Made by a program: the position numbers and the translations under genes. From an uncultured Planctomycetia bacterium (GTDB lineage Bacteria; Omnitrophota; Gorgyraeia; 2-02-FULL-51-18): a stretch of 64,000 nt of DNA. The notes under the pieces were generated by a model. That model searched no databases. It had not been told where the DNA came from and was given only the letters and a program-made list of their open reading frames with translations. Within the stretch, counting starts at the first letter, position 1. Each line of letters begins with the position of its first letter. This document shows, piece by piece, positions 1 to 64,000 of the stretch. The stretch is taken from positions 2,717 to 66,716 of the forward strand of contig CAZXLF010000002.1 of assembly GCA_964642015.1 (NCBI GenBank), given 5' to 3'.

Positions 1-895
1 TTGATCGGTTTCTTTGTCCCCTGTCCAAAAGCGCAATAGCTCTATAAAGAGACGGAGGATAGAATTGATTTAGACGGGAAACGGCCCCGATACCTTCTAT
101 CTTAGGGCAAAAAGGTTCAGAAGACAAAAGCTTCGCACCTTTTTTTAAAAGCCGGTCATCTGAATTGGCGACTAATGTCATCGAACTCAGTTGATGCTTC
201 CACTTTTTGAAGAAGCGTACGCGGTTTTTTAAAAGATAATCTGCGTCCCCAAAACGATATAAATGATGATGAACGACCCGTATCCTACCATTATAAATAA
301 TTTGGTATCCTGCAAGCCTGGCTCGGACACAATAGTCAATGTCCTCATACTGACATGGAAAATATCTTTCATCGAAAGGACCGATTTTTTTTATTGCGTC
401 GCGGCGCATCAGCCAGCATGGTCCTGGTAGCGCATCACACTCGCGAATATAATCTCTTTGCCCTTGATCCCTTTCATATTTACCGACCATACCGAACGGC
501 TCAAATTTAAACTCAGCTGAGAATATGAGGCCATTGGGCCAGACGACTTTGCCGCCTACAATACCTATCTGAGGGTTCAGTTGCGCGCACTGAAGCAACT
601 TTTCAAGCCATTGGGGTGTTACTTCAATATCATCGTCTAATAAAGCGACCCAGGGGTTTCTACCGGCAAACAGCGCTTTATTCGCTGCTCCTGAAAAACC
701 CAGATTTTTGGGAAGCAGCAGTAAGGAGTCTATGGAATTTCGTTGTTTACGCAGAGATTCGCGTGTGCCATCCGTGCTATGGTTATCGATGATCGTTAAC
801 GTGTAAGGAACTGATCGGGTGTGTTCACGGATAGATCTTAAGCATCGTAAGATCTTTGCACGCGCATTATAGGTGACTATGATAATGTCAACCAT
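1..895 (-). CDS. GT2 glycosyltransferase paralog, partial at the window edge. The 5' ~545 nt are identical to gene 3226..4320; the 3' part has diverged.
   Basis: Minus-strand ATG at 895..893 (MVDIIIVTYNA...). Region 348..895 is nucleotide-identical to 3773..4320; upstream, 181..347 is only ~70% similar to 3601..3784. The ORF runs off the window start. Confidence 0.55.
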   Translation of the reverse strand, partial: MVDIIIVTYNARAKILRCLRSIREHTRSVPYTLTIIDNHSTDGTRESLRKQRNSIDSLLLLPKNLGFSGAANKALFAGRNPWVALLDDDIEVTPQWLEKLLQCAQLNPQIGIVGGKVVWPNGLIFSAEFKFEPFGMVGKYERDQGQRDYIRECDALPGPCWLMRRDAIKKIGPFDERYFPCQYEDIDYCVRARLAGYQIIYNGRIRVVHHHLYRFGDADYLLKNRVRFFKKWKHQLSSMTLVANSDDRLLKKGAKLLSSEPFCPKIEGIGAVSRLNQFYPPSLYRAIALLDRGQRNRS

Positions 896-1302
896 CCATT
901 CAACCTTATCTTATTCTTATTTTGTGAATCTTTGGTATACTGACGAATAGACGCTCAAAGAATATCATTTTCAGAGTAAATAGTACACTGGGACTATGGA
1001 AGAATAAAAATGAGAGCGGCTGCAGAAGTGTGCGTTGTTTTGTGCCGATCTATGGGCGCAGTAGGCATTATGGTATACGTTATTTTAACGTCAATTCTTA
1101 TTTAACATCTTTTTTAATCAACCCACTTTTTATCCTTTATTTGGCCATTTTGAATAAATTCAATTCGATGCATCAGGATGGAAGACAGGTTCTATTTTTT
1201 TAGACAACGATCGGATTGATGAATTACCGGATCAAATCGGATCGGCATAGAGAACAACTAGCGTTGGGCATACGGAGAAACGGGTATTCAGACGTTCCAT
1301 GA

Positions 1303-2526
1303 TCAGCAAAAAATCGTTCTTAAAGCATGGACAGCTTTTTCGTTATTCCTTTTAGCATATTCATATGCTTGAAGAGATAGTTGTTTGGCAAGATCGTGGT
1401 CATCTAAAACATCCAATACTTTATTTGCGAAGTCTCTGGGCGATCTGGAAATAAGAAAAGCCTTGGCTGCTCCGTTTTCCATACCCCTCGCTCCTATTGG
1501 CGTCGTAACGAGAGGTTTAGAATGACTTAGAGCCGTCAGATTTTTCGTACTTGACCCAGTCGCAAAAACCTCCGCATTGATCACGACATCCGAGTTGCCA
1601 TAAATTTTTTCAAGATTTTTCAAAGGACCTATCTTGAAGCAAGGACTTTTCACTTTGCTGATGAGGGGGCACACTTTTCCGGCAATAATAAATTGGGCTT
1701 TTGGATTTTTAACCCTGATCAATGGAAATATATCGTGCATAAAAAATTCCACGCTCTTTCTACTGCTTTGCGTATCGCCTCCGATAAAAAGAATATTGTG
1801 ACGGGAAGTTCTTTTTATGACAGGAGCGTATAACGGGAGCCAATGTCTCACTGTGACTACTCGTTTGGCGGTCAGTTTTGAAAAATAAGCTTTATCATCA
1901 TCCTGAATGGCCATAACGATATCCGCTCTGTCGAGCGCTTTCTTTTCTTGGCTTGTTTTCAGAGAAGCAGTGTTCAGTGGAAAAATACCATGAGCTAAGA
2001 GTTTTTTATTTCTATCGGCAAACACATCGATGGTATCTAGCAGTTTGAGGATATTGGGTCCAAAACATTCCAAAGATCGTGAAGTGACGGCGTATTCCGC
2101 TATTACGGCATCGGGCCTTATAGATTTAGAAAACGAATGGAGAAATCTATCCAGACGGGTATCATACCAGTCATCCAGATGCTTTAATTCGCCGCTGATC
2201 GTTTTAGAGAGCCTGTCCGGATGCTTGATATTATAAAACTCTTCAAAATCAGGCATATAAAATCCACTTTTCCAGCATCGCTTCATTTCAGAAATATCAT
2301 CATCTTTTCTTTGGTTTTTGGCTCTCAAGTAAACAAAATGGACCTGATGTCTCAATCTTTGCAACGTTTTAAGCAAATAATAGATTCGTATTCGATTGCC
2401 AGCGTTTTGCGGATGCGTGGCGATCGGAGAAATCACCAGTATTTTTTTTGTTTTGCTGTTAGAACGCATAGCGGCAGATCGATGAACTAGCCTGGTGTAA
2501 TGGTAAAATTTTGTAGAAGATGTCAC
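1303..2526 (-). CDS. GT-B fold glycosyltransferase, GT4-like
   Basis: 407-aa ORF with N-terminal 'KILVISPIATHPQNAGNRIR' and C-terminal 'FIIAGK...GSSTK...PLVTTPIGARG', typical GT4/GT1 architecture. Confidence 0.45.
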   Translation of the reverse strand: MTSSTKFYHYTRLVHRSAAMRSNSKTKKILVISPIATHPQNAGNRIRIYYLLKTLQRLRHQVHFVYLRAKNQRKDDDISEMKRCWKSGFYMPDFEEFYNIKHPDRLSKTISGELKHLDDWYDTRLDRFLHSFSKSIRPDAVIAEYAVTSRSLECFGPNILKLLDTIDVFADRNKKLLAHGIFPLNTASLKTSQEKKALDRADIVMAIQDDDKAYFSKLTAKRVVTVRHWLPLYAPVIKRTSRHNILFIGGDTQSSRKSVEFFMHDIFPLIRVKNPKAQFIIAGKVCPLISKVKSPCFKIGPLKNLEKIYGNSDVVINAEVFATGSSTKNLTALSHSKPLVTTPIGARGMENGAAKAFLISRSPRDFANKVLDVLDDHDLAKQLSLQAYEYAKRNNEKAVHALRTIFC

Positions 2527-2598
2527 TCAAAGGCGGAAAGGATTCAAGCAAGTAAAAATCGCAATAACAGGGAAGAAGGCGCGGGTGAAAAAAGCGGA

Positions 2599-2994
2599 TT
2601 AACTACCGACCCCGATCTCGTGAAGCTGCTCGTATCTTTTCATGGTCGGTTTTTTATATAAAGCTTTGCCTTTTTTCATGGGCTCTTTGTTGTTATGCTG
2701 AGGTTTCGACTCGGCCATATCTTGGCTTTTTTCGATCAAACTTTGGCTTTCCATTTCCTTCAATAAATTTCTAACGTCCTTTTGACAGGTAGAAAAGTCT
2801 ACATTGTATTCTTCTATGATTTTCGATATTATTTGATCGAATCCTTTTTGATCGACAATCATTTTCCATATGTATCCGCTGATCTTATCGAATACAAAGT
2901 AGAAACCTCTCTCCATATTTAGTACGACCGTTTGGTCTTCAACCTTCTTCCAGGAAATCTTGTCTTTATCTACGAAATATTTTGTATGAGCCAT
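2599..2994 (-). CDS. PqqD-family protein (RiPP recognition element-like) with a Lys-rich C-terminal tail
   Basis: 'VVLNMERGFYFVFDKISGYIWKMI...DVRNLLKEMESQSLI' follows the PqqD pattern (LN-x-t-a-x-iW...DV-x-x-FL-x-x-L-x-x-x-gli). Confidence 0.5.
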   Translation of the reverse strand: MAHTKYFVDKDKISWKKVEDQTVVLNMERGFYFVFDKISGYIWKMIVDQKGFDQIISKIIEEYNVDFSTCQKDVRNLLKEMESQSLIEKSQDMAESKPQHNNKEPMKKGKALYKKPTMKRYEQLHEIGVGS

Positions 2995-3225
2995 ATCTTT
3001 GCCCTCGTTTTTGTATAGATGATGTTGACCCGTAAATCACCATATTTCAAAGTATAATAGTTTTTATAGAAACTTACAAGCCTAGCTTAGGGTCACCCTG
3101 CTGTCAGTCTCTGTAAAAAATAAGCTTCAGTTTCTCAGAATGTTCTCGTCAGGAATATGGCGTATATTGCTATAAGGCTCAAAACTATAAAAGAGGACAT
3201 CTTTTGAAGGGATAAATCCTGGAAT

Positions 3226-4320
3226 TTACGCTCGGTCAGCGATTTTTTTCATAATCGTTTTTGGAGTTAAGTATTTTAGAAAATTCCGAGCCTCATGCTG
3301 GGCACTCCTCAGCATCCCAGCTCTGCGGAAATAAATGCATAGAAGGTGGTTGATGTTGGCACGTTCTCCTTTCGTGATACCTGTGTTTTTTTTGAGCCAA
3401 CGCGAAGTGTGTGTTAATTCTGTTATTGCTTGTCTTTTTTGTCCCGCATGAAGATGCACGATGGCGCGGTACAGCGATAACGGGTAGTATTCGCTTAATC
3501 GCGAAACACCGGCGACGCCGGGCGTGCGAGGACAGAAGGGCTCTGTCGAAAGAAGCTTGGCGCCTTTTTTTAAAATGCGGTCATCCGGACGTGTGATCAA
3601 CGTCATTGGGCCCAGCAGGCGTTCCCATTTTCTGAAAAAAAACTCGGCGTTTTTTATCAGATCGCGGTTTTTGCCAAAACGATAAAGATGATGATGGATA
3701 ATTTGAACTCGACCGTTATAATAGATCTTATAGCCTGCCCGACGCACTCGAATACAATAATCAATGTCCTCATATTGGTTTGGAAAATATCTTTCATCGA
3801 AAGGACCGATTTTTTTTATTGCGTCGCGGCGCATCAGCCAGCATGGTCCTGGTAGCGCATCACACTCGCGAATATAATCTCTTTGCCCTTGATCCCTTTC
3901 ATATTTACCGACCATACCGAACGGCTCAAATTTAAACTCAGCTGAGAATATGAGGCCATTGGGCCAGACGACTTTGCCGCCTACAATACCTATCTGAGGG
4001 TTCAGTTGCGCGCACTGAAGCAACTTTTCAAGCCATTGGGGTGTTACTTCAATATCATCGTCTAATAAAGCGACCCAGGGGTTTCTACCGGCAAACAGCG
4101 CTTTATTCGCTGCTCCTGAAAAACCCAGATTTTTGGGAAGCAGCAGTAAGGAGTCTATGGAATTTCGTTGTTTACGCAGAGATTCGCGTGTGCCATCCGT
4201 GCTATGGTTATCGATGATCGTTAACGTGTAAGGAACTGATCGGGTGTGTTCACGGATAGATCTTAAGCATCGTAAGATCTTTGCACGCGCATTATAGGTG
4301 ACTATGATAATGTCAACCAT
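3226..4320 (-). CDS. Family 2 glycosyltransferase
   Basis: 364 aa. 'IIIVTYNARAKILRCLRSI...TLTIIDNHSTDGT' and 'ALLDDDIEV' (DxD) mark a GT-A fold GT2. Confidence 0.75.
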   Translation of the reverse strand: MVDIIIVTYNARAKILRCLRSIREHTRSVPYTLTIIDNHSTDGTRESLRKQRNSIDSLLLLPKNLGFSGAANKALFAGRNPWVALLDDDIEVTPQWLEKLLQCAQLNPQIGIVGGKVVWPNGLIFSAEFKFEPFGMVGKYERDQGQRDYIRECDALPGPCWLMRRDAIKKIGPFDERYFPNQYEDIDYCIRVRRAGYKIYYNGRVQIIHHHLYRFGKNRDLIKNAEFFFRKWERLLGPMTLITRPDDRILKKGAKLLSTEPFCPRTPGVAGVSRLSEYYPLSLYRAIVHLHAGQKRQAITELTHTSRWLKKNTGITKGERANINHLLCIYFRRAGMLRSAQHEARNFLKYLTPKTIMKKIADRA

Positions 4321-4420
4321 CCATTCAACCTTATCTTATTCTTATTTTGTGAATCTTTGGTATACTGACGAATAGACGCTCAAAGAATATCATTTTCAGA
4401 GTAAATAGTACACTGGGACT

Positions 4421-5572
4421 ATGGAAGAACATAGAAAAGAAAAGCTTTTTCTGTTGAATTGCCTGTTGGAGTTAGCGCAGCCGGATCGTTTCGATACCCA
4501 GTCTTCCGCAGATCTTGATTGGGACTGGATCTTCCATTTTGCTTTTTATAATCGTGTGCTGGGTTTTGTCGGTTCTGTGCTCGAGAAAAAAAAGATCTTG
4601 GAAACATTAGGCAAAGAAGGGCGCTATAAGATCTTTTTCGCGATTCAAAGCGATTTACGGAATAATGAGATCAGACGCTCCGAATTCATTGAGCTAAGTT
4701 CGATGCTAAATGTTCATTCGATTTCCGTGATTCCATTGAAAGGCATCGCACTGTCCTACCTGGTTTACGACAAACTTCCTTGCAGACAGATGGTGGATCT
4801 GGACATTTTAGTGCAAAAGGAAGACGTTGAGCGTGTGCTGAAGATATTGGTCGAAAATGAGTTTGATCCGAACAAAGGGCGCACAAGGAACCGTTGGCAT
4901 GATGAAATGAATAAAGATCGAGTTATCTCTCATGCATTGGCATTGCAGGCGAATAGCTTGGGACGATTTGCGATGAGTAACGGAAGATATCAAGTAGACG
5001 TTCATTATGATCCTATTTATGCCAAGGTGAAAATGGATTTAGAACGTGTTTGGAAGCGGTCAACGGCGTATCCATCGATCTCTCCTAACGTACGCATGCT
5101 TGACCCTGTGGATCAATTTTTTCATGTACTTATTCATACCGCTCATTCTCCGTCGATCCGGGGGCTTTTAGACTTGCTCATGATGATGTCAAAATACAGA
5201 CTGGATCCGTCCCAGATAGCGGCGGATAAGGATGCCTCCAATATTCATTGGAAAAAATCGGAAAACCTTTTAAGATCCGTGTTGCAATTGCTCGATGTAG
5301 CAGATGCAGATCATCTTCCAGACCATCTCCTAAATAATTTGGACATCTTTTTTGAGATGACCCAAACAAATGATATGAGCTCAACTCCTGATCTCGGACG
5401 GTTGCGCCGGATCAGGTCGGTTAAGGATTTTTTTCTTTATTTTCTTGGTTACATTGTTCCGAACCCTTATTTTTATAATCGACGCAAAGGGCGCTGGGCG
5501 ATGTACAAGCAGCATTGGAAATCTTTGTATTTCAGGTTTTGCGCGCTTTTTCTAAAAAAAGCCAAGAAATAA
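4421..5572 (+). CDS. Nucleotidyltransferase family protein, PF14907-like; paralog of 10261..11358 and 59317..60285
   Basis: 'ISVIPLKGIALSYLVYDKLPCRQMVDLDILVQKEDVERV' matches the shared PLKG...R-x-M-x-D-(L/I/V)-D-(L/I/V)-(L/I/V) motif of the other two copies. Confidence 0.55.
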   Translation: MEEHRKEKLFLLNCLLELAQPDRFDTQSSADLDWDWIFHFAFYNRVLGFVGSVLEKKKILETLGKEGRYKIFFAIQSDLRNNEIRRSEFIELSSMLNVHSISVIPLKGIALSYLVYDKLPCRQMVDLDILVQKEDVERVLKILVENEFDPNKGRTRNRWHDEMNKDRVISHALALQANSLGRFAMSNGRYQVDVHYDPIYAKVKMDLERVWKRSTAYPSISPNVRMLDPVDQFFHVLIHTAHSPSIRGLLDLLMMMSKYRLDPSQIAADKDASNIHWKKSENLLRSVLQLLDVADADHLPDHLLNNLDIFFEMTQTNDMSSTPDLGRLRRIRSVKDFFLYFLGYIVPNPYFYNRRKGRWAMYKQHWKSLYFRFCALFLKKAKK

Positions 5573-5639
5573 AACTTACGGATTGAGCGAGAGCCGTTAT
5601 TCAGTACGTAAAAAATTGTGGCGGGTCAAAGTTCTTTGC

Positions 5640-5938
5640 TTTTTTACGATCAATGGACGCTTTGACGATCTTGAGAGCGTGCGGCTTTAATTTTTCGCTC
5701 ACATTTTCCCAATTTTTTTCATTCAATTTTTTTCCAGATTTCTGACAAACAAGGGAAGAAGAACATAAGAGTTTTGTTCAAATTTATTTTCCATTTCCAA
5801 TGAAGATGATGGGCGGGAATAGAGTTCCCAGTCTCTGAATGCGTTTTCGCCCGTCAAAAGCGACGCCCGGAAAAGATATTTTTGCTTTGCAGTAAAGCGT
5901 TGGTTTAAAGGAAAGATTGCTGTTTTGCATAAATCCAA
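5640..5938 (-). pseudogene. Deletion scar: the N-terminal 71 aa of a nucleotidyltransferase paralog joined to the C-terminal remnant of a GT2 gene
   Basis: ORF 5723..5938 (MDLCKTAIFPLNQRF...LLPLFVRNLEKN) is ~55% identical to the N-terminus of 10261..11358. The reverse complement of 5590..5700 translates to '..HALKIVKASIDRKKAKNFD', matching the C-terminus 'NVLKIVKASIDRKKSKEL*' of GT2 7235..7954 with a 1-nt frameshift. Confidence 0.6.
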
Positions 5939-7017
5939 TAATATTTATACTAACAAGCAAAGCATATATCAGATACTGTTTTATTTTGAATAGGATGATA
6001 TCATGTTGCCAAAGGGCTTATCTTATGTCGGAAGTTGATGAGAGCGTTATCGCGGGCAAGGACAGGCTGCAGCTTAATTTTCTTTATCTGACCGAGCTCT
6101 TAGCAAATCATTTGAAGATCGGACGCAGGTATCATGATGGCATCCGGAAGAAATTTGAAGCGGCATTTTACGAGCGTTTATTGTCGGCCGGTACAACCGT
6201 GAATCCCCCCGCTCTTCCCGTAGACCGTGTTCGGAAAATATCAGCTGTTGATTTCGCGAATAGCTACCTAAAAAAATACAAACCTGTGGTACTGGAGGGT
6301 TTTTGTGGCTCCTGGCCGGCGTCGAAGAAGTGGAATTTTGACTATTTACTGAATAACTATGGAAATATCCGCATACAGGTCCCTAATAGCTCTGAGAGCG
6401 TAACATTAAGTTCGATCTTGGAATCGATCTTGAATGGATCGGAGCCGCGTTATGTTAATTTTTTACCGCTACTTTTTGCGGCGTCCGACATGAAATCCTC
6501 GGTCGATTATAATGAATTTAAAAGGATCGCAGGACTGCCTGACAAAACCATATTTGTTTCAAAACCCTATATCGGTCAAAAGACATATAAATGCAGCGTT
6601 CACAATGATATTAGCCACAATTTTTTGACGCAATTTCAAGGAGAGAAGACCGTGACACTTTTTCCGCTTTCGCAGACCCCTTTTCTTTATTCCAAGGCGG
6701 AGTGTCCGGCGCCCAGCACTTTTTCCATCCGGACGAGATTTGATAAAGGCACATTACTGGATTCGGAGTTCGAAGCGTTTCCGCTGGCGCGTTTTGCTCA
6801 GCCATTTCAAACCAAACTTTTCCCGGGCGATATCCTTTTTATACCCGCTTTTACTTGGCATCAAGTCTATTACGATACACCGACGATTGGTCTGGGGAAT
6901 TGGTGGGTGGATTTTAAAGATAATTTCCGGATCAGTCCGCTTTTTACTTTGATGAGCCTGCCCCGCTACATTGAGGGCTACCGAATGTATCGCCGTGATT
7001 CTTTTAATACAAAGTGA
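5917..7017 (+). CDS. Cupin-like / JmjC-domain protein, putative 2-oxoglutarate/Fe-dependent hydroxylase; the true start may be the ATG at 6025
   Basis: 'KYKPVVLEGFCGSWPASKKWNFDYLLNNYGNIRIQV' is the typical N-terminal block of cupin_8/JmjC proteins. His/Asp candidates lie in 'CSVHNDISHNF' and 'FTWHQVYY'. Confidence 0.45.
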   Translation: MLFCINPIIFILTSKAYIRYCFILNRMISCCQRAYLMSEVDESVIAGKDRLQLNFLYLTELLANHLKIGRRYHDGIRKKFEAAFYERLLSAGTTVNPPALPVDRVRKISAVDFANSYLKKYKPVVLEGFCGSWPASKKWNFDYLLNNYGNIRIQVPNSSESVTLSSILESILNGSEPRYVNFLPLLFAASDMKSSVDYNEFKRIAGLPDKTIFVSKPYIGQKTYKCSVHNDISHNFLTQFQGEKTVTLFPLSQTPFLYSKAECPAPSTFSIRTRFDKGTLLDSEFEAFPLARFAQPFQTKLFPGDILFIPAFTWHQVYYDTPTIGLGNWWVDFKDNFRISPLFTLMSLPRYIEGYRMYRRDSFNTK

Positions 7018-7128
7018 TTTGATATATCTTTTGAATTATTTTCAGATCCGTATTTTTATCTTTTGATCAAACGTAAAGAGATATTTTTATATTAGGCTTG
7101 AGTTTTTGTTTAATTGACGCTCTTGGGA

Positions 7129-7292
7129 AATCTTTGTATTTCAGGTTTTGCGCGCTTTTTCTAAAAAAAGCCAAGAAATAAAACTTACGGATTGAGCGAG
7201 AGCTGTTATTCAGTACGTAAAAAATTGTGGCGGGTCAAAGTTCTTTGCTTTTTTTGCGGTCAATTGACGCTTTGACGATCTTGAGAACATTT
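7129..7292. repeat. ~165-bp near-identical copy of 5516..5690: convergent gene ends of an NTase (+) and a GT2 (-) plus the intergenic spacer
   Basis: Direct comparison: 'gaaatctttgtatttcaggttttgcgcgctttttctaaaaaaagccaagaaataaaacttacggattgagcgagag...' is present at both sites. Confidence 0.8.
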
Positions 7293-7954
7293 TGTACCGT
7301 CCAGCGCGAATCATTCATTAAATGAGACAGGTTGGAATCATGGATGCGGCGAAGCGTAAGCTTATCGGGAAGAATAGCCATTGGAACGGAAGCTTCCCTC
7401 GCGCGTAAGAACCAATCAGTGTCATCTCCCATTTTAAAAGAAATATTGAAATCGCCTATTTTTTCAAATACCGACCTTCGAGACATCAGTGCACTCGGTA
7501 TGAACGACGCGGCATTGATGTCAGCCATATTTCTTTTAGTTTTTTCATCGAGCCATGATGGGATATCGGAGCCCGTTTCGATAAAATTCTTGATATGGCA
7601 TAGCACAAGTCCTTTATCGGGATTTGCCAAAAGATAATTGACCTGAAGGCGCGTTTTTTGGGGAAGCCACATATCATCCGAATCCAGGAACGAAATAAAT
7701 TCTCCCTTAGATTCCCGAAGCCCTAAATTGCGTGCTTGTGCCGGACCGATCCCTTGATGAGCCTGATAAAAATACCTGACTTTTTTGAAAGAACGGACGA
7801 CCTCGGCTGTTCGATCCGTTGAGCCGTCGTCAACAACGATAACTTCTAACGCTTCATAATCCTGTTTAAACACGCTTTTAAGAGCATCTTGAATGAATTT
7901 TTCGCGATTGTGGACAGGAATGATAACGCTTACTAGCGGTTGGCCGTTGTTCAT
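7235..7954 (-). CDS. Family 2 glycosyltransferase
   Basis: 'LVSVIIPVHNREKFIQDALKSVFKQDYEALEVIVVDDGSTDRT' and 'DSDDMW'. Confidence 0.75.
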   Translation of the reverse strand: MNNGQPLVSVIIPVHNREKFIQDALKSVFKQDYEALEVIVVDDGSTDRTAEVVRSFKKVRYFYQAHQGIGPAQARNLGLRESKGEFISFLDSDDMWLPQKTRLQVNYLLANPDKGLVLCHIKNFIETGSDIPSWLDEKTKRNMADINAASFIPSALMSRRSVFEKIGDFNISFKMGDDTDWFLRAREASVPMAILPDKLTLRRIHDSNLSHLMNDSRWTVQNVLKIVKASIDRKKSKEL

Positions 7955-7960
7955 TTGTGC

Positions 7961-9028
7961 CTACAGTCTGCCTAGCAGTTTCTCAATGCTATTTGGTATT
8001 TCGGTTAAAAGTTTGCCTGTATTCAGGCGGTAACAAGGCAATGACTTGATGATCTTTTTCAAACGCTCGAATTCAGTGGCACCCGAGTCGGGCAGTTGAA
8101 GCAAAGTGTTCGGGGCGACGGCCGAAATCGCTGAGATCGGCGAGATCTCTTCAACTGTTGTGTTTTCATTTTGCGTGTAGTGAGCGATCGTCACGGCTTT
8201 TAACGGAAACCGGTCGATCATTTTATTTTTGAAATGTTGATGCAGAAAGAATAATGATTTTTCGTCTTCCTGCCATTTCGGATCTGTAACAGCCGATATT
8301 CCGATATCAGGAAATTTATGTACGAATTGTTTGAGGAGTTTGGCGGAACTGTAAAGCGGAGAGGCGAAAGGAATATCGTTGTTGAAATAAACGTCAACAA
8401 AATCATCGGCCATCAAACTGAGCGCCGATGAGAGACAGGAAAGGGCTGTGGTTGATTTGCCCGAGCCTGATTTTCCTGCTATCAAGATGCCTCCTGACCG
8501 GTTGCCCACGGCAGCTGCGTGGACTATTTGATGCCCTTTGCTTCTAAGCCACCAGTGAAAAACTGTTTTTAAAGGAGAAGCGATCTCATACAGAGGGATT
8601 GCATTTGGATCTTTTATAAATACAAAAGCTGTTTTTTCGCGGGAATCGACAAAATAAAAATAGTTGGAGCTGCGCAGTCCGATCAGATCTTTACCTTTAA
8701 GGTAGGCGTCGTTCTCCGATATGGACTCCGGCGGTTCGATTTCGGTCGACCCGTCCCATAGATGGAACGTGAATTCGGCCCTGTCAAAAGGTTTGACTTC
8801 GGCGTGCGCGAGCGCAGCCGAAAAAAACGATTTTAAATTTGGACCTGCCGATCTAAAGATCAAATTCTGTCCGGCTATCGTGTAGTAGTATCGCTGTGCG
8901 CCCGATCTTTCAACTGCTTTCTCGAATTGCCGGCGGAAAACTTCCGTCAAAGAATTACTTGGGATTTTGATCGTGTCCAAGATCGGGATTTGGTTTGCGG
9001 TTAGGCCAGCCTTTATCGTCCACATCAT
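7961..9028 (-). CDS. HprK-related P-loop kinase, similar to the HPr kinase C-terminal domain
   Basis: 'GGILIAGKSGSGKSTTAL' resembles the HprK catalytic P-loop (GxLIxGxSGxGKSxxAL). It lies beside a PqqD-family gene and an NTase, as does the paralog 54890..55783. Confidence 0.5.
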   Translation of the reverse strand: MMWTIKAGLTANQIPILDTIKIPSNSLTEVFRRQFEKAVERSGAQRYYYTIAGQNLIFRSAGPNLKSFFSAALAHAEVKPFDRAEFTFHLWDGSTEIEPPESISENDAYLKGKDLIGLRSSNYFYFVDSREKTAFVFIKDPNAIPLYEIASPLKTVFHWWLRSKGHQIVHAAAVGNRSGGILIAGKSGSGKSTTALSCLSSALSLMADDFVDVYFNNDIPFASPLYSSAKLLKQFVHKFPDIGISAVTDPKWQEDEKSLFFLHQHFKNKMIDRFPLKAVTIAHYTQNENTTVEEISPISAISAVAPNTLLQLPDSGATEFERLKKIIKSLPCYRLNTGKLLTEIPNSIEKLLGRL

Positions 9029-9410
9029 GAATGGGGTCGGCTTGGAAGAAGTCTTGCATGTCCGTGTATTTGTGCATCACGGGCGTTTGGAATTTCGCGT
9101 TACGAAGCTCAGCGGGAATATTTTTTTTGGAGGACTCCGTGGAAGGAGAGGGGTCGGCCGTGATCAGCTCTTCTTTTTTAAGCTCATCAAGGAATTTGTT
9201 TACCGCGCCGCTGATTTGGCTCGATTCCGAATGGGTTTCTTTGGAAATGATCTCAATGATTTCATTTTCGGAACTGCCTTGGGAGATGAGATGCCATATC
9301 GCAGCGCCTGTTTTTTCGAGATTATAATAAAATCCGGCTCCCAAATGAATGATTACAGCCTCGCCGTCGATAAGTTCATGAACTACCATGGGTTGAATTT
9401 TAAAATGCAT
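8955..9410 (-). CDS. PqqD-family protein (RRE-like) with a C-terminal extension
   Basis: 'VVHELIDGEAVIIHLGAGFYYNLEKTGAAIWHLISQGSSENEIIEIIS...VNKFLDELKKEELI'. Confidence 0.6.
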   Translation of the reverse strand: MHFKIQPMVVHELIDGEAVIIHLGAGFYYNLEKTGAAIWHLISQGSSENEIIEIISKETHSESSQISGAVNKFLDELKKEELITADPSPSTESSKKNIPAELRNAKFQTPVMHKYTDMQDFFQADPIHDVDDKGWPNRKPNPDLGHDQNPK

Positions 9411-9485
9411 ATTTTAATTTTTTATATTTTTCCGAGTCTCTCTGAATGGTGACTCTAACAAATTTCATATGCTGTGTCAACGCTT

Positions 9486-10196
9486 CTAGACGGTTTTTTT
9501 ATTTTTGGGATGATTTTTTTTTCTGTCCAAGGAGGCCTTCAGCGCTTTCGCGAACTCGGCTGAAAGATATTGGCGCTGTCTGAGCGTGTTATTTTCATCG
9601 TGGAGGCGCCTGAATAACACAAGCTCTTTGACAGAGGTCATTTTTAGTCCAAGATCTTTGGCTTGCAGATGCCAGTTCAAAAATTCAGTGACCTTCCATT
9701 CCGGTTCAAAGAAACCGACTTTTAAAAAAGAAGCTTTTTTGATGAGTAAAGCGCCCGGGCAAATACCGCTCATGGGTTCTGTCGGGCGCTTGAGAGCTTT
9801 TTCCTTTTCAACGGTGAGTTCGGGAGAAAGAAAATTCCGGATCTGCCCAAATACCATATCCAAAGATTTATCATTGCTGAAAGGCGCCATCATTAATTCA
9901 AGACGATTCTCGGGCCAAACGTCATCGGCATCGAGAAAGGCGATATATTCTCCTTGGGCTAAAGTCACGCCGCGATTTTTCGGCGAAGCAAGCCCTTGAT
10001 GTTCTTGATAAAAATAGCGGATCTTCGCGCCGTAGCTTTGCGCTATTTTTTCGGTATCATCCGTCGAGCCGTCATTGATAACGATGATTTCGGTTGAAGG
10101 ATAAGTTTGGACAATCGCGCTGTCTATAGCTTCTCGCAGATATCGACCGTAGTTGTAAGCTGCAATGATGACGCTGATCAGAGGGGATCGTTTCAA
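9486..10196 (-). CDS. Family 2 glycosyltransferase
   Basis: 'LISVIIAAYNYGRYLREAIDSAIVQTYPSTEIIVINDGSTDDT' and 'LDADDVW'. Confidence 0.75.
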   Translation of the reverse strand: MKRSPLISVIIAAYNYGRYLREAIDSAIVQTYPSTEIIVINDGSTDDTEKIAQSYGAKIRYFYQEHQGLASPKNRGVTLAQGEYIAFLDADDVWPENRLELMMAPFSNDKSLDMVFGQIRNFLSPELTVEKEKALKRPTEPMSGICPGALLIKKASFLKVGFFEPEWKVTEFLNWHLQAKDLGLKMTSVKELVLFRRLHDENNTLRQRQYLSAEFAKALKASLDRKKNHPKNKKTV

Positions 10197-10260
10197 TAGA
10201 TTCTCCGCGTTTCGAAAAAGCCCAACGATTTATTCAGATCTTATCCTAACATGATGAGAA

Positions 10261-11358
10261 TTAATTAGGCGTTTTCTTTTTTAGAAGTTTATTCACCGCT
10301 GCCATGGGTAATTTCCACCATTTTTTTACATGCCATCGGTACATCAGATAAACGCGGAATCCCGATATTTTGGTAAACCAATTTTCAGATCGCATGCCGC
10401 GGTAAAATTGAGACCAAATATCCAGAGCTTTTCTAAATCTAGATCGACCGTTGCCGATAAAAGGAGAAGTATTTAATACCAAGCAGACACGCTCATCGAT
10501 GGATATTTCCAGCGCATCGAGTTCTTTCAAGACCGTTTTAGGAGCAGAGGTTCCGAGCGTTTCCATTAAATAATGAAGGCCGATGCGTAAAGCCAGACAA
10601 CGGTTTTGCCGTTTTGATCTTTCGATCACTGTGTTCCAATCAACCGGAAAGGCAGTGCTATTGACCAGCACGAACATATCCGAGACCCAACGAAGATTCC
10701 ACGCTTTCGGCTCCTGCATGAAGTGTAAAAGATCTGTTGGGCTGAGCGCCGGTACACTGATATCGTCCAAAGAAACGGCGATGGCATTTTCCCAATTTTT
10801 TTCATTGGCGAACCAATGCACGTCAATTCTTGCACCTTCTTTGTTTTCGAACTCTTTGGCGAATGAATAATCACTCACGCGGTTCCATCCGGACTCTTCC
10901 AATATCCTCAAAGCATCGTTCAGATTTTCGGGTTTGACGATAATATCCACGTCTTTCATATAACGGACACCCATGTCGCAATAGTGAGTCGTCGCTATAG
11001 ATGCTCCTTTGAAGATCATGACTTTTATGCCGCATTCGTTCATTTTTTTGATCGCCGATGCAGCCGAATGCAAAAGGATCTGATTTTTCGTCCATGTATG
11101 GCGGTAAACACCACGGTATTTGGCTGGAAGCAGTTCGCTGCGCCCATGTTTTTCCAGATTTCGAAAGAACAAAGGCAGAAGGGTATATGCTGCTTGTTCG
11201 AATTCTGCTTCTATCTCTTGCGGAGACAGTGGGCGAGAGAATTGTTCCCAACTTTTGAGAGCTTCATCGCCCTGCAGAAGGGACGCGCGTAAAAGCTGTT
11301 CATGTTCCGCCGTGAAGAGTTTTTTTAAAGGATAAATTTCGGTTTTTGTTTTTTTCAT
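10261..11358 (-). CDS. Nucleotidyltransferase family protein, PF14907-like
   Basis: 'CGIKVMIFKGASIATTHYCDMGVRYMKDVDIIVKPENLNDALRIL' is paralogous to 4421..5572 and 59317..60285. Confidence 0.55.
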   Translation of the reverse strand: MKKTKTEIYPLKKLFTAEHEQLLRASLLQGDEALKSWEQFSRPLSPQEIEAEFEQAAYTLLPLFFRNLEKHGRSELLPAKYRGVYRHTWTKNQILLHSAASAIKKMNECGIKVMIFKGASIATTHYCDMGVRYMKDVDIIVKPENLNDALRILEESGWNRVSDYSFAKEFENKEGARIDVHWFANEKNWENAIAVSLDDISVPALSPTDLLHFMQEPKAWNLRWVSDMFVLVNSTAFPVDWNTVIERSKRQNRCLALRIGLHYLMETLGTSAPKTVLKELDALEISIDERVCLVLNTSPFIGNGRSRFRKALDIWSQFYRGMRSENWFTKISGFRVYLMYRWHVKKWWKLPMAAVNKLLKKKTPN

Positions 11359-11555
11359 GACATCTTTTCAATATGCTAACAAACGCGCCGCAAGAACGCA
11401 AAACCTTCGCTTTTTTCATTAATGCCGAAAAACTTTATCAGACTGACGAATTTGGTATTAAATATAAGACCGGATATGGTCTGTAAATTTATTTAGATCC
11501 GCCGAGCCCTAAAAGGGTCTTCCCAGCCTCTAGGATCTCATGGTAACATAAAAAA

Positions 11556-13016
11556 ATGCAGGATATTTCGGCCCCATCAAATAATGCTTCGGGCGATCTT
11601 ATAAGCGTGATCATTCCTGCTTGGAACAGAGCTGCGTTCCTGGCGGATGCGATCGAGAGCGTGAATCAACAAAGACACGAAGCGCTCGAGATCATTGTCA
11701 TAGACGATGGGTCAACCGACGATACCCGAAAGATAGCGGAACAATTGAAGGGGAATATCCGCTATATTTTGCAACCTCACCGCGGTGTTGCGGCTGCGCG
11801 CAACGCCGGCATAAAAGCCGCGCGCGGAAACATCATCGCGTTTCTCGACACAGATGACCTCTGGCCTCCCTACAAATTGAACATCCAGCTCGATGCGTTG
11901 AAAAATGGCGCGTTTGAAATGGTTCTGGGCGCGTCTCGCATAGTAAAGCTTTGTGAAAATAGGCAAGAGCCGTTTGTGAGAAATAATTTATCGCCTACAT
12001 TTTCATATCATTTATCGAGCGGACTTTATCAACGAAGTGTTTTTGACAAGATCGGCTTGTTTGACGAGCGTTTGACGCCGAGCGATGATGTTGATTGGTT
12101 TCTTCGGGCACAAGAAGCGGAAGTCCGCGCTTTGATTTTAAGTCAGGAAACGGTGATATGGAGACAGCATGACAACAACATCAGCGTGGGCAAATCGATC
12201 AAAGAGCTGAACCTTTTTAAAGTTTTGAAGGGATCTGTCGACCGGCGCTCGAACGTCAAAAAGAATTTCACTGCGTTTCGTACGTTTGAATATCAAAAGC
12301 CGGATCTTATGGAGGAGCCGCTTATAAGTGTTGTCGTGCCCGTTTGCAATGGCGCGCGCTTTCTGGCAATGGCGCTCAGAAGTATTTTTGATCAATTCTA
12401 CCGTAATTTCGAAGTGATCGTTGTTGATGACGGGTCCGATGATAACAGCGCGGAGATCATAGGCTCGTTCCCAAAAATTACCGCGATCCGCCAAAAAAGA
12501 AAAGGTGTCGCAACCGCTCGCAACACCGGCATCGATGCCGCTCGGGGTGAATTCATCGCTTTTTTAGACCAAGACGATCTTTGGATGCCCAGTAAACTGT
12601 GTTTGCAGATAGCCTGCCATTTAAAGAACTCTAACATCGGTTATTCGCTGACAGGTGAAAAAATTTTTATCGAACCCGGTTCGCCGAGCCCGGCGTGGCT
12701 TAGGAGAGAGATGTTCGATGATCATATTGGTCATGTTCTAGGGGCGATCATGATTAAAAAAAATATTTTTGAACGCGTCGGACTTTTTGATCCAGCGTAC
12801 GAGATCGTTAGTGACGCAGATTGGCTTTTCCGCGCAAAGGATGCCGGAATAACCGCTTATCAATTGACAGACACATTACTTTTGAGAAGGATCCACCAGA
12901 ATAATGTTACTCACCGGCAGTCAGAAATGCGCGCTGAGCTTATGAGATCGCTCAAGGCGTCTGTGGACAGGCAAAATGCGGCTAAAGGTCGTCCATTGAA
13001 ACCTTACGCGGGTTGA
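11556..13016 (+). CDS. Two-domain (tandem) family 2 glycosyltransferase
   Basis: Two GT2 signatures: 'LISVIIPAWNRAAFLADAIESV...IIVIDDGSTDDT' near the N-terminus and 'LISVVVPVCNGARFLAMALRSI...VIVVDDGSDDNS' near aa 260. Each is followed by a DxDD block. Confidence 0.7.
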   Translation: MQDISAPSNNASGDLISVIIPAWNRAAFLADAIESVNQQRHEALEIIVIDDGSTDDTRKIAEQLKGNIRYILQPHRGVAAARNAGIKAARGNIIAFLDTDDLWPPYKLNIQLDALKNGAFEMVLGASRIVKLCENRQEPFVRNNLSPTFSYHLSSGLYQRSVFDKIGLFDERLTPSDDVDWFLRAQEAEVRALILSQETVIWRQHDNNISVGKSIKELNLFKVLKGSVDRRSNVKKNFTAFRTFEYQKPDLMEEPLISVVVPVCNGARFLAMALRSIFDQFYRNFEVIVVDDGSDDNSAEIIGSFPKITAIRQKRKGVATARNTGIDAARGEFIAFLDQDDLWMPSKLCLQIACHLKNSNIGYSLTGEKIFIEPGSPSPAWLRREMFDDHIGHVLGAIMIKKNIFERVGLFDPAYEIVSDADWLFRAKDAGITAYQLTDTLLLRRIHQNNVTHRQSEMRAELMRSLKASVDRQNAAKGRPLKPYAG

Positions 13017-13031
13017 ACGAAAGATCCCTTT

Positions 13032-14171
13032 TTAAGATTTGTCGGCAAAAAGCAAAGGAAGCGAAACGCTTCTCACGGAAGGATCGGCAAATCGAAATAT
13101 CGCTCTATCGATAACGAAATGCATATAAACCGAAGCTGAATTAAAGGCGATGAAAAAGCTTGCTATCCATGGAATAGAGAACGCAGGTTGTAGTAAGGAA
13201 AATAAGATAGGCAAGTTTTTGAACCTATTGGGATTGAACGCAGAATAGATCAGGGGTGTCAGAAAAATGGACACCGCGCACAAGACGAGAACTGTGAGCC
13301 AGAAACGCCGGCTTATGCCACCGATCCATTTGTACCATAGCGAAACCGATTGAGTGTTGCTCCTGTCATTTTGGGCCATGTGGGCGGCGAGGGCTACCGA
13401 AACGATCCAATGTTGGGCTATCCAAAGTATGAAAAAAGATAATGGCTGCAGGAAATAAGCAAGCACGCCCTGAGCCGAAAGGCCTGTCACATAAAGTATT
13501 TTCGGCAGTGAGATCTTTTTAGATCTAAATTCAAAGATGTAAAAAATAACGGTCAGACAAATGATCGAAACCGGCGCGATAATTTTTAGGAAATGAAATA
13601 GAGCGGTAAACGATGTTTGGGGCCACCATCGGTATAAAATGGAATCTTTTACAACTTTTGCGCCGTGCCCCACTTGAGCCAAAGCGACAAGTACGGATCC
13701 TACGGCCAGGCAGAATAATTTTTCGTACTTTTTGAAACCACCGCTCAAATCCTGGCGTGATCGCATGCGATAAATGCTGATAACTCCATAATGCTGAATT
13801 CCTACATGAAAAGTATTATAGAGAAAAAAGATAGTGGCTAATATCTGAGCCTTGACCATTAAACCCAAAGGGATCACGGATAGCGGCATGAATACAAAAG
13901 CGAAGACCGCAAGAAAAATAGCGATCGGCAACAGAACAAAACGCGGATATTGCCGGAGCAAAAGTGGCCGATAAGCCGGATTGCAGAAAGCGTTAAACGA
14001 AGTCGCGAAGCGGTGAGCGATTCCCAGAATTAAAGTAAGGATGATAAAAATTAATCTAAGAATTCTCGGCGCGGAATTATAAACGGCCAATATAACCAAT
14101 AGCCATATTCCTGATAGCATCCAAAATCCATCCCAATAAGCCGACCTTAGCCAGGGATTGGGGTTTTTCAT
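13032..14171 (-). CDS. Polytopic integral membrane protein, possibly a Wzy/O-antigen-polymerase-like or ligase-like protein
   Basis: 379 aa with ≥9 hydrophobic helices and no soluble domain. It sits in a glycosyltransferase neighbourhood. Confidence 0.3.
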   Translation of the reverse strand: MKNPNPWLRSAYWDGFWMLSGIWLLVILAVYNSAPRILRLIFIILTLILGIAHRFATSFNAFCNPAYRPLLLRQYPRFVLLPIAIFLAVFAFVFMPLSVIPLGLMVKAQILATIFFLYNTFHVGIQHYGVISIYRMRSRQDLSGGFKKYEKLFCLAVGSVLVALAQVGHGAKVVKDSILYRWWPQTSFTALFHFLKIIAPVSIICLTVIFYIFEFRSKKISLPKILYVTGLSAQGVLAYFLQPLSFFILWIAQHWIVSVALAAHMAQNDRSNTQSVSLWYKWIGGISRRFWLTVLVLCAVSIFLTPLIYSAFNPNRFKNLPILFSLLQPAFSIPWIASFFIAFNSASVYMHFVIDRAIFRFADPSVRSVSLPLLFADKS

Positions 14172-14434
14172 TGGGTGTCGGCACGGGATTTAGAATATAT
14201 TTATTATTATGGACTTTAATTTGATTGTCAAGCGAACTGAATCCGAATTTGAAACGTGCTGCTGCAATTTTGTCCTCAATTCTGCAGAGATATTTTCGGG
14301 TTTATTCAAAATCTTCGTAATTGCGTCAGTTGAAGCGATATATGCTGGTGTAATTTCATTTTTTTTATTATGATAATCATGTCTATACAATAGGAAACGC
14401 TAAAATCACTAAGAAAATCCCTCTCTTAAACTTC

Positions 14435-15160
14435 TTGCTCGATATTTTTGGATCTCCAAAATCCGTAAAACCAAAAATTTTGGTAATAGGCGGTTCTGGT
14501 CATGTTGGCCGATTGATCCTGCCGTTGATGTCAAATGAATTTGATATTACTGTCTATGATCTCGTTAAACCGCCTAAAGGTTCATGGAAATTTGTCCACG
14601 GCGATGTCCTCAATTTTTTGTCGCTTTGCAAAGCTTGTCAAAATCAAGCGGCGATAGTTTATCTGGCCATGGGAAAGCCGGATGATGATATTCATGCTGC
14701 TTATGATGTGAACGTAAAAGGTCTGCATCTTGCGCTTGAAGCGGCTTGGAAGGCTAAAGTTCCGCGAGCTGTTTATGCTAGCACGTTGTCGATTTATGAA
14801 GACCTTCCCCGGTTCGATGAAGGCGGTGCCGATGATGAAGCGATGGCACCAAGGCCAAGCAGGGTATATGGTTTAAGTAAATTTTTCGGTGAAGAAGTCT
14901 GCCGATTTGTTTCCCGAAAACGCGGAATGACAATATTCGCATTGAGGCTTTTTTTACCTGTTTCTCAGGAAGAACGGCGTGAAAAAAGTATCGCAAGACC
15001 CGTTGATTGCCGAACCAGCGCTCCCGATGTTGCGCGTGCGTTTATCGCAGCGCTTAATACCAGGTATCAAGGCTTCGAAGTTTTTCATATCACCGGCGAT
15101 AGAACGGGCAAAGCATTCTCGCATAGCAAAGCCAAAAAGATCCTGAATTGGTCTCTCTAG
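14435..15160 (+). CDS. NAD(P)-dependent epimerase/dehydratase-family oxidoreductase
   Basis: N-terminal Rossmann motif 'ILVIGGSGHVGRLILPLM', 241 aa. Confidence 0.45.
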   Translation: MLDIFGSPKSVKPKILVIGGSGHVGRLILPLMSNEFDITVYDLVKPPKGSWKFVHGDVLNFLSLCKACQNQAAIVYLAMGKPDDDIHAAYDVNVKGLHLALEAAWKAKVPRAVYASTLSIYEDLPRFDEGGADDEAMAPRPSRVYGLSKFFGEEVCRFVSRKRGMTIFALRLFLPVSQEERREKSIARPVDCRTSAPDVARAFIAALNTRYQGFEVFHITGDRTGKAFSHSKAKKILNWSL

Positions 15161-15261
15161 CTTTTCCATATAAATTGATATGATTCTGCTGTCAACGGAT
15201 CTAAAGAAGTAAGTTTCGAATTTAGTTTGAGTTTTTGTTTAATTGACGCTCTTGGTCGGGC

Positions 15262-15345
15262 AGGATAGAATACGTTTTTTCTATGGTGGGCGCCTGCCTG
15301 CCGGCAGGCAGGTAGCTCAGCTGGGTTAGAGCGTCTGACTGTGGC
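15262..15345 (+). repeat. Composite repeat: a conserved leader, a 22-bp perfect palindrome, and a truncated 5' copy of tRNA-His that ends in the anticodon loop
   Basis: 'caggatagaatacgtttttctatggtgggcgcctgcctgccggcaggcaggtagctcagctgggttagagcgtctgactgtggctc'. Compare the intact tRNA-His at 22998 and the second copy at 20628. Confidence 0.7.
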
Positions 15346-15736
15346 TCTTATCAAGGGCTTTAACACCGTTTCGTTTGGTTTCATTTCTTTTTACAATCCC
15401 TCTACTTAGCGATTTACATGATTTACATGGTGTATGTGACTTAGCTTTGTTTTGGTTGGTGTTTGTCACAATTTTTTCGCATTAAAAATAACCGCGATCA
15501 GAACAACGCGATTCGTTTGAAATAGTTAAACCTCCAGAATATGTAGTCCACGACTATTTAAATTTGACCTCGCAATCAATTGCTTGAAGTCCCAGTTGAA
15601 ACTGTTTTTACTAACTATTTATTATTAAAAGCGATAAGATACTACCCAAATTATGCCGAAAATTTTTAAACGAATATTAAACACCTGCTATATATTATAA
15701 AAAAAAGTACTATAATAATAGGAGAAGGATATCTTT

Positions 15737-16876
15737 GTGAAAGCCATCGCCGTTTTTCCGTCTAAAAAAGAGATCAAGCTTATAGATTATGCTCTTCCCG
15801 AGATAACCAAGCCGACCGACGTCAAAGTCCGTGTTCTCGAAGTCGGTATTTGCGGAACCGATAAAGATATCTGTACATTTCAGTACGGTACTTCGCCGGT
15901 AGGCTCCGAATATTTGGTGATCGGCCATGAGTGTTTGGCCCAGGTGGTCAAGGTCGGTTCGAAAGTATCAGGTCTATCCGTCGGCGATCTGGTGGTGCCG
16001 ATGGTCCGGCGGCCGTGCCATCACCGGAGCTGTTTTGCCTGCCGGGCCGACCGCCAGGATTTTTGCTTCACGGGTGATTTCACCGAGAGAGGCATCAAAG
16101 AGGCGCACGGCTTTATGACGGAGTTTGTCGTCGACGATGAAAAATATTTTAATCGCGTGCCGAAGGAATTACGCGATGTCGCTATTCTTACGGAACCTCT
16201 GACGATCGCTGAGAAAGCGCTGATACAGATCTGGCAGGTGCAGCAGAGACTTCCCTGGGGACCGGGACCGAAAGGGCAAAAGCCGGGTTACTGTCACAAA
16301 GCGGTTGTTTTAGGAGCGGGGCCTGTGGGGCTTTTAGGAGCGATGGCGCTCTTGAATGCGCGTTTTGAAACCACTGTTTATTCGCGCGAATCGATCTCAA
16401 GTCCCGAAGCTTCTTTTATCCAGTCTGTAGGAGGATCTTATGTTTCCTCCGAGGCCGAAACGTTGGATGATTTTGCAAAGCGCATAGGCAATATGGATCT
16501 TGTGTATGAAGCCACGGGAGCCGCGCAGATCTCTTTTGACATGATGAAAGTGTTGGGCACGAATGGTGTCATGGTTTTCACGGGAATCCCCGGAATAAAA
16601 GGCCCGATAGAGGTCGAAGCGGATCAGATCATGAGGAATATGGTGCTGAAGAATCAGGTTTTTTTTGGGACAGTCAATGCGGGCCGCCAAGCGTTTAAGT
16701 CAGCTATTAAGGATCTGGCAATTTTTGAAAAGCGCTGGCCGAAAGCCGTTCGTTCGCTGATCACCGGCCGTTACGAGATGGAGAACTACCGTGATCTTCT
16801 TTTAGGGCCCAAGAAAGGGATAAAAAATATTTTAGTGCTGGATAAAAATCCTACGATAAAAAAGGCGAAAAAATAA
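15737..16876 (+). CDS. Zinc-dependent alcohol/sugar dehydrogenase of the MDR family (GTG start)
   Basis: 'GHECLAQVVKVG', 'VLGAGPVGLLGAMAL', and Cys ligands 'CHHRSCFAC'. Confidence 0.65.
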   Translation: MKAIAVFPSKKEIKLIDYALPEITKPTDVKVRVLEVGICGTDKDICTFQYGTSPVGSEYLVIGHECLAQVVKVGSKVSGLSVGDLVVPMVRRPCHHRSCFACRADRQDFCFTGDFTERGIKEAHGFMTEFVVDDEKYFNRVPKELRDVAILTEPLTIAEKALIQIWQVQQRLPWGPGPKGQKPGYCHKAVVLGAGPVGLLGAMALLNARFETTVYSRESISSPEASFIQSVGGSYVSSEAETLDDFAKRIGNMDLVYEATGAAQISFDMMKVLGTNGVMVFTGIPGIKGPIEVEADQIMRNMVLKNQVFFGTVNAGRQAFKSAIKDLAIFEKRWPKAVRSLITGRYEMENYRDLLLGPKKGIKNILVLDKNPTIKKAKK

Positions 16877-16881
16877 TTTTA

Positions 16882-17517
16882 ATGGTCTCTCATTTGATTG
16901 ATATTTCCGTAACGTTAAAATCCGGAATGGTCCATTGGCCCGGCGACCCGCCGGTTAAGATCACCGGCACGCACTCTATTTCAAAAGGAGATGCTGCGAA
17001 TGTATCGAAGATCGATATGGGCTCTCACACCGGGACTCATATGGACGCGCCGTATCATTTTATTCCGGCCGGAAAAAAAATAGATCAGATGCCGCTTGAC
17101 GCGGTTGTCGGCGAGGCGAGAGTCATAGAAATTCGTGATAAAAAGTCCGTCAAGCCGGAAGAGTTGAGGCGTCATAATATTCGACGCGGTGAAAGAATTT
17201 TAATTAAGACCGTCAATTCATCCCGATGCTGGAAAAAAAATTCGTTCGCGGAAGATTTTGTATATATTTCTCTTGAAGCAGCAAAGTTTTTGGCCGAACG
17301 CCGCATCCGAGCGGTCGGCGTCGATTATCTTTCTGTCGGAGGCTATAAAGAGGATGGTTCTGCCACACACCGCGCGCTTTTAAAAAGCGGGATCTGGATC
17401 ATCGAAGGTTTAAATCTATCGGGTGTAAAAGCCGGAAAGTATGAGCTTATTTGTCTTCCGCTGAAATTTTGGCATGGAGACGGAGCGCCGGCCCGCGCGA
17501 TTTTGAGGAAAAAGTAA
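16882..17517 (+). CDS. Cyclase-family protein, arylformamidase-like
   Basis: The HxGTHxDAPxH motif appears as 'GSHTGTHMDAPYHF'. Confidence 0.65.
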   Translation: MVSHLIDISVTLKSGMVHWPGDPPVKITGTHSISKGDAANVSKIDMGSHTGTHMDAPYHFIPAGKKIDQMPLDAVVGEARVIEIRDKKSVKPEELRRHNIRRGERILIKTVNSSRCWKKNSFAEDFVYISLEAAKFLAERRIRAVGVDYLSVGGYKEDGSATHRALLKSGIWIIEGLNLSGVKAGKYELICLPLKFWHGDGAPARAILRKK

Positions 17518-17530
17518 AAGGAGAAAAGTT

Positions 17531-18502
17531 ATGGCCAGTAAAATGGAATGGGGACTTGTGGGCATGGGAAAAATGGGAGCGAATCTGGCTCTCCAAGCGC
17601 TTGAAAAAGGCATGAACGTCGTAGGTTTTGATTTGAAAAAAGCGCCGGATGAATATTTGAAAGCGGGCCTTGTTCAGATCCCGCGCATTGAAGATTTTAA
17701 ACAGAAGCTTTCGAAACCGCGCGCTATCTTTGTTTATATTCCCGCAGGACCTGCGGTTGACAAAGTTCTCGATGATCTGGCTTCAAAGCTGGAGGTGGGA
17801 GATATTTTGGTGGACGGAGGAAATTCTTACTGGGGAGATTCGATACGGCGTCACCGGAGATTCAAATCAAAAGGAATTCATTTTGTTGATCTCGGGACCA
17901 GCGGAGGAGTTGACGGTGCGCGTCACGGAGCCTGCTTCATGGCCGGAGGCGAAAAAGAAGCGATAGCCAGGATCGAGCCAATATTAAAAGAGTTGGCGAT
18001 CAAAGACGGCTATGTTCACGCGGGCCCTCCGGGCGCGGGACATTTCACGAAATTGGTTCACAACGGCATTGAATTTGGAATGCTTCAAGCGATCGGCGAA
18101 GGAATAGACCTTTTGGAACATTATCGCGATAAATTGGATGTCGCCGAAGTTTTGCGTTGTTGGCGCCATGGTTCGGTGATCCGTTCGTGGCTTGTGGATC
18201 TTATGGAAGCGGCTTACCGTTCCGACGGCGGTCTTGAAAAAATCCCGCCGTATGTTGAAGATACGGGCGAGGTCAATTGGCTCGTAGACGACGCGATGCA
18301 TATGGAAGTGCCGGTGCCGGTCATCGCACAGTCGGTGATGCAGCTGTTGGCTTCAAGGGACCAAAAAAAATATTGGGCGCGCGCGATCGCAATGATGCGT
18401 CATGGTTTTGGCGGGCATCCTTTCAGCGCGGATCAGGGGATAGTCCGCGAGCGCCGCGAAGGCCGTATCGGAGGATTTTTGAAAGAGGGCCAAGATGCCT
18501 AG
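17531..18502 (+). CDS. gnd: 6-phosphogluconate dehydrogenase (decarboxylating)-like, short Gnd/YqeC type
   Basis: 'GLVGMGKMGANLALQALEKGMNVVGFD' and 'HFVDLGTSGG', ~320 aa. Confidence 0.6.
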   Translation: MASKMEWGLVGMGKMGANLALQALEKGMNVVGFDLKKAPDEYLKAGLVQIPRIEDFKQKLSKPRAIFVYIPAGPAVDKVLDDLASKLEVGDILVDGGNSYWGDSIRRHRRFKSKGIHFVDLGTSGGVDGARHGACFMAGGEKEAIARIEPILKELAIKDGYVHAGPPGAGHFTKLVHNGIEFGMLQAIGEGIDLLEHYRDKLDVAEVLRCWRHGSVIRSWLVDLMEAAYRSDGGLEKIPPYVEDTGEVNWLVDDAMHMEVPVPVIAQSVMQLLASRDQKKYWARAIAMMRHGFGGHPFSADQGIVRERREGRIGGFLKEGQDA

Positions 18503-20471
18503 AAATATTCCGGTCGGTAACGGTTCACTGCTCGTGATGTTCGATGAAAATTATTTGATCAGGGACCTGTATTTCCCGCACGTCGGTTCGGAAAATCACA
18601 CGATAGGACATCCTTTCAGATTTGCCGTGTGGGTAGACGGCCAATTCAGCGAAATGGGCCCCGAATGGCAAAAAGAATTGCGTTATTTGGACGACGGCTT
18701 GACGACCGAGGTGAAGGCTAAAAACGACAGACTCGGCATTGAGCTTGTTTGCTCCGACGCGGTGGATTTTCATCTGAATGTTTATATCAAGAAAATTACC
18801 GTAAAAAATCTAAGGAACCAGGCTAGGGATCTACGCTTATTTTTCAGCCACGATTTTCATATTTCAGGAAACGAAGTCGGCGATACGGCCAATTATGACC
18901 CCAGAAATCAGGCGCTGATCCATTACAAAGACAAACGGTATTTTTTGATCAATTGTTGTAATGAAAAAAAATACGGCGTCGAGCATTTCGCCTGCGGGCT
19001 TAAAGAAACTCAGGGGTTGGAAGGGACTTGGAGAGATGCCGAGGACGGCGTACTTTCCGGTAGCGCCGTGGCTCAGGGTTCCGTGGACTCGACGGCAGGA
19101 ATAAATGTACCGTTGGCCGCCAACTCATCGGCAACCGCTTATTATTGGATATGCGCCGGAAAAAATTATCAGGAAGTGATAGCGTTGAATAAAACTGTCC
19201 AAGAAAAAACGCCTGAACTCCTGCTGAGCCGCACGTCGAATTATTGGAAACTCTGGATCAGCAAAGAATTGTGCCCCGACGGTGAAATGCTTTCACAGAA
19301 AATTTTTCAGCTTCTCAAAAGAAGCCTTCTCATCATACGTACTCAAATAGACAACGACGGCGCGGTCATTGCCGCCAATGACACAGATATCCTGGCTTTT
19401 TCCAGAGATACATACTCTTATATGTGGCCGAGAGACGGCGCTTTTGTGACGGCCTCGCTGATCGAAGCCGGCTATTCGGAAGCCTCCAGAAAATTTTTTA
19501 ATTTTTGTAACAATCTCATCGATCCGGATGGTTTTTTCCTCCACAAATTCAGTCCTGACGGTTCTGTAGGCAGCACTTGGCACGCTTGGTGGAGGGACGG
19601 GCATCATGAACTTGCGATCCAGGAAGATGAGACCGCGCTCGTGCTATGGGCGCTTTGGCGCCATTTTGACCGTTTTCATGATGTGGAATTTATCAAACCG
19701 CTTTATCGCAATATGATCATACGCGCAGCGGAGTTCATGGTGCGTTATCGTGACGAGAAAACAAAACTTCCGCAGCCTTCCTACGATTTATGGGAAGAAC
19801 GCCGCGGTGTGCACACTTTTACGGTTTCAACGGTTTTTGCCGGCCTCACGGCCGCGGCGAATTTTGCCGAGGCCTTCGGAGAAAATGATCTGTCCGCCAA
19901 ATATCGCGCGGCGGCGCAGGAGATAAAGCAATCAATGAAACAGTATATGTTTCATAAAGACTTGAACCGCTTTGCCAAGATAGCTAACCCAAATCAGGCC
20001 AACGGAAAATATGATCTTGATATGACGATTGACGCGAGCCTTATCGGCTTGTGGTACTTTGGCGTTTTTGCTCCGGAGGATCCGTTGGTGGCGTCTACCA
20101 TGAAAGCCGTTTATGATAGGCTTTGGGTAAAAATAGGCGCGGGAGGCATGGCCCGGTACGAAAATGACGCTTATTATCAGGTCGAGAAGAATGACATTCA
20201 GAACGTCCCGGGAAATCCTTGGTTTATCTGCACGCTTTGGTGGGCGCAGTATTTAATCGCAAAGGCCAAAACAAAAGAAGATTTAAAAGAACCTTTCCGA
20301 ATTCTTGAATGGGCCGCGGATCATGCGATGCCTTCGGGTGTGTTGGCTGAACAGGTCCATCCGCGAACGGATGCGCCTCTTTCGGTCTCTCCTCTAACCT
20401 GGAGTCACGCGGCATATGTGCTCGCTGTGTTTGAATATGTCGATCGTACGAATTGTATCAACGCTAAATAA
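18495..20471 (+). CDS. Glycoside hydrolase family 15 (glucoamylase/glucodextranase-like)
   Basis: GH15 motifs 'SYMWPRDGAFV' and 'YDLWEERRG', 658 aa. Confidence 0.6.
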   Translation: MPRNIPVGNGSLLVMFDENYLIRDLYFPHVGSENHTIGHPFRFAVWVDGQFSEMGPEWQKELRYLDDGLTTEVKAKNDRLGIELVCSDAVDFHLNVYIKKITVKNLRNQARDLRLFFSHDFHISGNEVGDTANYDPRNQALIHYKDKRYFLINCCNEKKYGVEHFACGLKETQGLEGTWRDAEDGVLSGSAVAQGSVDSTAGINVPLAANSSATAYYWICAGKNYQEVIALNKTVQEKTPELLLSRTSNYWKLWISKELCPDGEMLSQKIFQLLKRSLLIIRTQIDNDGAVIAANDTDILAFSRDTYSYMWPRDGAFVTASLIEAGYSEASRKFFNFCNNLIDPDGFFLHKFSPDGSVGSTWHAWWRDGHHELAIQEDETALVLWALWRHFDRFHDVEFIKPLYRNMIIRAAEFMVRYRDEKTKLPQPSYDLWEERRGVHTFTVSTVFAGLTAAANFAEAFGENDLSAKYRAAAQEIKQSMKQYMFHKDLNRFAKIANPNQANGKYDLDMTIDASLIGLWYFGVFAPEDPLVASTMKAVYDRLWVKIGAGGMARYENDAYYQVEKNDIQNVPGNPWFICTLWWAQYLIAKAKTKEDLKEPFRILEWAADHAMPSGVLAEQVHPRTDAPLSVSPLTWSHAAYVLAVFEYVDRTNCINAK

Positions 20472-20627
20472 AAGGAAATTATCTAAAAACCTAAAAAATC
20501 CATTAGTTTAGTGAAAAATATTTTATCGCGACCTTTTAACGTATATGTTATTGATTCATACCCAACCTCAGCTATCCATATAGTGAAATTCTGATCTTTT
20601 TGTTTAATTGAAGTTCTTTGCTGGGCA

Positions 20628-20770
20628 GGATAGAATACGGTTTTTCTATGGTGGGCGCCTGCCTGCCGGCTGGCAGGTAAAGCGTCGGCGGACTTCACAG
20701 CGCGTGTCGATTTTGAAAGAATTTGGTGGGCGTAGCTCAGCTTGGTTTGAGCGTCTGACTGCGGCTCTGC
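20628..20770 (+). repeat. Second composite repeat: leader, palindrome variant, tRNA-His upstream region, and a truncated 5' tRNA-His copy
   Basis: 'gggcaggatagaatacggtttttctatggtgggcgcctgcctgccggctggcagg...aaagcgtcggcggacttcacagcgcgtgtcgattttgaaagaatttggtgggcgtagctcagcttggtttgagcgtctgactgcggctc' is near-identical to 22908..23040 up to the anticodon loop. Confidence 0.7.
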
Positions 20771-21006
20771 CCAGAGCTTTATCACCATTTCATTTAGTTT
20801 GATTTTCATTCACAATCTCTCGAAACACGACTCCGCCATTTACCACCAATTACGTGGTTTGATACACTGTTTGCTACTATAGTGCCACTGGTTTATAACT
20901 TGCAGTTAGCGCAGGGCGAGATGAGGATATACAATAGGAGTTCGATTTGATAAAATCTATTTTCATCAAAATATTTTTTAAGGGGTATATTTGATCTATT
21001 AAATCC

Positions 21007-21288
21007 ATGAAATTAAAATATCCCTTTTTTCTCACAGTACCTTTTCTCTTAATATCCAATACTATTTATGCTGAAAAACAAAACACACAGGAGGATTTGT
21101 ATTCTGGGATAAAAAAGGATATCGGCGATCCTGACCGCCCTTTTCAGGTAAAGTTGAACGAATATAATGCCTATTTTTCTACGGGTGAAGAGGCGAATGC
21201 GGATCAAGATGATTCAGAGGAAATTGCAATAAAAGACCCAGATAAAACGTCCCCTTATTTTGAAGTAGGTCTCAGGAAAAAATATTAG
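21007..21288 (+). CDS. Small secreted hypothetical protein
   Basis: N-terminal signal peptide 'MKLKYPFFLTVPFLLISNTIYA', acidic tail. Confidence 0.35.
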   Translation: MKLKYPFFLTVPFLLISNTIYAEKQNTQEDLYSGIKKDIGDPDRPFQVKLNEYNAYFSTGEEANADQDDSEEIAIKDPDKTSPYFEVGLRKKY

Positions 21289-21307
21289 ATAATTAAAAAC
21301 AAGATAA

Positions 21308-22624
21308 ATGTTAACCAAATTTATTGATAGTATAACTTCCAAGGCATCACCTCAAAAGGTTGGCCAGCGTCTCAGGAGTACTCCGCGTAGCTATTTTGAT
21401 TGGAGAAAAGAAAAGAGCTTTAAAGCCGTCGTGAAATATGCCTATAAAAACTCGCCGTTCTATAAACGTAAATTTGAAGAGTTTAAGATTGATCCTAATA
21501 AAGTAAAAAAACCGGAAGATTTGGGTAATTTTTACACTGTTCCGGAAGATATCATTAACTTTGCCGAGGAATTTTTATGTCAAAAACCTCATATTGTTTT
21601 CGAATCTTCGGGAACCACAGGAAAGAATAAAAGGATTTATTTCACACAAGAAGAGCTGAATAACATCGGTAAATACAATGCCATCGGTTTATACGGTTTG
21701 GGTCTTTCCCCGGAAGATCGCATTGTCAATGCTTTTGATTTTTGTGTTTGGATTCCAGGAATGGTTACCCATAAAGGCATAGAGAGAGCTAAGATTTTCT
21801 GCATGGCCGCCGGAAAGATCGAACCGATGGAAGTATATAAACGAATACCCATTTACAAATTTAATGTCGTAATGGGAGAACCGACCTGGCTTATCAAACT
21901 GACCGAGTTAGCGGAAAAGCACGGTTCTCATCCTTTAAAAATGATCATCGGCGGTGCAGAGGCGATGCCGGAAGCGGCCAGGCCCTGGATGGAGAAAGTG
22001 TGGCAGGGAGCTAAAGTTCGTATGGCTTATGGAACAGTCGAGTCGGGCGGTACCCTTGCATTTGAACTTGATCCCGTATGCAAGGCCTATCACGTTAATG
22101 AAAACAATTTTTATGTGGAAATATTCAATCCTGATGAGAACGGTTTTGGAGAAGTCGTCTTTACGACATTAGACAGGACAACAATGCCACTCATTCGGTA
22201 TAGAAATCGCGATATCAGCAAGATCATAGAAGAAAAATGCTACTGCGGACTGTCTTACCGAAAACTGGAGAAGATTCGCGGGCGTACCGATGAGATGGTT
22301 GTTGCGTCCGGTGGCAACTTGTATCCGCTCATGTTTCAAGAGATTTTAAAAGATATTCCAGGAATATCGAATGATTGGCAAGTCATTTTTATGCTGAAAG
22401 GGATCAAAGAAGTCATGCAGTTTCATTTAGAAACCCACACAATGAATGGTGCCAATAAGATCCTGGAAGAAAAGATTTTTGAGAATATCCAAAGGCTTTA
22501 CCCCGATCTTTGGAAGAATTATATGTTAGGGATTTTTAAGATCGATTTTGCTTACCATTTGCCAAACAGTATTCGCACTCAAAGAAAAATGGTTCGTTTG
22601 GTCGATAGACGATATGTCGACTGA
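21308..22624 (+). CDS. Adenylate-forming enzyme, PaaK / CapK / F390-synthetase family
   Basis: 'FESSGTTGKNKRIYF' (AMP-binding P-loop) and 'YGTVESGG'. Confidence 0.6.
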   Translation: MLTKFIDSITSKASPQKVGQRLRSTPRSYFDWRKEKSFKAVVKYAYKNSPFYKRKFEEFKIDPNKVKKPEDLGNFYTVPEDIINFAEEFLCQKPHIVFESSGTTGKNKRIYFTQEELNNIGKYNAIGLYGLGLSPEDRIVNAFDFCVWIPGMVTHKGIERAKIFCMAAGKIEPMEVYKRIPIYKFNVVMGEPTWLIKLTELAEKHGSHPLKMIIGGAEAMPEAARPWMEKVWQGAKVRMAYGTVESGGTLAFELDPVCKAYHVNENNFYVEIFNPDENGFGEVVFTTLDRTTMPLIRYRNRDISKIIEEKCYCGLSYRKLEKIRGRTDEMVVASGGNLYPLMFQEILKDIPGISNDWQVIFMLKGIKEVMQFHLETHTMNGANKILEEKIFENIQRLYPDLWKNYMLGIFKIDFAYHLPNSIRTQRKMVRLVDRRYVD

Positions 22625-22997
22625 AAAAGATTTATTTATATTCTATCCAGTATTTTTTTTGATGCTGTGAATGAGAGTGACATTTGTCATCCGAATCAGA
22701 GTCAGACGACGCTCTAAAGACTGTTTTATATTTTACCGTAACTCGTTCTAAACTCAGAAAGAGAATGCGTTAAGTAGTTTGGTCTAACTCTCGCCTAACA
22801 CAATAAGCCCCACCAAATAGGTAATTGACCTTCAAAGGCAAAATCAATAGAATACCAATGCTACCCGAACACTTTTTTCAACATTCTTTTTTAGTTTAGG
22901 TTTTTTGGTGGGCGCCTGCCTGCCGGCAGGCAGGCAGTTCAGCCCGCCACTAAAGCGTCGGCGGACTTCGCAGCGCGTGTCGATTTTGAAAGAATTT

Positions 22998-23076
22998 GGT
23001 GGGCGTAGCTCAGCTTGGTTAGAGCGTCTGACTGTGGCTCAGAAGGTCGCGAGTTCAAATCTCGTCGCCCACCCCA
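22998..23076 (+). tRNA. tRNA-His (GUG) with encoded G-1 and CCA
   Basis: Cloverleaf read by hand. Acceptor gtgggcg/cgcccac, extra 5' G opposite discriminator C, anticodon loop 'ctGTGgc', T-arm gcgagttcaaatctcgt, 3' CCA. Confidence 0.85.
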
Positions 23077-23301
23077 GATTTTGAAGCTGATTTTTTATTT
23101 CTACCCCAAAATCCATAGTGGGTTTTAGGATTTGAAGAGAGCGCCAAAATTAGCGAACGGTCCTGACCCAGCCCGCCTGCCGGAAGACGGGGAGCCGAGG
23201 TGCACTGCCTGAATTGTAAATAGTGAAGGCAGAGAATAAAAAAGATCTCACCCGAGGTCTTGCGGCTGTGATTATAATGCGAGGCTCTAAGTCGGCGGCA
23301 A

Positions 23302-25557
23302 TCAGTTCTTTTTATCGAGAATTTCGCGGATGATAAGCAGAAGTTCGGCGTGTGTATAAGGTTTTTGTATAAAGCGACAGCCTTTATCCAGCCATTTTTG
23401 CACGACGCTCTGGTCGGAATAACCCGAAGTGAAGAGGATCTTCATTTCGGGGTATTTTTTGAACACATTTTCTGCCAGTTCGTTTCCGCCCATTTGAGGC
23501 ATCACCATATCGGTGAAGATCAGTTTTGGCGCAGACACGTGGCCGCTCAATATTTTTAACGCTTCGAGCCCGGTAGAAGCTTCTTCCACTTGAAAACCCT
23601 GATGAGTGAGGATTTGAAAAGCCAGCGTGCGGACAAGCTCTTCATCCTCTACGATAAGGATAGACTCAATGCCGCGTGGCAACGGCGAAGAAGCCGTAGT
23701 TTCTTTTTTATCTATTTTTTCATCGGAAGGCGGTAGATAGACAAGGAACGCAGTGCCTTTACCGACCTCGCTTTCGGCATAGATGTAACCTCTTGACTGT
23801 TTGACGATACCGTATACGGTCGCAAGACCCAAACCGGTGCCTTTACCTTTTTCCTTTGTCGTAAAAAAAGGCTCGAACAAATGTGATTTGACCTCGGAAG
23901 GAATGCCGCAACCCGTATCTTTTATTTTCAATAAAACATAATCTCCAGGGATCATGCCCATGTAGTGTGCAGCGGTTTTAGAGTCGACCGCCGTTTCCGA
24001 AGTCTCAATGATAAGCTTCCCTCCGTTCGGCATCGCATCTCGGGCGTTCACGACTAAGTTCATCAGAACTTGTTCGATCTGAGCGGGGTCCACTTTGATC
24101 GGTTTCAAATTCTCATTCAGAATAACGACCATCTCAATATCTTCGCGTAATAACCGGCGGAGGAGTTTATCGGTATTTCGAATGATCTCGTTCAAATCCA
24201 TCACTTTGATCTGGAAGATCTGTTTACGGCTGAACGCCAGAAGCTGGCGCGTGAGGTTCGCGGCACGATCCCCGGTCTTCCGTATTTCTTGAACATAGTT
24301 CAGAATAGGACTTTCAGGAGTTATTTTGGAAAGCAAAAGGTCGCAGTTGCCGAGAACAATTGTCAAAAGATTATTGAAATCGTGGGCAACCCCGCCGGCC
24401 AACCGTCCGACCGCCTCCATTTTTTGCGCTTGTCTGAATTGAGCCTCCAGCTTTTTATCGGATGAAATGTCCTGCTTGATCGCTATGAAATGCGTAATTT
24501 TATTCTCGGCGTCTTTAACAGGAGTAATCGTTTGTTTTTCAAAATAAAGCGAGCTATCTTTTCGGCGATTGATCAACTCGCCGGTCCATGTATTTCCGGC
24601 AAGGATCGTTGCCCATAATTGTTTGTACAGCTCAGGTGATTGCTCTCCGGATTTCAGGATGCGCGGTGTTTTTCCGACAGCTTCCTCAAAAGAGTAGCCC
24701 GTCATATTTGTGAAAGAGATATTTACCCATAGGATCACGCCATGCACGTCCGTGATCACGATCCCGTTCGATGCCGCTTCGAGCGTTTTCGATTGAAGGG
24801 CCATCTTCTCTTCATTTGTTTTGCGCTCGGTGATGTCGCGCGCGATGCCTGTGATGCTTTCAACTTCGCCGTTTGGATCTAAAATGGGGATCAATTTGGT
24901 GCTGAGCCATCTCTCACCGGTAGGGAACAAAAGTTTTTCTTCTAAGTGATATGATTTCTTGGATTGTATTACGGTCTCAAAATTTTTCTTTATCCATAGA
25001 TAATCTTTTTCAGAGAAGATCTCACTTAAATATTTTCCGATCACCTGATCCGGAGGCGCCTTGAACAAGCTTGCGGAAAAAGTGTTGGCGTAGATTATAC
25101 GGCAATCTTTTCTGCATTGAAAGATCGCATCTTCGGCCGATTCGGTTAGTGTTTTATACCGTTGCTCGCTTTCTGATAAAGCATTTTGCATTTTTTTTCT
25201 GTGTTCTATATCTCTGAGTACGATCAGTATTTCTGAATCGCCATCATCATATTTGATCAGCTGGGAATGGACTTCATAGGGATGTCGGGAACCATCTTTA
25301 AATATAAACTCCATTTCATACGGAGGCCTTTCTTTCTGGACCAATGTCAGCGCAAATTCACTCATTGCTTTTGGAAGTGACAATGCTGAAATGACACCGG
25401 CTGTGGCAAACGAGTGTCCAACCAGCTCAGAGGAGGAGTAGCCGGAAATTTTTTCAGCCTGGTGATTTAGACTTTTTATGGACCCGTTAGAAGCGAGCAC
25501 TACGATGGGGTCCGGCGCTGAAAATAGCAGTTTTTCGTACCGATCGTTTTTATTCAT
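23302..25557 (-). CDS. Hybrid sensor histidine kinase with multiple PAS domains and a C-terminal receiver
   Basis: H-box 'VAHDFNNLLTIVLGNCDLL', HATPase G-boxes, C-terminal 'ILIVEDEELVR...TDMVMPQMGG'. Confidence 0.8.
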   Translation of the reverse strand: MNKNDRYEKLLFSAPDPIVVLASNGSIKSLNHQAEKISGYSSSELVGHSFATAGVISALSLPKAMSEFALTLVQKERPPYEMEFIFKDGSRHPYEVHSQLIKYDDGDSEILIVLRDIEHRKKMQNALSESEQRYKTLTESAEDAIFQCRKDCRIIYANTFSASLFKAPPDQVIGKYLSEIFSEKDYLWIKKNFETVIQSKKSYHLEEKLLFPTGERWLSTKLIPILDPNGEVESITGIARDITERKTNEEKMALQSKTLEAASNGIVITDVHGVILWVNISFTNMTGYSFEEAVGKTPRILKSGEQSPELYKQLWATILAGNTWTGELINRRKDSSLYFEKQTITPVKDAENKITHFIAIKQDISSDKKLEAQFRQAQKMEAVGRLAGGVAHDFNNLLTIVLGNCDLLLSKITPESPILNYVQEIRKTGDRAANLTRQLLAFSRKQIFQIKVMDLNEIIRNTDKLLRRLLREDIEMVVILNENLKPIKVDPAQIEQVLMNLVVNARDAMPNGGKLIIETSETAVDSKTAAHYMGMIPGDYVLLKIKDTGCGIPSEVKSHLFEPFFTTKEKGKGTGLGLATVYGIVKQSRGYIYAESEVGKGTAFLVYLPPSDEKIDKKETTASSPLPRGIESILIVEDEELVRTLAFQILTHQGFQVEEASTGLEALKILSGHVSAPKLIFTDMVMPQMGGNELAENVFKKYPEMKILFTSGYSDQSVVQKWLDKGCRFIQKPYTHAELLLIIREILDKKN

Positions 25558-25707
25558 ACAAATTTTCAGATAGAACGGCGATTATTGTATTATGAATTAT
25601 AAATGCTATACTATATTAATATATTTTAACAAAAAGCAAAAGATAGCATATTATACTACATTATAATAAGTAAACAGAGCTAAATCAACAGCCAAACTAT
25701 TATTCAA

Positions 25708-26487
25708 ATGGTAGAGACTGACCCAAAAAAAGATCTGTTAACCGACGAATCAGAAAAAACCAAAATATTGTGGTTTTTGGGCCTGTTATCAATTTGCACG
25801 ACACCGATCTTTATCTATGGATATTCCAAATGGGGGGCGCCGGCTGCGAGCTTCGCCGTCCTTTTGTCGGTACCGTTTTTTTTACTCAATTATATTATAT
25901 GGCGTATTTTTCATTCTTCGGCTTTTGCCGGTAATTTTATCATTGCGATAGGTTATTTTTTATTTTTGGCCATCTCTATCTATACCGGAGGTGTGGATTC
26001 ACCGGCAATCATATGGACAGTCGCTATACCCATGGTCGCGACGACTATTTGCGGTCTAAGATCGGGATTTGTCTGGTTTGTGCTGGTGGTTCTAAAGATC
26101 GGTATTTTAGAATGGATGGATTTTCACGGGAACCATTTTATACATGAGATCCCCGAAGGAAGGGAGTTAGATATAGCTTTTTGCGTTAATACGATAGCGG
26201 TCGTATTTTTTACTTTTTTTATTTCCGCAAGTTCCGAATTTTATAAAGAAAAATATCTTAAGAGGATCAGAGAAAGCAATGAACAGCTCCAAAAAGCGTT
26301 GGATAGCATCCGCACTTTAAAAGGCCTTTTGCCGATCTGCGCCTGGTGTAAAAAGATCCGCAATGACAAGGGTTATTGGGACAAATTGGAAACGTATGTG
26401 TCCGCGAATACGGAAGCCGAATTCACGCATGGCATTTGCCCTGAGTGTTTGTCCAAGCAGATAAAGAAAGTTAATCCTGCGCTGTGA
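25708..26487 (+). CDS. Membrane sensor protein: a 6–7 TM N-terminal domain and a C-terminal Cys-rich zinc-ribbon-like motif
   Basis: Hydrophobic helices, then 'LKGLLPICAWCKKIRNDKGYWDKLETYVSANTEAEFTHGICPEC'. Confidence 0.4.
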   Translation: MVETDPKKDLLTDESEKTKILWFLGLLSICTTPIFIYGYSKWGAPAASFAVLLSVPFFLLNYIIWRIFHSSAFAGNFIIAIGYFLFLAISIYTGGVDSPAIIWTVAIPMVATTICGLRSGFVWFVLVVLKIGILEWMDFHGNHFIHEIPEGRELDIAFCVNTIAVVFFTFFISASSEFYKEKYLKRIRESNEQLQKALDSIRTLKGLLPICAWCKKIRNDKGYWDKLETYVSANTEAEFTHGICPECLSKQIKKVNPAL

Positions 26488-26506
26488 AAATCAAGGCTGA
26501 GTTCTA

Positions 26507-27043
26507 ATGGACAAAAGCGTTATGAACGGAGAGGCGGTGTTATTGGCGCGGTGGCAGAGTGAAGACGACCCTGCCGCGCTGAGGTCATTGTTGCAGCGTT
26601 ACCTGAAATCAAGTTACGCGTTAATATTGAATCTCACCGGCTGTGACCGGAATACAGCTTATGAATTTACCGCCTCAATTCTCGCCAAAAGCATAGAATC
26701 CCTCAATAGTTCTTCTCATGCCTTTTTTCTGCCGGCGTTGCAACTGCTGGTGGATGAATGTTCTCGGATCAGTCCGGCCGCTTTTTTCGATTCCTCACAG
26801 TTTTTGAGTTTACCGCCAGAAAAACGCGAGTCTGCCAAAGTATTAAAAGAAGCGCTTTTTGCGCTGCCGTACGGATCGAGAACAATGATCTTGTTAAGAG
26901 ATCAATTGAATTTGTCTTACAAAGAGATCTCGGACGTATTAGCCATAACGGAAAGGGAAGCGCGCTCGACGACTTTTCGCATCCGCGGTGAACTGAGAGA
27001 TAAGATCGAGGAAGCTTTAAATCGTCATCGAGGAAAGCCATGA
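26507..27043 (+). CDS. ECF-type RNA polymerase sigma factor
   Basis: Region-4-like 'LSYKEISDVLAITEREARSTTFRIRGELRDKIEE'. It is translationally coupled to a downstream anti-sigma-like gene. Confidence 0.5.
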   Translation: MDKSVMNGEAVLLARWQSEDDPAALRSLLQRYLKSSYALILNLTGCDRNTAYEFTASILAKSIESLNSSSHAFFLPALQLLVDECSRISPAAFFDSSQFLSLPPEKRESAKVLKEALFALPYGSRTMILLRDQLNLSYKEISDVLAITEREARSTTFRIRGELRDKIEEALNRHRGKP

Positions 27044-27855
27044 CTTGCCAGGAGACGCGTCAGAAACTGACGTCTTATTTGGAAGACCTTTTGCAGGAAA
27101 ATGAGTATCAAGAGGTCAGAGAGCATTTAAGCGAATGTTCAAAATGCAAATCATATGCAGACGCAACCGGTTCTTTATCCTACAAGATCTGGGAATTGGG
27201 TGAGGTCCCGGTACCGGAAGACCTTCTTTCGACGATCCTTTTTCGGTTAAAACATCCCGAACCCGGAAAGGTCGCACGAACAGAAATAGATCATCCGCCT
27301 CAAGCCAAGGCCAAAGCAAACCCGGTTTTGATCGGCACGTTGCTTATTTTGGGAGCTTCGACGTTTTTTTTCGCAGGAATGCATTTGAAATCGGCCACTT
27401 CTTTGGGCCGTCAATCATCCGAGACATCGCCGCCTAATATAAACATGGGTCGGTCCGCGATCTCACCACTTGAAACCACAACGGAAATGATCAAAACTAT
27501 TCTTTATGGGATGAAAGGCGCTTCAAGCGACGAGAAGATTGCCAAATTAGAAAGCATGCTGGCTGAATCAAATAAACGACCGACCTCATTAAAAGACTGG
27601 AGGCCGGTGCATTGGCACTATCATGTATCTAGTTCGAGCCAGGCGGAACTGTTGCAATTGATCCGCGATCAAGGTTTAACGATCGATTATGAGTCGTCAA
27701 AATTTTTATTATTGTATGTTCCCAAGTCCAAATTAGGGGCGTTCGACCGCGGAATGAGCGGTCTCAGCGGAATCACGACTGAGTTTAACAAATCGGAAAT
27801 AAAGAACGTGACGGACGAATCCGTGCAAGTTTCTGTTTTTATGATCGATAAATAA
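27040..27855 (+). CDS. Putative anti-sigma factor (zf-HC2-like N-terminus and a TM segment)
   Basis: 'HLSECSKCKSY' follows the Hx3Cx2C pattern; a single TM 'VLIGTLLILGASTFFFAG' follows. The start overlaps the sigma-factor stop. Confidence 0.45.
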   Translation: MTCQETRQKLTSYLEDLLQENEYQEVREHLSECSKCKSYADATGSLSYKIWELGEVPVPEDLLSTILFRLKHPEPGKVARTEIDHPPQAKAKANPVLIGTLLILGASTFFFAGMHLKSATSLGRQSSETSPPNINMGRSAISPLETTTEMIKTILYGMKGASSDEKIAKLESMLAESNKRPTSLKDWRPVHWHYHVSSSSQAELLQLIRDQGLTIDYESSKFLLLYVPKSKLGAFDRGMSGLSGITTEFNKSEIKNVTDESVQVSVFMIDK

Positions 27856-27857
27856 CC

Positions 27858-28622
27858 ATGTCGCATATACTTGTCGTTGATGATGATCTTCAGATCCGTG
27901 AATTGGCTCGCAATGTTTTAAGCGACGCAGGGCATAAGATCGTCACGGTGCCGAGTGCCGAGCAGGCGTTTGAGGAAGTTAACTCGCGTATCTTCGATCT
28001 TATTTTGCTGGATGTCAATATGTCCGGGGAATCCGGAGTCTCATTTTTAAAGAAGATCCGAGCGGCGAAAAATGCCACTCCCATCGTGGTCTATTCGGGC
28101 ATGATCACAACAGACGATGAAAAAGAACTTCGGATGGCAGGCGCAAATGAGATCATCCGAAAAGGCGAAAGCGTCGGCAAATTAACGGCACAGATCGAAA
28201 AGGTCTTGAAGGCCTCGGGACATCTGTTTCAAGAGCCGTTAAAAACTTCGGATCGAGCGATCCTGATCGTGGATGATGAACACGCGATCCGCATGCTTTT
28301 GACGAGTTTTTTCAGATCGAAAAATTTCCGGACGGTGGAGGCTGAGAACGGGCAAAAAGCCATCGAGGCGGCCCAGCGTGAAAAACCTTTGGCGGTGTTA
28401 TTGGATATTCAGATGCCTGTCATGGACGGTTTGACCACTTTGCAGAAACTTCTCCAAATTTATCCAAAATTGGGTGTGGTGATGGTTACTGCGGAACAGG
28501 ATGACGAAAAAGTTCATCGCGCGATAGATCTCGGTGCTTACGGTTACGTGATCAAACCATTTGATTTTGTTTATTTGGACCTGGTGGTCATGTCCAAACT
28601 CATTATTGCCGGAAGTTATTGA
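27858..28622 (+). CDS. Response regulator with two tandem receiver domains
   Basis: 'ILVVDDDLQIREL...LLDVNMSGESG' and 'ILIVDDEHAIRML...LLDIQMPVMDG'. Confidence 0.7.
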   Translation: MSHILVVDDDLQIRELARNVLSDAGHKIVTVPSAEQAFEEVNSRIFDLILLDVNMSGESGVSFLKKIRAAKNATPIVVYSGMITTDDEKELRMAGANEIIRKGESVGKLTAQIEKVLKASGHLFQEPLKTSDRAILIVDDEHAIRMLLTSFFRSKNFRTVEAENGQKAIEAAQREKPLAVLLDIQMPVMDGLTTLQKLLQIYPKLGVVMVTAEQDDEKVHRAIDLGAYGYVIKPFDFVYLDLVVMSKLIIAGSY

Positions 28623-28637
28623 GCGAGGAGATGTGAT

Positions 28638-29063
28638 ATGGATCAATTTTTGTTAAAGAAACAACAAGTGTTCCATTCCATGGAATCGATCACTTTTACT
28701 TGGTTTGTTGTGGTTACTACCATCGTGATCATCATTTATGGGTATAATAAATATAGACAGTTAGAAAGAGAGATCTCGCTGGGCATCCACATGTTCAATG
28801 CCAAGATCTTTATGCCCGATAGAGCGATGTTCGATCAATACAAGAATAAAAAAATGCTGCTCGGCAACGATTTTATTAAAATGTATAAAGACGATGCTTT
28901 GAGGGAACACTTGTTGAAAAAGGAAGTCAGCTATTATCAGGAGCTATTAAAAATAGTCGATAACTTAAATACCCTTAAATTTTACAAACGTCTAGCAGTG
29001 ATTATTCTGGTCGGTACGGCTTCCATCGAGATTTTTTTTGTATGGTCTGCTTTTTCTCTGTGA
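28638..29063 (+). CDS. Small membrane protein, hypothetical
   Basis: Two predicted TM helices, one near each end. Confidence 0.3.
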   Translation: MDQFLLKKQQVFHSMESITFTWFVVVTTIVIIIYGYNKYRQLEREISLGIHMFNAKIFMPDRAMFDQYKNKKMLLGNDFIKMYKDDALREHLLKKEVSYYQELLKIVDNLNTLKFYKRLAVIILVGTASIEIFFVWSAFSL

Positions 29064-29115
29064 TTTAAATGACAGGTCTAAAGGTTATATTGAAATTTTG
29101 AAAGGAGGTAATGCA

Positions 29116-29505
29116 ATGTCGATCGATGTGCATCATTTACGTTTCGCAGTGGTGGATGATGACCACCTGATTTTGGAAGTGTTTGCTTCGCTTATGCATC
29201 AATCAAATTATCATGCCGATTTTTTTTCCACGTTCGATCAGGCTTACAAAGCTATAACGGCCCACCCGGGACGATATGATCTTCTGATCACCGACATTTT
29301 TATGCCTGACGGTAACGGCATTGATTTTGCAAAAAAGATCAGGGTTGTTTTCCCCGACATTCCGATTTTGTTCATGACAGGGAGCGGGACGGACGAGCTC
29401 AAACAGCAGGCGTTAAATCTTGGCCGTGTTAGTTTTTTGGAAAAACCGTTTCATTTATCAAGCGTTTTAGAGGGAACGATAGTCAAATTTTTATCTGATA
29501 AATGA
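29116..29505 (+). CDS. Single-domain response regulator, CheY-like
   Basis: 'RFAVVDDDHLILEVF...LLITDIFMPDGNG...K'. An in-frame ATG at 29116 lies inside ORF 29038..29505. Confidence 0.6.
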   Translation: MSIDVHHLRFAVVDDDHLILEVFASLMHQSNYHADFFSTFDQAYKAITAHPGRYDLLITDIFMPDGNGIDFAKKIRVVFPDIPILFMTGSGTDELKQQALNLGRVSFLEKPFHLSSVLEGTIVKFLSDK

Positions 29506-29758
29506 CCTATCTGTATAATATTTTGAATCTCTAGGTTTGATTTAACCTATCGAAGTGAGCAGCTCGAAGAAGCCATTGGTTAACTGTTTCTGACTCAGCC
29601 TGCCGGCAGGAAGGGAATTGAGGGCGGGGTCTGCTTTGTTCTAAATTTAACTATTTTGTATATGGCTGGACAGTATTTGGTTTTTTTGGTAGAATTGTCG
29701 TTACTTATTGGGTGACCAGCGCTCATTGCCAATTGTATTATAAAGGCGGTAGTGAAGG

Positions 29759-30115
29759 ATGATGTCTAAACAGGCGATAGAAGAAAAGAGATCGTCTCGT
29801 AGAGCCAGTTGCCAAGCTTATTCTCAATTCAAAAACCTGGACTCTAAAATCCCGTCAGCCTATAATGAAACCTTTATAAGTGACATATCTGAAGGTGGTT
29901 TGCGCTTTCGTTCCCCCCAATTTATTCCGGTACATCATCGGTTATCGCTGAAAATTGATATTCCCAAAGCTCCTAGTATCGAAGTTATCGCAAAACCTGC
30001 CTGGATCAAAGAGCTCCCGAACCTCGAGCAATACGATGTCGGCGTACAATTTCTTACGCTGTCAGACACCGATAAATTTCTTCTTAAAAAATTCTTCGGC
30101 GTTTCCGCGATCTAA
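29759..30115 (+). CDS. PilZ-domain protein (c-di-GMP receptor-like)
   Basis: 'RRSSRRASCQ' (RxxxR) and 'DISEGGLRF' (DxSxGG). Confidence 0.55.
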   Translation: MMSKQAIEEKRSSRRASCQAYSQFKNLDSKIPSAYNETFISDISEGGLRFRSPQFIPVHHRLSLKIDIPKAPSIEVIAKPAWIKELPNLEQYDVGVQFLTLSDTDKFLLKKFFGVSAI

Positions 30116-30161
30116 ACCGCCGGTCAATCCATTATTAAATGTCGGCCTCGTTTTATCGATC

Positions 30162-30941
30162 ATGCTAAGTATGATTTTAACTCCAAGTGTGACTCAGGCG
30201 GACGAAGCCCCTAAAGAATTGCCGGGCGGATGGCGGCTTGTGTGGCATGACGAATTTAACGGTGGTCAGCTGGATACTTCAAAATGGACGGCCGGAGATC
30301 TAGCTCTCAATACCGGCACAGTCGAATACTACACGCCCGAAGATATTTATGTACACGATGGTGTTTTAACGATTCGCAGCCAAAAACGTCCCATGGGAGG
30401 ACGCCAGTATACCTCAGGATTGGTGTCAACTTACGGTAAATTCGCAATAACCTACGGTCGATTCGAGATATGCACGAGACTTTCCAAGGGCCAGGGTATT
30501 TTGTCGGCACAAACGCTTATGCCCATTAATAAAAGTGGAAGTTGGTCTCCTCAGATCGATATTGCGGAACTTCTTGGTCATGAACCCAATAAGATCCATA
30601 TGCTGCACCAGTATGGCACCGTTGATAAACACAAACATTATGGCGGCGTCTATGTAGGTCCCGATTTTTCAAATGATTTCCACATTTTTGCGGTGGAATG
30701 GGAACCGGACGAGATAAGGTGGTATGTCGATGGGGCCATGCGTTTTTCGACTAAGGACAACATCCCACATATGCCTATGAATATTATTTTAATTACAGAG
30801 GTGGGCGGTGAATGGGCAGGTTCTCCGACAAAAAAGACCGTGTTTCCTCAATACCATGACATTGATTATGTGCGTGTGTACGCCAAAGCCAACACTAATA
30901 TTGAGATCGCGGGTTCCAAAATCTCTAAAAATGCTATATAA
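30162..30941 (+). CDS. Glycoside hydrolase family 16 (beta-glucanase/laminarinase-like), secreted
   Basis: 'GGWRLVWHDEFNG' and the catalytic 'SWSPQIDIAELLGH' (ExDxxE). An in-frame ATG at 30162 precedes a signal-like 'MLSMILTPSVTQA'. Confidence 0.65.
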   Translation: MLSMILTPSVTQADEAPKELPGGWRLVWHDEFNGGQLDTSKWTAGDLALNTGTVEYYTPEDIYVHDGVLTIRSQKRPMGGRQYTSGLVSTYGKFAITYGRFEICTRLSKGQGILSAQTLMPINKSGSWSPQIDIAELLGHEPNKIHMLHQYGTVDKHKHYGGVYVGPDFSNDFHIFAVEWEPDEIRWYVDGAMRFSTKDNIPHMPMNIILITEVGGEWAGSPTKKTVFPQYHDIDYVRVYAKANTNIEIAGSKISKNAI

Positions 30942-30987
30942 AAAAGATAAAATGAATGATAACCTATGCAATTACTATACTGCTCAA

Positions 30988-31803
30988 ATGCCGATTTTTA
31001 AATATAGGGTCCAAAGGTTGCTTGTTCCCGTGATGATATTGTGTTGTTTATCATTTTCCGATGCCGTCAAAGCGGATGTTCCGAAAGAGCTCGCCGGAGG
31101 ATGGCGGCTTGTGTGGCATGACGAATTTGATGGAAATAAGTTGGATAGCTCAAAGTGGGTCGCTGAAGACGCGGCGCTTGAGAAAAATAATGAGGGCGAA
31201 TATTATACGCCGGAAGACGTTTCCGTTCATGATGGGTTTCTGACTCTGCGCAGCGAAAAACGTGATATGGGCGGCCGTCATTATACGTCAGGTTTGGTTG
31301 AGACTCGCGGTAAGTTTGCAAGAGTTTATGGCCGCTTCGAGATCCGCGCCAAATTACCGAAAGGTCAAGGCATCTGGCCGGCACATTGGTTGATGCCGGA
31401 TGATGATAGTTGGCCGCCTGAGATCGACATCATGGAGCTTATCGGGCACTATCCGAATAGGATCTATATGACGAATCATTTCACGAGCGCTGAAGGCGGG
31501 CCCACGTGGCACGGCGACAGTTTTACGGGTTCGGATTTTTCCAAGGATTTCCATGTTTTTGCGGTGGAGTGGGAACCGGATGAAATAAGATGGTACATTG
31601 ACGGCGTTGAGAGATTCTCGACGAAAGAAAATATCCCCAATGTCCCTATGAGGATCATTTTAAATACCGCCGTGGGAGGTGATTGGCCGGGTTATCCCAC
31701 AAAGAAGACAGTTTTCCCGCAATTTCATGACATTGATTATGTGCGTGTGTACGCCAAGATCAATACCAGCATCGAATTTGCCGATCCCAAAGACTCTGCC
31801 TAA
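30988..31803 (+). CDS. Glycoside hydrolase family 16, tandem paralog
   Basis: 'GGWRLVWHDEFDG' and 'WPPEIDIMELIGH'. A signal peptide 'MPIFKYRVQRLLVPVMILCCLSFSDAVKA' starts at the in-frame ATG at 30988. Confidence 0.65.
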   Translation: MPIFKYRVQRLLVPVMILCCLSFSDAVKADVPKELAGGWRLVWHDEFDGNKLDSSKWVAEDAALEKNNEGEYYTPEDVSVHDGFLTLRSEKRDMGGRHYTSGLVETRGKFARVYGRFEIRAKLPKGQGIWPAHWLMPDDDSWPPEIDIMELIGHYPNRIYMTNHFTSAEGGPTWHGDSFTGSDFSKDFHVFAVEWEPDEIRWYIDGVERFSTKENIPNVPMRIILNTAVGGDWPGYPTKKTVFPQFHDIDYVRVYAKINTSIEFADPKDSA

Positions 31804-31908
31804 AAAACATTAGAAAGACCACTAAGACCGAGAGAGGCAGTTCTATAAAAACTCGATCCTTTTCTTTTGGTTTAGGCAAACGCTGTGATAGAATTAACTT
31901 TCAAAATC

Positions 31909-33033
31909 ATGACGATGCGCCAAGATCCCATCAAAGTTTTGGTCGTTGAGGCTCCTGCAAAAGATACGCAGCAGATCAGACAGATCCTTTCCGGCAAAAA
32001 AGACCCGTCGTACTCCGTCGAATCGGAAACAAACCAGAGAGTGGCGCTCGAGCGTGTTTTGAAAAGTGATATTCATGTCGTTCTGATGGATGAGTCGGCA
32101 CTGAGGTCCCCAGGTTCACAAGTTATCGATCATTGGGCGGATAAGTCATCTTCAACACCTATTATTATCATCGCTGACGGCGAGAACCAGGAATATGTTC
32201 AAAAAGCCATTGAAAAAGGCGCGCAAGATTTTTTATTAAGATCGGATATCGATGAGCGGATCCTGCCGCGCGTGATCAAATACGCGATGGAGCGTAAAGT
32301 TTCCGAGGAAAGAACAAGGTCGCTTGCGAATAGAGGCCTGGCTTTTGTGTCGCTGGTCTCGCATGAACTTCGTGCGCCTCTGGCGATAGTGAAAGAAGGT
32401 GTGAATCTGGTTTTGGACAAGATCCTTGGAAAGACCAATCAAAAACAGCACCAAGTTCTGACGGCCACCCGCCGCAATATTAATCGGCTTGATCAGATCA
32501 TCACGAATATGCTGGATATTTCTAAGATCGAAGCAGGCGACATCAGGCTGCAAAAACAATGGTTCGATCTGGTCGATGTCGTGAAAAAGGTCATCGGTTC
32601 ATATGACCTTCAGATCAGGGAAAAGAAACTCAATTTGCGTGTCACTTTTTCGGGCCAGACCGTGGAAGTTTACGCCGACAAATACAGGATTTTTCAAATT
32701 TTATCTAATTTGATCGGCAATGCCATTAAATTTTCCGAGAAAGGCACCATCACGATTGCGGCTTTCGAAAAGTCGGGTCATATAGAATGTTCTATTTCGG
32801 ACAATGGTGTCGGTATCGCGAAAGATGATCTGGCGAAAGTGTTTTGCAAATTCCAGCCGTTTGGATGGACGCCCGGCGGAGGCGAAAAAGGCATGGGGTT
32901 GGGGCTTGCGATTTCTAAGTCTCTTGTCGAGCTTCACAGCGGCACGATCCAAGTTGAAAGCCAATTGGGCAAAGGATCTTGTTTCACGTTCTCTTTGCCC
33001 AAAGAGCCGACTTCAAAATTCGGCAGGGTGTAG
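31909..33033 (+). CDS. Hybrid response-regulator/histidine kinase: N-terminal receiver followed by HisKA and HATPase
   Basis: 'IKVLVVEA...VVLMDE' receiver, 'VSLVSHELRAPLAIV' H-box, and 'GLGLAISKSLVELHSG'. Confidence 0.65.
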   Translation: MTMRQDPIKVLVVEAPAKDTQQIRQILSGKKDPSYSVESETNQRVALERVLKSDIHVVLMDESALRSPGSQVIDHWADKSSSTPIIIIADGENQEYVQKAIEKGAQDFLLRSDIDERILPRVIKYAMERKVSEERTRSLANRGLAFVSLVSHELRAPLAIVKEGVNLVLDKILGKTNQKQHQVLTATRRNINRLDQIITNMLDISKIEAGDIRLQKQWFDLVDVVKKVIGSYDLQIREKKLNLRVTFSGQTVEVYADKYRIFQILSNLIGNAIKFSEKGTITIAAFEKSGHIECSISDNGVGIAKDDLAKVFCKFQPFGWTPGGGEKGMGLGLAISKSLVELHSGTIQVESQLGKGSCFTFSLPKEPTSKFGRV

Positions 33034-33035
33034 CT

Positions 33036-33422
33036 ATGTCCGAAAAAAAGAAAATATTGATCATTGATGACGAGATTGAATTTGTCGACATGATCTCAAT
33101 GAGGCTTCAAGCCTCCGGTTATAATGTAGTGGCTGTGTACGATGGCGACAGCGTGTTGAACAAAGTTCGGTCGGAAAAGCCGGATCTTATCATATTAGAC
33201 GTCATGCTTCCGAAGGCGGATGGTTATCAGGTCTGTGAGCTGATTAAAAAGGATCCTATCGTTTCAAAGATCCCTATTGTCGTGCTGACTGCAAAGGACC
33301 CATCCCGCGAAGTGGATGATATCCGGAAGACCGGCGTCGAAGATTGTTTCATAAAACCATTTGACCCTAAACAACTTCTGGCTAAGATCAAACAACTTAT
33401 TAAAAATCCTTCCCAAGACTAG
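33036..33422 (+). CDS. Single-domain response regulator
   Basis: 'KILIIDDEIEFVDMI...LIILDVMLPKADG'. Confidence 0.65.
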   Translation: MSEKKKILIIDDEIEFVDMISMRLQASGYNVVAVYDGDSVLNKVRSEKPDLIILDVMLPKADGYQVCELIKKDPIVSKIPIVVLTAKDPSREVDDIRKTGVEDCFIKPFDPKQLLAKIKQLIKNPSQD

Positions 33423-33427
33423 AATTT

Positions 33428-33501
33428 GTGCCCATAGCTCAATTGGATAGAGCGCTTCCCTCCGAAGGAAGAGGTTGCTGGTTCAACTCCAGTTGGGCAC
33501 G
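33428..33501 (+). tRNA. tRNA-Arg (CCG); CCA not encoded
   Basis: Acceptor gtgccca/tgggcac, anticodon loop 'ctCCGaa', T-arm gctggttcaactccagt. Confidence 0.75.
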
Positions 33502-33595
33502 AATTTCATTAAAAAATTTTAATCTTAAGATTAATTTTTAACTGGACTAAGCGTTTTCAAGTGCTAGAATATGCTCCCTATCTAAAGGAGGTCTT

Positions 33596-34849
33596 ATGGT
33601 TAAACACAAGAATAAAAACTTTATATTTGCTAAGTATTTTATAGCAGTATTGGCTTTGGCGTTGGGATTTTCGTATTCGAGCGCTTGGGCCGGTTATACC
33701 GATAAAAGTTATCACGAGGGAGAATTGCATACCTATAAACACCCCGGACAGGCGTCTTTCACGGGCCCTTTTGATTACGGCTCTAAGGAAACTCCTTCGC
33801 CAGCAGTTGAGCCTTCGGCTCCCGAAGGAAAATGCAATTGTTTCACTTTTGATGGCACAAAATCCTATGATCCTGATCGCGAAAAATTGACCTATGCTTG
33901 GAATTTCGGAGATGGCAATACAAGTGACCAACCGGTTGTCAAGCATTGCTACGACAAGGCAGGTGAATATAACGTTACGCTTACGGTAACAGATTCCTCA
34001 GGGCATGTTTGCGGCAACGGTGTTACTTCAACAAAAGTAAATGCCAATTATCCTCCTGTTGCGAAAGCGGGCGAAAACAAGGAAGCTTGCTTAGGCGAAG
34101 CGATCTCTTTCGACGGTTCAGGTTCTACGGCTTCTTCAGCGACACCGAAGTACAGCTGGGATTTTGGTGATGGTGAAACGGGCGATGGAGTTCGTGTCAG
34201 CCATAATTATCAAAAGCCTGGTACTTACCGTGTTCGTTTGACTGTGGATGACGGAAAAGGGACAGAATGTTCCGTGGCCACGGATTCTATCAATGCTGTA
34301 GTCACTGAAAGAGCGTCTGTTAAACTTGAGGGTCCGAAAGCCACATGTGTCGGCAACTCTGCGCATTTTGAAGCCAATGGTTCCGGTGTATCCAAGTATA
34401 CTTGGGATTTCGGCGATGGCACTACCGCTGAAGGCGGTTCCAGCGCAACGCATACCTATGAGAAAGGCGGTACTTATACGGTGAGAGTGACTGGGGATTC
34501 CGGTCACGGCGGAAGCTGCGCGGTTGCTTCGGATAGCACGACCATTAAAGTTAATTCTTCTCCGATCGCAAAGGCAGGACAAAATCTTGCTTGCTGCGTG
34601 GACAAGGATACTACTTTTGATGGCTCAGGTTCCAGCTCTCCGGACGGCAGACAGTTAAGCTATCACTGGGATTTTGGTGACGGCGAAAGTGCTGACGGTG
34701 CAAAGGTCACACACGCTTATAAGAAGAATGGCCAATATCGTGTGATCTTGACGGTCAAAGATGATTCCGGGAGCGATTGCAGCTCAGCCAGCGATTCTTT
34801 CACGGCTGATGTGAATGGAAAACCGGAAGCGGTCATTGAAGTCAGGTAA
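33596..34849 (+). CDS. Secreted protein with four PKD-like repeats
   Basis: Signal peptide, then four repeats carrying 'Y(A/S/T/H)W(N/D)FGDG' and 'Y.V.LTV.D' blocks. Confidence 0.6.
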   Translation: MVKHKNKNFIFAKYFIAVLALALGFSYSSAWAGYTDKSYHEGELHTYKHPGQASFTGPFDYGSKETPSPAVEPSAPEGKCNCFTFDGTKSYDPDREKLTYAWNFGDGNTSDQPVVKHCYDKAGEYNVTLTVTDSSGHVCGNGVTSTKVNANYPPVAKAGENKEACLGEAISFDGSGSTASSATPKYSWDFGDGETGDGVRVSHNYQKPGTYRVRLTVDDGKGTECSVATDSINAVVTERASVKLEGPKATCVGNSAHFEANGSGVSKYTWDFGDGTTAEGGSSATHTYEKGGTYTVRVTGDSGHGGSCAVASDSTTIKVNSSPIAKAGQNLACCVDKDTTFDGSGSSSPDGRQLSYHWDFGDGESADGAKVTHAYKKNGQYRVILTVKDDSGSDCSSASDSFTADVNGKPEAVIEVR

Positions 34850-34953
34850 TTTGTAGTTTTTCAAGATCATGGGCAGCTCATTTTAAAAATGGGCTGCCCA
34901 TTTTTTTGTCGAGTCGGTCACCATTTAATTTTATATCTGAAGAAGGAGATTAG

Positions 34954-35448
34954 ATGATCAACAATCCTAATGATTTACTTAATCCTGTGTTGAAAATAGG
35001 CGAAAATAAAATACTAAATGAATTCAAAGCTTTTATCATGCGCGGCAATGTGCTTGATATGGCGATTGGTGTGATCATCGGCGGAGCGTTCGGTAAAATA
35101 GTCTCATCGCTTGTGAGTGATGTTTTAATGCCGCCGATCGGCCGGTTGATGGGAGGCGTGGATTTTTCGAATCTTTTTATCAATCTCGGAAAAACATCCT
35201 ACGCTACCCTGAAAGATGCGCAAACCGCAGGAGCTCCCACACTTAATTATGGTTTGTTCTTGAATGCGATATTGAATTTTATGATTGTTGCCGCGACTAT
35301 ATTCATTCTCGTCAGGCAAGTCAGCAAACTCTATCCGAAGCCGGCGGAAGCGCCCGCAGTGCCAACGACCAAAGAATGCCGGTATTGTCTTTCGGCGGTA
35401 CCCATCAAGGCGACACGTTGCGCGCACTGCACTTCTGAAAATATATGA
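34954..35448 (+). CDS. mscL: Large-conductance mechanosensitive channel MscL with a C-terminal CxxC..CxxC extension
   Basis: '[40 protein letters not shown]' is near-identical to the MscL TM1 consensus. The tail is '[18 protein letters not shown]'. Confidence 0.75.
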
Positions 35449-35457
35449 TAATTTTGT

Positions 35458-35982
35458 ATGATCAAAAGCCTGTTTAATCGGAAAAACCCGCACATTATCG
35501 CGTGGCTGGCCGTTTTTCTCGTTTGCAGTCAAGTTCCTGTATTCAGTGAATCCGGTCTGGTGCATACAAAGAAATTCGGCGGGCTGAATGATGACGAAGT
35601 CATTTCGATGCGGGAGCTCAGACAAAGACAGCTAAGGCATGATCATCTGATTTTAATCGACGCGCGCGGTAAAAAAAGTTACGAAGAAGGTCATCTAGAA
35701 AACGCCATCCTTTCTTTGCCCGAAGACTACTACAAGAAAGAAGCGCTCTTTAAACAGGGCATTATTGCGCAATCCCCAAGCGTGGACCAGGCGCTTTCGG
35801 ATGCGATGGCATCTTATCCGAAAGGCACCCCAATCGTTACATATTGCAATGATGGTTGCCAAGCCAGTGCTGTTTTGCTGCTTAAGATCAAGCGTCTTGG
35901 ATTTCAAAATGTGCGTGCGATGGAAGGTGGTTTTCAATCTTGGCAATCTAAAGGCTATCCTATTATTATGGGCAAGTCTTGA
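35458..35982 (+). CDS. Secreted rhodanese-domain protein
   Basis: Signal peptide, then 'YCNDGCQASAVLLLKIKRLGFQNVRAMEGGFQSWQSKGYP' (active-site Cys loop). Confidence 0.55.
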   Translation: MIKSLFNRKNPHIIAWLAVFLVCSQVPVFSESGLVHTKKFGGLNDDEVISMRELRQRQLRHDHLILIDARGKKSYEEGHLENAILSLPEDYYKKEALFKQGIIAQSPSVDQALSDAMASYPKGTPIVTYCNDGCQASAVLLLKIKRLGFQNVRAMEGGFQSWQSKGYPIIMGKS

Positions 35983-37409
35983 TTGGCGTAAACTTCGCAT
36001 TGCAAAAAAGAAACGGTCTTTTGCCTGTGGCCGGCATTGTTTTGATATGGGCCATCCTCACCTTACCGCTTATCGGCCATATTCAAGAGTTTAAATGGGA
36101 AGAAGGCAGGCATTTTTTTGCGGCCCAATCCATTTTAAGGAGCGGTAATTTTTTTTCTTACACCGTTCAAGGAGAGCGATTCATCATCAGGCCTCCGTTT
36201 TATATTTGGGTCGTTACGGTTTTTGCCAAGTTGTTCGGCTCGCTAAACTCAATTTCACTTCGATTGCCGTCAGCCCTGTCCAGTCTCATTATGGGATTGT
36301 CGATCTATATGTTCTTAAAGGGCCGCAGTTCTCCAGAGGCGGCGTTTTTTGCAAGCCTGTGTTTTTTTACTTTTCCCAATACATTTCAGCAGTCTACCGT
36401 TGGGGAGATCGACATGTTCTTAGCCATGACTTTGTTTTTGGCTATTCTTTTATGGGTGCGGATCTATTCGGTGAAATTATTCCGTATCAGAGATGCGTTA
36501 TGGTTCACATTCTGCTTGATGATCGCAAATTTAGTTAAGTGGCCTACTTTTTCGATCATCCTGTCGGCCTCGCTATTGATGACGATGTTCTTAGAGCAAA
36601 AGACCGCTACTGTGAGAATATTGGTTCTCTCGACAGCGATAGCCATTCTTCCTGTCCTAATCTGGTGTGTTCATAATTATCGACCCGGCGATTCGAGCCT
36701 GTTTTTTTATTTGATGACCAAATTAGGAAGTCCTATCAGTCTCCGGGCTTATGTGGGTCATAAATGGCAGCTTTTGGGTGAGATCCTAGAAGATTTTTCC
36801 CCATGGATTTTTATTGCGCCAATTTTTATTTTAATGAACGTCTTTGGTAAAAAAAGAATACGCGAAAATTCTTTGTTTTTAATGTTTGTTATTTATGTTT
36901 TGGTGAGCGTTTTAATAGTTTTGGTAAGTCCGAATACCAGACCATATTATTTGACCCCTGTATCGCCGGTTCTGGCAATCATGATGGGGTATTTGTATTT
37001 TGATTTCAAGGAAAAGGGATCGCGCAGATTTTTATCGGCACTCCGCCTTTTAGTGCTTTGTTTGGTTTCATACGGTATTTTTTATAATATAAATTTCATC
37101 GCGACAGCAAAAGAAAAGCATTCTTATAACCAGAAAAACGCGCAGATCATTGATCAATATGTGAAAGACAATATAATTTACTTACCGGATGTATATTTTA
37201 TGAACCAGGTAATTTATTTAAAGTCCAGGTACAAATTTATATCGTTAAAACCGGATTTTTTCGTTGGGAAAGATAGGCTCTTTATGATCAGGGAGCGGGA
37301 TTATGTTCAGCTGTTGTCGCAGCCTTTTGTGCGCAAGGACAAGTTGTTGACGGTCGCTTCATTGGATTATGGGAACGCTGGAAAGGCTTTTTTGATAAGG
37401 ACCGTATAA
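35979..37409 (+). CDS. Membrane glycosyltransferase of the GT39 / ArnT / PMT family
   Basis: 476 aa with ~11 TM helices. The N-terminal region has a 'hydrophilic loop after TM1' architecture typical of GT-C ArnT/PMT_2 proteins. Confidence 0.4.
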   Translation: MIGVNFALQKRNGLLPVAGIVLIWAILTLPLIGHIQEFKWEEGRHFFAAQSILRSGNFFSYTVQGERFIIRPPFYIWVVTVFAKLFGSLNSISLRLPSALSSLIMGLSIYMFLKGRSSPEAAFFASLCFFTFPNTFQQSTVGEIDMFLAMTLFLAILLWVRIYSVKLFRIRDALWFTFCLMIANLVKWPTFSIILSASLLMTMFLEQKTATVRILVLSTAIAILPVLIWCVHNYRPGDSSLFFYLMTKLGSPISLRAYVGHKWQLLGEILEDFSPWIFIAPIFILMNVFGKKRIRENSLFLMFVIYVLVSVLIVLVSPNTRPYYLTPVSPVLAIMMGYLYFDFKEKGSRRFLSALRLLVLCLVSYGIFYNINFIATAKEKHSYNQKNAQIIDQYVKDNIIYLPDVYFMNQVIYLKSRYKFISLKPDFFVGKDRLFMIRERDYVQLLSQPFVRKDKLLTVASLDYGNAGKAFLIRTV

Positions 37410-37490
37410 TGAATAATGAACCGGATAAAAAATAAAAAGGTCTTATGTCAAAAACCTTATCTATGGTATTGTGGGATCCCTCGGATTTTC

Positions 37491-37564
37491 GCGCCCATAG
37501 CTCAGCCGGATAGAGCGACTGGCTTCGAACCAGTAGGCCGCAGGTTCGAGTCCTGCTGGGCGCA
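37491..37564 (+). tRNA. tRNA-Arg (UCG); CCA not encoded
   Basis: Acceptor gcgccca/tgggcgc, anticodon loop 'ctTCGaa', T-arm gcaggttcgagtcctgc. Confidence 0.75.
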
Positions 37565-37770
37565 TATTTTTTTGTAGGAATTGGCACAGGACTCGAAGAG
37601 AGTGCCAAGTTTATGAACTGCGACGGCTAGGAGCAGTGCCCGCCGCAGAGCGTAGGCGGGTCCGCCAATCAGTTTGGCGGAAATGCGGCGAGTGGCCGAC
37701 CTGAAGCGAACGTAAGTGAGCGGAAGGCGCCGAGTCCTGCTGGGCGCATATTTTTTCGATATAAATCCAG
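37565..37770 (+). repeat. tRNA-trailing element E1. It opens with an inverted copy of the tRNA-Arg T-arm, has a conserved ~100-bp core, and ends with a direct duplicate of the tRNA-Arg 3' end plus T-run.
   Basis: 'caggactcgaagagagtgccaag...gcgagtggccgacctgaagcgaacgtaagtgagcggaaggcgccgagtcctgctgggcgcatatttttt'. The last ~25 nt equal the tRNA 3' end at 37540..37572. Confidence 0.7.
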
Positions 37771-37911
37771 AAATTCATAGATAAAACTAAATAACACTAG
37801 GCATTTCCGATATTTAAGCAGCTTAATTTAAGTTTGTCATAATGACGGTTTTTAGCTAGAATAGCACGTTCATGTAAAGCGGTATTTTTGGATGAGTGCG
37901 GGTCGATTTTT

Positions 37912-37984
<73 letters not shown>

Positions 37985-38122
37985 CGGTTTTTTGGAATAG
38001 CAATAGGGATCGAAGTGAGCCGCACGTTTTTGAGTTGCGATGGTAGGAGCAACGAATGCGGCAAGTGGTCGACCCGAAGCGAAAGCAGAGGGCTCCGATC
38101 CCTGCGCGGCACATAGTTTTTT
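37985..38122 (+). repeat. tRNA-trailing element E2, same family. It starts with an inverted tRNA-Lys T-arm and ends with a diverged duplicate of the tRNA-Lys 3' end.
   Basis: 'agggatcgaagtgagccgcacgtttttgagttgcgatggtaggagcaacgaatgcggcaagtggtcgacccgaagcgaaagcagagggctccgatccctgcgcggcacatagtttttt'. Confidence 0.7.
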
Positions 38123-38140
38123 ATATATGTAAATTTTTCC

Positions 38141-38222
38141 GGGCGGATGGCGAAACTGGCAGACGCGTCAGCCTTAGGAGCTGATGGGGCAACCCTTGGA
38201 GGTTCGAGTCCTCTTCCGCCCA
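38141..38222 (+). tRNA. tRNA-Leu (UAG) with a long variable arm; CCA not encoded
   Basis: Acceptor gggcgga/tccgccc, anticodon loop 'ctTAGga', long variable arm 'tggggcaacccttgg', T-arm ggaggttcgagtcctct. Confidence 0.65.
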
Positions 38223-38268
38223 AGATTTAATGGGTGAGAAAGAGTTAAGGCGACTCTAAAAGATTTCG

Positions 38269-38344
<76 letters not shown>

Positions 38345-38485
38345 TTTTATGATAAAAGCGGTTTAGGATTCGAAGTGAGCCGCAGTTTATGAGCTGCGAC
38401 GGGTAGAAGCAGCGAGTGCGGCGAGTGGCCGACCCGTAGCGAGCGTAAGCGAGCGAAGGGCGCCGAATCCCTTCTCTCGCTCCAT
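38345..38485 (+). repeat. tRNA-trailing element E3, same family. It starts with an inverted tRNA-Gly T-arm and ends with a diverged duplicate of the tRNA-Gly 3' end, including CCA.
   Basis: 'aggattcgaagtgagccgcagtttatgagctgcgacgggtagaagcagcgagtgcggcgagtggccgacccgtagcgagcgtaagcgagcgaagggcgccgaatcccttctctcgctcca'. Confidence 0.7.
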
Positions 38486-38516
38486 ACTTTGTAGTCGATA
38501 GGAGAAACGAAACAAC

Positions 38517-38981
38517 ATGAAAATCGTTGATTTCTTGAACGAAAAAGCGGTTACAGCGGATATTAAGGCCTCCAACAAAGAAGGAGTGATCAGAGAGTTG
38601 GTGGATCTTTTGGCGAAGGCGGAAGGTATAAAAAGCAAAGAAGATCTTGTCAAAACATTATTGAATCGCGAGGCGCTTGGCAGCACCGGAATCGGTCAAG
38701 GGGTCGGGATCCCTCATGGCAAAACCAATACGGTCAAGAAGCTTGTCGCTGCGTTCGGTATCTGCCACGAAGGTGTGAATTTTGATGCTTTAGACGGCGA
38801 ACCGGTTTATATATTTTTCTTGTTGGTCGCTCCCGAAGATTCAGCTGGACCGCATTTGAAGGCGTTGGCGCGGATATCCCGACTACTTAAAGATAAATTT
38901 TTCAGGGAATCTCTAAAATCTCTAACTGACGAAAAAGCCATTCTCAAGCTTCTCCGCGAAGAAGACGCTAAAAAGCCCTAA
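38517..38981 (+). CDS. ptsN: PTS EIIA-Ntr (nitrogen-regulatory IIA, fructose-type EIIA)
   Basis: 'KIVDFLNEKAVTADIKASNKEGVIRELVDLL...GIGQGVGIPHGKT' includes the His-phosphorylation region. Confidence 0.65.
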   Translation: MKIVDFLNEKAVTADIKASNKEGVIRELVDLLAKAEGIKSKEDLVKTLLNREALGSTGIGQGVGIPHGKTNTVKKLVAAFGICHEGVNFDALDGEPVYIFFLLVAPEDSAGPHLKALARISRLLKDKFFRESLKSLTDEKAILKLLREEDAKKP

Positions 38982-39076
38982 TCCTGCTTTCAAGGGAGCG
39001 TTCAATGATTTTAAGATTAATCGCGGGGTGAGGTGTGTTTATGATTTTGAAACTCTAATAAAGGTATTAAAGATCT

Positions 39077-40330
39077 ATGGGGTTATTTAAGTGGTTATAT
39101 CCGGGCATGCGGGTGAAGCGTTGGGTGTTTTTGTGCTGCTTCGGTATTATTTTGTGTTCGATGGGTTTTGTCCTGACAGTCATGGAAGCTCAAAAGACAA
39201 GCGGAAGTTTGATAGTTCTGCTGGGTGTAGGTCTTGTCGCGATCAGCATTCGCAAGATCATTAAATCTGTGGTGACGGTACTTTTGCCTCAAAGGGAGAA
39301 CGAGCTTGTCAACATTATGTATCAGAAGAGGTATCTGGAAAGAGGGGCGAAGGTCGTCGCGATCGGAGGAGGTTCGGGGCTATCCGTACTTTTGCACGGC
39401 TTAAAACAATTCACCTCGAACATCACAGCGGTGGTCACTGTTGCTGATGATGGAGGCTCTTCCGGACGATTAAGAAGCCAATTCAATATGCCTCCTCCGG
39501 GAGATATAAGAAATTGCCTGGTTGCTTTGGCTGATGCGGAACCCATGATGAGCGACCTGTTTCAATTCCGTTTTCAGGAATCCGGCGAACTTGAAGGACA
39601 TAATTTTGGCAATCTCTTTATTTTGGCTATGCTCAAAGTCACAGGCGATTTTGAAAAGGCGATCAAAGAATCCAGTAAGATCCTTGCGATCCGCGGCCGT
39701 GTGGTGCCATCGACGCTGAAGAAAGTAACACTTTTGGCACAGCATAAGGACGGCACGCAAACCAAAGGCGAAAGCAACATTTCCAAAGTAAAGAATCCTA
39801 TCGAGCGCTTATATTTAAAACCGGAAGGATGCAGCGCGACTGAAGATGCGCTTCAAGCGATACAAAATGCTGATGCCATTGTTATTGGTCCCGGCAGTTT
39901 GTATACGAGCATCTTGCCGAATCTTTTGATCGAAGATCTTGCTGCGGCTTTGGCGCGGACCAGCGCGCCTAAAATTTATATATGCAACGTCATGACTCAG
40001 CCGCATGAAACAGATCATTTCAGTGTTTTTGATCACGTGAATACGATCATTGAACATACTCGGCCGGATATTTTGAGCCATGTGTTGGTGAACACCGGCC
40101 ATTTGCCTCAGAGTATTTTAAAAAAATATGAGGCGGAGGAAGCGTTTCCTGTTGTCGTGGATGTTCCGAAGGTGAAGAGCCTGGGCTATTCGATCATCGA
40201 AGCAAATATCGTCAACTGCGTGGACACGATCAGACATAATCCTAGAAGAGTGTCGAAAGTGATCATCGATATTATTAATTCTACAAAAAAGAAAATCACC
40301 GACGAAAAGAGAAAAAAAGAGAATCATTGA
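39077..40330 (+). CDS. yvcK: YvcK / UPF0052 (CofD-like gluconeogenesis factor) family protein with an N-terminal two-TM extension
   Basis: 'VVAIGGGSGLSVLLHGLKQFTSNITAVVTVADDGGSSGRLR' is the YvcK signature. The first ~70 aa are hydrophobic. Confidence 0.65.
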   Translation: MGLFKWLYPGMRVKRWVFLCCFGIILCSMGFVLTVMEAQKTSGSLIVLLGVGLVAISIRKIIKSVVTVLLPQRENELVNIMYQKRYLERGAKVVAIGGGSGLSVLLHGLKQFTSNITAVVTVADDGGSSGRLRSQFNMPPPGDIRNCLVALADAEPMMSDLFQFRFQESGELEGHNFGNLFILAMLKVTGDFEKAIKESSKILAIRGRVVPSTLKKVTLLAQHKDGTQTKGESNISKVKNPIERLYLKPEGCSATEDALQAIQNADAIVIGPGSLYTSILPNLLIEDLAAALARTSAPKIYICNVMTQPHETDHFSVFDHVNTIIEHTRPDILSHVLVNTGHLPQSILKKYEAEEAFPVVVDVPKVKSLGYSIIEANIVNCVDTIRHNPRRVSKVIIDIINSTKKKITDEKRKKENH

Positions 40331-42321
40331 TGGTAAAACCATACAAGAATCTGATCATTTGCGTGCACTCGCATCAGCCGGTAGGCAATTTCGATAATGT
40401 TTTCGAAGAAGCGTACCAAAAATCTTATAAGCCCTTTTTTGAGGCATTTGAAAGACACGCTTCCATTCCTTTGTCTTGCCATTTTTCAGGCAGTTTGATC
40501 GATTGGCTTGAGAAACATAGGCCTGAATTCATACAGCTTCTCAAGAAAATGTCCGATCGGGGGCAGATCGAATTTGTCGGCGGCGGATATTACGAGCCGA
40601 TCTATGGATTGATCCCTAAAAAAGATTTGCAGGGCCAGATCAGTATGATGTCCGAAAAGATCCGGGAGTTGTTCGGAAAAAAATTCGAAGGCGTGTGGCT
40701 GACCGAACGCGTGTGGGACCCGGATTTGGTAACGCCTCTCAAAAAAGCAGGCATTCAATTCACTATTCTTGATGATCTGCATTTTGAAAAGGCGGGGTTG
40801 GCTGCGCCGATCAAAGGATATTATCAGACCAAACAAGGTAAAGATTCTTTAGATCTTTTTGCCTCGATGAAACAATTGAGATATTTAATGCCCTTTAGGA
40901 AAGCCGAAGAAACTTTTCATTTTATTCATGCGACTGAAGCCGGACCTCAGGATGTTTTTGTTTTCGCCGATGACTGCGAAAAATTCGGCATGTGGCCAGG
41001 CACCTATGATTGGGTTTATAAAGAGGAATGGCTGGACAAATTTTTAAAACTTCTTGAAAAAGATGAAGTAGTTAAAGCGTGCTCGTTCAAGGATTGCCGC
41101 CAAAGTTTCGGTCCAAAAAGTGTTGTAAAGATCCCCCACGCGAGTTACAGCGAAATGATGGAATGGTCTGACGGAAATTTTTACAATTTTATGAAAAAAT
41201 ATCCGGAAAGCCGGTATATGCGTGATCGGATGTGGGCGGTCAGCGAAGCTGTTGGGAGCATATCTTCGAGCAACGGTTCATTTGAGAAAGCGCGTTCCGC
41301 CAAAGCGGCTCTTTACCGCGCGCAGTGCAATTGTTCTTACTGGCATGGTGTGTTTGGTGGCCTTTATCTGCATCATTTGCGGTCAGCCGTGTTCGAAAAT
41401 CTTATTCAGGCGGAACATTACCTTTGCCAGATCGATAAAAAACGCTTTAAAAAAGAGTCCGCTCTTATTTATCCTGAAAAACTTGAATCCGGTCAGCGAT
41501 GGAAGATAGCGCAGAAAGATCTTGTGAGTTTTTTTAACGGTGCATACGGCGGAGCGCTTGAGGAATTGGATACTATCCCAAAACATGTGAACTTGATGTG
41601 TAATCTTCAGCGGCGTAAAGAAAAGTATCACGAAGTGGCTATGAAAAAAAGTTCTGAAGGCACTAGCGGGTCAGAACCTCTTTCGATCCATGAATTGCTC
41701 GGAAACAAAGAGAGTGGACTTGAACAGCACCTTCATTACGATCTTTTCCGACGGCTTTCGTTCATGGATCATTTCTTTCGCGAAGCGTTGATACCGGATG
41801 AGTTCGCAAAGTCCTCTTATTCCGAAGCCGGTGATTTTATAGCAGCTTCGTATAGAGCCGCCATTCATTCCCGAAAAGGAGTCAAAGAACTGAGTTTCGA
41901 GAAAACTGGCCAAGTATTTCTGGATCGTAAAAAATATCCTGTAACTGTGAATAAAATTATTTCTCCCAAAGGATCTTCGGCGTTAAAAGCACATTATTTA
42001 ATCACTAATCGCGGCACCGCTGTGCTAAGGTGCGCATTCGGAGTGGAATTCAATTTTTCTATAGGCGACAGCCAGGCGATGAAAGGACTCGACCAGAAGG
42101 GGATCAGGGAATGGATTTTTAACGATTCGTGGCGGGACATACGGATCGAACTTCACTCTAAGGAACCCATGGATCTTATCGCGGTCCCCGTGGACACGGT
42201 GTCGGAATCTGAATCAGGTTTGGAGAAGACCTACCAAGAATTAGGTGTTTTGCTTCAAAAAAATATTGTTTTAGATCCCAAACAAACCTTAGAACAGGTT
42301 TTGGAGCTAAGCGTCGTTTGA
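40327..42321 (+). CDS. Glycoside hydrolase family 57 (alpha-glucan-active)
   Basis: 'LIICVHSHQPVGNFDNVFEEAYQKSYKPFFEAFERHASIPLSCHFSGSLIDWLE' is the GH57 N-terminal catalytic block. Confidence 0.6.
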   Translation: MMVKPYKNLIICVHSHQPVGNFDNVFEEAYQKSYKPFFEAFERHASIPLSCHFSGSLIDWLEKHRPEFIQLLKKMSDRGQIEFVGGGYYEPIYGLIPKKDLQGQISMMSEKIRELFGKKFEGVWLTERVWDPDLVTPLKKAGIQFTILDDLHFEKAGLAAPIKGYYQTKQGKDSLDLFASMKQLRYLMPFRKAEETFHFIHATEAGPQDVFVFADDCEKFGMWPGTYDWVYKEEWLDKFLKLLEKDEVVKACSFKDCRQSFGPKSVVKIPHASYSEMMEWSDGNFYNFMKKYPESRYMRDRMWAVSEAVGSISSSNGSFEKARSAKAALYRAQCNCSYWHGVFGGLYLHHLRSAVFENLIQAEHYLCQIDKKRFKKESALIYPEKLESGQRWKIAQKDLVSFFNGAYGGALEELDTIPKHVNLMCNLQRRKEKYHEVAMKKSSEGTSGSEPLSIHELLGNKESGLEQHLHYDLFRRLSFMDHFFREALIPDEFAKSSYSEAGDFIAASYRAAIHSRKGVKELSFEKTGQVFLDRKKYPVTVNKIISPKGSSALKAHYLITNRGTAVLRCAFGVEFNFSIGDSQAMKGLDQKGIREWIFNDSWRDIRIELHSKEPMDLIAVPVDTVSESESGLEKTYQELGVLLQKNIVLDPKQTLEQVLELSVV

Positions 42322-42620
42322 TGTTTATCAAAAAAAAAATTAAAATAAGCAGTACCCAAGGCTTGCACGCCAGGCCTGCATCCATATTTGTGCGTATTGC
42401 AAATAAATTCGAATCGGATATTGTGGTAAAAAAAGGTTCTGAAAGTGTCAACGGAAAATCGATCATGGGACTTTTAGTGTTGGCCGCCAATCAGGGCAGC
42501 ACGATCGAGATCGAGATCAGCGGGCCCGATGCCCAGCAGGCCATGGATGAGCTTGAATATTTTTTGTTGCATGACCCGGAAAACGATGGCAAAGAATTGG
42601 ATAGTGGACAGAAAGATTAA
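42318..42620 (+). CDS. ptsH: Phosphocarrier protein HPr
   Basis: 'GLHARPASIFV' (His15 site) and 'GKSIMGLLVLAA' (Ser46 region). Confidence 0.8.
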   Translation: MMFIKKKIKISSTQGLHARPASIFVRIANKFESDIVVKKGSESVNGKSIMGLLVLAANQGSTIEIEISGPDAQQAMDELEYFLLHDPENDGKELDSGQKD

Positions 42621-42623
42621 ACA

Positions 42624-44375
42624 ATGAAAACGATCAAAGGTATCGCCGCATCACCAGGAGTTGCGATCGGCAAGGCTTTCTTGCTGGACAGCGAAGACAT
42701 GGTGATCTCCAAAAAGATCATCAAGGAGTCTATGATCCCCAGGGAGATCGCGCGTTTTGAAGAAGCGCTCACTAAAACCCGGGCGGAAATCTTGGGCATC
42801 CGAGACAAAATTTCTCAGGAAATAGGTCAGGAACACGGCAATATTTTTAACGCCCATCTTTTGGTCATCGAGGACCGCGCGCTTATAGAAGAAGTAATCG
42901 GCCGGATCAAGAAGGAAAAGGTCACCAGTGATTACGTGTTTTCCCAAGTCCTTAAGAAATATATTCAGTCTTTCCTGAACATCGATGATGAGTATATCCG
43001 TGAACGTGTCAGCGATATCAATGACGTCGGCCGCCGAATCATCAGACATCTGGTCGGGGGGCAAAGAGCTTCGTTGAGTGATTTGAAGGAAAAGGTGATC
43101 GTGATCGCGTATGATCTTTCTCCGAGCGATACAGCAGTGATGCACCGCCGGAACGTGATCGGCTTTGCGACGGATATCGGCGGACGCACTTCTCATACCG
43201 CTATCATGGCCAAATCCCTTGAGATACCGGCGGTCGTCGGTATTGAATTTGCCACAAGACAAATCAAAAGCGGCGACATGCTGATCGTGGACGGCAGTCA
43301 GGGAGTCGTGATCATCAACCCGACCGCAAGCGAGCTTCAGAAATACAAACAGGAGCTGATCCGCTATCAGGAGTTCGGTAAGGGACTCAAAAAATTAAAA
43401 GATTTGCCATGCATAACTTCGGATGGCAGACGCATCGAATTATCAGCCAACATTGAAATGCCTGAAGAAACAATCTCCGTGCTTTCGCACGGCGCCGACG
43501 GCATCGGACTTTACCGTACCGAATTCTTGTACATGAACCGCACGGATCTGCCTTCCGAAGACGAGCAGTATCATGCGTACCGGAAAGTCGTGAAAGAAAT
43601 GGCTCCAAAGCCGGTCATCATCAGAACGTTCGATCTCGGGGGAGACAAGTTTTTATCCCATCTTGAGATGCCTCGGGAAATGAACCCTTTCTTGGGATGG
43701 CGTGCGATCCGTTTTTGTTTAGCGCGGCCTGAAATCTTTAAAGTACAGCTCAGAGCGATCCTCCGCGCCAGCGCGCACGGAAAGCTTCGCATGATGTATC
43801 CGATGATCTCAGGGCTTGGGGAATTAAAAGAGGCCAACAAAGTTTTAGAAGAAGTTAAGGTAGAACTTCGCTCTAAAAAGGTCAATTTTGACGAAAATAT
43901 CGAAGTCGGCGCTATGATCGAGATCCCATCCGCGGCGATCGCATGCGATATCCTGGCGCCGGAGGTGAATTTTTTTAGTATCGGCACCAATGATTTGATC
44001 CAATATGCCTTGGCCGTTGACAGGATCAACGAAAAGATAGCGTATCTTTATGAACCTGCTCACCCGGCTGTTTTACGGCTTATCAAGAACATCATCGATA
44101 CGGGCCATTCGAAGCATATTTGGATCGGCATGTGCGGCGAGATGGCGGGCGATCCTGTTTTGACCCCTATCTTGATAGGTCTTGGTATCGATGAGATATC
44201 GACCTCTCCTTTAATGCTTCCTGAGGTCAAGAAGATCATCCGTTCGATGAATTTTGAGGAGTCCAAAAAGATCGCTCAGCATGCTTTGGATCTGCCCACC
44301 GGCCAGGAAGTCGTCAGATATTTAAAGATAAAGAACGAAGAGATCGCTAAAAGGTCACAAACAAAAACCAGATAG
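42624..44375 (+). CDS. ptsI: Phosphoenolpyruvate–protein phosphotransferase (Enzyme I)
   Basis: 583 aa with 'GGRTSHTAIMAKSLEIPAVVG' (active-site His) and a PEP-utilising C-terminal domain. Confidence 0.8.
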   Translation: MKTIKGIAASPGVAIGKAFLLDSEDMVISKKIIKESMIPREIARFEEALTKTRAEILGIRDKISQEIGQEHGNIFNAHLLVIEDRALIEEVIGRIKKEKVTSDYVFSQVLKKYIQSFLNIDDEYIRERVSDINDVGRRIIRHLVGGQRASLSDLKEKVIVIAYDLSPSDTAVMHRRNVIGFATDIGGRTSHTAIMAKSLEIPAVVGIEFATRQIKSGDMLIVDGSQGVVIINPTASELQKYKQELIRYQEFGKGLKKLKDLPCITSDGRRIELSANIEMPEETISVLSHGADGIGLYRTEFLYMNRTDLPSEDEQYHAYRKVVKEMAPKPVIIRTFDLGGDKFLSHLEMPREMNPFLGWRAIRFCLARPEIFKVQLRAILRASAHGKLRMMYPMISGLGELKEANKVLEEVKVELRSKKVNFDENIEVGAMIEIPSAAIACDILAPEVNFFSIGTNDLIQYALAVDRINEKIAYLYEPAHPAVLRLIKNIIDTGHSKHIWIGMCGEMAGDPVLTPILIGLGIDEISTSPLMLPEVKKIIRSMNFEESKKIAQHALDLPTGQEVVRYLKIKNEEIAKRSQTKTR

Positions 44376-44389
44376 ATCAAGGAAAAAAG

Positions 44390-45136
44390 ATGAAAGCAGT
44401 CATACTTGCGGCAGGCTATGCGACACGTTTATACCCTTTGACACTTAATAAGCCCAAATGCCTTTTAACCGTTGGCTATCAGACGATCCTTGATTCTCTT
44501 TGCGACAAACTCAATGAATTAAAATCATTGGATGAATTGATCATCGTGACGAACGCGAAATTTTACGATCAGCTGTCTGATTGGAAGAAAAACGCCAAAT
44601 CGCGTTTGCCGATCCGCATCGTGAACGACGGTACAACGTCCAACGATAATCGTCTCGGCGCGATCGGCGATCTTCGGTTCACGATCCAGCAATGCCATAT
44701 CCAGTCGGACATTTTGATGTTGGCGAGCGATAACCTCTTTGATGCCGGCCTATCCGCTTTTGAGAGCTTCGCTGGTTTGAAGGGAGGGGCGGTAAGCGTG
44801 GGATTGTACGATATTAAAGATTCAAGCCTGGCATCCAAAAAATTCGGAGTACTGGAAGTGAATAGTTCATCAGAAGTGATCGGGATAGAAGAGAAACCTG
44901 AATTTCCGAAATCCAGCCTGATCGGGATGGGGATTTACTATTTCCCAAAAGATTCCCTTAAATTGATCGACGAGTATTTGAGCGACCAGGCTGCTAACGA
45001 CGCCCCCGGACATTATATACGGTGGCTTGTGGGAAGGATCAAAATTTTTGGCTTTCTGTTTTCAGGGATGTGGTATGATATCGGGAATTTAAAAGCGCTT
45101 GAAGATGCTAACCAGGCGTATCAGCATAAAAAGTAA
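44390..45136 (+). CDS. Sugar-phosphate nucleotidyltransferase (NTP_transferase family)
   Basis: 'MKAVILAAGYATRLYPLTLNKPKCLL'. Confidence 0.65.
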   Translation: MKAVILAAGYATRLYPLTLNKPKCLLTVGYQTILDSLCDKLNELKSLDELIIVTNAKFYDQLSDWKKNAKSRLPIRIVNDGTTSNDNRLGAIGDLRFTIQQCHIQSDILMLASDNLFDAGLSAFESFAGLKGGAVSVGLYDIKDSSLASKKFGVLEVNSSSEVIGIEEKPEFPKSSLIGMGIYYFPKDSLKLIDEYLSDQAANDAPGHYIRWLVGRIKIFGFLFSGMWYDIGNLKALEDANQAYQHKK

Positions 45137-45154
45137 TCAGTAAAAGGAAAGATC

Positions 45155-46300
45155 ATGAGACCGCAAAATTATTTATTCACATCAGAGAGTGTCACAGAAG
45201 GCCATCCGGATAAAGTGGCGGACCAGATCTCGGACGCGGTATTGGACGCGATCTTGGACAAAGATCCCAATGGCCGCGTAGCTTGCGAAACGCTTGTTAC
45301 GACCGGCCTTGTTTTTGTGGCAGGTGAGATCACGACATCTTGTTATGCGGATATCCCGAAGATCGCGCGAAGCACGGTAAAACGGATCGGATATGATGAC
45401 CCTATTTATGGATTTGACTCTGATTCCTGCTCGGTGGTCACCTCTATTCAAGGACAGTCACCGGACATTGCGATGGGTGTGAATGTGGGGGGCGCTGGAG
45501 ATCAAGGGATGATGTTTGGTTATGCGACCAATGAGACGCCGGAGTATATGCCTTTGGCAATTTCATTAGCGCATAAGCTGACCCGTCGCGTTTCAGAGCT
45601 CCGCAAAAGTAAAACACTGCCTTACCTAAGGCCCGACGGAAAATCTCAGGTGACTATTGAGTATAAGAATGAAAGGCCTGCTCGTGTAGATACGGTAGTG
45701 ATCAGTGTCCACCACAGCCCGAAGGCAAAGCTCAAAGAGATCGCATCTGATATGAAGAAACTCGTGATCGAAAAAGTGATCCCTTCCGGTTATCTTGATA
45801 AAAAGACCAAATTTTATATCAATCCTACCGGCCGTTTTGAAGTAGGCGGACCTCAGGCCGATACGGGGCTTACCGGCCGTAAAATTATCGCTGATACTTA
45901 TGGTGGATATGGCGCGCACGGCGGAGGCGCTTTCTCCGGTAAGGATCCCACAAAAGTGGATAGATCTGCGTCTTACATGGCTCGATATATTGCTAAAAAC
46001 ATCGTTGCAGCGAAGCTCGCCGACAAATGCGAGATCCAGATCGCTTATGCGATCGGCATTGCCGAACCTGTTTCGGTAATGGTGAATACCTATAATACAG
46101 GAAAGATCCCTAACGAGGAGATCAGTAAATTGATCTCAAAGCATTTTGACCTCACCCCCGCAGGGATCATCCGTGATCTGAAATTGCGCAGGCCTATTTA
46201 CAGCGCGACCGCTGCCTATGGCCATTTCGGACGCAACGATGAAGGTTTTTCCTGGGAAGAATTGGATAAGGTTTCCGCGCTTCGAAAAGGCATTGCGTAG
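45155..46300 (+). CDS. metK: S-adenosylmethionine synthetase
   Basis: '[25 protein letters not shown]' and '[17 protein letters not shown]'. Confidence 0.9.
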
Positions 46301-46340
46301 AATTTTTCAAAGATCAATCGCTTCTGGCAAGCTTAAATAA

Positions 46341-48696
<2,356 letters not shown>

Positions 48697-48697
<1 letters not shown>

Positions 48698-49797
48698 CAG
48701 TGTTTAGCCAATCTGTAAAATAGAAGCACACCCAGTCCTCCGACCAAGAAATTCGAGAATTGGAGCGCCAAAAATGGCGGTGCCATGCCTTTTTGGGCCA
48801 ATGTTTTTCCGCCAATAAGCAGAAGCCAATAAAGCGTCATTAAGCCGAGACTGATGCCGAAGCTGATGGATTTTTCGCTCCGGCGTGTCGTGATGCCCAA
48901 AGGGATACCTATTAATAGGAAGGCGAGGCTTGAAAATGCAATGGCGATCTTGTTATGTATCTCGGCAGAAAGCGGGTAAGTCGCTTTGATCCCTTCTTTT
49001 CCGAGTCGATCGATCTCGTCCCTGAGTTCCCGGATCATCATGTCCTTGGGTTTCTTCGATATTTCCTGCGGTTGTTTAATGTTGGAAATGTTCAATGGAA
49101 GGTCGTAGGTCTTAAAGTTCAACTTAAAAAGTTTCGCGGGATCTTTCGGATCCGGCTCATCGCTGACGCCGTGGATCAATTTTAGTTTGATCATGTTCAT
49201 TTCAGGGACCGATATCAGCTCGCCTTTTTGCGCGATGATCGTCCGGGTAGGCTTTCCTTCCTGCGGCTGATAGATGCGGATGCCTTTGAGTTTATTTTTA
49301 TCAATCTCGTAAATGAATATGACGAAATTCTTGAATTTTTTTATGAATACTCCTTCTTCCAGTGCGGCCTGCGGGCTTTCGATACCTATCTGAGTTAGCA
49401 ATTGCCGGTACGCGTGGAGACTGGCCGAGGCGATCTGATCCGACAAGAGAAAAGAGGATAAACACAGGATCAATACCGAAACGATAAGAGGCGAGACTAA
49501 TCTGACGATACTGATACCGCTTGCGCGTATAGCCATGATCTCATTATCCAAAGAAAGTTTTCCAAAAGAAAGCAGCGTAGCCACGAGTACTGAAATAGGG
49601 ATGATGAACGTTAAAAGATAAGGAAACGAATAAAATAAAAGTTTCAGGATCAGAATGATGTCGACGTCTTTATTGAAGATAAGATCGGCCATTTGGACCA
49701 GACCGCGCCCGAGTAGCATCACAAAAATAAGTGATACAAGGCAGGAAAAGAACGGCGTAAAAAATTCGGCCAAAATATAGTTTCTTAATAGCTTCAA
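48697..49797 (-). CDS. lptF: LptF/LptG-family LPS export permease (YjgP/YjgQ)
   Basis: 366 aa, the same architecture. Its start overlaps the downstream paralog's stop by 1 nt. Confidence 0.55.
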
Positions 49798-49801
49798 AAT
49801 T

Positions 49802-50545
49802 TTACTCCCCCCGAGCTAGTGTCAGAACGGTCACTGAGGCGGCGCCCGATCTTTTTAAGGTTTTAGCGCATTCGGAAGCGGTATAACCGGTTGTCAATAT
49901 ATCATCGATCAATAAAAGGCGTTTAGAATGGAACTCGTCACTGTTCCTGACCAAAAAAGCGCCTTTGACATTCATTTTACGCTGATTCTTGGCTAAAAGT
50001 GATTGAGGAGCACCCGGATGAATGTGGATCAAATTGCCGGATGAATGGGATATTCCGCAATGCTTGGCTATTTCCGAAGAGATCAGCTCTGATTGATCAA
50101 ATCCTCTTTCCAGCCATCGTTCTTTAGATATGGGAACGGCTAGTGTTATATCGTAATCCGTTTTGATCAGATATTTCTCGATAAATTCGCGCATTAATTT
50201 TATGAAGTAATATTTTAAATATTTTCTATTCTCGAATTTATACAAATGTATCAATTGACGCATTGGCCCCTCATAAACTGCGCAAGCGTATGCGCGATCA
50301 AAAGCGAAGGATTCATCCTGACATTCAGTACATCGGACAGCTGGTTGCGCCAAAGTCCGACCGCAGCTTATGCAATGAGGTGCATTGATAAGCTTTGCTT
50401 TGGCCTGGCAAGTTCCACAGACCCCTAAAGGAGGATTTGGAGCCATAGAAATGCTGCAAATCGCGCATTCAACAGGGTAAACAAGAGCGGATAGAGATTC
50501 CAGTAAGTTATTCATCATAAACAAGTTAACTATAGCACCGGCCAA
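49802..50545 (-). CDS. comF: ComF-family protein (double zinc ribbon plus phosphoribosyltransferase domain)
   Basis: N-terminal 'CAICS...CGTCQ...CISCG...CTECQ' and PRTase 'LLIDDILTTGYTASECA'. Confidence 0.65.
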   Translation of the reverse strand: MAGAIVNLFMMNNLLESLSALVYPVECAICSISMAPNPPLGVCGTCQAKAKLINAPHCISCGRTLAQPAVRCTECQDESFAFDRAYACAVYEGPMRQLIHLYKFENRKYLKYYFIKLMREFIEKYLIKTDYDITLAVPISKERWLERGFDQSELISSEIAKHCGISHSSGNLIHIHPGAPQSLLAKNQRKMNVKGAFLVRNSDEFHSKRLLLIDDILTTGYTASECAKTLKRSGAASVTVLTLARGE

Positions 50546-50607
50546 ACGGATAGGTCAAGCAGCTGGAATTCATGGAAAAAGCATAATTTTCCGATATAAT
50601 CTTTCCC

Positions 50608-51273
50608 ATGAAGAATCAGATCATGAGAGACCTGCCCGAAATACTAAAGATTCTCAAGAAAGAAGTCGTCCAATGGAAGGCGCCTATCGTCGGCACTTTT
50701 GTTACTGCCAAAAACGCGCCTTTTAAGATCCTTATTTCGACGGTTTTAAGTTTGCGCACTAAAGATAAGACAACTGAAGAAGCCAGCCATCGCTTGTTCG
50801 CTTTGGCGGACACGCCTGAAAAAATGGTGAATTTAAGCATTTCGCAAATTGAAAAAGCAATTTATCCAGTGGGTTTTTATCACACGAAAGCCAAAAATAT
50901 TCTGGATATTTGCAAGACCTTGATAGAAAAGTTTGATAGTCGCGTGCCGGACGATCTTGATACGCTTTTAACGCTGAAAGGCGTCGGCCGTAAAACAGCG
51001 AATCTTGTCGTGACGGTCGGCTATAATAAATTGGGCATTTGTGTTGACACGCATGTCCATCGCATTTCTAATCGGTGGGGTTTGGTCAAAACAAAAACCC
51101 CGGAAGAAACAGAGATGGCTTTAAGAAAAATCCTGCCGAAACGCTATTGGATCATTTTCAATGACATTCTCGTGGCGTATGGACAGAATTTATGTGTTCC
51201 GGTCTCGCCGTTTTGTAGCCGTTGCAAGATCAGCCAATTTTGTCCCAAAAAGAGTGTTACGACGAGGCGTTAA
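50608..51273 (+). CDS. nth: Endonuclease III-like HhH-GPD DNA glycosylase with a 4Fe-4S cluster
   Basis: 'LLTLKGVGRKTANLVV' HhH-GPD and C-terminal 'CVPVSPFCSRCKISQFC'. Confidence 0.7.
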   Translation: MKNQIMRDLPEILKILKKEVVQWKAPIVGTFVTAKNAPFKILISTVLSLRTKDKTTEEASHRLFALADTPEKMVNLSISQIEKAIYPVGFYHTKAKNILDICKTLIEKFDSRVPDDLDTLLTLKGVGRKTANLVVTVGYNKLGICVDTHVHRISNRWGLVKTKTPEETEMALRKILPKRYWIIFNDILVAYGQNLCVPVSPFCSRCKISQFCPKKSVTTRR

Positions 51274-51288
51274 TCTGTCTAAAGAGGA

Positions 51289-52308
51289 ATGATTGCAGGC
51301 TATCAAAAAACCGTGAATAAAAAAATCAACTCATTAAATATTTCTATTTTTTTTGGGATCTTTTTTTTATGCGCTACAGTTAGCTACAGCATTGTTTATT
51401 CAAATATTCAGAATTTTTCTTTGTCTCCGGCAATGGGAAATCTGGACACGCAAATTTACCTATCAATGTACAAAGGAGAACCCGTCCAGCGCTATGAAGG
51501 ACGCCGCGTCTTAGTCCCTTTTTTGGCACGGTCCTTGCCTGATTTTCCGCCGTCTTTTTTTGCTAAAGACCACGAATTATCCGGATCATGGACGGCAATA
51601 GTAAAATTCGGAGTCGTTAATTATTTTTTTCTCACAGCCGCGGGAATAGTATTTTTTTACTACTTAAAACAGGCTAAGTTCTCAAATTGGGAATCTGTCG
51701 CCGGATGCCTTTTATTTTATTCGGCAAGGCCTGTGGTCCAGAATGCGGGCCTACCTTTGCCCGATGCGGCTTCGTATTTTTTCTTGGCGATCTGTTTTTA
51801 TTCTATTCAAGTCGAAAATAGATGGCTGCTTTTTGTTGGTTTTTTATTGGGCATTTTTGCGAAAGAATCTGTTTTTTTGGTGATCCCAGCGCTTCTTTTT
51901 TCAGAACATAAGCTTAGATCGAAAATGCTATATGTGCTTATCCCCGGGATTGTAACTTATTCGATTTGTCATTGCGCCATTGTCTTACCCAGACCCAATC
52001 TAACGAATATGCTTTTAGTTTCAGCGCGCTATTTTATTGATACTTTTACTCACGTGAATAGGCTGATAGATCTTTTTTCGTCATTCGGGTTGCTTTGGTT
52101 GCCGGCGTTTTTTTCATTAACATTTCCTGAATTGCCGATAGAGCACCGTCGATGGAAGTGGTTAATTCCATTTATGCTTGCTGTCATTTTTATTTTCAGC
52201 ATGAATCTTGGGCGGATATTATTTGTCGTATTTCCTGTCGTGATCCCGCTGTCATTATTTGGACTGCGCAGGTTTTTGGCAGAAAAAAGTCATGGCTCAA
52301 CGTCATAA
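51289..52308 (+). CDS. Polytopic membrane protein, hypothetical
   Basis: 339 aa with ~9 hydrophobic helices and no recognisable motif. Confidence 0.3.
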   Translation: MIAGYQKTVNKKINSLNISIFFGIFFLCATVSYSIVYSNIQNFSLSPAMGNLDTQIYLSMYKGEPVQRYEGRRVLVPFLARSLPDFPPSFFAKDHELSGSWTAIVKFGVVNYFFLTAAGIVFFYYLKQAKFSNWESVAGCLLFYSARPVVQNAGLPLPDAASYFFLAICFYSIQVENRWLLFVGFLLGIFAKESVFLVIPALLFSEHKLRSKMLYVLIPGIVTYSICHCAIVLPRPNLTNMLLVSARYFIDTFTHVNRLIDLFSSFGLLWLPAFFSLTFPELPIEHRRWKWLIPFMLAVIFIFSMNLGRILFVVFPVVIPLSLFGLRRFLAEKSHGSTS

Positions 52309-52361
52309 TTATGTAGATGAAATGAGACGCATTATGTACAATAATCTTTACAGGGGGTCTC

Positions 52362-52658
52362 ATGGATACGAAAGATCTGATCTTTTCAAAAAATCCCAAT
52401 TTTGTCTTCCGCCAGATAGCCGGTGAGTCTTTATTGATCCCGATCCGAAAAAAACTGAATCAAGTGAACAGTCTTTACGTCTTAAATGAGACAGCGGCCG
52501 CTTTTTGGAACCGGTTGGACGGCCAATGCTCCATAAACCGCATTTTGAATGATCTCACGCAGGTATTCGATGTGTCACTCGAGCAACTTGAGCAAGATAC
52601 GTCAGTGTTGGTCCAGGATCTTTTGAGCATCGAGGCTATTCAAGAAGCCATTTCTTAA
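52362..52658 (+). CDS. PqqD-family RiPP recognition element (peptide chaperone)
   Basis: 'FRQIAGESLLIPIRKKLNQVNSLYVLNETAAAFWNRLDGQCSINRILNDLTQVFDVSLEQLEQDTSVLVQDLLSIEAI' is a strong PqqD pattern. Confidence 0.75.
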   Translation: MDTKDLIFSKNPNFVFRQIAGESLLIPIRKKLNQVNSLYVLNETAAAFWNRLDGQCSINRILNDLTQVFDVSLEQLEQDTSVLVQDLLSIEAIQEAIS

Positions 52659-52675
52659 TTCTAAAAAATGGAAGA

Positions 52676-53575
52676 ATGGATAAAATAGATCTAAAAATTC
52701 CCAGCCATTATCCACTTCACTGCCAATGGGAAATCACCTGTCGATGCAATTTGCGCTGTGTGATGTGCTACACCGATTGTTTTAATACGCCGCAAAAGAT
52801 CAAAGAAGAGCTGTCTACGGCGGAGATACTTCGGATCATGGGCGAGCTTGCTGAGGCGGGATGTCTTGAGCTGACGCTCACCGGAGGCGAACCTTTCGCA
52901 AGGCCTGATTTTTTTGAGATCTATGATTACGCGAAAGAAAAAGGCTTTCTTATCATCATATTTTCTAACGGAACCTTGATCACTGAAAAGATCGCCGATC
53001 GCTTTGCTATAAATCCGCCCGAGCGCATCGAAATCAGTTTTCACGGTCTTACCGAACGATCCTTTGAAGCGATCACAAAGGGGGCTGGTTCCTACCATAA
53101 ATGCCTGGAAGCGATCCGTTTGCTTCTGGAGCGCCGCATTCCGCTTGTCTTAAAAAGTGTGGCGATGACGGTCAACAAGGATGAAGTTCTGGCGATCAAG
53201 AAATTCTCTAAAGAGCTGGGGCCTGTGGTTTATCATCTCGGCGAAGAAATACGGATGGCCATCGACGGAGGTGAAGCGCCTTTTCAATATCAGCTTTCCG
53301 AGCAAGAACTTGAAACGATCCACCGGCAGGATCCGGCTATTTGGAAAGAGGCTTGTTGCAAAAAAGAGTCTCCTGTACCTGTTTGTCAAAGCGCGAGGCA
53401 AAATTTTCACATTGATGCCTATGGGCAGCTTCAACGCTGTTCGGGTAACCGCTTGGCGAGCTATGACCTGCGCTCAGGCTCATTCAAAGAAGGTTTTTAT
53501 CGATTTCTTCAAGATTTTCCTTGTCCGGCAAAGTGCAATGAAGCGGTAAAAACGGAAATTTATGGGTTGTTATGA
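52676..53575 (+). CDS. Radical SAM enzyme with a C-terminal Cys-rich SPASM/twitch-like domain (rSAM-1)
   Basis: 'CQWEITCRCNLRCVMCYTD' carries the CX3CX2C motif. The C-terminal Cys run is 'CCKKESPVPVCQSA...RCSGN...CPAKC'. Confidence 0.75.
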   Translation: MDKIDLKIPSHYPLHCQWEITCRCNLRCVMCYTDCFNTPQKIKEELSTAEILRIMGELAEAGCLELTLTGGEPFARPDFFEIYDYAKEKGFLIIIFSNGTLITEKIADRFAINPPERIEISFHGLTERSFEAITKGAGSYHKCLEAIRLLLERRIPLVLKSVAMTVNKDEVLAIKKFSKELGPVVYHLGEEIRMAIDGGEAPFQYQLSEQELETIHRQDPAIWKEACCKKESPVPVCQSARQNFHIDAYGQLQRCSGNRLASYDLRSGSFKEGFYRFLQDFPCPAKCNEAVKTEIYGLL

Positions 53576-54693
53576 TCTTAAATCCGAATAAGATCTCCAA
53601 AATGGAATATGGTGATTTTAGTCTTAACATTCATGAGAAGGCCGGCACAGAATGCGTGATCAAAGCGCAGATGGAACTTACTTACCGCTGCAATCTCCAT
53701 TGCCGTCATTGTTATACCGACCCTTTCAATCGTAAGGAGTATTTCCCTAAAGAAATGGAATTGGCGGAGGTTAAAAGGATTCTTGATGAAATGGCGGCGT
53801 TGGGGATCTTATGGCTTAACTTCACCGGCGGCGAAGCGTTGATGAGAAAGGATTTCTTTGAGATCTATGATTACGCGTGGGCTAAAGGTTTTATTTTGAC
53901 GCTTTATACCAACGGCACCATGATCACTGAATCGGTGATCAACAAATTAAAAGATAAACCGCCGTTTTTTATCGATGTCTCATGTCACTCGATAACCGAA
54001 GAGAGTTTTGATTGGTTTACGCAAGTCAAAGGGTCGTTTCGTCATTTTCTCAAGAGCATGGAACTCTTGAAAGCGAGCGGCTTGCCTTTCCGGATGAAAA
54101 CGATCGGGATGAATTGGAACAAGAAAGAGCTGCCGTACATAAAGGAATATGTCGAATCTTTTGGGATTTCCTTTCATCCAACCACAGCTCTTTATCCAAG
54201 ATTAACCGGCGATCTTGAGCCTTTGAAATTGAGGCTTTCTCCTGAGGAAGCGGTCGATCTGCAGGTTGGATCAGAGGTATTTCAGGAAGATGAATGTCTT
54301 GACTCAGACTCTGTTTACAGCACTATTCCAAACCGACTTTATCGCTGTACTTGCGCGACTAATGCGATCCATATCAACGCATGGGCGGAACTTGGCACCT
54401 GCGGGTTGGAATATGAGGCCAGAGCTTCTCTTCGAGAATATTCTTTAAAGGAGGCTATCTCACAGGTTTTTGAGAAAGTTCGCTCGCTCAGGTTTGAAAC
54501 AAACACACCTTGCCGGGATTGTTCGCTATTCTCATTTTGCAACAAAAAGCCGACCTCTGCGCGTTGGGAATTCAAAGACCCCCAGAGGGCGAATCCTTAT
54601 GAATGTGATGTAGCTTTTTTAAAAGCGTCGCGGTTAACAGGTAAAACACAAATGCACCCGTTAAAAAAAGAGGAGAGTGGCTATGCCGGATAA
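53572..54693 (+). CDS. Radical SAM enzyme with a SPASM-like C-terminal domain (rSAM-2)
   Basis: 'YRCNLHCRHCYTD', and C-terminal 'CTCATNA...GTCG...CRDCSLFSFC'. It is paralogous to rSAM-1 ('FFEIYDYA..KGF...ysNGT.IT'). Confidence 0.75.
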   Translation: MILNPNKISKMEYGDFSLNIHEKAGTECVIKAQMELTYRCNLHCRHCYTDPFNRKEYFPKEMELAEVKRILDEMAALGILWLNFTGGEALMRKDFFEIYDYAWAKGFILTLYTNGTMITESVINKLKDKPPFFIDVSCHSITEESFDWFTQVKGSFRHFLKSMELLKASGLPFRMKTIGMNWNKKELPYIKEYVESFGISFHPTTALYPRLTGDLEPLKLRLSPEEAVDLQVGSEVFQEDECLDSDSVYSTIPNRLYRCTCATNAIHINAWAELGTCGLEYEARASLREYSLKEAISQVFEKVRSLRFETNTPCRDCSLFSFCNKKPTSARWEFKDPQRANPYECDVAFLKASRLTGKTQMHPLKKEESGYAG

Positions 54694-54865
54694 AAAGAAG
54701 TACATTACGCCTCAAATATTTGAGGTCCCGTTAAGGCAAGAACAGGCTGTGCTTACTAGTTGCAATACTAATTGGTCCAATTCTACATCCGGCGGAAATG
54801 GCAAGTGCACCAGCGGTGGATGTAAAAATGGAGGAGGGACCAATAATGCAAACCCTCCATCTTAA
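54683..54865 (+). CDS. Candidate RiPP precursor peptide, 60 aa: MPDKKKYITPQIFEVPLRQEQAVLTSCNTNWSNSTSGGNGKCTSGGCKNGGGTNNANPPS
   Basis: A Shine–Dalgarno 'aggagag' lies 7 nt upstream of the ATG (an alternative GTG is at 54677). The charged/hydrophobic leader is followed by a Gly/Ser/Thr/Asn-rich core with 3 Cys, 1 Trp and 2 Lys. The gene sits between rSAM-2 and the kinase. Confidence 0.7.
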   Translation: MPDKKKYITPQIFEVPLRQEQAVLTSCNTNWSNSTSGGNGKCTSGGCKNGGGTNNANPPS

Positions 54866-54889
54866 ACGCTTATTTCAAGACTAGTCCAA

Positions 54890-55783
54890 ATGCTGATTTC
54901 ATTGGGGATTGGCGGCTATAAAGTTTCAATAGAAGAGCCTAGAGATCGTTTCTGCTTTTTTTGGCCTCTTGCTAGATTTGAACCATTTCTTTCTAATGAA
55001 ACAGCGAATTCAGATATCACTGTTAAAGTCCATATCGTTAAAAAACTAGCAGTGCTTAATAATGAAAATTTGATCTTTGATTCCGGAATAGGTTATTGGA
55101 AACTTTATGATAATGGGCCTAAGGGTTATTTATTTGAAAGTTGCCGTGCAGAGAATGGCCGGCTTTTTTTGCAAGCGGCCATATCGCATGATCTTTCAGA
55201 GGTTGAAGTGACCGTCAAAGAAACCCGCATGAAAGGTAGTGCGCGCGGCGGTTGGGGGCCTGCCACTATTATCAGTCCGCTTCTCGAATTTGTGCTTCAG
55301 GAGAAACTTGCTAGAGATGGCGGCGTGATGCTTCACAGCTCCGCAATATTGGCAGAAAATGAAGTGCTTGTTTTTTTTGGCCCTTCCGGTGCCGGTAAAT
55401 CAACAGCGGCAAATTTTTTTCTGAATAAAGGATATACAGTTCTCAATGATGAGCGCGTGATCATCCGGCGGGAAGGCGACGAGTTTAAAGCATATGGTAC
55501 TCCATGGCCCGGTTCAAGTTTTCTTTATTCGGGTGCACAGGGTCGAATGAGACAGATTTTTAAAATCGGCCATGGGCAGGGAAAGCATATGTTAAATAAA
55601 ATGTCGACCAGAGTAATGATGGCCACTTTATTTCAAGAGGCCTACTTGCCCCATTGGACCGTGATGGGAATGGATAAAACAACTCGTTTTTTTGAGGAAC
55701 TGGCAACTACTTTTGGTTCTCTTGAACTTTTATTTTGTAAATCTTCGGATATCGTTGACTTCCTAACAGAAATTTTTTTTTAA
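54890..55783 (+). CDS. HprK-related P-loop kinase (HPr kinase C-terminal-domain-like)
   Basis: 'VLVFFGPSGAGKSTAANFF' Walker A. Its size and context match 7961..9028. Confidence 0.55.
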   Translation: MLISLGIGGYKVSIEEPRDRFCFFWPLARFEPFLSNETANSDITVKVHIVKKLAVLNNENLIFDSGIGYWKLYDNGPKGYLFESCRAENGRLFLQAAISHDLSEVEVTVKETRMKGSARGGWGPATIISPLLEFVLQEKLARDGGVMLHSSAILAENEVLVFFGPSGAGKSTAANFFLNKGYTVLNDERVIIRREGDEFKAYGTPWPGSSFLYSGAQGRMRQIFKIGHGQGKHMLNKMSTRVMMATLFQEAYLPHWTVMGMDKTTRFFEELATTFGSLELLFCKSSDIVDFLTEIFF

Positions 55784-55796
55784 TGCGAGTCATTTA

Positions 55797-56843
55797 ATGA
55801 AAATTTTAAACGAGAATATTCTCTATCAATCCGTCGCTTTAGGTTCAAAGACCGAAAAGATACCTTCAAAAGTTTTATTTGAGTTAACTTATGGCTGCAA
55901 TTTCCGCTGCGTACATTGTTATAATCCCACACATCAGGCGCGGCCTGAAGAGCTTTCAACAAAAGAAATACATCGAATCTTAAATGAAATTGCAGACTTG
56001 GGTGTTTTATCTATCATTTTTACAGGCGGGGAATTATTTACACGTCCTGATATTTTAGAAATTCTCGAGCATGCCAAGCGATTAGGGCTTTTAATCGACA
56101 TTTTTACCAATGCGAGCCTGTTAACAGACTTGATCGTTAAAAGGCTTGATGAATTAGGGATCCGCGACATGGTCGTTTCGATTTATGGAACGACTCCGTC
56201 CACATTTGAAAAGGTCACTCGTCAAGCGAACTCTTATGAGCGTTTCTTGCGTGGAATCGTGGCGCTTGCAAAATCCTCTTTGAATGTCCACATTCGAATT
56301 CCTCTATTAACTTTGAATAAACATGAAGCCGAGACCGCCAAACTGTTTGTCGAAAGTATGGGATTTCCGTTTCGCTTTTATCTTGAAATTGAGCCTCGCC
56401 AAGATGGTAATCAAGAACCGTTGCAGTACAATCTTAATGCGGGTGAAAAAATGGATATTTTAAAAAGATTACGTCCAGAGGCTTTGGAAAAACCTCCTTT
56501 TGAAGAAAAGCAATTTTCAACGGATTTTATTGAATGCGCTTGCGGTAAGGAACAGTTCGCAGTGACTCCCTACGGAAAAATGAACTTTTGCGTTTCTTTT
56601 CCAACACCGAATTATGACTTGCGCTGCGGTACCGTCAAAGAAGGCTGGCAAATACTTCAGAAATTGGTCCGAGAAGCTAAACCCAATGAAAATTATCATT
56701 GTCCTGGCTGTGACGTCCGGTCGTTTTGCCAGCAAGGTCGTAGCGATGCCTGGCTCGAAACAGGCGACATGAGCGTATGCCTCCCACGTTTTAAAGAAGC
56801 CGCCACTCTTCATAAGACAGCGGTCATTCATAAGACGATCTGA
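55797..56843 (+). CDS. Radical SAM enzyme with a SPASM-like C-terminal domain (rSAM-3)
   Basis: 'YGCNFRCVHCYNP', and C-terminal 'CACGKEQ...CVSF...RCGT...CPGCDVRSFCQ'. Confidence 0.75.
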   Translation: MKILNENILYQSVALGSKTEKIPSKVLFELTYGCNFRCVHCYNPTHQARPEELSTKEIHRILNEIADLGVLSIIFTGGELFTRPDILEILEHAKRLGLLIDIFTNASLLTDLIVKRLDELGIRDMVVSIYGTTPSTFEKVTRQANSYERFLRGIVALAKSSLNVHIRIPLLTLNKHEAETAKLFVESMGFPFRFYLEIEPRQDGNQEPLQYNLNAGEKMDILKRLRPEALEKPPFEEKQFSTDFIECACGKEQFAVTPYGKMNFCVSFPTPNYDLRCGTVKEGWQILQKLVREAKPNENYHCPGCDVRSFCQQGRSDAWLETGDMSVCLPRFKEAATLHKTAVIHKTI

Positions 56844-56955
56844 TGAGGGTCTGTAGCCGGATGGGCTGGTTGATTTTAAGATTGTTTTATTGGTTGCGTT
56901 CAAGCATACCAGCGTTTTTTAATGAGGGCGGTGCCAACTTCGCTGCGCTGTACCC

Positions 56956-57777
56956 ATGATCAATCTGTTACAATCCACGGAATCAGATGGAAGATTTTCC
57001 TTGCAAGAAATAATACAAACAGAGGATTCCGATCTGTCGCTTACTTTTAAGACGGCTGGTTGGAGCATGTTTCCTACGTTAAGGAACAATGACTGCATTG
57101 AGCTTTCGAGAATCCAAGATTACGAAGTAGGAGATCTTGTTGTTTTTCGTCAAAATAACAGGTTAATTTGCCACCGCATCTCAGAGATTCATTTGAATGG
57201 CCGGATACGGACGAGTAGTATCGGAGGTGAACATTTCATTCGGCAAAACGATATTTTGGGCAAAGTCAATTCGATCATTCGAGGCAAAAACCATTTTTGT
57301 CCTTCGAAAACCCAGAAAAAACTACAACTATTCGATCGTTTTTGGATCCATTTGAATATAAATTTAGAAACTATTCAGAATAAGTGTCGTGAATTAATGT
57401 TTGATGTATTTGTTTTGATCAACCGGATCCTGATCTTTAATCAGATCATTTTATTTTTTATGAATAAAAACGTTCACTATTCGATCGGTTCTAAAGCTCA
57501 GGTTGGTCCATTGGATTGCTACCGATTGATTCCTGTTCAGAAAAAGCTCACGCAAGGTTCGATGATTGCGTTAAAGGAAAGTCTAAAAAATGGTAAAGAC
57601 TGTTCAATCCTTGTCGCGCAATTGGCAGGACGTTATGCGGCGACTTTTGAATTTGCTTCAGGCAAAGTATGGCTTCATGACCGTCTAAAAATTACGAATT
57701 TCAAAGCAGAGATTTCACGCTTTGCAGAAAAACTGTGTCACGAATTGAAAGGATATTGTGAACTTAGCGGTGATTGA
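56956..57777 (+). CDS. S24/S26-type serine peptidase domain (signal-peptidase-I/LexA-like) fused to a ~180-aa uncharacterised C-terminal domain; candidate leader peptidase
   Basis: 'TAGWSMFPTLRNNDCIELSRIQDYEVGDLVVF' matches the G-x-SM-x-PTL catalytic-Ser box of S26/S24 peptidases. Confidence 0.5.
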   Translation: MINLLQSTESDGRFSLQEIIQTEDSDLSLTFKTAGWSMFPTLRNNDCIELSRIQDYEVGDLVVFRQNNRLICHRISEIHLNGRIRTSSIGGEHFIRQNDILGKVNSIIRGKNHFCPSKTQKKLQLFDRFWIHLNINLETIQNKCRELMFDVFVLINRILIFNQIILFFMNKNVHYSIGSKAQVGPLDCYRLIPVQKKLTQGSMIALKESLKNGKDCSILVAQLAGRYAATFEFASGKVWLHDRLKITNFKAEISRFAEKLCHELKGYCELSGD

Positions 57778-58558
57778 AGCAACAAATCTAACAAAAACCT
57801 ACTCAGCCGGCACGGGATTATTGGACTGGCTTTTTCGGAATTCATCTATGAAGCCAAAAACAACGGCTCTCAACGGTGTAAATTTACGCATCGAGAAAGG
57901 CGAAATCATCACTTTGCTTGGGCCTAACGGCGCAGGCAAAACGACCCTCATAAAAATTTTAGCCGGTCTTATGACTCCGGACAGTGGTAACGTTAATATT
58001 TGCGGTTTTGACACGGTCAAAGATCTTGCGAAAACTAAACAGTGCGTGAGTCTAGTGCTGGGTGAAGAGAAGAGTTTTTACTGGCGGCTTACAGGACGTC
58101 AAAATCTCGAGTTTTTTGGAATTCTTTACAATCTTTCAAGAGATCGCATCCGCCAAAAGATCAAACAGGCGGCCGAGCTTCTTGACCTCGATCTGGACAA
58201 ACGCTACCAGGAATGTTCGACGGGTATGAAATTTCGTCTGGCGCTGGCGCGTGGATTTTTGAGCGATGCAAAATTGATCCTGATGGATGAACCGACTAGA
58301 AGTTTGGATCCTAATGTAGCAAACCGGCTGAGGGAATTGATCAAAACAATGCGTAACGAGAAAGGATGCGCGTTTTTTTTCGCCACACACGATGTCCATG
58401 AGGCCGAAACGGTCGCCGATAGGATTGTAATCTTGGATCAGGGAAAGATCAGGGCAAGCGGAAGATTGAGCGATCTAAGAAATATTTTAGGGAACAATGA
58501 GGCATCAGTGGAAGATATCTTTCAGCGTGTGACCATCGAGGATCAGTATGTTTTTTAG
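57758..58558 (+). CDS. ABC transporter ATP-binding protein
   Basis: Walker A 'GPNGAGKTT', Q-loop, signature-like 'CSTGMKFRLALARG', Walker B 'ILMDEPT'. Confidence 0.8.
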   Translation: MNLAVIEATNLTKTYSAGTGLLDWLFRNSSMKPKTTALNGVNLRIEKGEIITLLGPNGAGKTTLIKILAGLMTPDSGNVNICGFDTVKDLAKTKQCVSLVLGEEKSFYWRLTGRQNLEFFGILYNLSRDRIRQKIKQAAELLDLDLDKRYQECSTGMKFRLALARGFLSDAKLILMDEPTRSLDPNVANRLRELIKTMRNEKGCAFFFATHDVHEAETVADRIVILDQGKIRASGRLSDLRNILGNNEASVEDIFQRVTIEDQYVF

Positions 58559-59357
58559 AAAATTTTTTGCGATCATATACCGCGATGCGCTCGAAGCATT
58601 AAGTTACAAAACCGCATTTTTTACCGATTTATTAGCGATGACAGCACAGCTCTTGATCTTCTTTTTTGTGGGGCGCATGATCGGGCCGCAGGCAGCCCCG
58701 TTTCTTAGTGAATATGGCGGTGAGTATTTTCCATTCGTGCTTATTGGTATTGCTGTCGCAGGGTTTTGTATGGCCGGTACGAACAGCTTCACTGGTACGA
58801 TCATGAAGGAGCAGGGCGACGGAACGCTTGAGGCCATTTTTGTGACCCCGACCTCTCTTGGTGTATTCATGTTCACGGGATTTATTCGGACATTCGTTTC
58901 AAGCTCCTGTCGGGTATTTGTGTTTTTATTGATGGGGTTGTTATTTTTTAAGATACGTTTACCTATGGTTAACATCCCGGTTTTCTTGCTTCTTCTGGTC
59001 TTGTCGATGGTCGTTTTTGGAAGTTTTGGGCTTTTTTCAGGAGGAGCATTGCTCGTGCTTAAAAGAGGTGATCCTTTCACGCATTTGTTCAATGCCGCTT
59101 CTCGTTTTCTTGCAGGCGTTTATTTTCCTGTTACGCTTCTGCCGCTGTGGCTTCAAAAGGTTTCTTTATGGATGCCGATGACCTATGCGCTTCAGGCGAT
59201 AAGAAAGGCGGTTCTAATCGGTGCCTCTGTTCATGATCTGCAGGCGGAGATGATCACACTGGCGCTTTTTTCGGCCGTTTTATTTTTTTGCGGCATAGCT
59301 TTTTTTAACTGGTGTTTTGAGAAAGCTCGAAAGGAAGGATCCCTTGCTTTCCGCTAA
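58548..59357 (+). CDS. ABC-2 type transporter permease
   Basis: 269 aa with six TM helices. Its start overlaps the ATPase gene end. Confidence 0.65.
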   Translation: MFFRKFFAIIYRDALEALSYKTAFFTDLLAMTAQLLIFFFVGRMIGPQAAPFLSEYGGEYFPFVLIGIAVAGFCMAGTNSFTGTIMKEQGDGTLEAIFVTPTSLGVFMFTGFIRTFVSSSCRVFVFLLMGLLFFKIRLPMVNIPVFLLLLVLSMVVFGSFGLFSGGALLVLKRGDPFTHLFNAASRFLAGVYFPVTLLPLWLQKVSLWMPMTYALQAIRKAVLIGASVHDLQAEMITLALFSAVLFFCGIAFFNWCFEKARKEGSLAFR

Positions 59358-60285
59358 ACCATTTTTGGAAGAAACTTTTTCCACGAACCACTTGGATTAC
59401 GAACGTGTGCTTACCCGAAACCGCAGGAGGCTTGATTTCCTTTTGGAGCTCGAAAGCGATCTAGCGATGGAGAACGTTGATCTTTTACCTTTAAAAGGGA
59501 TGGATCTTTTAATACGCGCTTATCCCTCGCTGGGAATGCGCCCGATGACTGATATTGATCTCCTCATCCATAAAAAAGACATCCCAAAAGTGAAGCGGTT
59601 GCTGGAGCATAAAGATCTGCAATGGTCCGCTGATGAGAACCTTAGCTACTATGACCCCAATTCTTTTATCATTTTAGATATCGTTTGGAATGTCTGGTAC
59701 ATGCCGGACTCGCGGCCGGTTTGGCAGCGTTCATCGCTTTATGCGACAAATGAAGGCAAAGCATTAAAATTGATGCATTCCGAAGATGCTTTGACCTATT
59801 TGATCGCTTATACGATAGCGCATCGCACAGAAATAAATTCTATTTTTTTACAAGACCTCAAATTTTTTTTGGATAAAGAATCCCATAAAATTGATTGGGA
59901 CCACTGGGCTTCAACAGTGAAAAACCTTCACTTAGGCCCAACAGTTTTTTATGGGTTGTCTTACGTCAGAAAAAGTGGGCTCGAAAGCATTCCGGAAGAA
60001 ATAGTTTGTAAACTTCGTCCAACCTCCTATGCGGAAAAAAAATTAAATTTTTATTATCAAAATGTTTTGGAACTAAAAAAAAAGCCGGCGAATTATTTGC
60101 GGACTTGGCTAAGTTATCCGGGATGGAGAGGTAAAATAAAGCTATTACGTATTAAATTTTTGCCTTCCAAATGGCAATTTGAATTGCGTTTTGGACGAAA
60201 AAGCTGGTTAAAATACCTGATTTTTTGCTTCGCCCATCCTTTCTGTGTATTATTCCGTGCCCTCACTGGCCCTTTTATTGAATAA
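59317..60285 (+). CDS. Nucleotidyltransferase family protein, PF14907-like
   Basis: 'VDLLPLKGMDLLIRAYPSLGMRPMTDIDLLIHKKDIPKV' carries the same motif as 4421..5572 and 10261..11358. Confidence 0.55.
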   Translation: MRKLERKDPLLSAKPFLEETFSTNHLDYERVLTRNRRRLDFLLELESDLAMENVDLLPLKGMDLLIRAYPSLGMRPMTDIDLLIHKKDIPKVKRLLEHKDLQWSADENLSYYDPNSFIILDIVWNVWYMPDSRPVWQRSSLYATNEGKALKLMHSEDALTYLIAYTIAHRTEINSIFLQDLKFFLDKESHKIDWDHWASTVKNLHLGPTVFYGLSYVRKSGLESIPEEIVCKLRPTSYAEKKLNFYYQNVLELKKKPANYLRTWLSYPGWRGKIKLLRIKFLPSKWQFELRFGRKSWLKYLIFCFAHPFCVLFRALTGPFIE

Positions 60286-60547
60286 AAAACAGATTTCATC
60301 GGATTATATCTTCTCAAAAAGTCATCAGCAGATGCTTCGCGATCTTGATAAGCATGATACTTTAATTGAACTGGTCCGGCACTCTTGCGGAGCGTTGCAG
60401 ACTATGAAAAATGATGCGCTCGGCAAGCATTTTTTACTTTGCGCTGAACTCGCGGATCGAATACAGGCGAAACGATTAGTTCGAACTCACCGCTGGAATC
60501 AAATGAATAATTTATTGCATCTGATAGAGCAGGATATTAATTCATAG
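60245..60547 (+). CDS. Hypothetical small protein; the start is uncertain and may be a later Met
   Basis: 100-aa ORF overlapping the 3' end of the previous gene, with no recognisable motif. Confidence 0.2.
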   Translation: MYYSVPSLALLLNKKQISSDYIFSKSHQQMLRDLDKHDTLIELVRHSCGALQTMKNDALGKHFLLCAELADRIQAKRLVRTHRWNQMNNLLHLIEQDINS

Positions 60548-60726
60548 CAGATTAAGTTAAACGACCAAAGTCTTAAATTTTTGAATCTAAGCCAATTGTT
60601 GCCATTTTTTGTCTTTTGTGTAATAATTGTAAACTGTTGTAATTTTTTAGTAAAAAAAGTTATATAAATATAACATCATATTGCTGTAAACATAAAGAGA
60701 AACACATTTTAATAGTCTGAGCTATT

Positions 60727-62085
60727 ATGCTGATTAGCGCTCGAACGAAGGGGATGATTGTCCCGTTCTTAAACTCATTTTTTATTTTAGGTATTACGAT
60801 AGCTTATGCAGCTGATATGCAATCCGGAATTCAATCCAATAGCGGACAAAATTTTGCTACAATACAGAATGCAGAGAAATATACAATCCAACCGCAGGAT
60901 AAACTTAATATTCAAGTGGCAGGAGAAAATGACTTGTGCGGAGTTTTTGTCGTAGGTCCTCAAGGGGATATTAACTACCCGCTTTTGGGAGCCGTTTATA
61001 TTCAGGGGCTTTCTTTGGGAGAGGTGAAGGATTTTTTGACAGATAGTCTCGGCAAGAAGTATTTGGTGAATCCGCGGGTACAGGTCACATTCTCTGAAAT
61101 GCCTCAACGTTCGATATCAGAAAAATCTTTGCCCGCAAGCGTTCCTACAGTCCCATCTATTCAAGATGTGTTAGCCAAAGTTCAAAATACAAAATCGGAT
61201 AACTCACAAGATTTGAAATCAGAGATCATGAGCATGATAACCCCATCTCCAGCAACCAAAGCAGAGTCTTTGATGAATTATAGCGACGCTGGAGCAACTA
61301 GTTTTGATAGCGATATTATCGACACGGGGGACAAATTGAACATTCAAGTTTATAAAGAGCCTGATCTCTCCGGCGTTTTCAGCGTGAACTCTTCAGGTAA
61401 GATCAATTATCCGTTGCTCGGTGAGGTTTATGCTCAATCGCTTTCGCTAGAAGAACTCAAACAGTTCCTTTATGACAAATTGAATGAAAAATATGTTACA
61501 AATCCTCAAATTGAGATTACGATCACAGAAAGCTCTACTAAATCTGTTTCGATGCTTGGTCAGATCAACAAGCCGGGCAATTATATTTTGACACATCACC
61601 TTACGCTTTTAAAATTGATCTCTCAGAACGGGGGCTTTACTCCTGATGCGTCGACTAAAAATGTCCGTATTGTCAGAACCAATGGTGACGGAAAAAAAGA
61701 GACTTTGGAAGTTGACGTTGATAAGGTAATTCAAGGACTAGCCGATGATGTGATCCTGAGATCAGGGGACATTATATTTGTGGATTTCAGGAGTAAGGAA
61801 GAAGTTAAGAAAGAAGTTGCAAAGAATTATATTACCCTCTTAGGGCAGGTAGCAAAGCCGGGGAATTATTTCTATAGCCCAAAGTTGACGTTGATCCGCC
61901 TGATCGGCGAAGCCGGAGGTTTTTCACCTTCAGCTGCGACTAACAGAATAAAGATCGTACGCAATGGTAAAGATGGTAAGCAGCAGATTTTATTTGTGGA
62001 TGCCGGGCGGATCATGGGCGGCGGTGTGAAGGATCTTGAGGTGGAAGAAGGGGATCTTATTATTGTGCCTGAATCTTATTTTTAA
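60727..62085 (+). CDS. Polysaccharide export protein, Wza-like, with duplicated Poly_export/SLBB modules
   Basis: Signal peptide, then two 'PDY.L.pGD.L.I.V'-like blocks ('YTIQPQDKLNIQVAGENDL', 'IDTGDKLNIQVYKEPDL') and SLBB-like 'GDIIFV'/'GDLIIVPESYF'. Confidence 0.6.
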   Translation: MLISARTKGMIVPFLNSFFILGITIAYAADMQSGIQSNSGQNFATIQNAEKYTIQPQDKLNIQVAGENDLCGVFVVGPQGDINYPLLGAVYIQGLSLGEVKDFLTDSLGKKYLVNPRVQVTFSEMPQRSISEKSLPASVPTVPSIQDVLAKVQNTKSDNSQDLKSEIMSMITPSPATKAESLMNYSDAGATSFDSDIIDTGDKLNIQVYKEPDLSGVFSVNSSGKINYPLLGEVYAQSLSLEELKQFLYDKLNEKYVTNPQIEITITESSTKSVSMLGQINKPGNYILTHHLTLLKLISQNGGFTPDASTKNVRIVRTNGDGKKETLEVDVDKVIQGLADDVILRSGDIIFVDFRSKEEVKKEVAKNYITLLGQVAKPGNYFYSPKLTLIRLIGEAGGFSPSAATNRIKIVRNGKDGKQQILFVDAGRIMGGGVKDLEVEEGDLIIVPESYF

Positions 62086-62093
62086 GAATCGAT

Positions 62094-63914
62094 ATGCCAG
62101 ATAATGATGAATTAGCCAAGAATTCTGCAATCATGATGTCGGATGAGATGCCGTCCAATGATTGGTTGGAGTATTGGTACGTTTTTTTGGCACACGCATG
62201 GATCATCGGAGCTATTACGACGGTTTTTTTTATCGTATCGGCTTTCCATTTTTTTAGTCTGCCTAATCTTTATACGGCTACGACCACGATCTTAGCTTAC
62301 CCGGCCGATAACCCTATCCAGCAATCATCCCATCAAGATGTCCAAACGCCTACGTATGGCCAAGAGGAGGAATATTACGGCACACAATTGGCTATTCTGA
62401 CCGGTATGGAAGTCGAAGAAGAGGCCATCAAAGAGCTTGGAGGCAACGTAGCCGATTATACGGTCAATGCCGAGCATGTGCATGACACAAGGATCCTATC
62501 GTTATCCGTGACCCATCGCGATCCTGAGGTCGCTGCCAAAGTAGCTAATAAGTTCGCCGAGGTCTTTGTGAGGGAAAGTAAGCGTGAAGGCGCATTCATC
62601 GGACAGCAGATTTTAAAATTCCTGCCAGATGATCAGAAAGTCTCAAATCCGAATCCTGTTTTGCAAGCCGGGGGCGCATCGGGAGATAATCTGTCTGGGT
62701 TCAGTAAGCAGGAATTTGCTTCATCGTTAGTGAATGTCTCCAATGACCCTCAGATCCAGCAGCTTAGAAGTGAAAAGCTAGGGATTCTTTCAAAGTTGAC
62801 CGAATTATCACAGCGATACAAATCCGAACATCCGATAATTCTCGATTTAAATCAGCGTCTGGGTATTATTGAAAATGAGATCAAGGCAAGGACCGAAACC
62901 ATATTGAGCAATGTTAAGGCGAACCTTGCTGGCGAGACGAACGTGACGAACATTAAGGTATTGCAGGAAGCCCGCGTTCCGTCAGGCCCCTCTCAGCCCA
63001 ATCGTTTTAAAGGCATTCTTTTATGGACGCTCGGAGGGTTTTTTATCAGTACTTTTTTTGTGTTTCTATTCGAGTTTTCTAACCAAAAGATACGCGATGA
63101 ACATGACGCGACAGCCATGGGTCTGACTTTTTTAGGTTACATCCCCTTGACTAAGGATTTCTTAGTTAGACGCCGAACTAGTGGCTATCATCCAGAAGAT
63201 GTGGATCTGATCAAAGTGCTTAAATCCAATTCTACTTTAGCTGATTCAGTCGCTAATGCGCGCACACATATCCTTTTTTCGATGCCTTATGAAAAGTCGC
63301 GACGCATCATGTTGACAAGCGCTATACCTGGTGAAGGTAAATCAACGCTTGCAGCGCTACTAGCTATTTCGTTGACCACTTTGGGAAGGAATATCTTGTT
63401 GATTGATGCGGATCTAAGAAAGCCTTCTCTGCACAGGTATTTGGGTTTTAGAAATGAAAAAGGATTGACCGATTATCTTGTTGGAACAGCTACGCTGGAT
63501 GAGGTCGTTCAATCTTTGAAAGGTAATTCTTTACAAATGATCACAGCGGGGTCCATATCCCCTAATCCCTCAGAACTATTATCTTCCGAAAGGTTTCGTG
63601 AGCTTTTGGATAAATGCGGAGAACGATTTGATAGGGTCGTCATCGATGTTCCTCCGGTACTGTATATTCCCGATGGGCTTATTGTTGCCAAAGTCGTTCA
63701 TACGGGCATTTTGATCTGTGGAGCCGGTATGGTGCATAAGAGAACTATTCAGCAGGTAAAAGAAAAATTTGATTCAGTAGGTTACTCATTTATCGGCACG
63801 ATCATTAACCGTGCCGATTTTGACAGACAAGCTTATCGCTATAAGTACTATGGTAATTATAAGAGTTATTACAATACCGCGCGTCAGCAACCGATTGTTA
63901 TTCAGCATCGTTGA
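62094..63914 (+). CDS. Polysaccharide co-polymerase / BY-kinase (Wzc/ExoP-like), with a Wzz domain, a Walker ATPase and a Tyr-rich C-terminal tail
   Basis: Two TMs flank a periplasmic domain. Walker A is 'AIPGEGKSTLAALLA', and there is a DxD motif. The C-terminal tail is 'YRYKYYGNYKSYY'. Confidence 0.6.
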   Translation: MPDNDELAKNSAIMMSDEMPSNDWLEYWYVFLAHAWIIGAITTVFFIVSAFHFFSLPNLYTATTTILAYPADNPIQQSSHQDVQTPTYGQEEEYYGTQLAILTGMEVEEEAIKELGGNVADYTVNAEHVHDTRILSLSVTHRDPEVAAKVANKFAEVFVRESKREGAFIGQQILKFLPDDQKVSNPNPVLQAGGASGDNLSGFSKQEFASSLVNVSNDPQIQQLRSEKLGILSKLTELSQRYKSEHPIILDLNQRLGIIENEIKARTETILSNVKANLAGETNVTNIKVLQEARVPSGPSQPNRFKGILLWTLGGFFISTFFVFLFEFSNQKIRDEHDATAMGLTFLGYIPLTKDFLVRRRTSGYHPEDVDLIKVLKSNSTLADSVANARTHILFSMPYEKSRRIMLTSAIPGEGKSTLAALLAISLTTLGRNILLIDADLRKPSLHRYLGFRNEKGLTDYLVGTATLDEVVQSLKGNSLQMITAGSISPNPSELLSSERFRELLDKCGERFDRVVIDVPPVLYIPDGLIVAKVVHTGILICGAGMVHKRTIQQVKEKFDSVGYSFIGTIINRADFDRQAYRYKYYGNYKSYYNTARQQPIVIQHR

Positions 63915-64000
63915 AGAATGATCCGTTTTATGCGGAGGAAATAATGTTTAAAAACGAGATTAAGATGAGTTCGATCGTTCATTGCAGTCCGGATCAAGTG

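Follow-up and report, generated by a model that had tools for sequence, protein, structure and literature searches.

In the Neisseria lgt locus, tandem paralogous glycosyltransferase genes (lgtA/lgtD, lgtB/lgtE) recombine to give hybrids, deletions and an altered glycan. Gene conversion between the Helicobacter pylori paralogs babA/babB and sabA/sabB likewise yields chimeric genes (PMC3960876), and in E. coli evolution experiments the paralogs cpsG/manB and icd/icdC recombine into chimeric genes of a kind that standard analyses easily miss (PMC13626634). The locus described here lies at the start of a 64-kb window (the whole stretch of DNA that was analyzed) and holds two family-2 glycosyltransferase genes, GT2-1 and GT2-2, whose 5′ parts are identical. 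The event that we propose would resemble recombination at H. pylori bab and sab in being intragenomic, probably RecA-dependent and non-reciprocal, in replacing one part of a gene while the rest stays diverged, and in including the 5′ or expression-control region. In H. pylori the recombining genes code for outer-membrane adhesins, lie at distant loci and have been shown experimentally to switch, whereas the GT2 genes code for glycosyltransferases, share one orientation and are separated by 3.4 kb, with one non-homologous border and no evidence of recurrence. As with E. coli cpsG/manB, the hybrid involves paralogs in or near a polysaccharide locus, but the E. coli hybrids form through a deletion that fuses two copies, whereas GT2-1 and GT2-2 both persist. 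The Neisseria lgt genes differ from the GT2 pair: their products are LOS glycosyltransferases from another family, and their host is a cultured pathogen of which many strains can be compared.

The features on which the comparison turns are as follows.

1–895, minus strand: GT2-1, family-2 glycosyltransferase (PF00535, E = 6e-24), codons 1–298 in the window; full protein P0002, 365 aa, on the same 351,750-bp NCBI contig
336–355: left breakpoint zone in the junction alignment, a 14-nt identical patch (336–349 = 3761–3774), then four mismatches in 6 nt, then the exact tract
356–1004: repeat copy R1, 649 nt, the 5′ 540 nt of GT2-1, a 100-nt divergent intergenic region and a vestigial ATGGAAGAA; exact match to 3781–4429
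996–1007, plus strand: vestigial three-codon ORF, ATG GAA GAA TAA, from the sequence and the junction alignment
1005–1302: non-coding spacer, 298 nt, 39% G+C, the non-homologous sequence joined to the right end of R1, with stops throughout the six-frame translation
1303–2469, minus strand: group-1 glycosyltransferase, 388 aa from ATG 2469 (longest ORF from GTG 2526; PF13692, E = 4e-14), inside the repeat-bracketed segment
2599–2994, minus strand: PqqD-family (RRE-like) protein, 131 aa (PF05402, E = 5e-15), directly downstream of GT2-2 and inside the bracketed segment
3226–4320, minus strand: GT2-2, family-2 glycosyltransferase (P0001, 364 aa), GT-A domain at about residues 1–240 and a C-terminal helical TPR-like domain at about 245–363
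3781–4429: repeat copy R2, 649 nt, with 540 nt from the 5′ end of GT2-2, the intergenic region and codons 1–3 of the intact nucleotidyltransferase (NTase) gene
4421–5572, plus strand: NTP_transf_5 nucleotidyltransferase, 383 aa (PF14907, E = 2.7e-33), divergent from GT2-2, its first three codons in R2

Position-by-position comparison at an offset of 3425 nt reveals a single unbroken exact match of 649 nt, 356–1004 = 3781–4429, in two copies that stand 3425 nt apart in direct orientation; no other exact repeat longer than 100 nt occurs within the 64-kb window. An earlier sequence-only reading had described a perfect repeat of 663 bp at 348–1010 and 3773–4437, and although the repeat itself stands, its length and ends do not: positions 348–355 contain four mismatches and positions 1005–1010 are not homologous. 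The composition given in that reading is borne out, with 540 nt of GT2 (codons 1–180, minus strand, ATG at 895 and 4320), 100 nt of promoter region and 9 nt of NTase, the last being ATGGAAGAA on the plus strand (996–1004 and 4421–4429), the first 9 nt of the ORF. A promoter and terminator scan found sites no more numerous than in shuffled sequence. Past codon 180 the similarity drops sharply, and GT2 codons 181–298 are identical at 62% of nucleotides, 59% of amino acids and 43% of third positions, lower than the roughly 70% nucleotide identity first reported, so that third-position divergence adjoining the tract is near-saturated. At the substitution level of this flank, and assuming uniform divergence, 649 consecutive identities have a probability of about 1e-133. 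The tract holds zero differences at synonymous and intergenic sites too, and this reach beyond constrained positions indicates that recency, not selection, explains the match. A tract of this length without a difference beside near-saturated third positions argues for very recent recombination between the paralogs, either by gene conversion or by duplicative replacement of a small segment; the sequence-only reading had likewise proposed a very recent gene conversion or segmental duplication. We therefore consider it probable that a very recent non-reciprocal recombination between old GT2 paralogs overwrote one 649-nt stretch with its counterpart.

Both enzymes carry the PF00535 domain, the DxD motif and the GT-A fold of family-2 glycosyltransferases, with PF00535 scores of 85.3 bits for GT2-1 in the window, 84.6 bits for its full-length protein and 84.6 bits for GT2-2 against a gathering cut-off of 23.3, and both share the same full-length architecture of a GT-A domain followed by a helical repeat. 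A catalytic domain joined to a helical or TPR substrate-binding domain is also the arrangement of SunS-type peptide S-glycosyltransferases and OGT. The TPR-like label of the C-terminal domain comes from a family profile and an all-helical AlphaFold2 model only, and no Pfam or PDB sequence match for TPR was found there. The C-terminal halves are 57% identical in amino acids to each other and 41% or less to 69 other retrieved homologs, whereas the shared N-terminal half is 54–58% identical to those same homologs. The C-terminal halves are thus mutual closest relatives, which points to GT2-1 and GT2-2 being true, old paralogs, probably duplicated within their lineage, which is probably that of an uncultured Omnitrophota bacterium. 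One of the two is historically a chimera, as had been proposed, but the accompanying suggestion of a new C-terminal domain falls away, since the C-terminal halves are homologous. The event homogenized the N-terminal half and the promoter of two old paralogs, and nothing new was grafted on. The upstream region and the first 180 residues, with the DDD (DxD) motif at D87–D89, are now common to both enzymes. Their acceptor-side parts, made up of what is left of the GT-A fold plus the helical domain, stay different at 57% amino-acid identity. The helix bearing E184/D185 falls with the helical domain in the diverged part, and the tract ends at a structural boundary that directly precedes this helix.

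The two borders of the tract are unlike each other. At the left border the 14-nt patch encodes the invariant E184-D185-x-D187-Y188-C189 motif, whose columns are invariant in the family alignment, and diverged homologous GT2 sequence continues beyond it at the 62% nucleotide identity given above. At the right border homology ends abruptly, with nothing detectable at or past 1005 and 4430: identity at site 1 (R1) ends at 1004, and the stop TAA (1005–1007) begins at the first non-identical base, so that, as noted from the start, the NTase ORF stops after three codons at site 1 and runs for 383 aa at site 2 (R2). Diverged homologous flanks on both sides, the signature of gene conversion, are thus present on one side only. 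The event is conversion-like, with a right border that is illegitimate or the product of a later deletion. No IS element, integrase or inverted repeat was found at the repeat borders, and the ORFs in the region 1–25 kb contain no transposase or integrase Pfam domain, which speaks against an IS-, transposon- or integrase-mediated duplication. Two further routes were set aside: neither Campbell-type integration of a circle nor a single unequal crossover gives identical repeats flanking a unique segment without an additional conversion step.

In the reading that we favor, an ectopic event, either gene conversion or a homology-anchored duplicative replacement, would have copied the divergent promoter region, the 5′ UTR and codons 1–180. 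Its left end would lie in homologous DNA beside the 14-nt EDxDYC patch, and its right end would be non-homologous, 9 nt into the NTase ORF. Most parsimoniously, the transfer would have run from site 2 (GT2-2/NTase) to site 1, GT2-2 onto GT2-1, because the copied ATGGAAGAA starts a working gene only at site 2; parsimony is the sole ground for this direction. Classical gene conversion needs homology on two sides, and on the right there is no sign of it. The event may therefore have been one-sided, as in homology-facilitated illegitimate joining, or more may have been copied at first, with the NTase part lost afterwards. The latter is the best-surviving alternative, though an unlikely one: a longer segment including much or all of the NTase gene would have been copied to site 1, and the NTase copy then deleted from codon 4 onward, which would make the right repeat border a deletion scar and the initial description of a truncated NTase gene literally correct. 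An abrupt, non-homologous border exactly 9 nt into the ORF fits this sequence of events, as do other truncated genes at the locus (5723–5938, 7126–7181 and 5601–5680). However, spacer 1005–1302 holds no NTase remnant by tblastn with the NTases (E = 1.5) or six-frame translation, and self-BLAST revealed no homology between the spacer and the rest of the window, so the claim of a truncated gene finds no footing there; two recent events would also be required in place of one, and the outcome would look no different from that of one event whose right end was illegitimate. With a single very recent recombination as the preferred reading, the three-codon ORF at site 1 may mark no more than the point where the copied segment ends.

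We considered it improbable that the copies are an assembly artefact or strain chimera, that is, one sequence or two merely similar ones duplicated or homogenized by the assembler. The 351,750-bp contig is metagenome-derived and present in NCBI only, and assemblers can merge near-identical repeats and write one consensus at each copy, so that perfect identity could be false. Against this, a Logan contig (L033) from SRR12313480 and one more sample equals window positions 975–3810 at 100% and consists of the unique segment 1005–3780 plus exactly 30 nt (k−1) of the repeat at each end; a contig ending exactly k−1 nt into the repeat indicates that the k=31 graph branches at both borders, and this k=31 assembly, independent and drawn from two samples, thereby joins the 2.8-kb segment to repeat sequence on either side. 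A second Logan contig (L032), from another run (SRR12313477, the third to bear on the locus), equals 3944–5774 at 100% and crosses the repeat/NTase junction; the population is present in runs SRR12313477–80. Three further Logan contigs (L114, L115 and L116) likewise stop inside or at the edge of a second, 160-nt repeat, which shows such contig ends to be marks of real repeats. With A the left flank, R the repeat, U the unique segment and B the right flank, A-R-U-R-B would be the only path that uses each of the edges A>R, R>U, U>R and R>B once. Independent Logan assemblies thus reproduce both the segment and the junction and make a simple assembly artefact, the objection that the sequence-only reading had itself raised, unlikely. 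Small bubbles are popped by metagenome assemblers, and a few true differences between R1 and R2 could have been erased in this way; perfect identity accordingly describes the sequence as assembled, as do the linear order and the count of exactly two copies.

Searches across genome, metagenome and protein collections returned no close relative of the locus, with the nearest GT2 proteins at about 47–54% amino-acid identity. The best match among GTDB species representatives, an Omnitrophota MAG, reached 49% over 80 residues and no related strain was found; the metagenome scan gave relatives at most 54% identical, and exact-protein look-ups for GT2-2, full-length GT2-1, the 407-aa GT1 ORF and the Cupin_8 ORF returned no record. 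Self-BLAST of 113 fetched related loci found no comparable perfect repeat, a null that carries no information, since repeats of this kind break short-read contigs. Least probable, if only slightly behind an artefact, is selected concerted evolution, with repeated conversion holding the N-terminal and promoter module identical for a shared donor and regulation, or use of the direct repeats as a deletion/amplification switch for the acceptor module expressed beside the NTase gene: the position of the tract border before the E184/D185 helix and the direct repeats that bracket several further gene blocks in the first 23 kb would suit it, but one recent event explains the data, no recombinase lies nearby and the 113 related loci, for what short-read contigs can show, hold no comparable repeat.

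The surrounding genes place the recombined pair in a locus rich in PqqD, HprK-like, NTP_transf_5 and further glycosyltransferase genes. The 388-aa group-1 glycosyltransferase gene is also called on the Logan contig that spans the unique segment, and an identical NTP_transf_5 protein is encoded on the one that crosses the junction. A second PqqD gene lies at 8955–9410, and both it and the gene at 2599–2994 stand as PqqD/RRE proteins beside modifying enzymes; GT2 homologs on other contigs also adjoin PqqD, ScmC and sulfotransferase-PqqD genes. The PqqD proteins match lasso models below their cut-offs, including NF033536 lasso_PqqD_Bac for 2599–2994 (E = 1.6e-14), and the ORFs in the region 1–25 kb encode no Asn-synthetase-like cyclase or transglutaminase-like leader peptidase of a lasso-peptide cluster. 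No convincing small ORF for a precursor peptide was found in 2995–3225 or 1005–1302. An Rfam scan returned tRNAs only. Separately, a 37-aa ORF at 11373–11486 is called on Logan contigs. The second repeat (5517–5676 and 7126–7286, 97% identical), an NTase 5′ pseudogene fragment at 5723–5938 that matches NTase-2 at 57% of amino acids and a GT2 3′ fragment at 5601–5680 are other recombination scars in the locus, which also carries a 3′ piece of NTase-1 at 7126–7181.

GT2-1 and GT2-2 would be under the same regulation and, from the general anatomy of the GT-A fold, would use the same sugar donor with different acceptors; the new acceptor specificity put forward by the sequence-only reading is a reasonable inference from that anatomy. 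A broader scheme, recurrent repeat-mediated module shuffling in an uncharacterized Omnitrophota peptide/protein glycosylation system (PqqD, HprK-like, NTP_transf_5, GT2-TPR), is speculative and doubtful in our view. If it held, a shared promoter and donor-binding half would be repeatedly recombined onto alternative TPR-like acceptor-binding halves, repeat deletion and amplification would create population heterogeneity in the expressed acceptor module, and the other repeat-bracketed blocks in the first 23 kb would have arisen by the same process.

That bacterial paralogs undergo gene conversion and form chimeras is already well documented, and this event raises no new biological question. It provides a clean natural example of tandem glycosyltransferase paralogs partly homogenized, and its breakpoint before the E184/D185 helix shows a position at which modules can be swapped in a GT-A enzyme. 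RecA-type recombination between the direct repeats could now delete or amplify the 2.8-kb GT1-PqqD-GT2-2′ segment, and the repeats may set up a fusing deletion of the E. coli type; perfect repeats of 649 nt should delete or amplify that segment, so the locus is expected to be structurally unstable.

When the window was compared with itself base by base at a shift of 3425 nt, a single unbroken exact match of 649 nt emerged between positions 356-1004 (site 1) and 3781-4429 (site 2). The sequence-only reading had described perfect copies of 663 bp at 348-1010 and 3773-4437; the copies are real, and this size overshoots by a few bases at both ends, with four mismatches within 348-355 and unrelated sequence from 1005 on in the junction alignment. 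The two copies bracket a GT1 gene, a PqqD gene and part of GT2-2 in the following arrangement:

1-895 (minus), GT2-1, family-2 glycosyltransferase gene with its ATG at 895
1303-2469 (minus), GT1 gene
2599-2994 (minus), PqqD gene
3226-4320 (minus), GT2-2, family-2 glycosyltransferase gene with its ATG at 4320
4421-5572 (plus), NTase-1, nucleotidyltransferase gene
In the tract at both sites (minus), GT2 codons 1-180
In the tract at both sites, a 100-nt intergenic region
In the tract at both sites (plus), the nine bases ATGGAAGAA

At site 2 the nine bases open a 383-aa reading frame matching PF14907 (NTP_transf_5, E = 2.7e-33), and at site 1 they are directly followed by TAA. The 540 coding and 109 non-coding bases of the tract contain zero differences between copies. 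Across codons 181-298, 133 of 354 positions differ between GT2-1 and GT2-2 (62% nucleotide, 59% amino acid and 43% third-position identity), and at this divergence 649 consecutive identities would occur with P ~1e-133. No other exact repeat exceeds 100 nt in the 64-kb window. Because intergenic and synonymous sites are also identical, the tract identity points to recency and not to purifying selection.

Both enzymes score about 85 bits against PF00535 (GT2). GT2-1 is interrupted by the window edge at codon 298, and its complete product P0002 (365 aa) is encoded with GT2-2 (P0001, 364 aa) on one 351,750-bp NCBI contig. An AlphaFold2 model built from a 40-sequence homolog alignment (pLDDT 91.4) places a GT-A domain up to approximately residue 240 and an all-helical domain at approximately residues 245-363. 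Over positions 240-350 the family profile finds TPR proteins, and many homologs have Pfam TPR hits; the C-terminal domains of GT2-1 and GT2-2 themselves give no significant TPR hit, and we describe them as putatively TPR-like on the basis of the model and of homology across the family. The GT-A domain contains the breakpoint, at residue 180/181, directly before a helix (residues 184-194) that bears invariant E184, D185, D187, Y188 and C189 in the alignment and model, and the invariant D87-D89 pair (DxD) lies inside the identical half. From general knowledge of GT-A enzymes, the identical half presumably comprises most of the nucleotide-sugar site, and we take the diverged part to be the remaining acceptor side and the helical domain.

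The C-terminal halves of GT2-1 and GT2-2 share 57% identity with each other versus at most 41% with every other retrieved protein, which shows that the two genes are old paralogs duplicated within their own lineage; those other proteins share 54-58% identity with the common N-terminal half. The idea that one GT2 had gained a new C-terminal domain is not borne out, as this half is old paralogous sequence and no foreign graft. The recent event homogenized the promoter and front half of the two genes.

The same DNA recurs in Logan assemblies made independently from other runs, which speaks against an assembly artifact. Contig L033 (SRR12313480 and a second sample) matches 975-3810 at 100%, so that the unique 2776 nt at 1005-3780 are flanked on either side by exactly 30 nt of repeat. 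An overhang of 30 nt (k-1) is what a k=31 graph gives when extension halts at the first 31-mer that belongs entirely to the repeat and has two neighbors; the reads thus hold two contexts at either border. Contig L032 (SRR12313477) matches 3944-5774 at 100% and spans the repeat/NTase junction. Contigs L114, L115 and L116 likewise end within another repeat of 160 nt or at its edge, indicating that such contig ends are reliable repeat markers. With left flank A, repeat R, unique segment U and right flank B, the edges A>R, R>U, U>R and R>B would leave A-R-U-R-B as the sole path using every edge once. Strict identity over 649 nt holds for the sequence as assembled, small bubbles being popped by assemblers.

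The tract is best fit by very recent ectopic, non-reciprocal recombination, which would have had one homologous end (left) and one illegitimate end (right). The left border adjoins a 14-nt identical patch (336-349) coding for an EDxDYC motif, a plausible homologous anchor. The right border shows no homology and leads into a 298-nt spacer (1005-1302; 39% G+C, full of stops), and neither IS elements nor an integrase nor inverted repeats were found at the borders. A close but less likely variant would leave the same sequence: a longer copy including the NTase gene was made and its NTase part deleted afterwards. No NTase remnant was found in the spacer (tblastn E = 1.5). Neither Campbell-type integration nor one unequal crossover would place identical repeats around a unique segment unless an additional conversion step took place. 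For non-reciprocal recombination, we favor transfer from site 2 to site 1 on parsimony alone, because the copied ATG serves as a start codon at site 2 only.

Within the first 15 kb lie five GT2 genes, one GT1 gene, two PqqD genes, an HprK/ScmC-like gene, two NTP_transf_5 genes and a Cupin_8 gene. GT2 homologs on other contigs also adjoin PqqD, ScmC, sulfotransferase-PqqD and GT2-TPR genes, a setting suggestive of a glycosylation system that acts on peptides or proteins; a search near the PqqD gene found no precursor peptide, and lasso-type enzymes were not found. The PqqD-family proteins at 2599-2994 (minus) and 8955-9410 (minus) have C-terminal tails extending 45-65 aa past the PqqD domain with a common short motif (KKPTMKRYEQL in one, FQTPVMHKYTDM in the other), and a 37-aa reading frame, MLTNAPQERKTFAFFINAEKLYQTDEFGIKYKTGYGL, at 11373-11486 (plus) between NTase-2 (10261-11358) and a double-GT2 gene is a gene call on two Logan contigs. 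The closest named relatives of MetK are Candidatus Omnitrophota (77-79% identity), a name that the GT2 relatives also carry, and no GT2 relative exceeded 47% identity in the genome, metagenome and protein collections searched.

The window bears further repeats and scars. The 160-nt repeat (5517-5676 and 7126-7286, 97% identity) contains the last 18 codons of NTase-1, intergenic DNA and a 3'-end fragment of the GT2 gene at 7235-7954, and flanks a 1.45-kb block with a Cupin_8 gene (5917-7017); contigs of three Logan runs break off in this repeat or at its edge. Its second copy abuts a promoter-like element, GAGTTTTTGTTTAATTGACGCTCTTGG, whose 29 nt are exactly copied at 7098-7126 and 15227-15255, giving a patchwork junction. 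Taken together, pseudogene fragments at 5723-5938 (minus; the N-terminal 67 residues of NTP_transf_5, 57% identity to NTase-2) and 5601-5680 (minus; 16 residues of a GT2 C-terminus) resemble the remains of a collapsed copy of the 11358-7235 operon. Upstream of the tRNA-His gene (22999-23076; region 22899-23076) lie two partial copies (15227-15347 and 20597-20821) of the promoter-like region and 5' half to the anticodon loop, at 80-97% identity, one with a 20-nt palindrome, CCTGCCTGCCGGCAGGCAGG, within its tRNA-like part. The copies bracket a 5.4-kb block (glucose dehydrogenase, cyclase, 6PGD-like and GH15 genes) and a 2.2-kb block (AMP-binding enzyme gene), neither with an integrase gene. Tandem GH16 paralogs (29955-30941 and 30808-31803; ~69% nucleotide identity over 670 nt) are an ordinary diverged tandem duplication, in contrast to the perfect GT2 tract. 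Three reading frames of 259-379 aa, 13032-14171 (minus), 25708-26487 (plus) and 51289-52308 (plus), have no significant Pfam match.

Chimeras that arise when paralogs undergo gene conversion are well documented, babA and babB of H. pylori being one case (PMC3960876), and so are the hybrids that E. coli polysaccharide genes form when paralogs recombine (PMC13626634). The GT2-1/GT2-2 tract is a fresh instance of this documented kind: real, recent, neatly delimited and unsurprising. Secure assembly of the repeat region requires long reads. Because of the perfect direct repeats, the 2.8-kb GT1-PqqD-GT2 segment may be prone to deletion or amplification.

Follow-up and report, generated by a model that had tools for sequence, protein, structure and literature searches.

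The three PF14907 (NTP_transf_5) nucleotidyltransferases encoded in the window, by which we mean the whole 64,000-nucleotide stretch of DNA that was analysed, are best explained as non-orthologous members of one family, each the tailoring enzyme of a separate PqqD-type RRE module. Our whole reading, to which we assign a probability of about 0.6, is that these separate modules present a Ser/Thr residue that the HprK-like kinase would phosphorylate, and that the PF14907 enzyme would then add a sugar to the phosphate. Both the phosphorylation step and the sugar-on-phosphate chemistry are proposed by analogy with PsmK/PsmN and LppK.

NT1, NT2 and NT3 (Table 1) are members of PF14907 and have a polymerase-beta-type nucleotidyltransferase fold. 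The initial annotation had suggested this family, and scores of 116, 107 and 95 bits (E values from 2.7e-33 to 6.7e-27) against a Pfam cut-off of 31.2 bits place all three copies firmly within it. The three reading frames that it had called intact are so; NT2 is encoded on the minus strand, and NT3 has a TTG start. The catalytic G...D.D...D set is present in every copy: K117, G118, R132, D136, D138 and D179 (NT2 numbering) are invariant when the three window copies are aligned, and four of them (G118, R132, D136 and D138) show no variation across an alignment of 42 sequences either. NT1 carries the KG...R.M.D.D and DVH motifs. The core motif said to be shared by the copies is found overall, with the qualification that the second copy reads FKG instead of PLKG. 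In public gene calls NT3 begins at M62 (P0006, residues 62-322), a start at which the KG motif would be lost.

Each copy belongs to a gene module with its own PqqD-type RRE, and two of the three modules also include an HprK-like kinase, so that the reported proximity of each copy to a PqqD and/or an HprK-like gene is real in the window. Module 1 consists of PqqD_a, a GT2 glycosyltransferase and NT1, and has no kinase of its own; the start of NT1 is divergent from the GT2 gene, and the tail motif of PqqD_a is similar to that in locus L021. Module 2, on the minus strand, consists of NT2, a GT2, PqqD_b, an HprK-like kinase whose start lies 4 nt past the PqqD_b stop, and a second GT2; it is an instance of an operon found in many phyla. 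Module 3, on the plus strand at 52.4-60.3 kb, is a cluster resembling those for linear polyphosphorylated peptides (LPP) with three radical SAM enzymes, and comprises PqqD_c, these three enzymes, a candidate precursor peptide, an HprK-like kinase, a signal-peptidase-like protease, an ABC exporter and NT3. Both kinases of the window are assigned from sub-threshold HprK/ScmC matches together with a P-loop. PqqD_c, a third PqqD gene overlooked by the initial annotation, was detected with a PqqD profile made from window and locus sequences. Among small free-standing ORFs around the modules, the candidate precursor alone has a YxxPx[LIV] motif, and this exact ORF is absent from public protein sets. 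The protease also matches a signal peptidase I model of the archaeal type at 27.6 bits, under the cut-off of that model.

Table 1. Features of the window discussed in the text, with coordinates, strand and supporting matches
Feature	Coordinates	Strand	Details
901-nt duplicate of 3529-4429	104-1004	.	blastn 90% identity; ends 9 nt into NT1 frame
PqqD_a (RRE), 131 aa	2599-2994	-	Pfam PqqD 56 bits; short tail LYKKPTMKRYEQLHEIGVGS
GT2 glycosyltransferase between PqqD_a and NT1	3226-4320	-	NCBIfam GT2-type matches; template of 901-nt duplication
NT1, PF14907 nucleotidyltransferase-fold protein, 383 aa	4421-5572	+	116 bits, E 2.7e-33
Direct repeat, about 160 nt	5517-5676 and 7126-7286	.	97% identity over 161 nt
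N-terminal remnant of fourth, NT2-like copy, 71 aa	5723-5938	-	55% identity to NT2 residues 1-71, E 3e-24
Cupin_8/JmjC-like gene	5917-7017	+	Pfam PF13621, E 1.1e-28; within repeat-bracketed insert
GT2 glycosyltransferase	7235-7954	-	Glycos_transf_2; 6 nt downstream of kinase A
HprK-like kinase A, 329 aa	7961-8950	-	Hpr_kinase_C 30 bits; HprK_rel_A/B, P-loop; PF27840 ScmC match
PqqD_b (RRE), 151 aa	8955-9410	-	Pfam PqqD 52.5 bits; conserved tail KFQTPVMHKYTDMQDFFQADPIHDVDDKGWPNRKP
GT2 glycosyltransferase between NT2 and PqqD_b	9486-10196	-	Glycos_transf_2; homologues in 66/80 loci
NT2, PF14907 protein, 365 aa	10261-11358	-	Member of widespread PqqD-tail operon
Double GT2 protein	11556-13016	+	Two Glycos_transf_2 domains; divergent from NT2
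PqqD_c (RRE), 98 aa, tailless	52362-52658	+	First gene of cluster; weak NCBIfam PqqD matches, E 2.9e-6
Radical SAM genes, two	52676-53575; 53572-54693 (SPASM-type match)	+	Pfam Radical_SAM; NCBIfam radical SAM/SPASM maturase families
Candidate precursor peptide MAMPDKKKYITPQIFEVPL...CTSGGCKNGGGTNNANPPS	54677-54865	+	YxxPx[LIV] RRE-binding motif
HprK-like kinase B, 297 aa	54890-55783	+	HprK_rel_B, HprK_rel_A and ScmC matches, P-loop; phmmer family member
Radical SAM/SPASM maturase	55797-56843	+	NCBIfam matches: sactipeptide, PqqE and mycofactocin maturases
S24/S26 signal-peptidase-I-like protease	56956-57777	+	GWSMFPTL, HR box; Pfam Peptidase_S24 25.7 bits, cut-off 23.3
ABC exporter	ATPase 57758-58558; ABC-2 permease 58548-59357	+	Pfam ABC_tran, ABC2_membrane
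NT3, PF14907 protein, 322 aa	59317-60285	+	TTG start, shorter N-terminus; Pfam 95 bits, match from residue 28

The operon to which NT2 belongs is widespread and unnamed, and unites a PqqD protein, an HprK-like kinase that is often fused to a GT2, further GT2 enzymes, an ABC exporter and the PF14907 protein in more than 12 phyla. Across 80 related genome loci from these phyla, each of ~21 kb, PqqD was present in 65, an HprK-like gene in 62 and both in 60, mostly on the same strand; the co-occurrence put forward in the initial annotation is thus conserved well beyond the window. Two same-strand gene orders recur in this set, P-K-N (28 loci) and P-N-K (18 loci), and independent gene calls with Pfam labels give PqqD, NTP_transf_5, ABC, ScmC/HprK and GT2 in order. 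GT2 homologues occur at 66 loci of this set, and 38 of the 80 have an ABC exporter. At 22 loci, full-length homologues of kinase A are fusions in which one ORF of ~600 aa or more unites the HprK-like domain with a GT2; the GT2 that follows kinase A in the window, itself with homologues in 66/80 loci, is equivalent to their GT2 half. Neither PqqD nor kinase was detected near the nucleotidyltransferase in 13/80 loci (several of these contigs are short), and the related loci contained no conserved stand-alone small ORF or separate precursor gene.

The C-terminal tail of PqqD_b is a candidate substrate in module 2. Relatives of PqqD_b form at least 4092 clusters, and the tail consensus, FxxPxLxKY[T/S]DMQDLLLLDPIHEVDxxGWP, is nearly invariant in 183 sequences. 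Its candidate acceptor position is T or S in 167 of these, and D, E, A, H or N in ~9%. The best Foldseek match of the AF2 model (pLDDT 82.6) is the TbiB1 lasso RRE with bound leader, and target TM-scores against lasso B1 RRE structures that include their leaders (5v1v, 5v1u, 6jx3) range from 0.88 to 0.94. The tail segment F107xxP110xM lines up with the YxxPxL-type leader motif, and a strand is confidently predicted there (at 111-115). From this predicted secondary structure and its confidence, the tail probably docks on its own RRE; by analogy with the studied systems, it may also be the substrate of the kinase and NT2. Against its being a substrate stand the ~9% of sequences with another residue at the acceptor position and the conservation across phyla, which is unusual for a RiPP substrate core; the tail could instead serve for docking.

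In the mechanism that we propose, the RRE would bind a (Y/F)xxPx(L/M/I) motif, located on the C-terminal tail of the RRE protein itself in modules 1 and 2 and on a separate peptide in module 3. The HprK-like kinase would phosphorylate a nearby Ser/Thr, for which T116 in KYTDMQD is the candidate in PqqD_b, and the Asp triad of the PF14907 enzyme, with a nucleotide-activated donor, would furnish that phosphate with either a sugar in phosphodiester linkage or a nucleotide intermediate. The adjoining GT2 enzymes would lengthen the sugar chain, and the ABC transporter would export the product. The function of the PF14907 enzymes, described in the initial annotation as unknown, is not wholly so. Their homologue PsmN is needed to attach one or two hexoses (162-Da additions) to the phosphoserine that the HprK-like kinase PsmK generates, and its D134A/D136A mutant is inactive (PMC6993621). 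PsmN showed no in-vitro activity (PMC11912497), and the literature reports none for any PF14907 enzyme; deletion of lppN, whose product belongs to the same module type, caused no change in a heterologous host (PMC13381572). PF14907 occurs in fusions with a sugar epimerase, GT41 and a chitobiase C-terminal domain, which point to sugar chemistry. Of the options named in the initial annotation, peptide nucleotidylation and sugar-donor handling are both still candidate mechanisms.

These same fusions, together with the lack of a peptide-level effect of LppN in the heterologous host (PMC13381572), would also suit a different target, a polysaccharide or lipid-linked intermediate on which PF14907 would act while PqqD and the kinase regulate or scaffold. 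LicD and FKRP exemplify such chemistry, in which a CDP/UDP-activated donor supplies the phospho-sugar or phospho-alditol group. All copies do lie in or beside glycosyltransferase or polysaccharide-export loci (GT1, GT2, Wza, Wzc). We nevertheless consider a polysaccharide target unlikely, if worth keeping in view: genes for a lasso-type RRE and for an HprK-like kinase are tightly linked on the same strand to that for PF14907 (both in 60 of the 80 loci), the RRE fold is specialised in peptide binding, and the genetics of PsmN indicate a product borne on the peptide. It is far less probable that the copies have nothing to do with their neighbours and act as MenT/AbiEii-type toxins or as ANT(2'')/Lnu-type enzymes that modify antibiotics. 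Identity to such proteins is just 9-15% and no PDB chains were matched by sequence; the window proteins are ~2x longer, with conserved extra helical regions and full-length family matches, and they have no antitoxin-like partner but share a conserved operon with an RRE, a kinase, a GT2 and an ABC exporter.

A remaining explanation concerns history, namely that the copies arose by recent local amplification as lineage-specific, functionally redundant paralogues, the stub and fragment being decayed extra copies. Three copies and two remnants do fall within 64 kb, the first locus does contain segmental duplications, and none of the 80 comparison loci, each merely ~21 kb long, has three or more copies. 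The 12-nt stub ATGGAAGAATAA exists and is not a chance match, but it lies at 996-1007 rather than 1007-1018, and it is the edge of the 901-nt duplication, which covers the 5' part of the GT2 gene and the intergenic region between the two divergent genes, but no more than the first 9 nt of NT1. The GT2 copy in this duplicate (minus strand) stays open for 298 codons, running through the window start, and is hence an intact paralogue, not debris. The 71-aa fragment is a genuine N-terminal remnant as annotated; its identity to NT2 is only 55%, blastn found no DNA-level match between the two, and tblastn found no further remnant sequence downstream. A direct repeat that the initial annotation had missed flanks this fragment and the Cupin_8 gene, which has homologues in 0/80 related loci; it duplicates the 3' end of NT1, whose last 17 codons recur at 7128-7178, as well as that of the GT2 gene at 7235-7954. 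The intact copies themselves are distant from one another: pairwise BLASTP alignments, at 23-29% identity, cover only about 50-165 core residues, contrary to the claim of similar N-termini, and every copy has better matches among proteins of other phyla (62-316 bits) than in its window-mates (30-41 bits). They occupy two loci 48 kb apart, NT3 lying beyond 36 kb of unrelated housekeeping genes. To call this an expanded family, in the sense of local amplification, is therefore misleading; the data do not support a recent expansion in the window, redundant amplified paralogues are scarcely credible, and only the stub and fragment, both in the first locus, bear witness to local duplication and rearrangement.

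Returning to separate RRE modules with non-orthologous tailoring enzymes, the closest studied relatives, judged by the papers' descriptions and matching Asp positions, are PsmN and LppN. PsmN, compared by description, comes from the cluster of pseudomycoidin, a paeninodin-like lasso peptide of Bacillus pseudomycoides; unlike that cluster, the scanned window ORFs included no lasso cyclase or B2 protease, and the window host has an outer membrane (LptF/G, Wza). The LPP clusters of Bacillota (PMC13381572) resemble module 3 in their RRE, HprK-like kinase, signal-peptidase-I-like protease, exporter, NTP transferase and adjoining polysaccharide genes, and the YxxPx(hydrophobic) motif of the LPP leader is shared with the module 3 peptide. 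Module 3 differs in its three additional radical SAM enzymes, in a two-part ABC-2 exporter where that of LPP is MsbA-like, and in a peptide that lacks the remainder of the LPP leader consensus; modules 1 and 2, unlike LPP, have neither peptidase nor separate precursor. The lasso B1 proteins (TbiB1, 5v1v/5v1u; 6jx3) superpose on the N-terminal 90 residues of PqqD_b at 19-34% identity, and the YxxPxL that they bind resembles the FxxPxM of its tail. In PqqD_b, however, motif and RRE form one protein, in which a near-invariant acidic DPIHEVD..GWP segment comes after the motif, an arrangement not described in the papers that we found. The ANT(2'')/LnuA nucleotidyltransferases and FKRP/LicD phosphotransferases share 12-15% identity with the PF14907 proteins, which carry additional helical regions at both termini and lie among different genes. 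Finally, the SynChlorMet cassette (ScmC, ScmD, ScmE, ScmF) and the NCBIfam HprK-related kinase A/B systems combine the same HprK-like P-loop, PqqD-like and radical SAM/SPASM proteins; matches to ScmC, ScmD, ScmE, ScmF and HprK_rel_A/B are weak, all of them well short of the curated cut-offs (e.g., 17-33 bits against 125-200), and the window families are related to, rather than the same as, the SynChlorMet and HprK_rel families.

The three nucleotidyltransferases NT1, NT2, and NT3 are best read as nucleotidyltransferase-fold tailoring enzymes belonging to three distinct modules built around a PqqD-type RRE (a peptide-binding domain), two of which have a kinase of their own. All three ORFs are intact where the initial annotation placed them, and a Pfam check assigned them to PF14907 with scores of 116, 107, and 95 bits, respectively, against a gathering threshold of 31.2 bits; in NCBIfam, no model reaches its cut-off for any of them or for the nucleotidyltransferases of two related operons. 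In NT2 numbering, K117, G118, R132, M134, D136, D138, and D179 are common to the three copies, and G118, R132, D136, and D138 are invariant in a 42-sequence alignment. Each copy carries the polymerase-beta-type signature G...D.D...D, searched for as G[SGA]-x(9-17)-D-x-D plus a third acidic residue, and the 3D fold resembles that of solved nucleotidyltransferases; a PDB sequence search with the family profile returned nothing meaningful. The PLKG core described as shared by the copies holds for NT1 and NT3, while NT2 reads FKG.

These genes are not the product of a recent amplification, and "expansion" was the wrong word for them. In pairwise BLASTP comparisons, NT1, NT2, and NT3 align only in the core, over 45 to 165 residues at 23 to 29% identity (30 to 41 bits), and the N-termini, which had been called similar, do not align. 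NT1 and NT3 score 62 to 75 bits against members of the NT2 phmmer set, exceeding any score among the window copies, and the three are therefore deep, separate lineages. Context and divergence led us to drop the recent-amplification reading, as well as the readings of these proteins as toxins or antibiotic resistance enzymes.

Coordinates and content of the principal features of the window
Feature	Position	Strand	Description
Glycosyltransferase-rich locus	1-15 kb		GT1, PqqD_a, GT2, NT1, fragment, Cupin_8, GT2, HprK-like kinase, PqqD_b, GT2, NT2, double GT2, membrane protein, epimerase
Unrelated stretch	16-52 kb		GH15, sensor kinases, sigma/anti-sigma pair, GH16, tRNAs, CofD, GH57, PTS enzyme I, MetK, AhcY, LptF/G
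Module 3	52.4-60.3 kb	one strand	PqqD_c, radical SAM, radical SAM/SPASM, 62-codon peptide ORF, HprK-like kinase, radical SAM/SPASM, S24/S26 signal-peptidase-like protease, ABC ATPase, ABC-2 permease, NT3
GT2 paralogue	2-895	-	open for 298 codons, past the window start
Duplication	3529-4429, copied at 104-1004		90% identity, gap-free
Stub	996-1007		ATGGAAGAATAA
PqqD_a	2599-2994	-	module 1
GT2	3226-4320		module 1
NT1	4421-5572	+	module 1
Direct repeat	5517-5676 and 7126-7286		97% identity
Fragment	5723-5938	-	71-codon ORF
Cupin_8/JmjC-like	5917-7017	+	possible hydroxylase
GT2	7235-7954	-	module 2
HprK-like kinase	7961-8950	-	module 2
PqqD_b	8955-9410	-	module 2
GT2	9486-10196	-	module 2
NT2	10261-11358	-	module 2
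37-codon gene call	11373-11486		
Border ORF	13032-14171	-	379 aa; no Pfam match
tRNA-His	22999-23076		truncated 5'-half copies, with upstream sequence, at ~15284-15347 and ~20640-20767
GH16 paralogues	29955-31803	+	in tandem; 69% nucleotide identity
Second interval listed with GH16 entry	37491-38344	+	
tRNA cluster			four genes (Arg, Lys, Leu, Gly)
Border ORF	51289-52308	+	no Pfam match
PqqD_c	52362-52658	+	module 3
Peptide ORF	54677-54865	+	module 3
HprK-like kinase	54890-55783	+	module 3
Signal-peptidase-like protease	56956-57777		module 3
NT3	59317-60285	+	module 3; TTG start (M62 in public gene calls)

What did change is the first locus itself. The 71-codon fragment, annotated as a remnant of the family, has no PF14907 match of its own in a Pfam scan; it is 55% identical to residues 1 to 71 of NT2 (E 3e-24), with no further piece downstream and no DNA-level match to NT2, and it is therefore what is left of a fourth gene resembling NT2. 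The stub proposed as a second remnant is present, at 996-1007 and not at the 1007-1018 given for it, and is meaningful only because the duplication whose edge it marks carries over the 5' part of the module 1 GT2 gene, the intergenic region between the divergent genes, and NT1 as far as its ninth nucleotide. The direct repeat copies the last 17 codons of NT1 together with the 3' end of the module 2 GT2 gene at 7235-7954, and it flanks the fragment and the Cupin_8 gene. Duplication and repeat together indicate that this locus was rearranged, without any recent amplification of its nucleotidyltransferase genes.

Several other features of the window deserve mention. The first ~180 residues of the GT2 paralogue at the window start are a near-exact match to the module 1 GT2. 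The Cupin_8 gene, which lies within the repeat-bracketed insert beside the fragment, has no homologue in 80 related loci. The truncated tRNA-His copies may have been left behind by islands that inserted beside the first glycosyltransferase/nucleotidyltransferase locus, and the short repeats around the GH16 and tRNA region are accounted for by the four-tRNA-gene cluster. Of the two ORFs that border the modules, the one at 13032-14171 looks like a multi-pass membrane protein and has no NCBIfam match; an unannotated gene of similar size is present in locus L084. The sequence is metagenomic, and LptF/G and Wza indicate a host with an outer membrane.

An exhaustive phmmer search with NT2 matched 7180 representative clusters at an E value of ≤1e-3 and 242 at ≤1e-30, mostly over nearly the full length, the closest being 41% identical. 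A word-indexed search returned only NT2 itself when queried with NT2 and six proteins when queried with a profile of the three copies; NT2 and its closest relative, used as the query, found no locus among GTDB representatives. We sampled the subfamily around NT2 as 80 loci of up to ~21 kb each from GTDB species representatives. Since the locus scan was queried with the GS[YF]RLLPLLY subfamily, which is 30 to 40% identical to NT2, the co-occurrence counts that follow describe the wider clade of NT2 and not NT1 or NT3. These loci span taxa including Chloroflexota, Nitrospirota, Cyanobacteria, Planctomycetota, Acidobacteriota, Desulfobacterota, Bacteroidota, Verrucomicrobiota, Actinomycetota, Spirochaetia, Clostridia, and one Bathyarchaeia MAG.

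The window's own proteins served as neighborhood queries, and the HprK-like count was taken from first-pass phmmer matches only; on iteration, the HprK profile began to take in P-loop ATPases in general, going from 66 to ~200 matches, and the iterations were left out. A PqqD-like ORF was present in 65 of the 80 loci, an HprK-like ORF in 62, and both in 60, with the same-strand order PqqD-kinase-nucleotidyltransferase in 28 loci and PqqD-nucleotidyltransferase-kinase in 18. Homologues of the window's small GT2 enzymes occurred in 66/80 loci and an ABC exporter in 38/80. Kinase and GT2 form a single ORF of ~600 aa or more in 22 loci (L004, L014, L027, L028, L033, L034, L037-L045, L050, L058, L060, L061, L067, L074, and L080); in the window (7235-8950) they are separate genes with 6 nt between them. 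Two further contigs, with independent gene calls and precomputed Pfam labels, have the same gene order. Against the NCBIfam models HprK_rel_A, HprK_rel_B, and ScmC, the kinases score 17 to 33 bits in the window and 32 to 36 bits in related operons, below the cut-offs of 125 to 200, and across NCBIfam the kinases and tailed PqqD proteins of the window and two related operons stay below the cut-off of every model.

Module 2 (NT2, PqqD_b, kinase, and GT2s) is a member of a widespread operon of tailed PqqD, kinase, GT2 enzymes, and nucleotidyltransferase, joined by an ABC exporter in about half of its relatives, for which no name appears to be in use. In the window, no ABC exporter adjoins module 2; MsbA-like exporters are found in copies of this operon family in other genomes. 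NT2 and NT3 each have a PqqD-type RRE and an HprK-like kinase alongside, whereas NT1, in module 1, a reduced or divergent variant, has a PqqD without a kinase of its own. Two Smithella loci contain two trios of PqqD, kinase, and nucleotidyltransferase side by side, and 7 of the 80 loci hold at least two nucleotidyltransferase genes, so multiple modules are not peculiar to the window. In one Smithella locus, an ORF that by eye resembles a lasso B2 or transglutaminase-type protease comes after the second trio, and behind it lies a large ORF resembling a radical SAM enzyme (L039, 5106-7111); these by-eye calls suggest that the same enzyme set may combine with different maturases.

The PqqD proteins of NT2-type operons are nearly all ~150 residues long; in each, a variable linker connects the RRE domain to a tail whose consensus is F-E-A-P-V-L-N-K-Y-[T/S]-D-M-Q-D-L-L-L-L-D-P-I-H-E-V-D-E-T-G-W-P-x-x-K-P, which in PqqD_b reads KFQTPVMHKYTDMQDFFQADPIHDVDDKGWPNRKP. 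DPIH keeps its D, P, and H unchanged throughout 183 sequences, of which 167 carry T or S at the T/S position. At least 4092 clusters (90% identity) with this tail came out of a profile search, named in their sources only "PqqD family" or "hypothetical"; the tail region lies outside every Pfam and NCBIfam model, and a literature search yielded no description of an RRE-tail fusion. An AF2 model of PqqD_b (120 sequences; pLDDT 82.6) has the RRE fold, residues 111-115 forming a confidently predicted strand and 118-123 a helix, and its top Foldseek matches are lasso B1 RREs crystallized with YxxPxL leaders (5v1v, 5v1u, and 6jx3). The 80 loci contain no conserved stand-alone small ORF that could be a separate precursor, only clusters among close relatives, and the 37-codon gene call beside NT2 has no leader-like motif. 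PqqD_c has no tail, and its cluster encodes a free peptide with KKYITPQIFEVPL instead. PqqD_a ends in a short tail of a different type, LYKKPTMKRYEQLHEIGVGS, resembling only that of a Binatia locus (L021, 5787-6179; YQPPQLTRFGELEKLILSGE); judging from these two sequences, it may represent a second tail type.

Two published systems provide a chemical frame. The lasso peptide pseudomycoidin is phosphorylated at its C-terminal serine by the HprK-like PsmK. The attachment of one or two 162-Da hexoses to this phosphate requires PsmN, an uncharacterized NTP transferase modelled on ANT(2''), and the D134A/D136A variant is inactive (PMC6993621). Its authors left standing both a new kind of glycosyltransferase and a maker of the donor substrate (PMC6993621), and in-vitro PsmN activity was still lacking in 2025 (PMC11912497). 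The linear polyphosphorylated peptides (LPPs) of Bacillota, defined in 2026, have as core genes a precursor, the kinase LppK, the RRE LppB, the signal-peptidase-like LppS, an exporter, and the NTP transferase LppN, set within capsular polysaccharide loci; LppK acts on a single serine, phosphorylating it several times, and deletion of lppN had no visible effect in a heterologous host (PMC13381572). NT1, NT2, and NT3 are probably related to PsmN and LppN, judging from the annotation in these papers and the matching Asp-pair positions.

Gene content, fold, motifs, and synteny are observed here, and for the chemistry we infer from PsmK/PsmN and LppK a pathway in which the RRE would present a Ser/Thr beside a (Y/F)xxPx(L/M/I) motif, the kinase would phosphorylate it, the PF14907 enzyme would build a sugar or nucleotide intermediate on the phosphate, the GT2 enzymes would extend the sugar, and the product would be exported. 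The function, first annotated as unknown, is in this sense partly known by analogy, and the initial observation largely stands apart from the "expansion." More speculatively, and with odds well short of even, the ~150-residue PqqD of the NT2-type operon may be a fused RRE and substrate: the RRE would bind the protein's own near-invariant tail, the HprK-like kinase would phosphorylate it, and the PF14907 and GT2 enzymes would convert it to a phosphodiester-linked glycan, yielding an exported glyco-phospho-protein or a protein primer for polysaccharide. The main rival is that PF14907 enzymes act on a glycan and not on a peptide at all. It is kept alive by the similarity to FKRP and by relatives fused to a sugar epimerase, GT41, or a chitobiase C-terminal domain (others being tandem doubles).

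If the tail is indeed the substrate, the operon would represent an undescribed pathway spanning over a dozen bacterial phyla, with at least one archaeal MAG besides, and PF14907 would gain its first defined substrate. The chemistry of this large family has been hard to study: PsmN works in vivo but not elsewhere, and LppN was silent when expressed in a heterologous host. A simpler, conserved system is available in the window and its relatives, consisting of an RRE that carries its own invariant tail, a kinase that in many cases is fused to GT2, a nucleotidyltransferase, and an exporter; as the chaperone may itself contain the substrate, what PF14907 enzymes transfer becomes testable with three or four genes. 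The three-copy finding itself is a new instance of something already known; the tailed-PqqD operon is a variant for which we found no description, and a compact system for settling what these enzymes do.

Module 3 resembles the LPP clusters. Its peptide ORF, absent as called from public protein sets, lies between two radical SAM/SPASM genes and encodes a peptide whose C-terminus is rich in Gly, Asn, Ser, Thr, and Cys; of the LPP leader YxxPxVLxHQxIxFETxxS, its YITPQIFEVPL matches the YxxPx(hydrophobic) part only. The protease has SMxPT and HR motifs and scores 25.7 bits against Pfam Peptidase_S24 (cut-off, 23.3) and 27.6 bits against TIGR02228, the model for the archaeal-type signal peptidase I (cut-off, 51.85). 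Whereas LPP clusters have an MsbA-like fused exporter (PMC13381572), module 3 has a separate ATPase and ABC-2 permease, and it adds radical SAM maturases. Because both the leader consensus and the MsbA-type pump are lacking, we term module 3 LPP-like and not a member. Wza- and Wzc-type export genes come after it, and Pfam scans of the window's large ORFs detected neither the asparagine-synthetase-like cyclase nor the B2 protease of lasso clusters. The RRE, HprK, and NTP-transferase set previously known from lasso and LPP clusters reaches well beyond Bacillota, into outer-membrane bacteria, where it lies inside exopolysaccharide loci and, in one case, alongside radical SAM maturases.

Follow-up and report, generated by a model that had tools for sequence, protein, structure and literature searches.

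The segment 5516-7292 of the window (the whole 64,000-nucleotide stretch of DNA analysed here) lies between two intact genes, and consists of the leftovers of a broken-down sister cassette together with a 161-base direct repeat (Table 1). The initial annotation's picture of remnants plus a repeat is confirmed, with coordinates that need trimming. On the left stands the NTP_transf_5 gene NT_A, which is also present on an independent Logan contig (L004); on the right begins the intact sister cassette. Its five genes were assigned with Pfam and NCBIfam, all of the NCBIfam scores being below their cut-offs.

Of particular relevance for this cassette are the tailoring sets of lasso peptides, which comprise an HPr-kinase-like kinase, an uncharacterised nucleotidyltransferase, PqqD and a GT2 (PMC7533575). 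The same families make up the intact cassette (PF14907, PF05402 and an HprK-like P-loop); among the scanned ORFs of at least 120 aa, Pfam detected no Asn-synthetase-like cyclase, no transglutaminase-like or leader peptidase and no precursor peptide of the kind found in lasso clusters.

The Cupin_8 / JmjC-type hydroxylase gene, transcribed divergently from the NTase stub NT_1, is the one gene of the eroded module to have survived. Its closest solved structures are JMJD5 and FIH, and the exact protein was called on two Logan contigs (L005 and L006). A protein search of genome contigs came back empty. The single relative found, P0002 (51% identity), belongs to an EPS locus (Wzy/Wzz/Poly_export) from which the NTase is absent, and is therefore uninformative on the lost cassette. 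Searched with tblastn, the intergenic gaps between 1 and 16000 all proved free of remnants beyond those listed here.

Table 1. Features of the eroded module, its sister block and related sequence, in window positions
Feature	Positions	Strand	Remarks
649-nt perfect repeat	356-1004 = 3781-4429		GT2 N-terminal half, divergent intergenic region, first 9 nt of NTase gene
Second NTase stub	996-1004		At end of 649-nt tract
NT_A, intact NTP_transf_5 gene	4421-5572	+	PF14907, E 2.7e-33; convergent on repeat
Direct repeat, copy 1	5517-5676		NT_A 3' end 5517-5572; spacer 5573-5625; frameshifted GT2 tail 5626-5676 (-)
Copy differences (copy 1 coordinates)	5595, 5646, 5649, 5655		Plus 1-nt indel in T-run near 5640
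Junction sequence, 25 nt	5677-5701		No 12-mer match elsewhere in window
22-nt perfect copy of NT_2	5702-5723	-	22/22 to 10785-10806, NT_2 codons 185-191 (NEKNWEN), E about 6e-5
NT_1, decayed NTP_transf_5 paralogue	5726-5938	-	N-terminal 71-codon stub; TTG start; stop 5723-5725
Cupin_8 / JmjC-type hydroxylase gene, intact	6025-7017	+	PF13621, E 1e-28
Clipped left end of repeated intergenic element E	7098-7126	+	100% to 15227-15255
Direct repeat, copy 2	7126-7286		Orphan NTase 3' stub, spacer, genuine 3' end of GT2 7235-7954
Orphan NTase 3' stub	7126-7181		17 codons plus stop
Intact sister cassette	7235-11358	-	On Logan contigs L001 and L002
GT2 (GT2_7235)	7235-7954	-	Cassette gene
HprK-like kinase	7961-9028	-	Cassette gene
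PqqD	8955-9410	-	Cassette gene
GT2	9486-10196	-	Cassette gene
NT_2, NTP_transf_5	10261-11358	-	Cassette gene
Left end of full element E15	15227-15255	+	Closes block 2; counterpart of 7098-7126
Collinear tracts, module 1/block 2	5517-5676/7126-7286; 5702-5723/10785-10806; 5726-5926/11146-11346; 7098-7126/15227-15255		
Logan contigs	L004 = 3944-5774; L005 = 5616-7155; L006 = 5630-7155; L003 = 7126-8300; L012 = 975-3810		

The direct repeat and the joint at 7126

The two copies of the repeat, the first of which opens with the last 56 nt of NT_A, are 96.9% identical over 161 nt, differing by four substitutions and one indel (blastn E 3e-72). The duplication of 5516-5690 at 7129-7292 that had been described by eye is real, with its limits trimmed to those of Table 1 (the earlier ones ran about 14 nt too far on the right); what had been taken for a separate phenomenon of duplicated gene ends corresponds to the left end of a pair of collinear modules. 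The differences are unevenly distributed, one in 123 nt against three in 37 nt (Fisher p 0.039; 0.010 with the indel included), a pattern that indicates a younger tract lying next to an older one.

Between the copies the non-coding spacer has 99% identity, as might be expected if selection had kept the repeat alike as a functional element, for instance a bidirectional terminator or a regulatory RNA between the convergent genes. We regard this as very improbable: the spacer contains no terminator-like site, it folds no better than shuffled sequence (z 0.32 and 1.14), it has no Rfam match, and copy 2 has no upstream gene to terminate. The 5516-7292 region is an evolutionary footprint and not a working device.

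On its left side the repeat is cut by the joint at 7126, an illegitimate joint at which copy 2 abuts a clipped 29-nt copy of element E with a microhomology of only 1-2 nt (G/GG). Identity to 15227-15255 stops exactly where copy 2 starts, and over the slightly longer stretch 7091-7126 the match to 15220-15255 is 91.7% (33/36). On the other side, in a check for the flanking homology relevant to gene conversion, similarity to GT2_7235 was undetectable beyond 5676.

The clipped copy matches only the non-tRNA left part of E, and the scanned ORFs yielded no integrase domain; the border of a tRNA-targeted integrative island was rejected as a candidate. Another reading, a very improbable one, sees the modules as units in a tandem array assembled at tRNA-His. 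Every unit would end in an E element made up of an E-left arm and a copy of the region upstream of tRNA-His together with the 5' 42 nt of tRNA-His. If that were true, peptide- and glycan-tailoring cassettes would be gained and lost by recombination at E in a somewhat integron-like manner, and one such unit would have its border at the clipped E, 7098-7126. An insert flanked by direct repeats also recalls a transposon with its target-site duplication, a candidate that was rejected: the 161-nt repeat far exceeds such a duplication, terminal inverted repeats are absent at 5677 and 7125, as is a transposase, and the insert carries only the Cupin_8 gene.

Repeats of this kind invite the suspicion of misassembly, in which the true order would be NT_A, one repeat and GT2_7235, with a separate 1.6-kb circle or a second strain supplying the remainder. 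Short-read contigs do break inside the repeat, and the de Bruijn graph alone also permits a path using the repeat once plus a circle. Against this, every junction is reproduced at 100% identity to the window by Logan contigs from four samples. L004 leads from NT_A across copy 1, including the variants peculiar to that copy, as far as the scar; L005 and L006 continue from the scar over the hydroxylase gene and reach copy 2; and these contigs stem from different samples. L005, L006 and L003 all confirm the joint at 7126, and the copies differ at five positions. The junctions recur in independent assemblies and are no artefact of the one that yielded this window, which makes misassembly extremely improbable as an account of the order.

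The GT2 tail, the composite junction and the NTase stub

In the initial annotation, an N-terminal NTase fragment (5723-5938) was fused directly to the last 20 or so codons of a GT2 gene (5640-5722), as the outer two genes of the cassette brought together by deletion of its interior. The similarities of both fragments hold up under proper alignment, which had been named as the way to overturn them (E 1.3e-21 for the NTase stub, besides the value given above for the repeat), and the NTase fragment is borne out with trimmed limits. The frameshifted GT2 tail is likewise real, and shorter than described, amounting to 16 codons. Only 5626-5676 copies the end of GT2_7235, as LKIVKASIDRKK followed by the 1-nt T-run indel that shifts the frame. 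Twelve of its codons are identical at the protein level and its three substitutions are all synonymous (chance 0.011), which, as an argument based on three substitutions, suggests that the tail, too, was once part of a working gene.

Instead of a direct fusion, a composite junction of 49 nt separates the tail from the stub. Sequence 5677-5722 was rejected as a copy of GT2_7235: it consists of 25 nt left unassigned and the 22-nt copy of NT_2. An 11-nt direct repeat, CAATTTTTTTC, occurs at 5710-5720 and 5724-5734, and 5665-5698 has a weak match (71%) to 7872-7905. A continuation of the GT2 tail through 5677-5735 was also considered, its KKLNEKN... resembling the RRLHDEN... of GT2 paralogues; for 5702-5723 this reading was rejected because the 22 nt match NT_2 perfectly and the motif is the NTase family's own, the HWF-x5-W spacing of the NEKNWEN region of NT_2 being common to P0005 and P0006.

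The NT_1 stub aligns without gaps over 5726-5926 to 11146-11346 at 67% nucleotide identity, with the start codons of NT_1 and NT_2 in register (5938 + 5420 = 11358), and at the protein level it shares 56.7% identity with NT_2 residues 5-71 over 67 aa. NT_2 (P0003) is also its best match among 1.84 billion representative proteins (phmmer). The 71-aa ORF has no Pfam match, as expected, because the PF14907 match in NT_2 begins only at residue 60. Between NT_1 and NT_2, pS is 0.64 and pN 0.24 (omega about 0.2, dS above 1), with 20, 13 and 33 differences at the three codon positions; these values support the view that the stub derives from a long-lived functional paralogue under purifying selection.

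The two halves of the scar are very differently diverged from the cassette (92-99% identity versus 67%), and because of this a single cassette duplication followed by a single interior deletion is excluded; the reading of the scar as the outer two cassette genes left by such a deletion is unsupported. Nor did an intact version of the decayed cassette, which the annotation had proposed to look for in related genomes or MAGs, turn up in the genome contigs, metagenome contigs and protein indexes searched: the NT_A search of metagenome contigs, the NT_1 stub search of a 5.8-billion-protein index and the NT_2 alignment search of genome and metagenome contigs were all empty, and the protein index returned only NT_2 itself for NT_2. 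Because no intact version was found in those databases, that a full cassette once lay between 5676 and 5726 is something we infer.

Collinear modules and their history

Four tracts of module 1 recur in block 2 in conserved order and orientation, with no other significant matches between them. Since the repeat copy at 7126 starts where the 29-nt copy of 15227-15255 ends, 5517-7126 is collinear with the whole of block 7126-15255, beyond the five-gene cassette. The pieces themselves differ in age, judging from the near-identical spacer, the GT2 tail with its synonymous changes only, and the NTase stub at 67% identity with omega of about 0.2.

One conceivable source of the collinear modules is a recent tandem duplication, head to tail, of a unit of about 8-10 kb reaching from 56 nt before the NT_A stop to nucleotide 29 of E, with 7126 as its single join point and a first copy that was then deleted almost completely and partly replaced by the stub-hydroxylase segment. 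One novel join point of this sort is indeed present (7098-7126 equals 15227-15255, and from 7126 onwards the sequence equals that from 5517 onwards), the end of the unit abutting its start, the NTase 3' end, with almost no homology; three of the tracts are collinear and 97-100% identical; and single emergent junctions lacking endpoint homology are documented for tandem duplications in bacteria (PMC7661048). Unlike those duplications, the copies here are 67-100% alike and one of them has shrunk from 8.1 kb to 1.6 kb, where a simple duplication has uniform divergence and the same genes in both copies. A simple recent duplication is insufficient for these reasons. The NTase stub is too far diverged (dS above 1), the synonymous divergence of the GT2 tail is too high relative to the spacer, the absence of the hydroxylase from the second copy means that about 4.4 kb must in addition have been replaced by 1.4 kb, and 7018-7090, which immediately precedes the E tract of 29-36 nt, does not significantly match 15161-15219. 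We consider such a duplication unlikely.

Equally doubtful is one complex insertion, in which NT_A and GT2_7235 would first have faced each other across a single spacer, until replication template switching or end-joining brought in a copy of 1.45 kb (5677-7125) from elsewhere and resumed 161 nt upstream of the point of departure, creating the flanking repeat and leaving both flanking genes intact, with the 25-nt and 22-nt pieces as filler templated nearby. This would agree with the repeat-insert-repeat layout between two whole genes, with the blunt right joint, and with the short-patch mosaic at the left junction, which includes 22 nt copied perfectly from a paralogue at a distance of 5 kb. 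In a fragment dead on arrival, on the other hand, one would expect neither substitutions that are all synonymous nor a tail that has diverged further than the spacer. The window yielded no source copy of the insert, and gene conversion elsewhere in the locus explains young tracts with no need of an insertion.

That recombination between paralogues is seen directly in the 649-nt perfect repeat, a gene conversion tract lying in register within GT2 paralogues whose identity elsewhere is 54-72%. The tract stops at a further NTase truncation, the second NTase stub, and its junction at 1004|1005 is confirmed by contig L012. The broader claim that the cassettes recombine, duplicate and decay in place is upheld as regards recombination between paralogues and the presence of the stub; the intact form of the decayed cassette is the part that was not found.

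The explanation that we favour, at roughly even confidence, is erosion of an old sister module in which the hydroxylase gene was kept and short tracts were later homogenised by gene conversion. Both modules would have had a common plan, namely a convergent NTase, a minus-strand operon (GT2 ... NTase), one or more divergent plus-strand genes and an intergenic element E, and 5517-7126 would be the eroded counterpart of block 7126-15255. In module 1 the operon would have been deleted down to the 16-codon GT2 tail and the 71-codon NTase stub, joined via the 49-nt composite junction, with the hydroxylase gene alone left intact. The convergent NTase of module 2 would have lost all but its last 56 nt, in a deletion that produced the blunt illegitimate joint at 7126 and clipped the preceding E element after 29 nt. 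Conversion between the modules may later have homogenised short tracts up to where homology ends, most clearly the 123-nt tract of NTase end and spacer, with the 649-nt tract arising by the same process. The order of these events, and conversion in place of duplication behind the 99% tract, are proposed as parts of the same account.

Several observations weigh against decay with conversion: it requires several deletions and two or more conversions, the databases searched yielded no intact relative of either the lost cassette or the stub, and plain deletion leaves a perfect 22-nt patch within unrelated sequence unexplained. The hydroxylase gene, moreover, has no counterpart in block 2, and the right ends of the modules have only 29-36 nt in common.

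Polysaccharide and secondary-metabolite loci contain gene remnants and mosaic paralogous modules that stem from duplication, deletion and gene conversion. The present locus resembles them in its truncated gene ends beside intact neighbours, its sharp switches from about 60% to 100% identity and its direct repeats at module borders, and differs in that these borders are without IS elements or transposases; unlike polysaccharide loci, it has PqqD, an HprK-like kinase and NTP_transf_5 with GT2 and not the classical Wzx/Wzy. The remnants and repeat are traces that duplication, recombination and deletion have left in a gene cluster for sugar and peptide modification, which is ordinary genome dynamics, and the locus reveals no new mechanism.

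For annotation, 5573-6024 and 7126-7181 are pseudogene remnants and not genes. The 161-nt and 649-nt repeats are sites of assembly breaks, and recombination at them could lose the hydroxylase gene, which, like the NTase, has almost no relatives in public data. The processes visible here are an old module duplication, deletion down to gene stubs that spared the neighbouring promoters and genes, and short-patch homogenisation; together they document, base by base, the remodelling of a paralogue-rich tailoring locus in a poorly sampled lineage.

Gene content and surroundings

Pfam and NCBIfam assignments show many paralogous genes in the left 15 kb of the window (table). Lasso-peptide clusters are known to be accompanied by GT2 genes, PqqD, HPr-kinase-like kinases and an uncharacterised nucleotidyltransferase (PMC7533575); the window ORFs that were scanned include no lasso-type cyclase or peptidase. 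The interval separating NT_2 from the double GT2 gene contains a 37-aa ORF (MLTNAPQERKTFAFFINAEKLYQTDEFGIKYKTGYGL, 11373-11486, +), which is predicted as a gene on Logan contigs too and may encode a precursor peptide for the PqqD-containing cassette. In the metagenomic protein P0005 (637 aa), an epimerase domain with 50% identity to the window epimerase (E 5e-79) is fused to an NT_2-like NTP_transf_5 domain, an arrangement suggesting that the two enzymes act together. Elsewhere in the window, a second tailoring and export cluster (52676-63914) holds three radical-SAM genes, an S24-like protein, an ABC transporter, Poly_export, a Wzz/ATPase-like gene and a third NTP_transf_5 gene (59317-60285), and tandem GH16 paralogues (30225-30886 and 31096-31757) are 69% identical in DNA.

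Genes of the locus and window coverage of the independent Logan contigs
Feature	Position	Strand	Basis
Partial GT2	1-895	-	Pfam/NCBIfam
GT1	1303-2526	-	Pfam/NCBIfam
PqqD	2599-2994	-	Pfam/NCBIfam
GT2	3226-4320	-	Pfam/NCBIfam
NTP_transf_5 (NT_A)	4421-5572	+	Pfam/NCBIfam
Cupin_8/JmjC	6025-7017	+	Pfam/NCBIfam
GT2	7235-7954	-	Pfam/NCBIfam
HprK-like kinase	7961-9028	-	Pfam/NCBIfam
PqqD	8955-9410	-	Pfam/NCBIfam
GT2	9486-10196	-	Pfam/NCBIfam
NTP_transf_5 (NT_2)	10261-11358	-	Pfam/NCBIfam
Double GT2	11556-13016	+	Pfam/NCBIfam
No family assignment	13032-14171	-	
Epimerase	14435-15160	+	Pfam/NCBIfam
L004	3944-5774		Window coverage
L005	5616-7155		Window coverage
L006	5630-7155		Window coverage
L003	7126-8300		Window coverage

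The direct repeat and the gene remnants

Self-comparison of the window recovers a direct repeat of 161 nt (5517-5676 and 7126-7286, 96.9% identical), in keeping with the duplicated gene ends that the initial annotation had placed at 5516-5690 and 7129-7292. The GT2 tail within it is confined to 5626-5676, where it encodes LKIVKASIDRKK before a 1-nt indel in a T-run shifts the frame; a frameshifted GT2 end had been rightly recognised, but it was drawn at 5640-5722, and 5677-5722 is not GT2-derived. Differences are unevenly spread, with one in the 123 nt of NTase end and spacer, and three plus the indel in the 37 nt of tail (Fisher p 0.039; 0.010 with the indel counted). On these sequence grounds, the repeat is a composite of tracts of unequal age. 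The tail substitutions are all synonymous (chance 0.011), and the tail resembles the terminus of a GT2 gene that was once functional; the adjoining NTase-end and spacer tract is younger. A credible alternative is one template-switch insertion that duplicated 161 nt at its flanks, though it does not predict synonymous-only differences in the tail. Terminator, fold and Rfam tests gave no support to a functional element in the spacer.

The decayed NTase N-terminus, or stub, matches NT_2 without gaps (5726-5926 vs. 11146-11346, 67% of nucleotides), and its protein is 56.7% identical to NT_2 residues 5-71 (67 residues, E 1.3e-21) with start codons in register, which upholds the earlier identification of an NTase paralogue fragment. 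Between the two, pS is 0.64 and pN 0.24 (omega about 0.2), codon-position differences number 20/13/33, and the stub has no internal stop; as judged from sequence, it is old and was under selection. Since NT_2 is its top hit among 1.84 billion representative proteins (next relatives 46% and 44%), the stub is a local paralogue. Contrary to the earlier claim, the remnants are not fused directly: 5677-5722 holds 25 nt of unassigned sequence followed by 22 nt that copy 10785-10806 (NT_2 codons 185-191) perfectly, and 2 nt more precede the stub. This patch encodes NEKNWEN, a peptide native to the NTase family, as the HWF-x5-W spacing is shared by two distant relatives. An 11-nt direct repeat (5710-5720 and 5724-5734) lies beside the patch.

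Four sequencing runs yielded contigs that match the window exactly across each of the junctions, so the structure is real DNA and not a product of this assembly; the features themselves had been correctly spotted.

Collinear modules and the joint at 7126

The left edge of the second repeat copy, at 7126, is a precise joint. Immediately before it, 7098-7126 is 100% identical over 29 nt to 15227-15255 (33/36 if counted from 7091), the left-hand terminus of E, a repeated intergenic element located downstream of the epimerase gene and with a third copy at 20597; the two identities meeting at 7126 share only 1-2 G residues, and the joint is therefore essentially blunt. Between 5517-7126 and 7126-15255 there are only four significant tracts (the repeat, the 22-nt patch, the NTase N-terminus and the E end), with order and orientation conserved, so that the 1.6-kb segment is collinear with the whole 8.1-kb block, beyond the five-gene cassette. 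The unequal divergence of the tracts argues against the proposal of one cassette copy minus its interior.

Most of the sequence facts fit a history that begins with a pair of old sister modules. In module 1 (5517-7126) the operon would have been worn down to tail and stub, the JmjC hydroxylase gene being kept; module 2 (7126-15255) would have lost its convergent NTase by deletion at the blunt joint; and later conversion would have homogenised short tracts, reaching as far as structural breakpoints. A recent tandem duplication joined at 7126 is also credible, bacterial tandem-duplication joints lacking homology being on record (PMC7661048), but that history would have to account separately for the extra hydroxylase gene and for a stub at 67% identity. 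A transposon reading fails, with no terminal inverted repeats and no transposase. No related locus was recovered in the genome contigs, metagenome contigs or protein index searched, and the history is thus inferred from one haplotype. In a 5.8-billion-protein index NT_2 matched only itself, and the hydroxylase, whose nearest relatives of solved structure are JMJD5 and FIH, matched itself and one 51% relative; both are nearly orphan proteins from a very poorly sampled lineage.

Across 15227-15402, 20597-20821 and 22899-23076 there are two full copies of E. Each full copy has a left arm of ~57 nt, a copy of the tRNA-His upstream palindrome with the first 42 nt of tRNA-His (to the anticodon), and a right arm common to both. 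Upstream of the intact tRNA-His, the copies flank two blocks, one of higher GC (ADH, cyclase, 6PGD, GH15) and one with an AMP-binding gene. In sequence they resemble attachment (att) sites, but the window ORFs that were scanned include no integrase. The hydroxylase gene is bracketed by a weak inverted repeat of 28 nt (5958-5985/7006-7033, 71% complementary), which may be due to chance.

Conversion and truncation around NT_A

A second direct repeat, of 649 identical nt (356-1004 and 3781-4429), is embedded in register in a pair of GT2 paralogues whose identity is otherwise, to its left, 54-72%. It spans their N-terminal halves, the intergenic region between divergent genes and the opening 9 nt of an NTase gene, and stops at a second NTase truncation, ATGGAAGAA then TAA (996-1007), leaving a stub at 996-1004 that reads M-E-E-stop; contig L012 (975-3810) confirms this junction. 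By its sequence, the tract looks like a gene conversion bounded by the truncation junction. The 9-nt 5' stub and a 56-nt 3' stub (7126-7181) flank the sole intact copy, NT_A, and could be what is left of both ends of a single former gene, 1005-7125 having taken the place of its interior. Of the two young repeats, one ends exactly at NT_A codon 3 and the other starts at codon -18.

The initial view that cassettes recombine, duplicate and decay agrees broadly with the two-module history, and the features refine into a module-level picture of ordinary genome dynamics.

What the first reader, a model, noticed from the sequence alone, without database searches (positions are those of the whole stretch)
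15262..23076. Truncated tRNA-His 5' halves fused to a 22-bp perfect palindrome precede two gene blocks; the intact tRNA-His follows the second block
A composite element occurs at 15262–15345 and 20628–20770. It consists of a conserved leader ('caggatagaatacgNtttttctatggtgggcg'), the palindrome 'gcctgcctgccggcaggcaggc' (or variant), and tRNA-His nt 1–~36 ending inside the anticodon loop. The same two parts sit upstream of the real tRNA-His at 22908–23076.

The copy at 20.7 kb also carries the 60-bp tRNA-His upstream region.

Each element sits immediately upstream of a + strand gene block:
- 15737–20471 encodes an alcohol dehydrogenase (ADH), a cyclase, 6PGDH and a GH15 enzyme;
- 21007–22624 encodes a secreted peptide and a CapK-like ligase.

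Reading A: these are att-site remnants of serial integration at tRNA-His of elements that carry the tRNA 5' part and cross over in the anticodon loop. The two blocks would then be integrated islands.

Reading B: the strong tRNA promoter plus palindromic operator has been co-opted as a portable promoter and regulatory module.

No integrase is present, so the islands, if real, are old or were mobilised in trans.
Basis: seen in the sequence. Interest (0 to 1): 0.58.

Follow-up and report, generated by a model that had tools for sequence, protein, structure and literature searches.

The report
Repeated tRNA-His front halves bracket two gene blocks
Two small gene blocks next to the histidine tRNA gene of an uncultured Omnitrophota-like bacterium each start with a copy of the tRNA's promoter region and front half, which is the known scar pattern of mobile DNA inserting one after another into a tRNA gene, but here no integrase gene remains.

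Summary
Three same-strand copies of the tRNA-His 5' region exist: 15232-15347, 20597-20767, and 22907-23040 inside the intact gene (22998-23076).

The truncated copies end after tRNA nucleotide C40, two bases past the anticodon loop, not at about nt 36. Beyond the break they share a 53-90 nt arm (D, 74% identical) that is unrelated to the tRNA 3' half. Upstream they share a sigma-70-like promoter, TTGAcG/TTGAaG-N17-TAGAAT.

Orientation, configuration and breakpoint fit a tandem array of two islets (5.4 and 2.3 kb) recombined into tRNA-His, with the incoming DNA supplying promoter plus 5' half. This is a known minority class: 159 of 3,919 Islander islands.

Against this reading:
- There is no integrase anywhere in the 64 kb.
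- The blocks have ordinary composition.
- Their genes are conserved Omnitrophota operons found in other contexts in relatives.

One relative (L060) shows a mirror image: the tRNA-His 3' end plus a terminator module, repeated three times around the same glucose-dehydrogenase operon.

Verdict: degenerate, integrase-less tandem tRNA islets (confidence about 0.5). Recombinational operon shuffling with promoter co-option is the main rival. Interest is modest.

The parts
15232..15284 (+). Copy 1, leader L with the promoter-like site TTGACG-N17-TAGAAT (15243-15271)
   Evidence: It is 88.7% identical over 53 nt to 20597-20649.
15285..15312 (+). Copy 1, GGTGGGCG followed by the 20-nt palindrome
15313..15347 (+). 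Copy 1, tRNA-His nt 8-40 (1 mismatch to the gene)
15348..15430 (+). D1, the arm downstream of the break. It is homologous to D2 and unrelated to the tRNA 3' half.
15737..20471 (+). Block 1: glucose 1-dehydrogenase, cyclase, 6PGDH-like protein and GH15. Its own upstream region 15607-15683 is conserved in relative L063.
20597..20649 (+). Copy 2, leader L with the promoter-like site TTGAAG-N17-TAGAAT (20608-20636)
20650..20677 (+). Copy 2, GGTGGGCG followed by the palindrome (1 mismatch)
20678..20724 (+). Copy 2, 47-nt pre-tRNA leader spacer, 46 of 47 identical to 22951-22997
20725..20767 (+). Copy 2, tRNA-His G-1 to C40 (2 mismatches; the anticodon reads GCG)
20768..20850 (+). D2, the arm downstream of the break
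21007..22624 (+). Block 2: a 93-aa protein with a signal-like N-terminus, then an AMP-binding ligase. Homology to relatives L054/L055 covers only 20992-22630.
22825..22853 (+). Promoter-like site TTGACC-N17-TAGAAT upstream of the intact tRNA-His
22906..22949 (+). Extended hairpin in the real leader: outer stem UGGUGGGC/GCCCGCCA around the 22-nt perfect palindrome
   Evidence: The leader folds with z = -3.3.
22951..22997 (+). 47-nt leader spacer of the intact gene
22998..23076 (+). Intact tRNA-His(GTG), with encoded G-1 and CCA

Best explanation
The region is a degenerate tandem array of two small, integrase-less islets recombined into the single tRNA-His gene. Islet 1 is 15348-20767 (5,420 bp). 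Islet 2 is 20768-23040 (2,273 bp).

**Proposed mechanism (inferred)**
- Each incoming circular DNA carried an attP-like segment: promoter, leader and tRNA-His nt -1 to 40, followed by the arm D.
- Crossover took place in or next to the anticodon loop.
- The incoming 5' part, with its promoter, was joined to the resident 3' half. This regenerated a working gene at the right end.
- The previous 5' part, with its promoter, was displaced to the left end.
- A second event at the regenerated gene gave the array.

**Shown:** the repeat anatomy, the breakpoint, the promoter-like sites and the absence of an integrase in the window.

**Inferred:** the recombination was site-specific, by a tyrosine integrase acting in trans or since lost; the order of events; and that the displaced promoters now read into the co-oriented blocks as a side effect.
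For: 1. The 5' fragments lie upstream of the intact gene and in its orientation. This is the only configuration Islander accepts for 5' fragments. Islands with 5' fragments are a known minority: 159 of 3,919, with 125 tandem arrays.
2. Both fragments break after C40, 2 nt from the anticodon loop, which is one of the usual crossover sublocations (Islander table).
3. Past the break, both copies continue into homologous arms. D1 against D2 beats all 1,000 shuffles. These arms show no similarity to the tRNA 3' half or to its downstream DNA. The fragments are therefore junctions, not decayed whole genes.
4. Divergence is graded: the tRNA and leader parts are 91-98% identical, L is 89% and D is 74%. 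That is expected if D1 and D2 come from two related but already diverged elements. It is harder to get from one junction duplicated in place.
5. Every copy has a TTGAnn-N17-TAGAAT site upstream. An element that replaces the 5' side of the gene would need one.
6. No 3'-half copies exist in the window.
7. Relative L060 has tRNA-His followed by three copies of its 3' end plus a 73-nt terminator module. These bracket a DUF347 block and the orthologous glucose-dehydrogenase operon.
8. Other tRNAs in the window carry direct repeats of their 3' ends around a small conserved element. Duplication of tRNA ends therefore recurs in this lineage.
Against: - No integrase, excisionase or other mobility gene is present in the islets, and none was found in the scanned ORFs across the 64-kb window. 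The non-coding gaps are too short to hide a remnant.
- GC3 and codon usage of the block genes are within the window's range.
- Both blocks are conserved Omnitrophota operons.
- Block 1 keeps its own upstream region, shared with L063.
- In L064 the same operon is followed directly by the PKD and rhodanese genes that lie 13 kb further right in the window. This hints that block 1 is an old neighbour of that region.
- Block 2 is the first two genes of a longer operon in L054.
- The element-side right arms show no similarity beyond the shared leader: 20472-20596 against 22625-22906.
- No empty site or closer relative could be found.
- Homologous (RecA) single crossover of a circle carrying the same segment would leave the same scar.
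Confidence: 0.5

Rival explanations
1. Native operons were shuffled by ordinary recombination, with no dedicated integrase. One illegitimate event created a junction between tRNA-His nt 40 and D. That promoter-bearing module was then duplicated and moved with neighbouring operons by homologous or unequal recombination. The copies persist because they work as promoters.
For: - No integrase is present.
- The blocks have native-like composition.
- The blocks are phylum-typical operons found in a different context in every relative examined.
- L064 shows synteny of GH15 with PKD and rhodanese.
- L and the leader are better conserved than D, and five of the six L mismatches fall in the -35 hexamer or the spacer between it and the -10 box, leaving the -10 box and all but one base of the start region unchanged.
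- Both blocks are co-oriented with the promoters, and no terminator-like site lies between promoter and genes.
Against: - D1 and D2 differ by about 26% while the adjoining tRNA parts differ by 3-9%. A single junction duplicated in place should show similar divergence on both sides.
- The break lies exactly at a classical integrase sublocation.
- Block 1 has its own conserved upstream region, so it does not need the module.
- The orientation and configuration match the integration scar exactly.
Confidence: 0.25
2. The module is mainly a functional regulatory cassette (Reading B). A strong tRNA-type promoter plus a GC-rich hairpin or operator at about +8 to +36 sets the transcription or stability of the downstream block. 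The tRNA piece is a passenger.
For: - Promoter-like sites score 9-10 of 12 in all three copies, and two of them are among the five sites sharing the top score (10 of 12) in the 9-kb region scanned.
- The -10 box TAGAAT also precedes tRNA-Lys (seen directly in the sequence).
- The palindrome is retained in all copies.
- The same 28-nt GGTGGGCG-plus-palindrome unit recurs in unrelated contigs L040 and L047 without any tRNA-His. It is therefore a unit in its own right.
Against: - There are no transcript data.
- No candidate regulator gene lies nearby.
- The hairpin is truncated in copies 1 and 2: the outer-stem 3' strand is missing. The palindrome carries a mismatch in copy 2.
- Promoter-like matches in the region are only mildly enriched: 21 found against 14.4 +/- 4.1 expected.
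- This reading does not explain the shared break and the D arm.
Confidence: 0.12
3. The order is an assembly or population artefact. A 50-nt exact repeat (20698-20747 = 22971-23020) could have been threaded wrongly. The true state could be tRNA-His directly after copy 2's leader, with block 2 as a separate 2.27-kb circle, or a mixture of both states.
For: Independent Logan contigs from three runs all stop 30 nt into this repeat: L051 ends at about 20727, L001 spans 20718-23000, and L048/L049 end at 22991. No held contig crosses copy 2 or copy 3.
Against: - A 50-nt repeat can be spanned by ordinary reads, and mismatches on both sides phase it.
- Copy 1 and its flanks are assembled identically in three runs.
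- Even under the alternative threading, the fragment, the D junctions and copy 1 remain.
Confidence: 0.05

Closest known systems
tRNA-gene (tDNA) genomic islands with a displaced 5' fragment, and tandem island arrays, as catalogued by Islander/TIGER (PMC4383910, PMC7192596)
   Same: - An intact tDNA plus a cognate end fragment in the same orientation.
- The 5' fragment lies upstream.
- The break is at the anticodon-loop sublocation.
- Successive integrations give arrays.
- Islander counts 159 islands with 5' fragments and 125 tandem arrays among 3,919 islands. TIGER describes how a second element integrates into a regenerated att site.
   Different: - Those catalogues require an integrase gene in each island. 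Here there is none in either islet, and none was found in the scanned ORFs of the 64 kb.
- The islets are very small: 2.3 kb is at Islander's lower limit.
- The shared block is long, at 115-170 nt, and includes the promoter and leader.
- The cargo consists of conserved metabolic operons with native composition.
Integrase-less att-flanked elements (CIMEs) and accretion with ICEs in Streptococcus thermophilus. This comparison is recalled from the literature and was not checked here.
   Same: Short cargo segments are bounded by att sites. They lack integration and conjugation genes, sit in tandem at one target, and are thought to be mobilised in trans.
   Different: - No partner ICE or integrase is known for this genome.
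- The target there is the 3' end of a protein gene, not a tRNA 5' half.
Tycheposon-driven islands next to tRNA genes in Prochlorococcus (bioRxiv 10.1101/2020.12.28.424599)
   Same: Islands grow next to one full-length tRNA. Partial tRNAs lie between successive integrations. Degenerate remnants and cargo are left behind without integrases.
   Different: Active integrase-carrying elements are documented there. None is seen here, and the phylum and targeted tRNA differ.
REP-like GC-rich hairpin repeats (relevant to the palindrome only)
   Same: This is a GC-rich perfect hairpin in an AT-rich genome. The same 28-nt unit occurs in unrelated uncultured bacteria, once inside a cluster of hairpin repeats (L040).
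   Different: The window holds only the three copies, all inside the tRNA-His module. No RAYT-type transposase was seen. Copy number across the whole genome is unknown.

Membership tests
tDNA-integrated genomic island (Islander definition) | An intact tRNA gene plus a cognate end fragment on the same replicon, in the same orientation | tested here: met
   There are three + strand copies. Copy 2 carries G-1 to C40. Copy 1 carries nt 8-40, with nt -1 to 7 separated from it by the palindrome.
tDNA-integrated genomic island (Islander definition) | Configuration: a 5' fragment must lie upstream of the intact gene | tested here: met
   The fragments are at 15.3 and 20.7 kb and the gene is at 23.0 kb, all on the + strand. 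The rule is quoted.
tDNA-integrated genomic island (Islander definition) | A tyrosine integrase gene inside each island | tested here: not met
   Pfam and NCBIfam scans of 50 of the window's 57 ORFs of at least 150 aa, including every large ORF in and next to the islets, found no integrase or recombinase.
tDNA-integrated genomic island (Islander definition) | Break at a known crossover sublocation (anticodon loop, T loop, or T/acceptor junction) | tested here: met
   Identity ends after C40, 2 nt 3' of the anticodon loop, in both fragments.
tDNA-integrated genomic island (Islander definition) | Length between 2 and 200 kb | tested here: met
   The islets are 5,420 and 2,273 bp between equivalent repeat ends.
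tDNA-integrated genomic island (general) | Absent from the same site in related genomes (empty attB), or foreign in composition | tested here: inconclusive
   - No close relative exists: every window protein checked is a singleton at 90% identity.
- Distant relatives place the operons elsewhere.
- Composition is not atypical.
tDNA-integrated genomic island (general) | Excision to a circle with attP, and regeneration of attB | not testable with these tools
   This needs read-level analysis of the SRR12313477, SRR12313479 and SRR12313480 runs, or PCR.
Integron gene cassettes | An IntI integrase with attI and Pc, and cassettes ending in attC hairpin sites | tested here: not met
   No integrase is present in the window. 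The repeat unit is tRNA-derived and lies 5' of each block.
REP / BIME elements (palindrome only) | Many dispersed copies of an imperfect palindrome, often with a RAYT transposase | tested here: inconclusive
   The window holds only 3 copies, all in the module. The same unit occurs in the unrelated contigs L040, L047 and L008. Whole-genome copy number is unknown.
Known RNA families (Rfam 15) | A covariance-model match for the fragment, leader or D | tested here: not met
   Only the intact tRNA scores, both at gathering threshold and at E <= 1 over 15100-23400.

The most novel reading that the evidence does not exclude
In Omnitrophota, tRNA-His may anchor an integrase-free, or trans-served, cassette exchange system. 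Conserved operons such as the glucose-dehydrogenase operon would move as units.
- Each unit would carry an end of the tRNA gene together with that end's regulatory DNA.
- In this genome that is the promoter plus the 5' half. In the L060 lineage it is the 3' end plus a terminator.
- The recombination scar would then double as the cassette's own promoter or terminator.

The tRNA-trailing elements seen after four other tRNAs could be small members of the same tRNA-end-copying process.
Probability: 0.12. Interest if true: 0.6.

Novelty: new member of a known kind. Interest (0 to 1): 0.36.

Why it matters
If the reading is right, this is a clear example of the rarer mirror-image tRNA integration. 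In this form the incoming DNA must bring the promoter and front half of an essential tRNA gene. The example comes from a poorly studied candidate phylum.

It would also show how small metabolic operons can be left behind as integrase-less islets whose displaced tRNA promoters point into them.

In practical terms, it warns annotators that tRNA-His 5' fragments here mark recombination junctions. It also identifies three direct repeats that break short-read assemblies of this organism.

Tried and rejected
**Scans that found no relatives of the module**
- A genome-contig scan with GGTGGGCG plus half the palindrome gave 45 loci. Nearly all were chance hits in GC-rich genomes, and the window's genome and its relatives were absent.
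- A metagenome scan with the 28-nt unit gave one unrelated contig, L047.
- Viral-contig scans for the 28-nt unit, the fragment/D junction, the D motif and the tRNA-trailing core each returned 0 hits.

**Flank genes as anchors for an empty site**
- The closest homologue of the right-flank histidine kinase (61% identity) is not syntenic and has no tRNA nearby.
- I suspected the left-flank epimerase was truncated by an insertion. It is full length: homologues of 235-255 aa align end to end.

**Ideas about D and the fragments that were rejected**
- D as a decayed tRNA 3' half: rejected.
- 3'-half copies elsewhere in the window: none.
- Similarity between the two right arms, or between D and the DNA downstream of the tRNA: none above shuffles.
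- An inverted copy of D that would suggest transposon ends: none, with both strands searched.
- Split-tRNA or intron readings: rejected. There is only one 3' half, the break is outside the loop, and copy 2 has a mutated anticodon.

**Other negative results**
- No Rfam family matches the module.
- Composition gives no evidence of foreign origin.
- L060 fragment 1 as a decayed full-length tRNA is only marginal (129 of 2,000 shuffles did as well).

Full report
**1. What is in the sequence**

The window holds one tRNA-His(GTG) gene at 22999-23076, with an encoded G-1 at 22998 and an encoded CCA.

Its 5' region occurs three times on the + strand:
- The 36-nt segment GTAGCTC...GGCTC is found at 15312, 20732 and 23005 with 1, 2 and 0 mismatches. 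None are expected by chance.
- The 20-nt palindrome CCTGCCTGCCGGCAGGCAGG is found at 15293, 20658 and 22915.

A three-way alignment and ungapped comparisons give this anatomy.

| Copy | Span | Contents, in order |
|---|---|---|
| 1 | 15232-15347 | leader L, GGTGGGCG, palindrome, tRNA nt 8-40 |
| 2 | 20597-20767 | L, GGTGGGCG, palindrome (1 mismatch), 47-nt leader spacer, tRNA G-1 to C40 |
| 3 | 22907-23040 | GGTGGGCG, perfect 22-nt palindrome, 16 extra nt, the same 47-nt spacer (46 of 47 identical), then the whole gene |

- Copy 1 looks like copy 2 after a 55-nt deletion between GTA microrepeats.
- Identity to the gene stops in both fragments after C40, two bases beyond the anticodon loop.
- After the break, copies 1 and 2 continue into a shared arm D. 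It is 73.6% identical over the first 53 nt, with weaker similarity out to about 90 nt.
- D1 against D2 beats all 1,000 shuffles. Neither D resembles the tRNA 3' half or the DNA downstream of the gene.
- No copy of the 3' half exists elsewhere in the window.

**2. Promoters and the hairpin**

Consensus scans find three promoter-like sites:
- TTGACG-N17-TAGAAT at 15243-15271.
- TTGAAG-N17-TAGAAT at 20608-20636.
- TTGACC-N17-TAGAAT at 22825-22853.

The same TAGAAT -10 box precedes tRNA-Lys (sequence). The motif GTCGATTTT just upstream of the mature 5' end is shared with other tRNAs in the window. The 47-nt spacer is therefore a genuine pre-tRNA leader.

In the real leader, the upstream GGTGGGCG is not only a copy of the acceptor 5' strand. 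It pairs with GCCCGCCA in the 16 extra nucleotides to form an outer stem around the palindrome. The result is a 44-nt extended hairpin, and the leader folds with z = -3.3.

The 28-nt GGTGGGCG-plus-palindrome unit also occurs, without any tRNA-His, in three other places:
- An unrelated uncultured-bacterium contig, L040, inside a cluster of hairpin repeats.
- A groundwater metagenome contig, L047.
- A Chloroflexi MAG, L008, where it occurs twice, each copy matching 27 of the 28 nt.

It is therefore a unit in its own right, perhaps REP-like. Its role is unknown.

**3. The gene blocks and the organism**

- Block 1 (15737-20471) encodes a glucose 1-dehydrogenase, a cyclase-family protein, a short 6PGDH-like dehydrogenase and a GH15 hydrolase.
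- Block 2 (21007-22624) encodes a 93-aa protein with a signal-like N-terminus and an AMP-binding, phenylacetate-CoA-ligase-family enzyme.
- The named best homologues of the ligase and the dehydrogenase are from Candidatus Omnitrophota.
- The window's proteins are singletons at 90% identity. The same strain appears in three Logan runs.
- Those short-read contigs stop 30 nt into the 50-nt exact repeat shared by copies 2 and 3. This is expected for k = 31 unitigs. It means no held contig independently confirms the threading across copies 2 and 3.
- The scanned large ORFs, spread across the whole 64 kb, contain no integrase, recombinase or other mobility domain.
- The left-flank epimerase-like gene is full length.
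- The block genes are not outliers in GC3 or codon usage.

**4. Relatives**

Block 2:
- The two-gene pair is 80% identical at the DNA level to L054/L055. There it follows atpGDC and tRNA-Asp and continues into ACP and desaturase genes.
- Homology with the window is confined to 20992-22630.
- Ligase paralogues or orthologues at 84-86% identity sit in yet other contexts.

Block 1:
- Its operon occurs in L062, L063 and L064 in different surroundings.
- L063 (88% protein identity) shares the operon's own upstream region, 15607-15683, but not D1.
- In L064 the same four genes are followed directly by a PKD-domain gene and a rhodanese gene. Their window orthologues lie at 33.6-36 kb.

These results argue that both blocks are long-standing Omnitrophota operons, not exotic cargo.

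The most telling relative is L060 (81% dehydrogenase identity):
- An intact tRNA-His lies 2.3 kb upstream of the operon.
- The last approximately 17 nt of that tRNA, plus 73 nt of downstream DNA with two hairpins, occur three times in direct orientation (100%, 82% and 71% identity).
- These repeats bracket a DUF347 block and the dehydrogenase block.
- This is the mirror image of the window, and it too lacks an integrase.
- I could not decide whether the L060 repeats are att scars or a dispersed terminator repeat. The extension of fragment 1 into the tRNA is 8 of 12 beyond ACCCCA, and a full-length decayed copy is only marginal.

**5. Interpretation**

The anatomy matches the signature used to map islands in tRNA genes. 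That signature is an intact gene plus a displaced end fragment in the same orientation, with 5' fragments upstream.
- Islands with 5' fragments are a known minority: 159 of 3,919.
- Tandem arrays are known: 125 cases.
- The anticodon loop is one of the usual crossover sublocations.
- Second integrations into regenerated att sites are described.

Three features favour two related incoming elements over one junction duplicated in place:
- The shared break beside the anticodon loop.
- The homologous but clearly older divergence of D (74%) compared with the adjoining tRNA and leader parts (91-98%) and with L (89%).
- A promoter in each copy, which an element that replaces the 5' side of an essential gene would need.

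I therefore take Reading A as the best explanation, at about 0.5. Either an integrase acted in trans or it has been lost.

The displaced promoters point into co-oriented blocks with no terminator-like site in between. Reading B may therefore hold as a side effect. Block 1's own conserved upstream region shows that it does not depend on the module.

The main rival, at about 0.25, is recombinational shuffling of native operons with retention of the module as a promoter. The lack of an integrase, the native composition and the synteny hints all favour it. A RecA-mediated single crossover of a circle carrying the same segment would leave an identical scar, so site-specificity is not shown.

**6. 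Novelty**

This is a new member of a known kind: degenerate tandem islets at a tRNA gene, of the 5'-fragment class. Three unusual details stand out:
- No integrase.
- A very long shared block that includes the promoter and leader.
- Cargo consisting of conserved metabolic operons.

The mirror-image arrangement in L060 is the one element that could lift it above the ordinary.

Interest is 0.36.

**7. Seen in passing**

- Four tRNAs in the window (Arg-TCG, Lys, Gly and, in diverged form, His) and tRNA-Asp in L064 are followed by a conserved element of 110-170 nt.
- Its 5' motif is the reverse complement of the cognate T-loop and T-stem.
- In the Arg-TCG, Lys, Gly and L064 tRNA-Asp copies, its 3' end is a direct copy of the cognate T-loop-to-3'-end segment. 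The His copy lacks this repeat.
- Both parts change with each tRNA.
- No Rfam family matches it.

Noticed in passing
window 37565-37756, 37986-38112 and 38345-38485; diverged copy at about 23120-23200; L064 2789-2977: A conserved 110-170 nt 'tRNA-trailing element' directly follows tRNA-Arg(TCG), tRNA-Lys, tRNA-Gly and, in diverged form, tRNA-His. It also follows tRNA-Asp in relative L064 (nhmmer E = 1.4e-7).
- Its 5' motif, AGGAyTCGAA (ATTTGAA after His), is the reverse complement of the cognate T-loop and T-stem.
- In the Arg, Lys, Gly and L064 Asp copies, its 3' end is a 17-26 nt direct copy of the cognate T-loop-to-3'-end segment; the His copy lacks this repeat.
- Both parts co-vary with each tRNA: 7 of 23 predicted pairs show compensatory changes.
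- There is no Rfam match and no viral-contig match.

It could be a miniature tRNA-targeting integrative element or a tRNA-linked structured RNA.
   Followed up: partly
L060 7712-7801, 9834-9923 and 17163-17252: In an Omnitrophota relative, the tRNA-His 3' end plus a 73-nt two-hairpin terminator module is repeated three times in direct orientation. The repeats bracket a DUF347 block and the orthologous glucose-dehydrogenase operon. No integrase is present in the 21 kb held.
   Followed up: partly
window 22906-22949; L040 3983-4010; L047 7783-7810; L008 2808-2835 and 3074-3101: The 28-nt unit GGTGGGCG plus the CCTGCCTGCCGGCnGGCAGG palindrome recurs in unrelated uncultured bacteria with no tRNA-His nearby. 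In L040 it lies inside a cluster of GC-rich hairpin repeats; the two L008 copies match 27 of 28 nt. In the window's real tRNA-His leader it is the core of a 44-nt extended hairpin.
   Followed up: partly
window 20472-33595, compared with L064 14687-15205: In relative L064 the GH15 gene is followed directly by PKD-domain and rhodanese genes. Their window orthologues are at 33596-34849 and 35458-35982. The 13 kb in between is absent at that position in L064. It holds copy 2, block 2, tRNA-His, a PAS hybrid kinase, an ECF sigma/anti-sigma pair, response regulators, a glucanase, a kinase and tRNA-Arg(CCG).
   Followed up: partly
window 20725-20767: The truncated copy 2 has the anticodon position mutated from GTG to GCG, plus a D-stem-adjacent change. 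This is consistent with neutral decay of a non-functional fragment.
   Followed up: yes
window 1-15160 and 52676-63914: The tRNA-His region is flanked on the left by a large polysaccharide and glycosyltransferase cluster that includes a PqqD-like gene and an HPr-kinase-like gene. Further right lie three radical-SAM genes, an S24/S26-like peptidase and an ABC-2 exporter, which might form a peptide-modification cluster.
   Followed up: no
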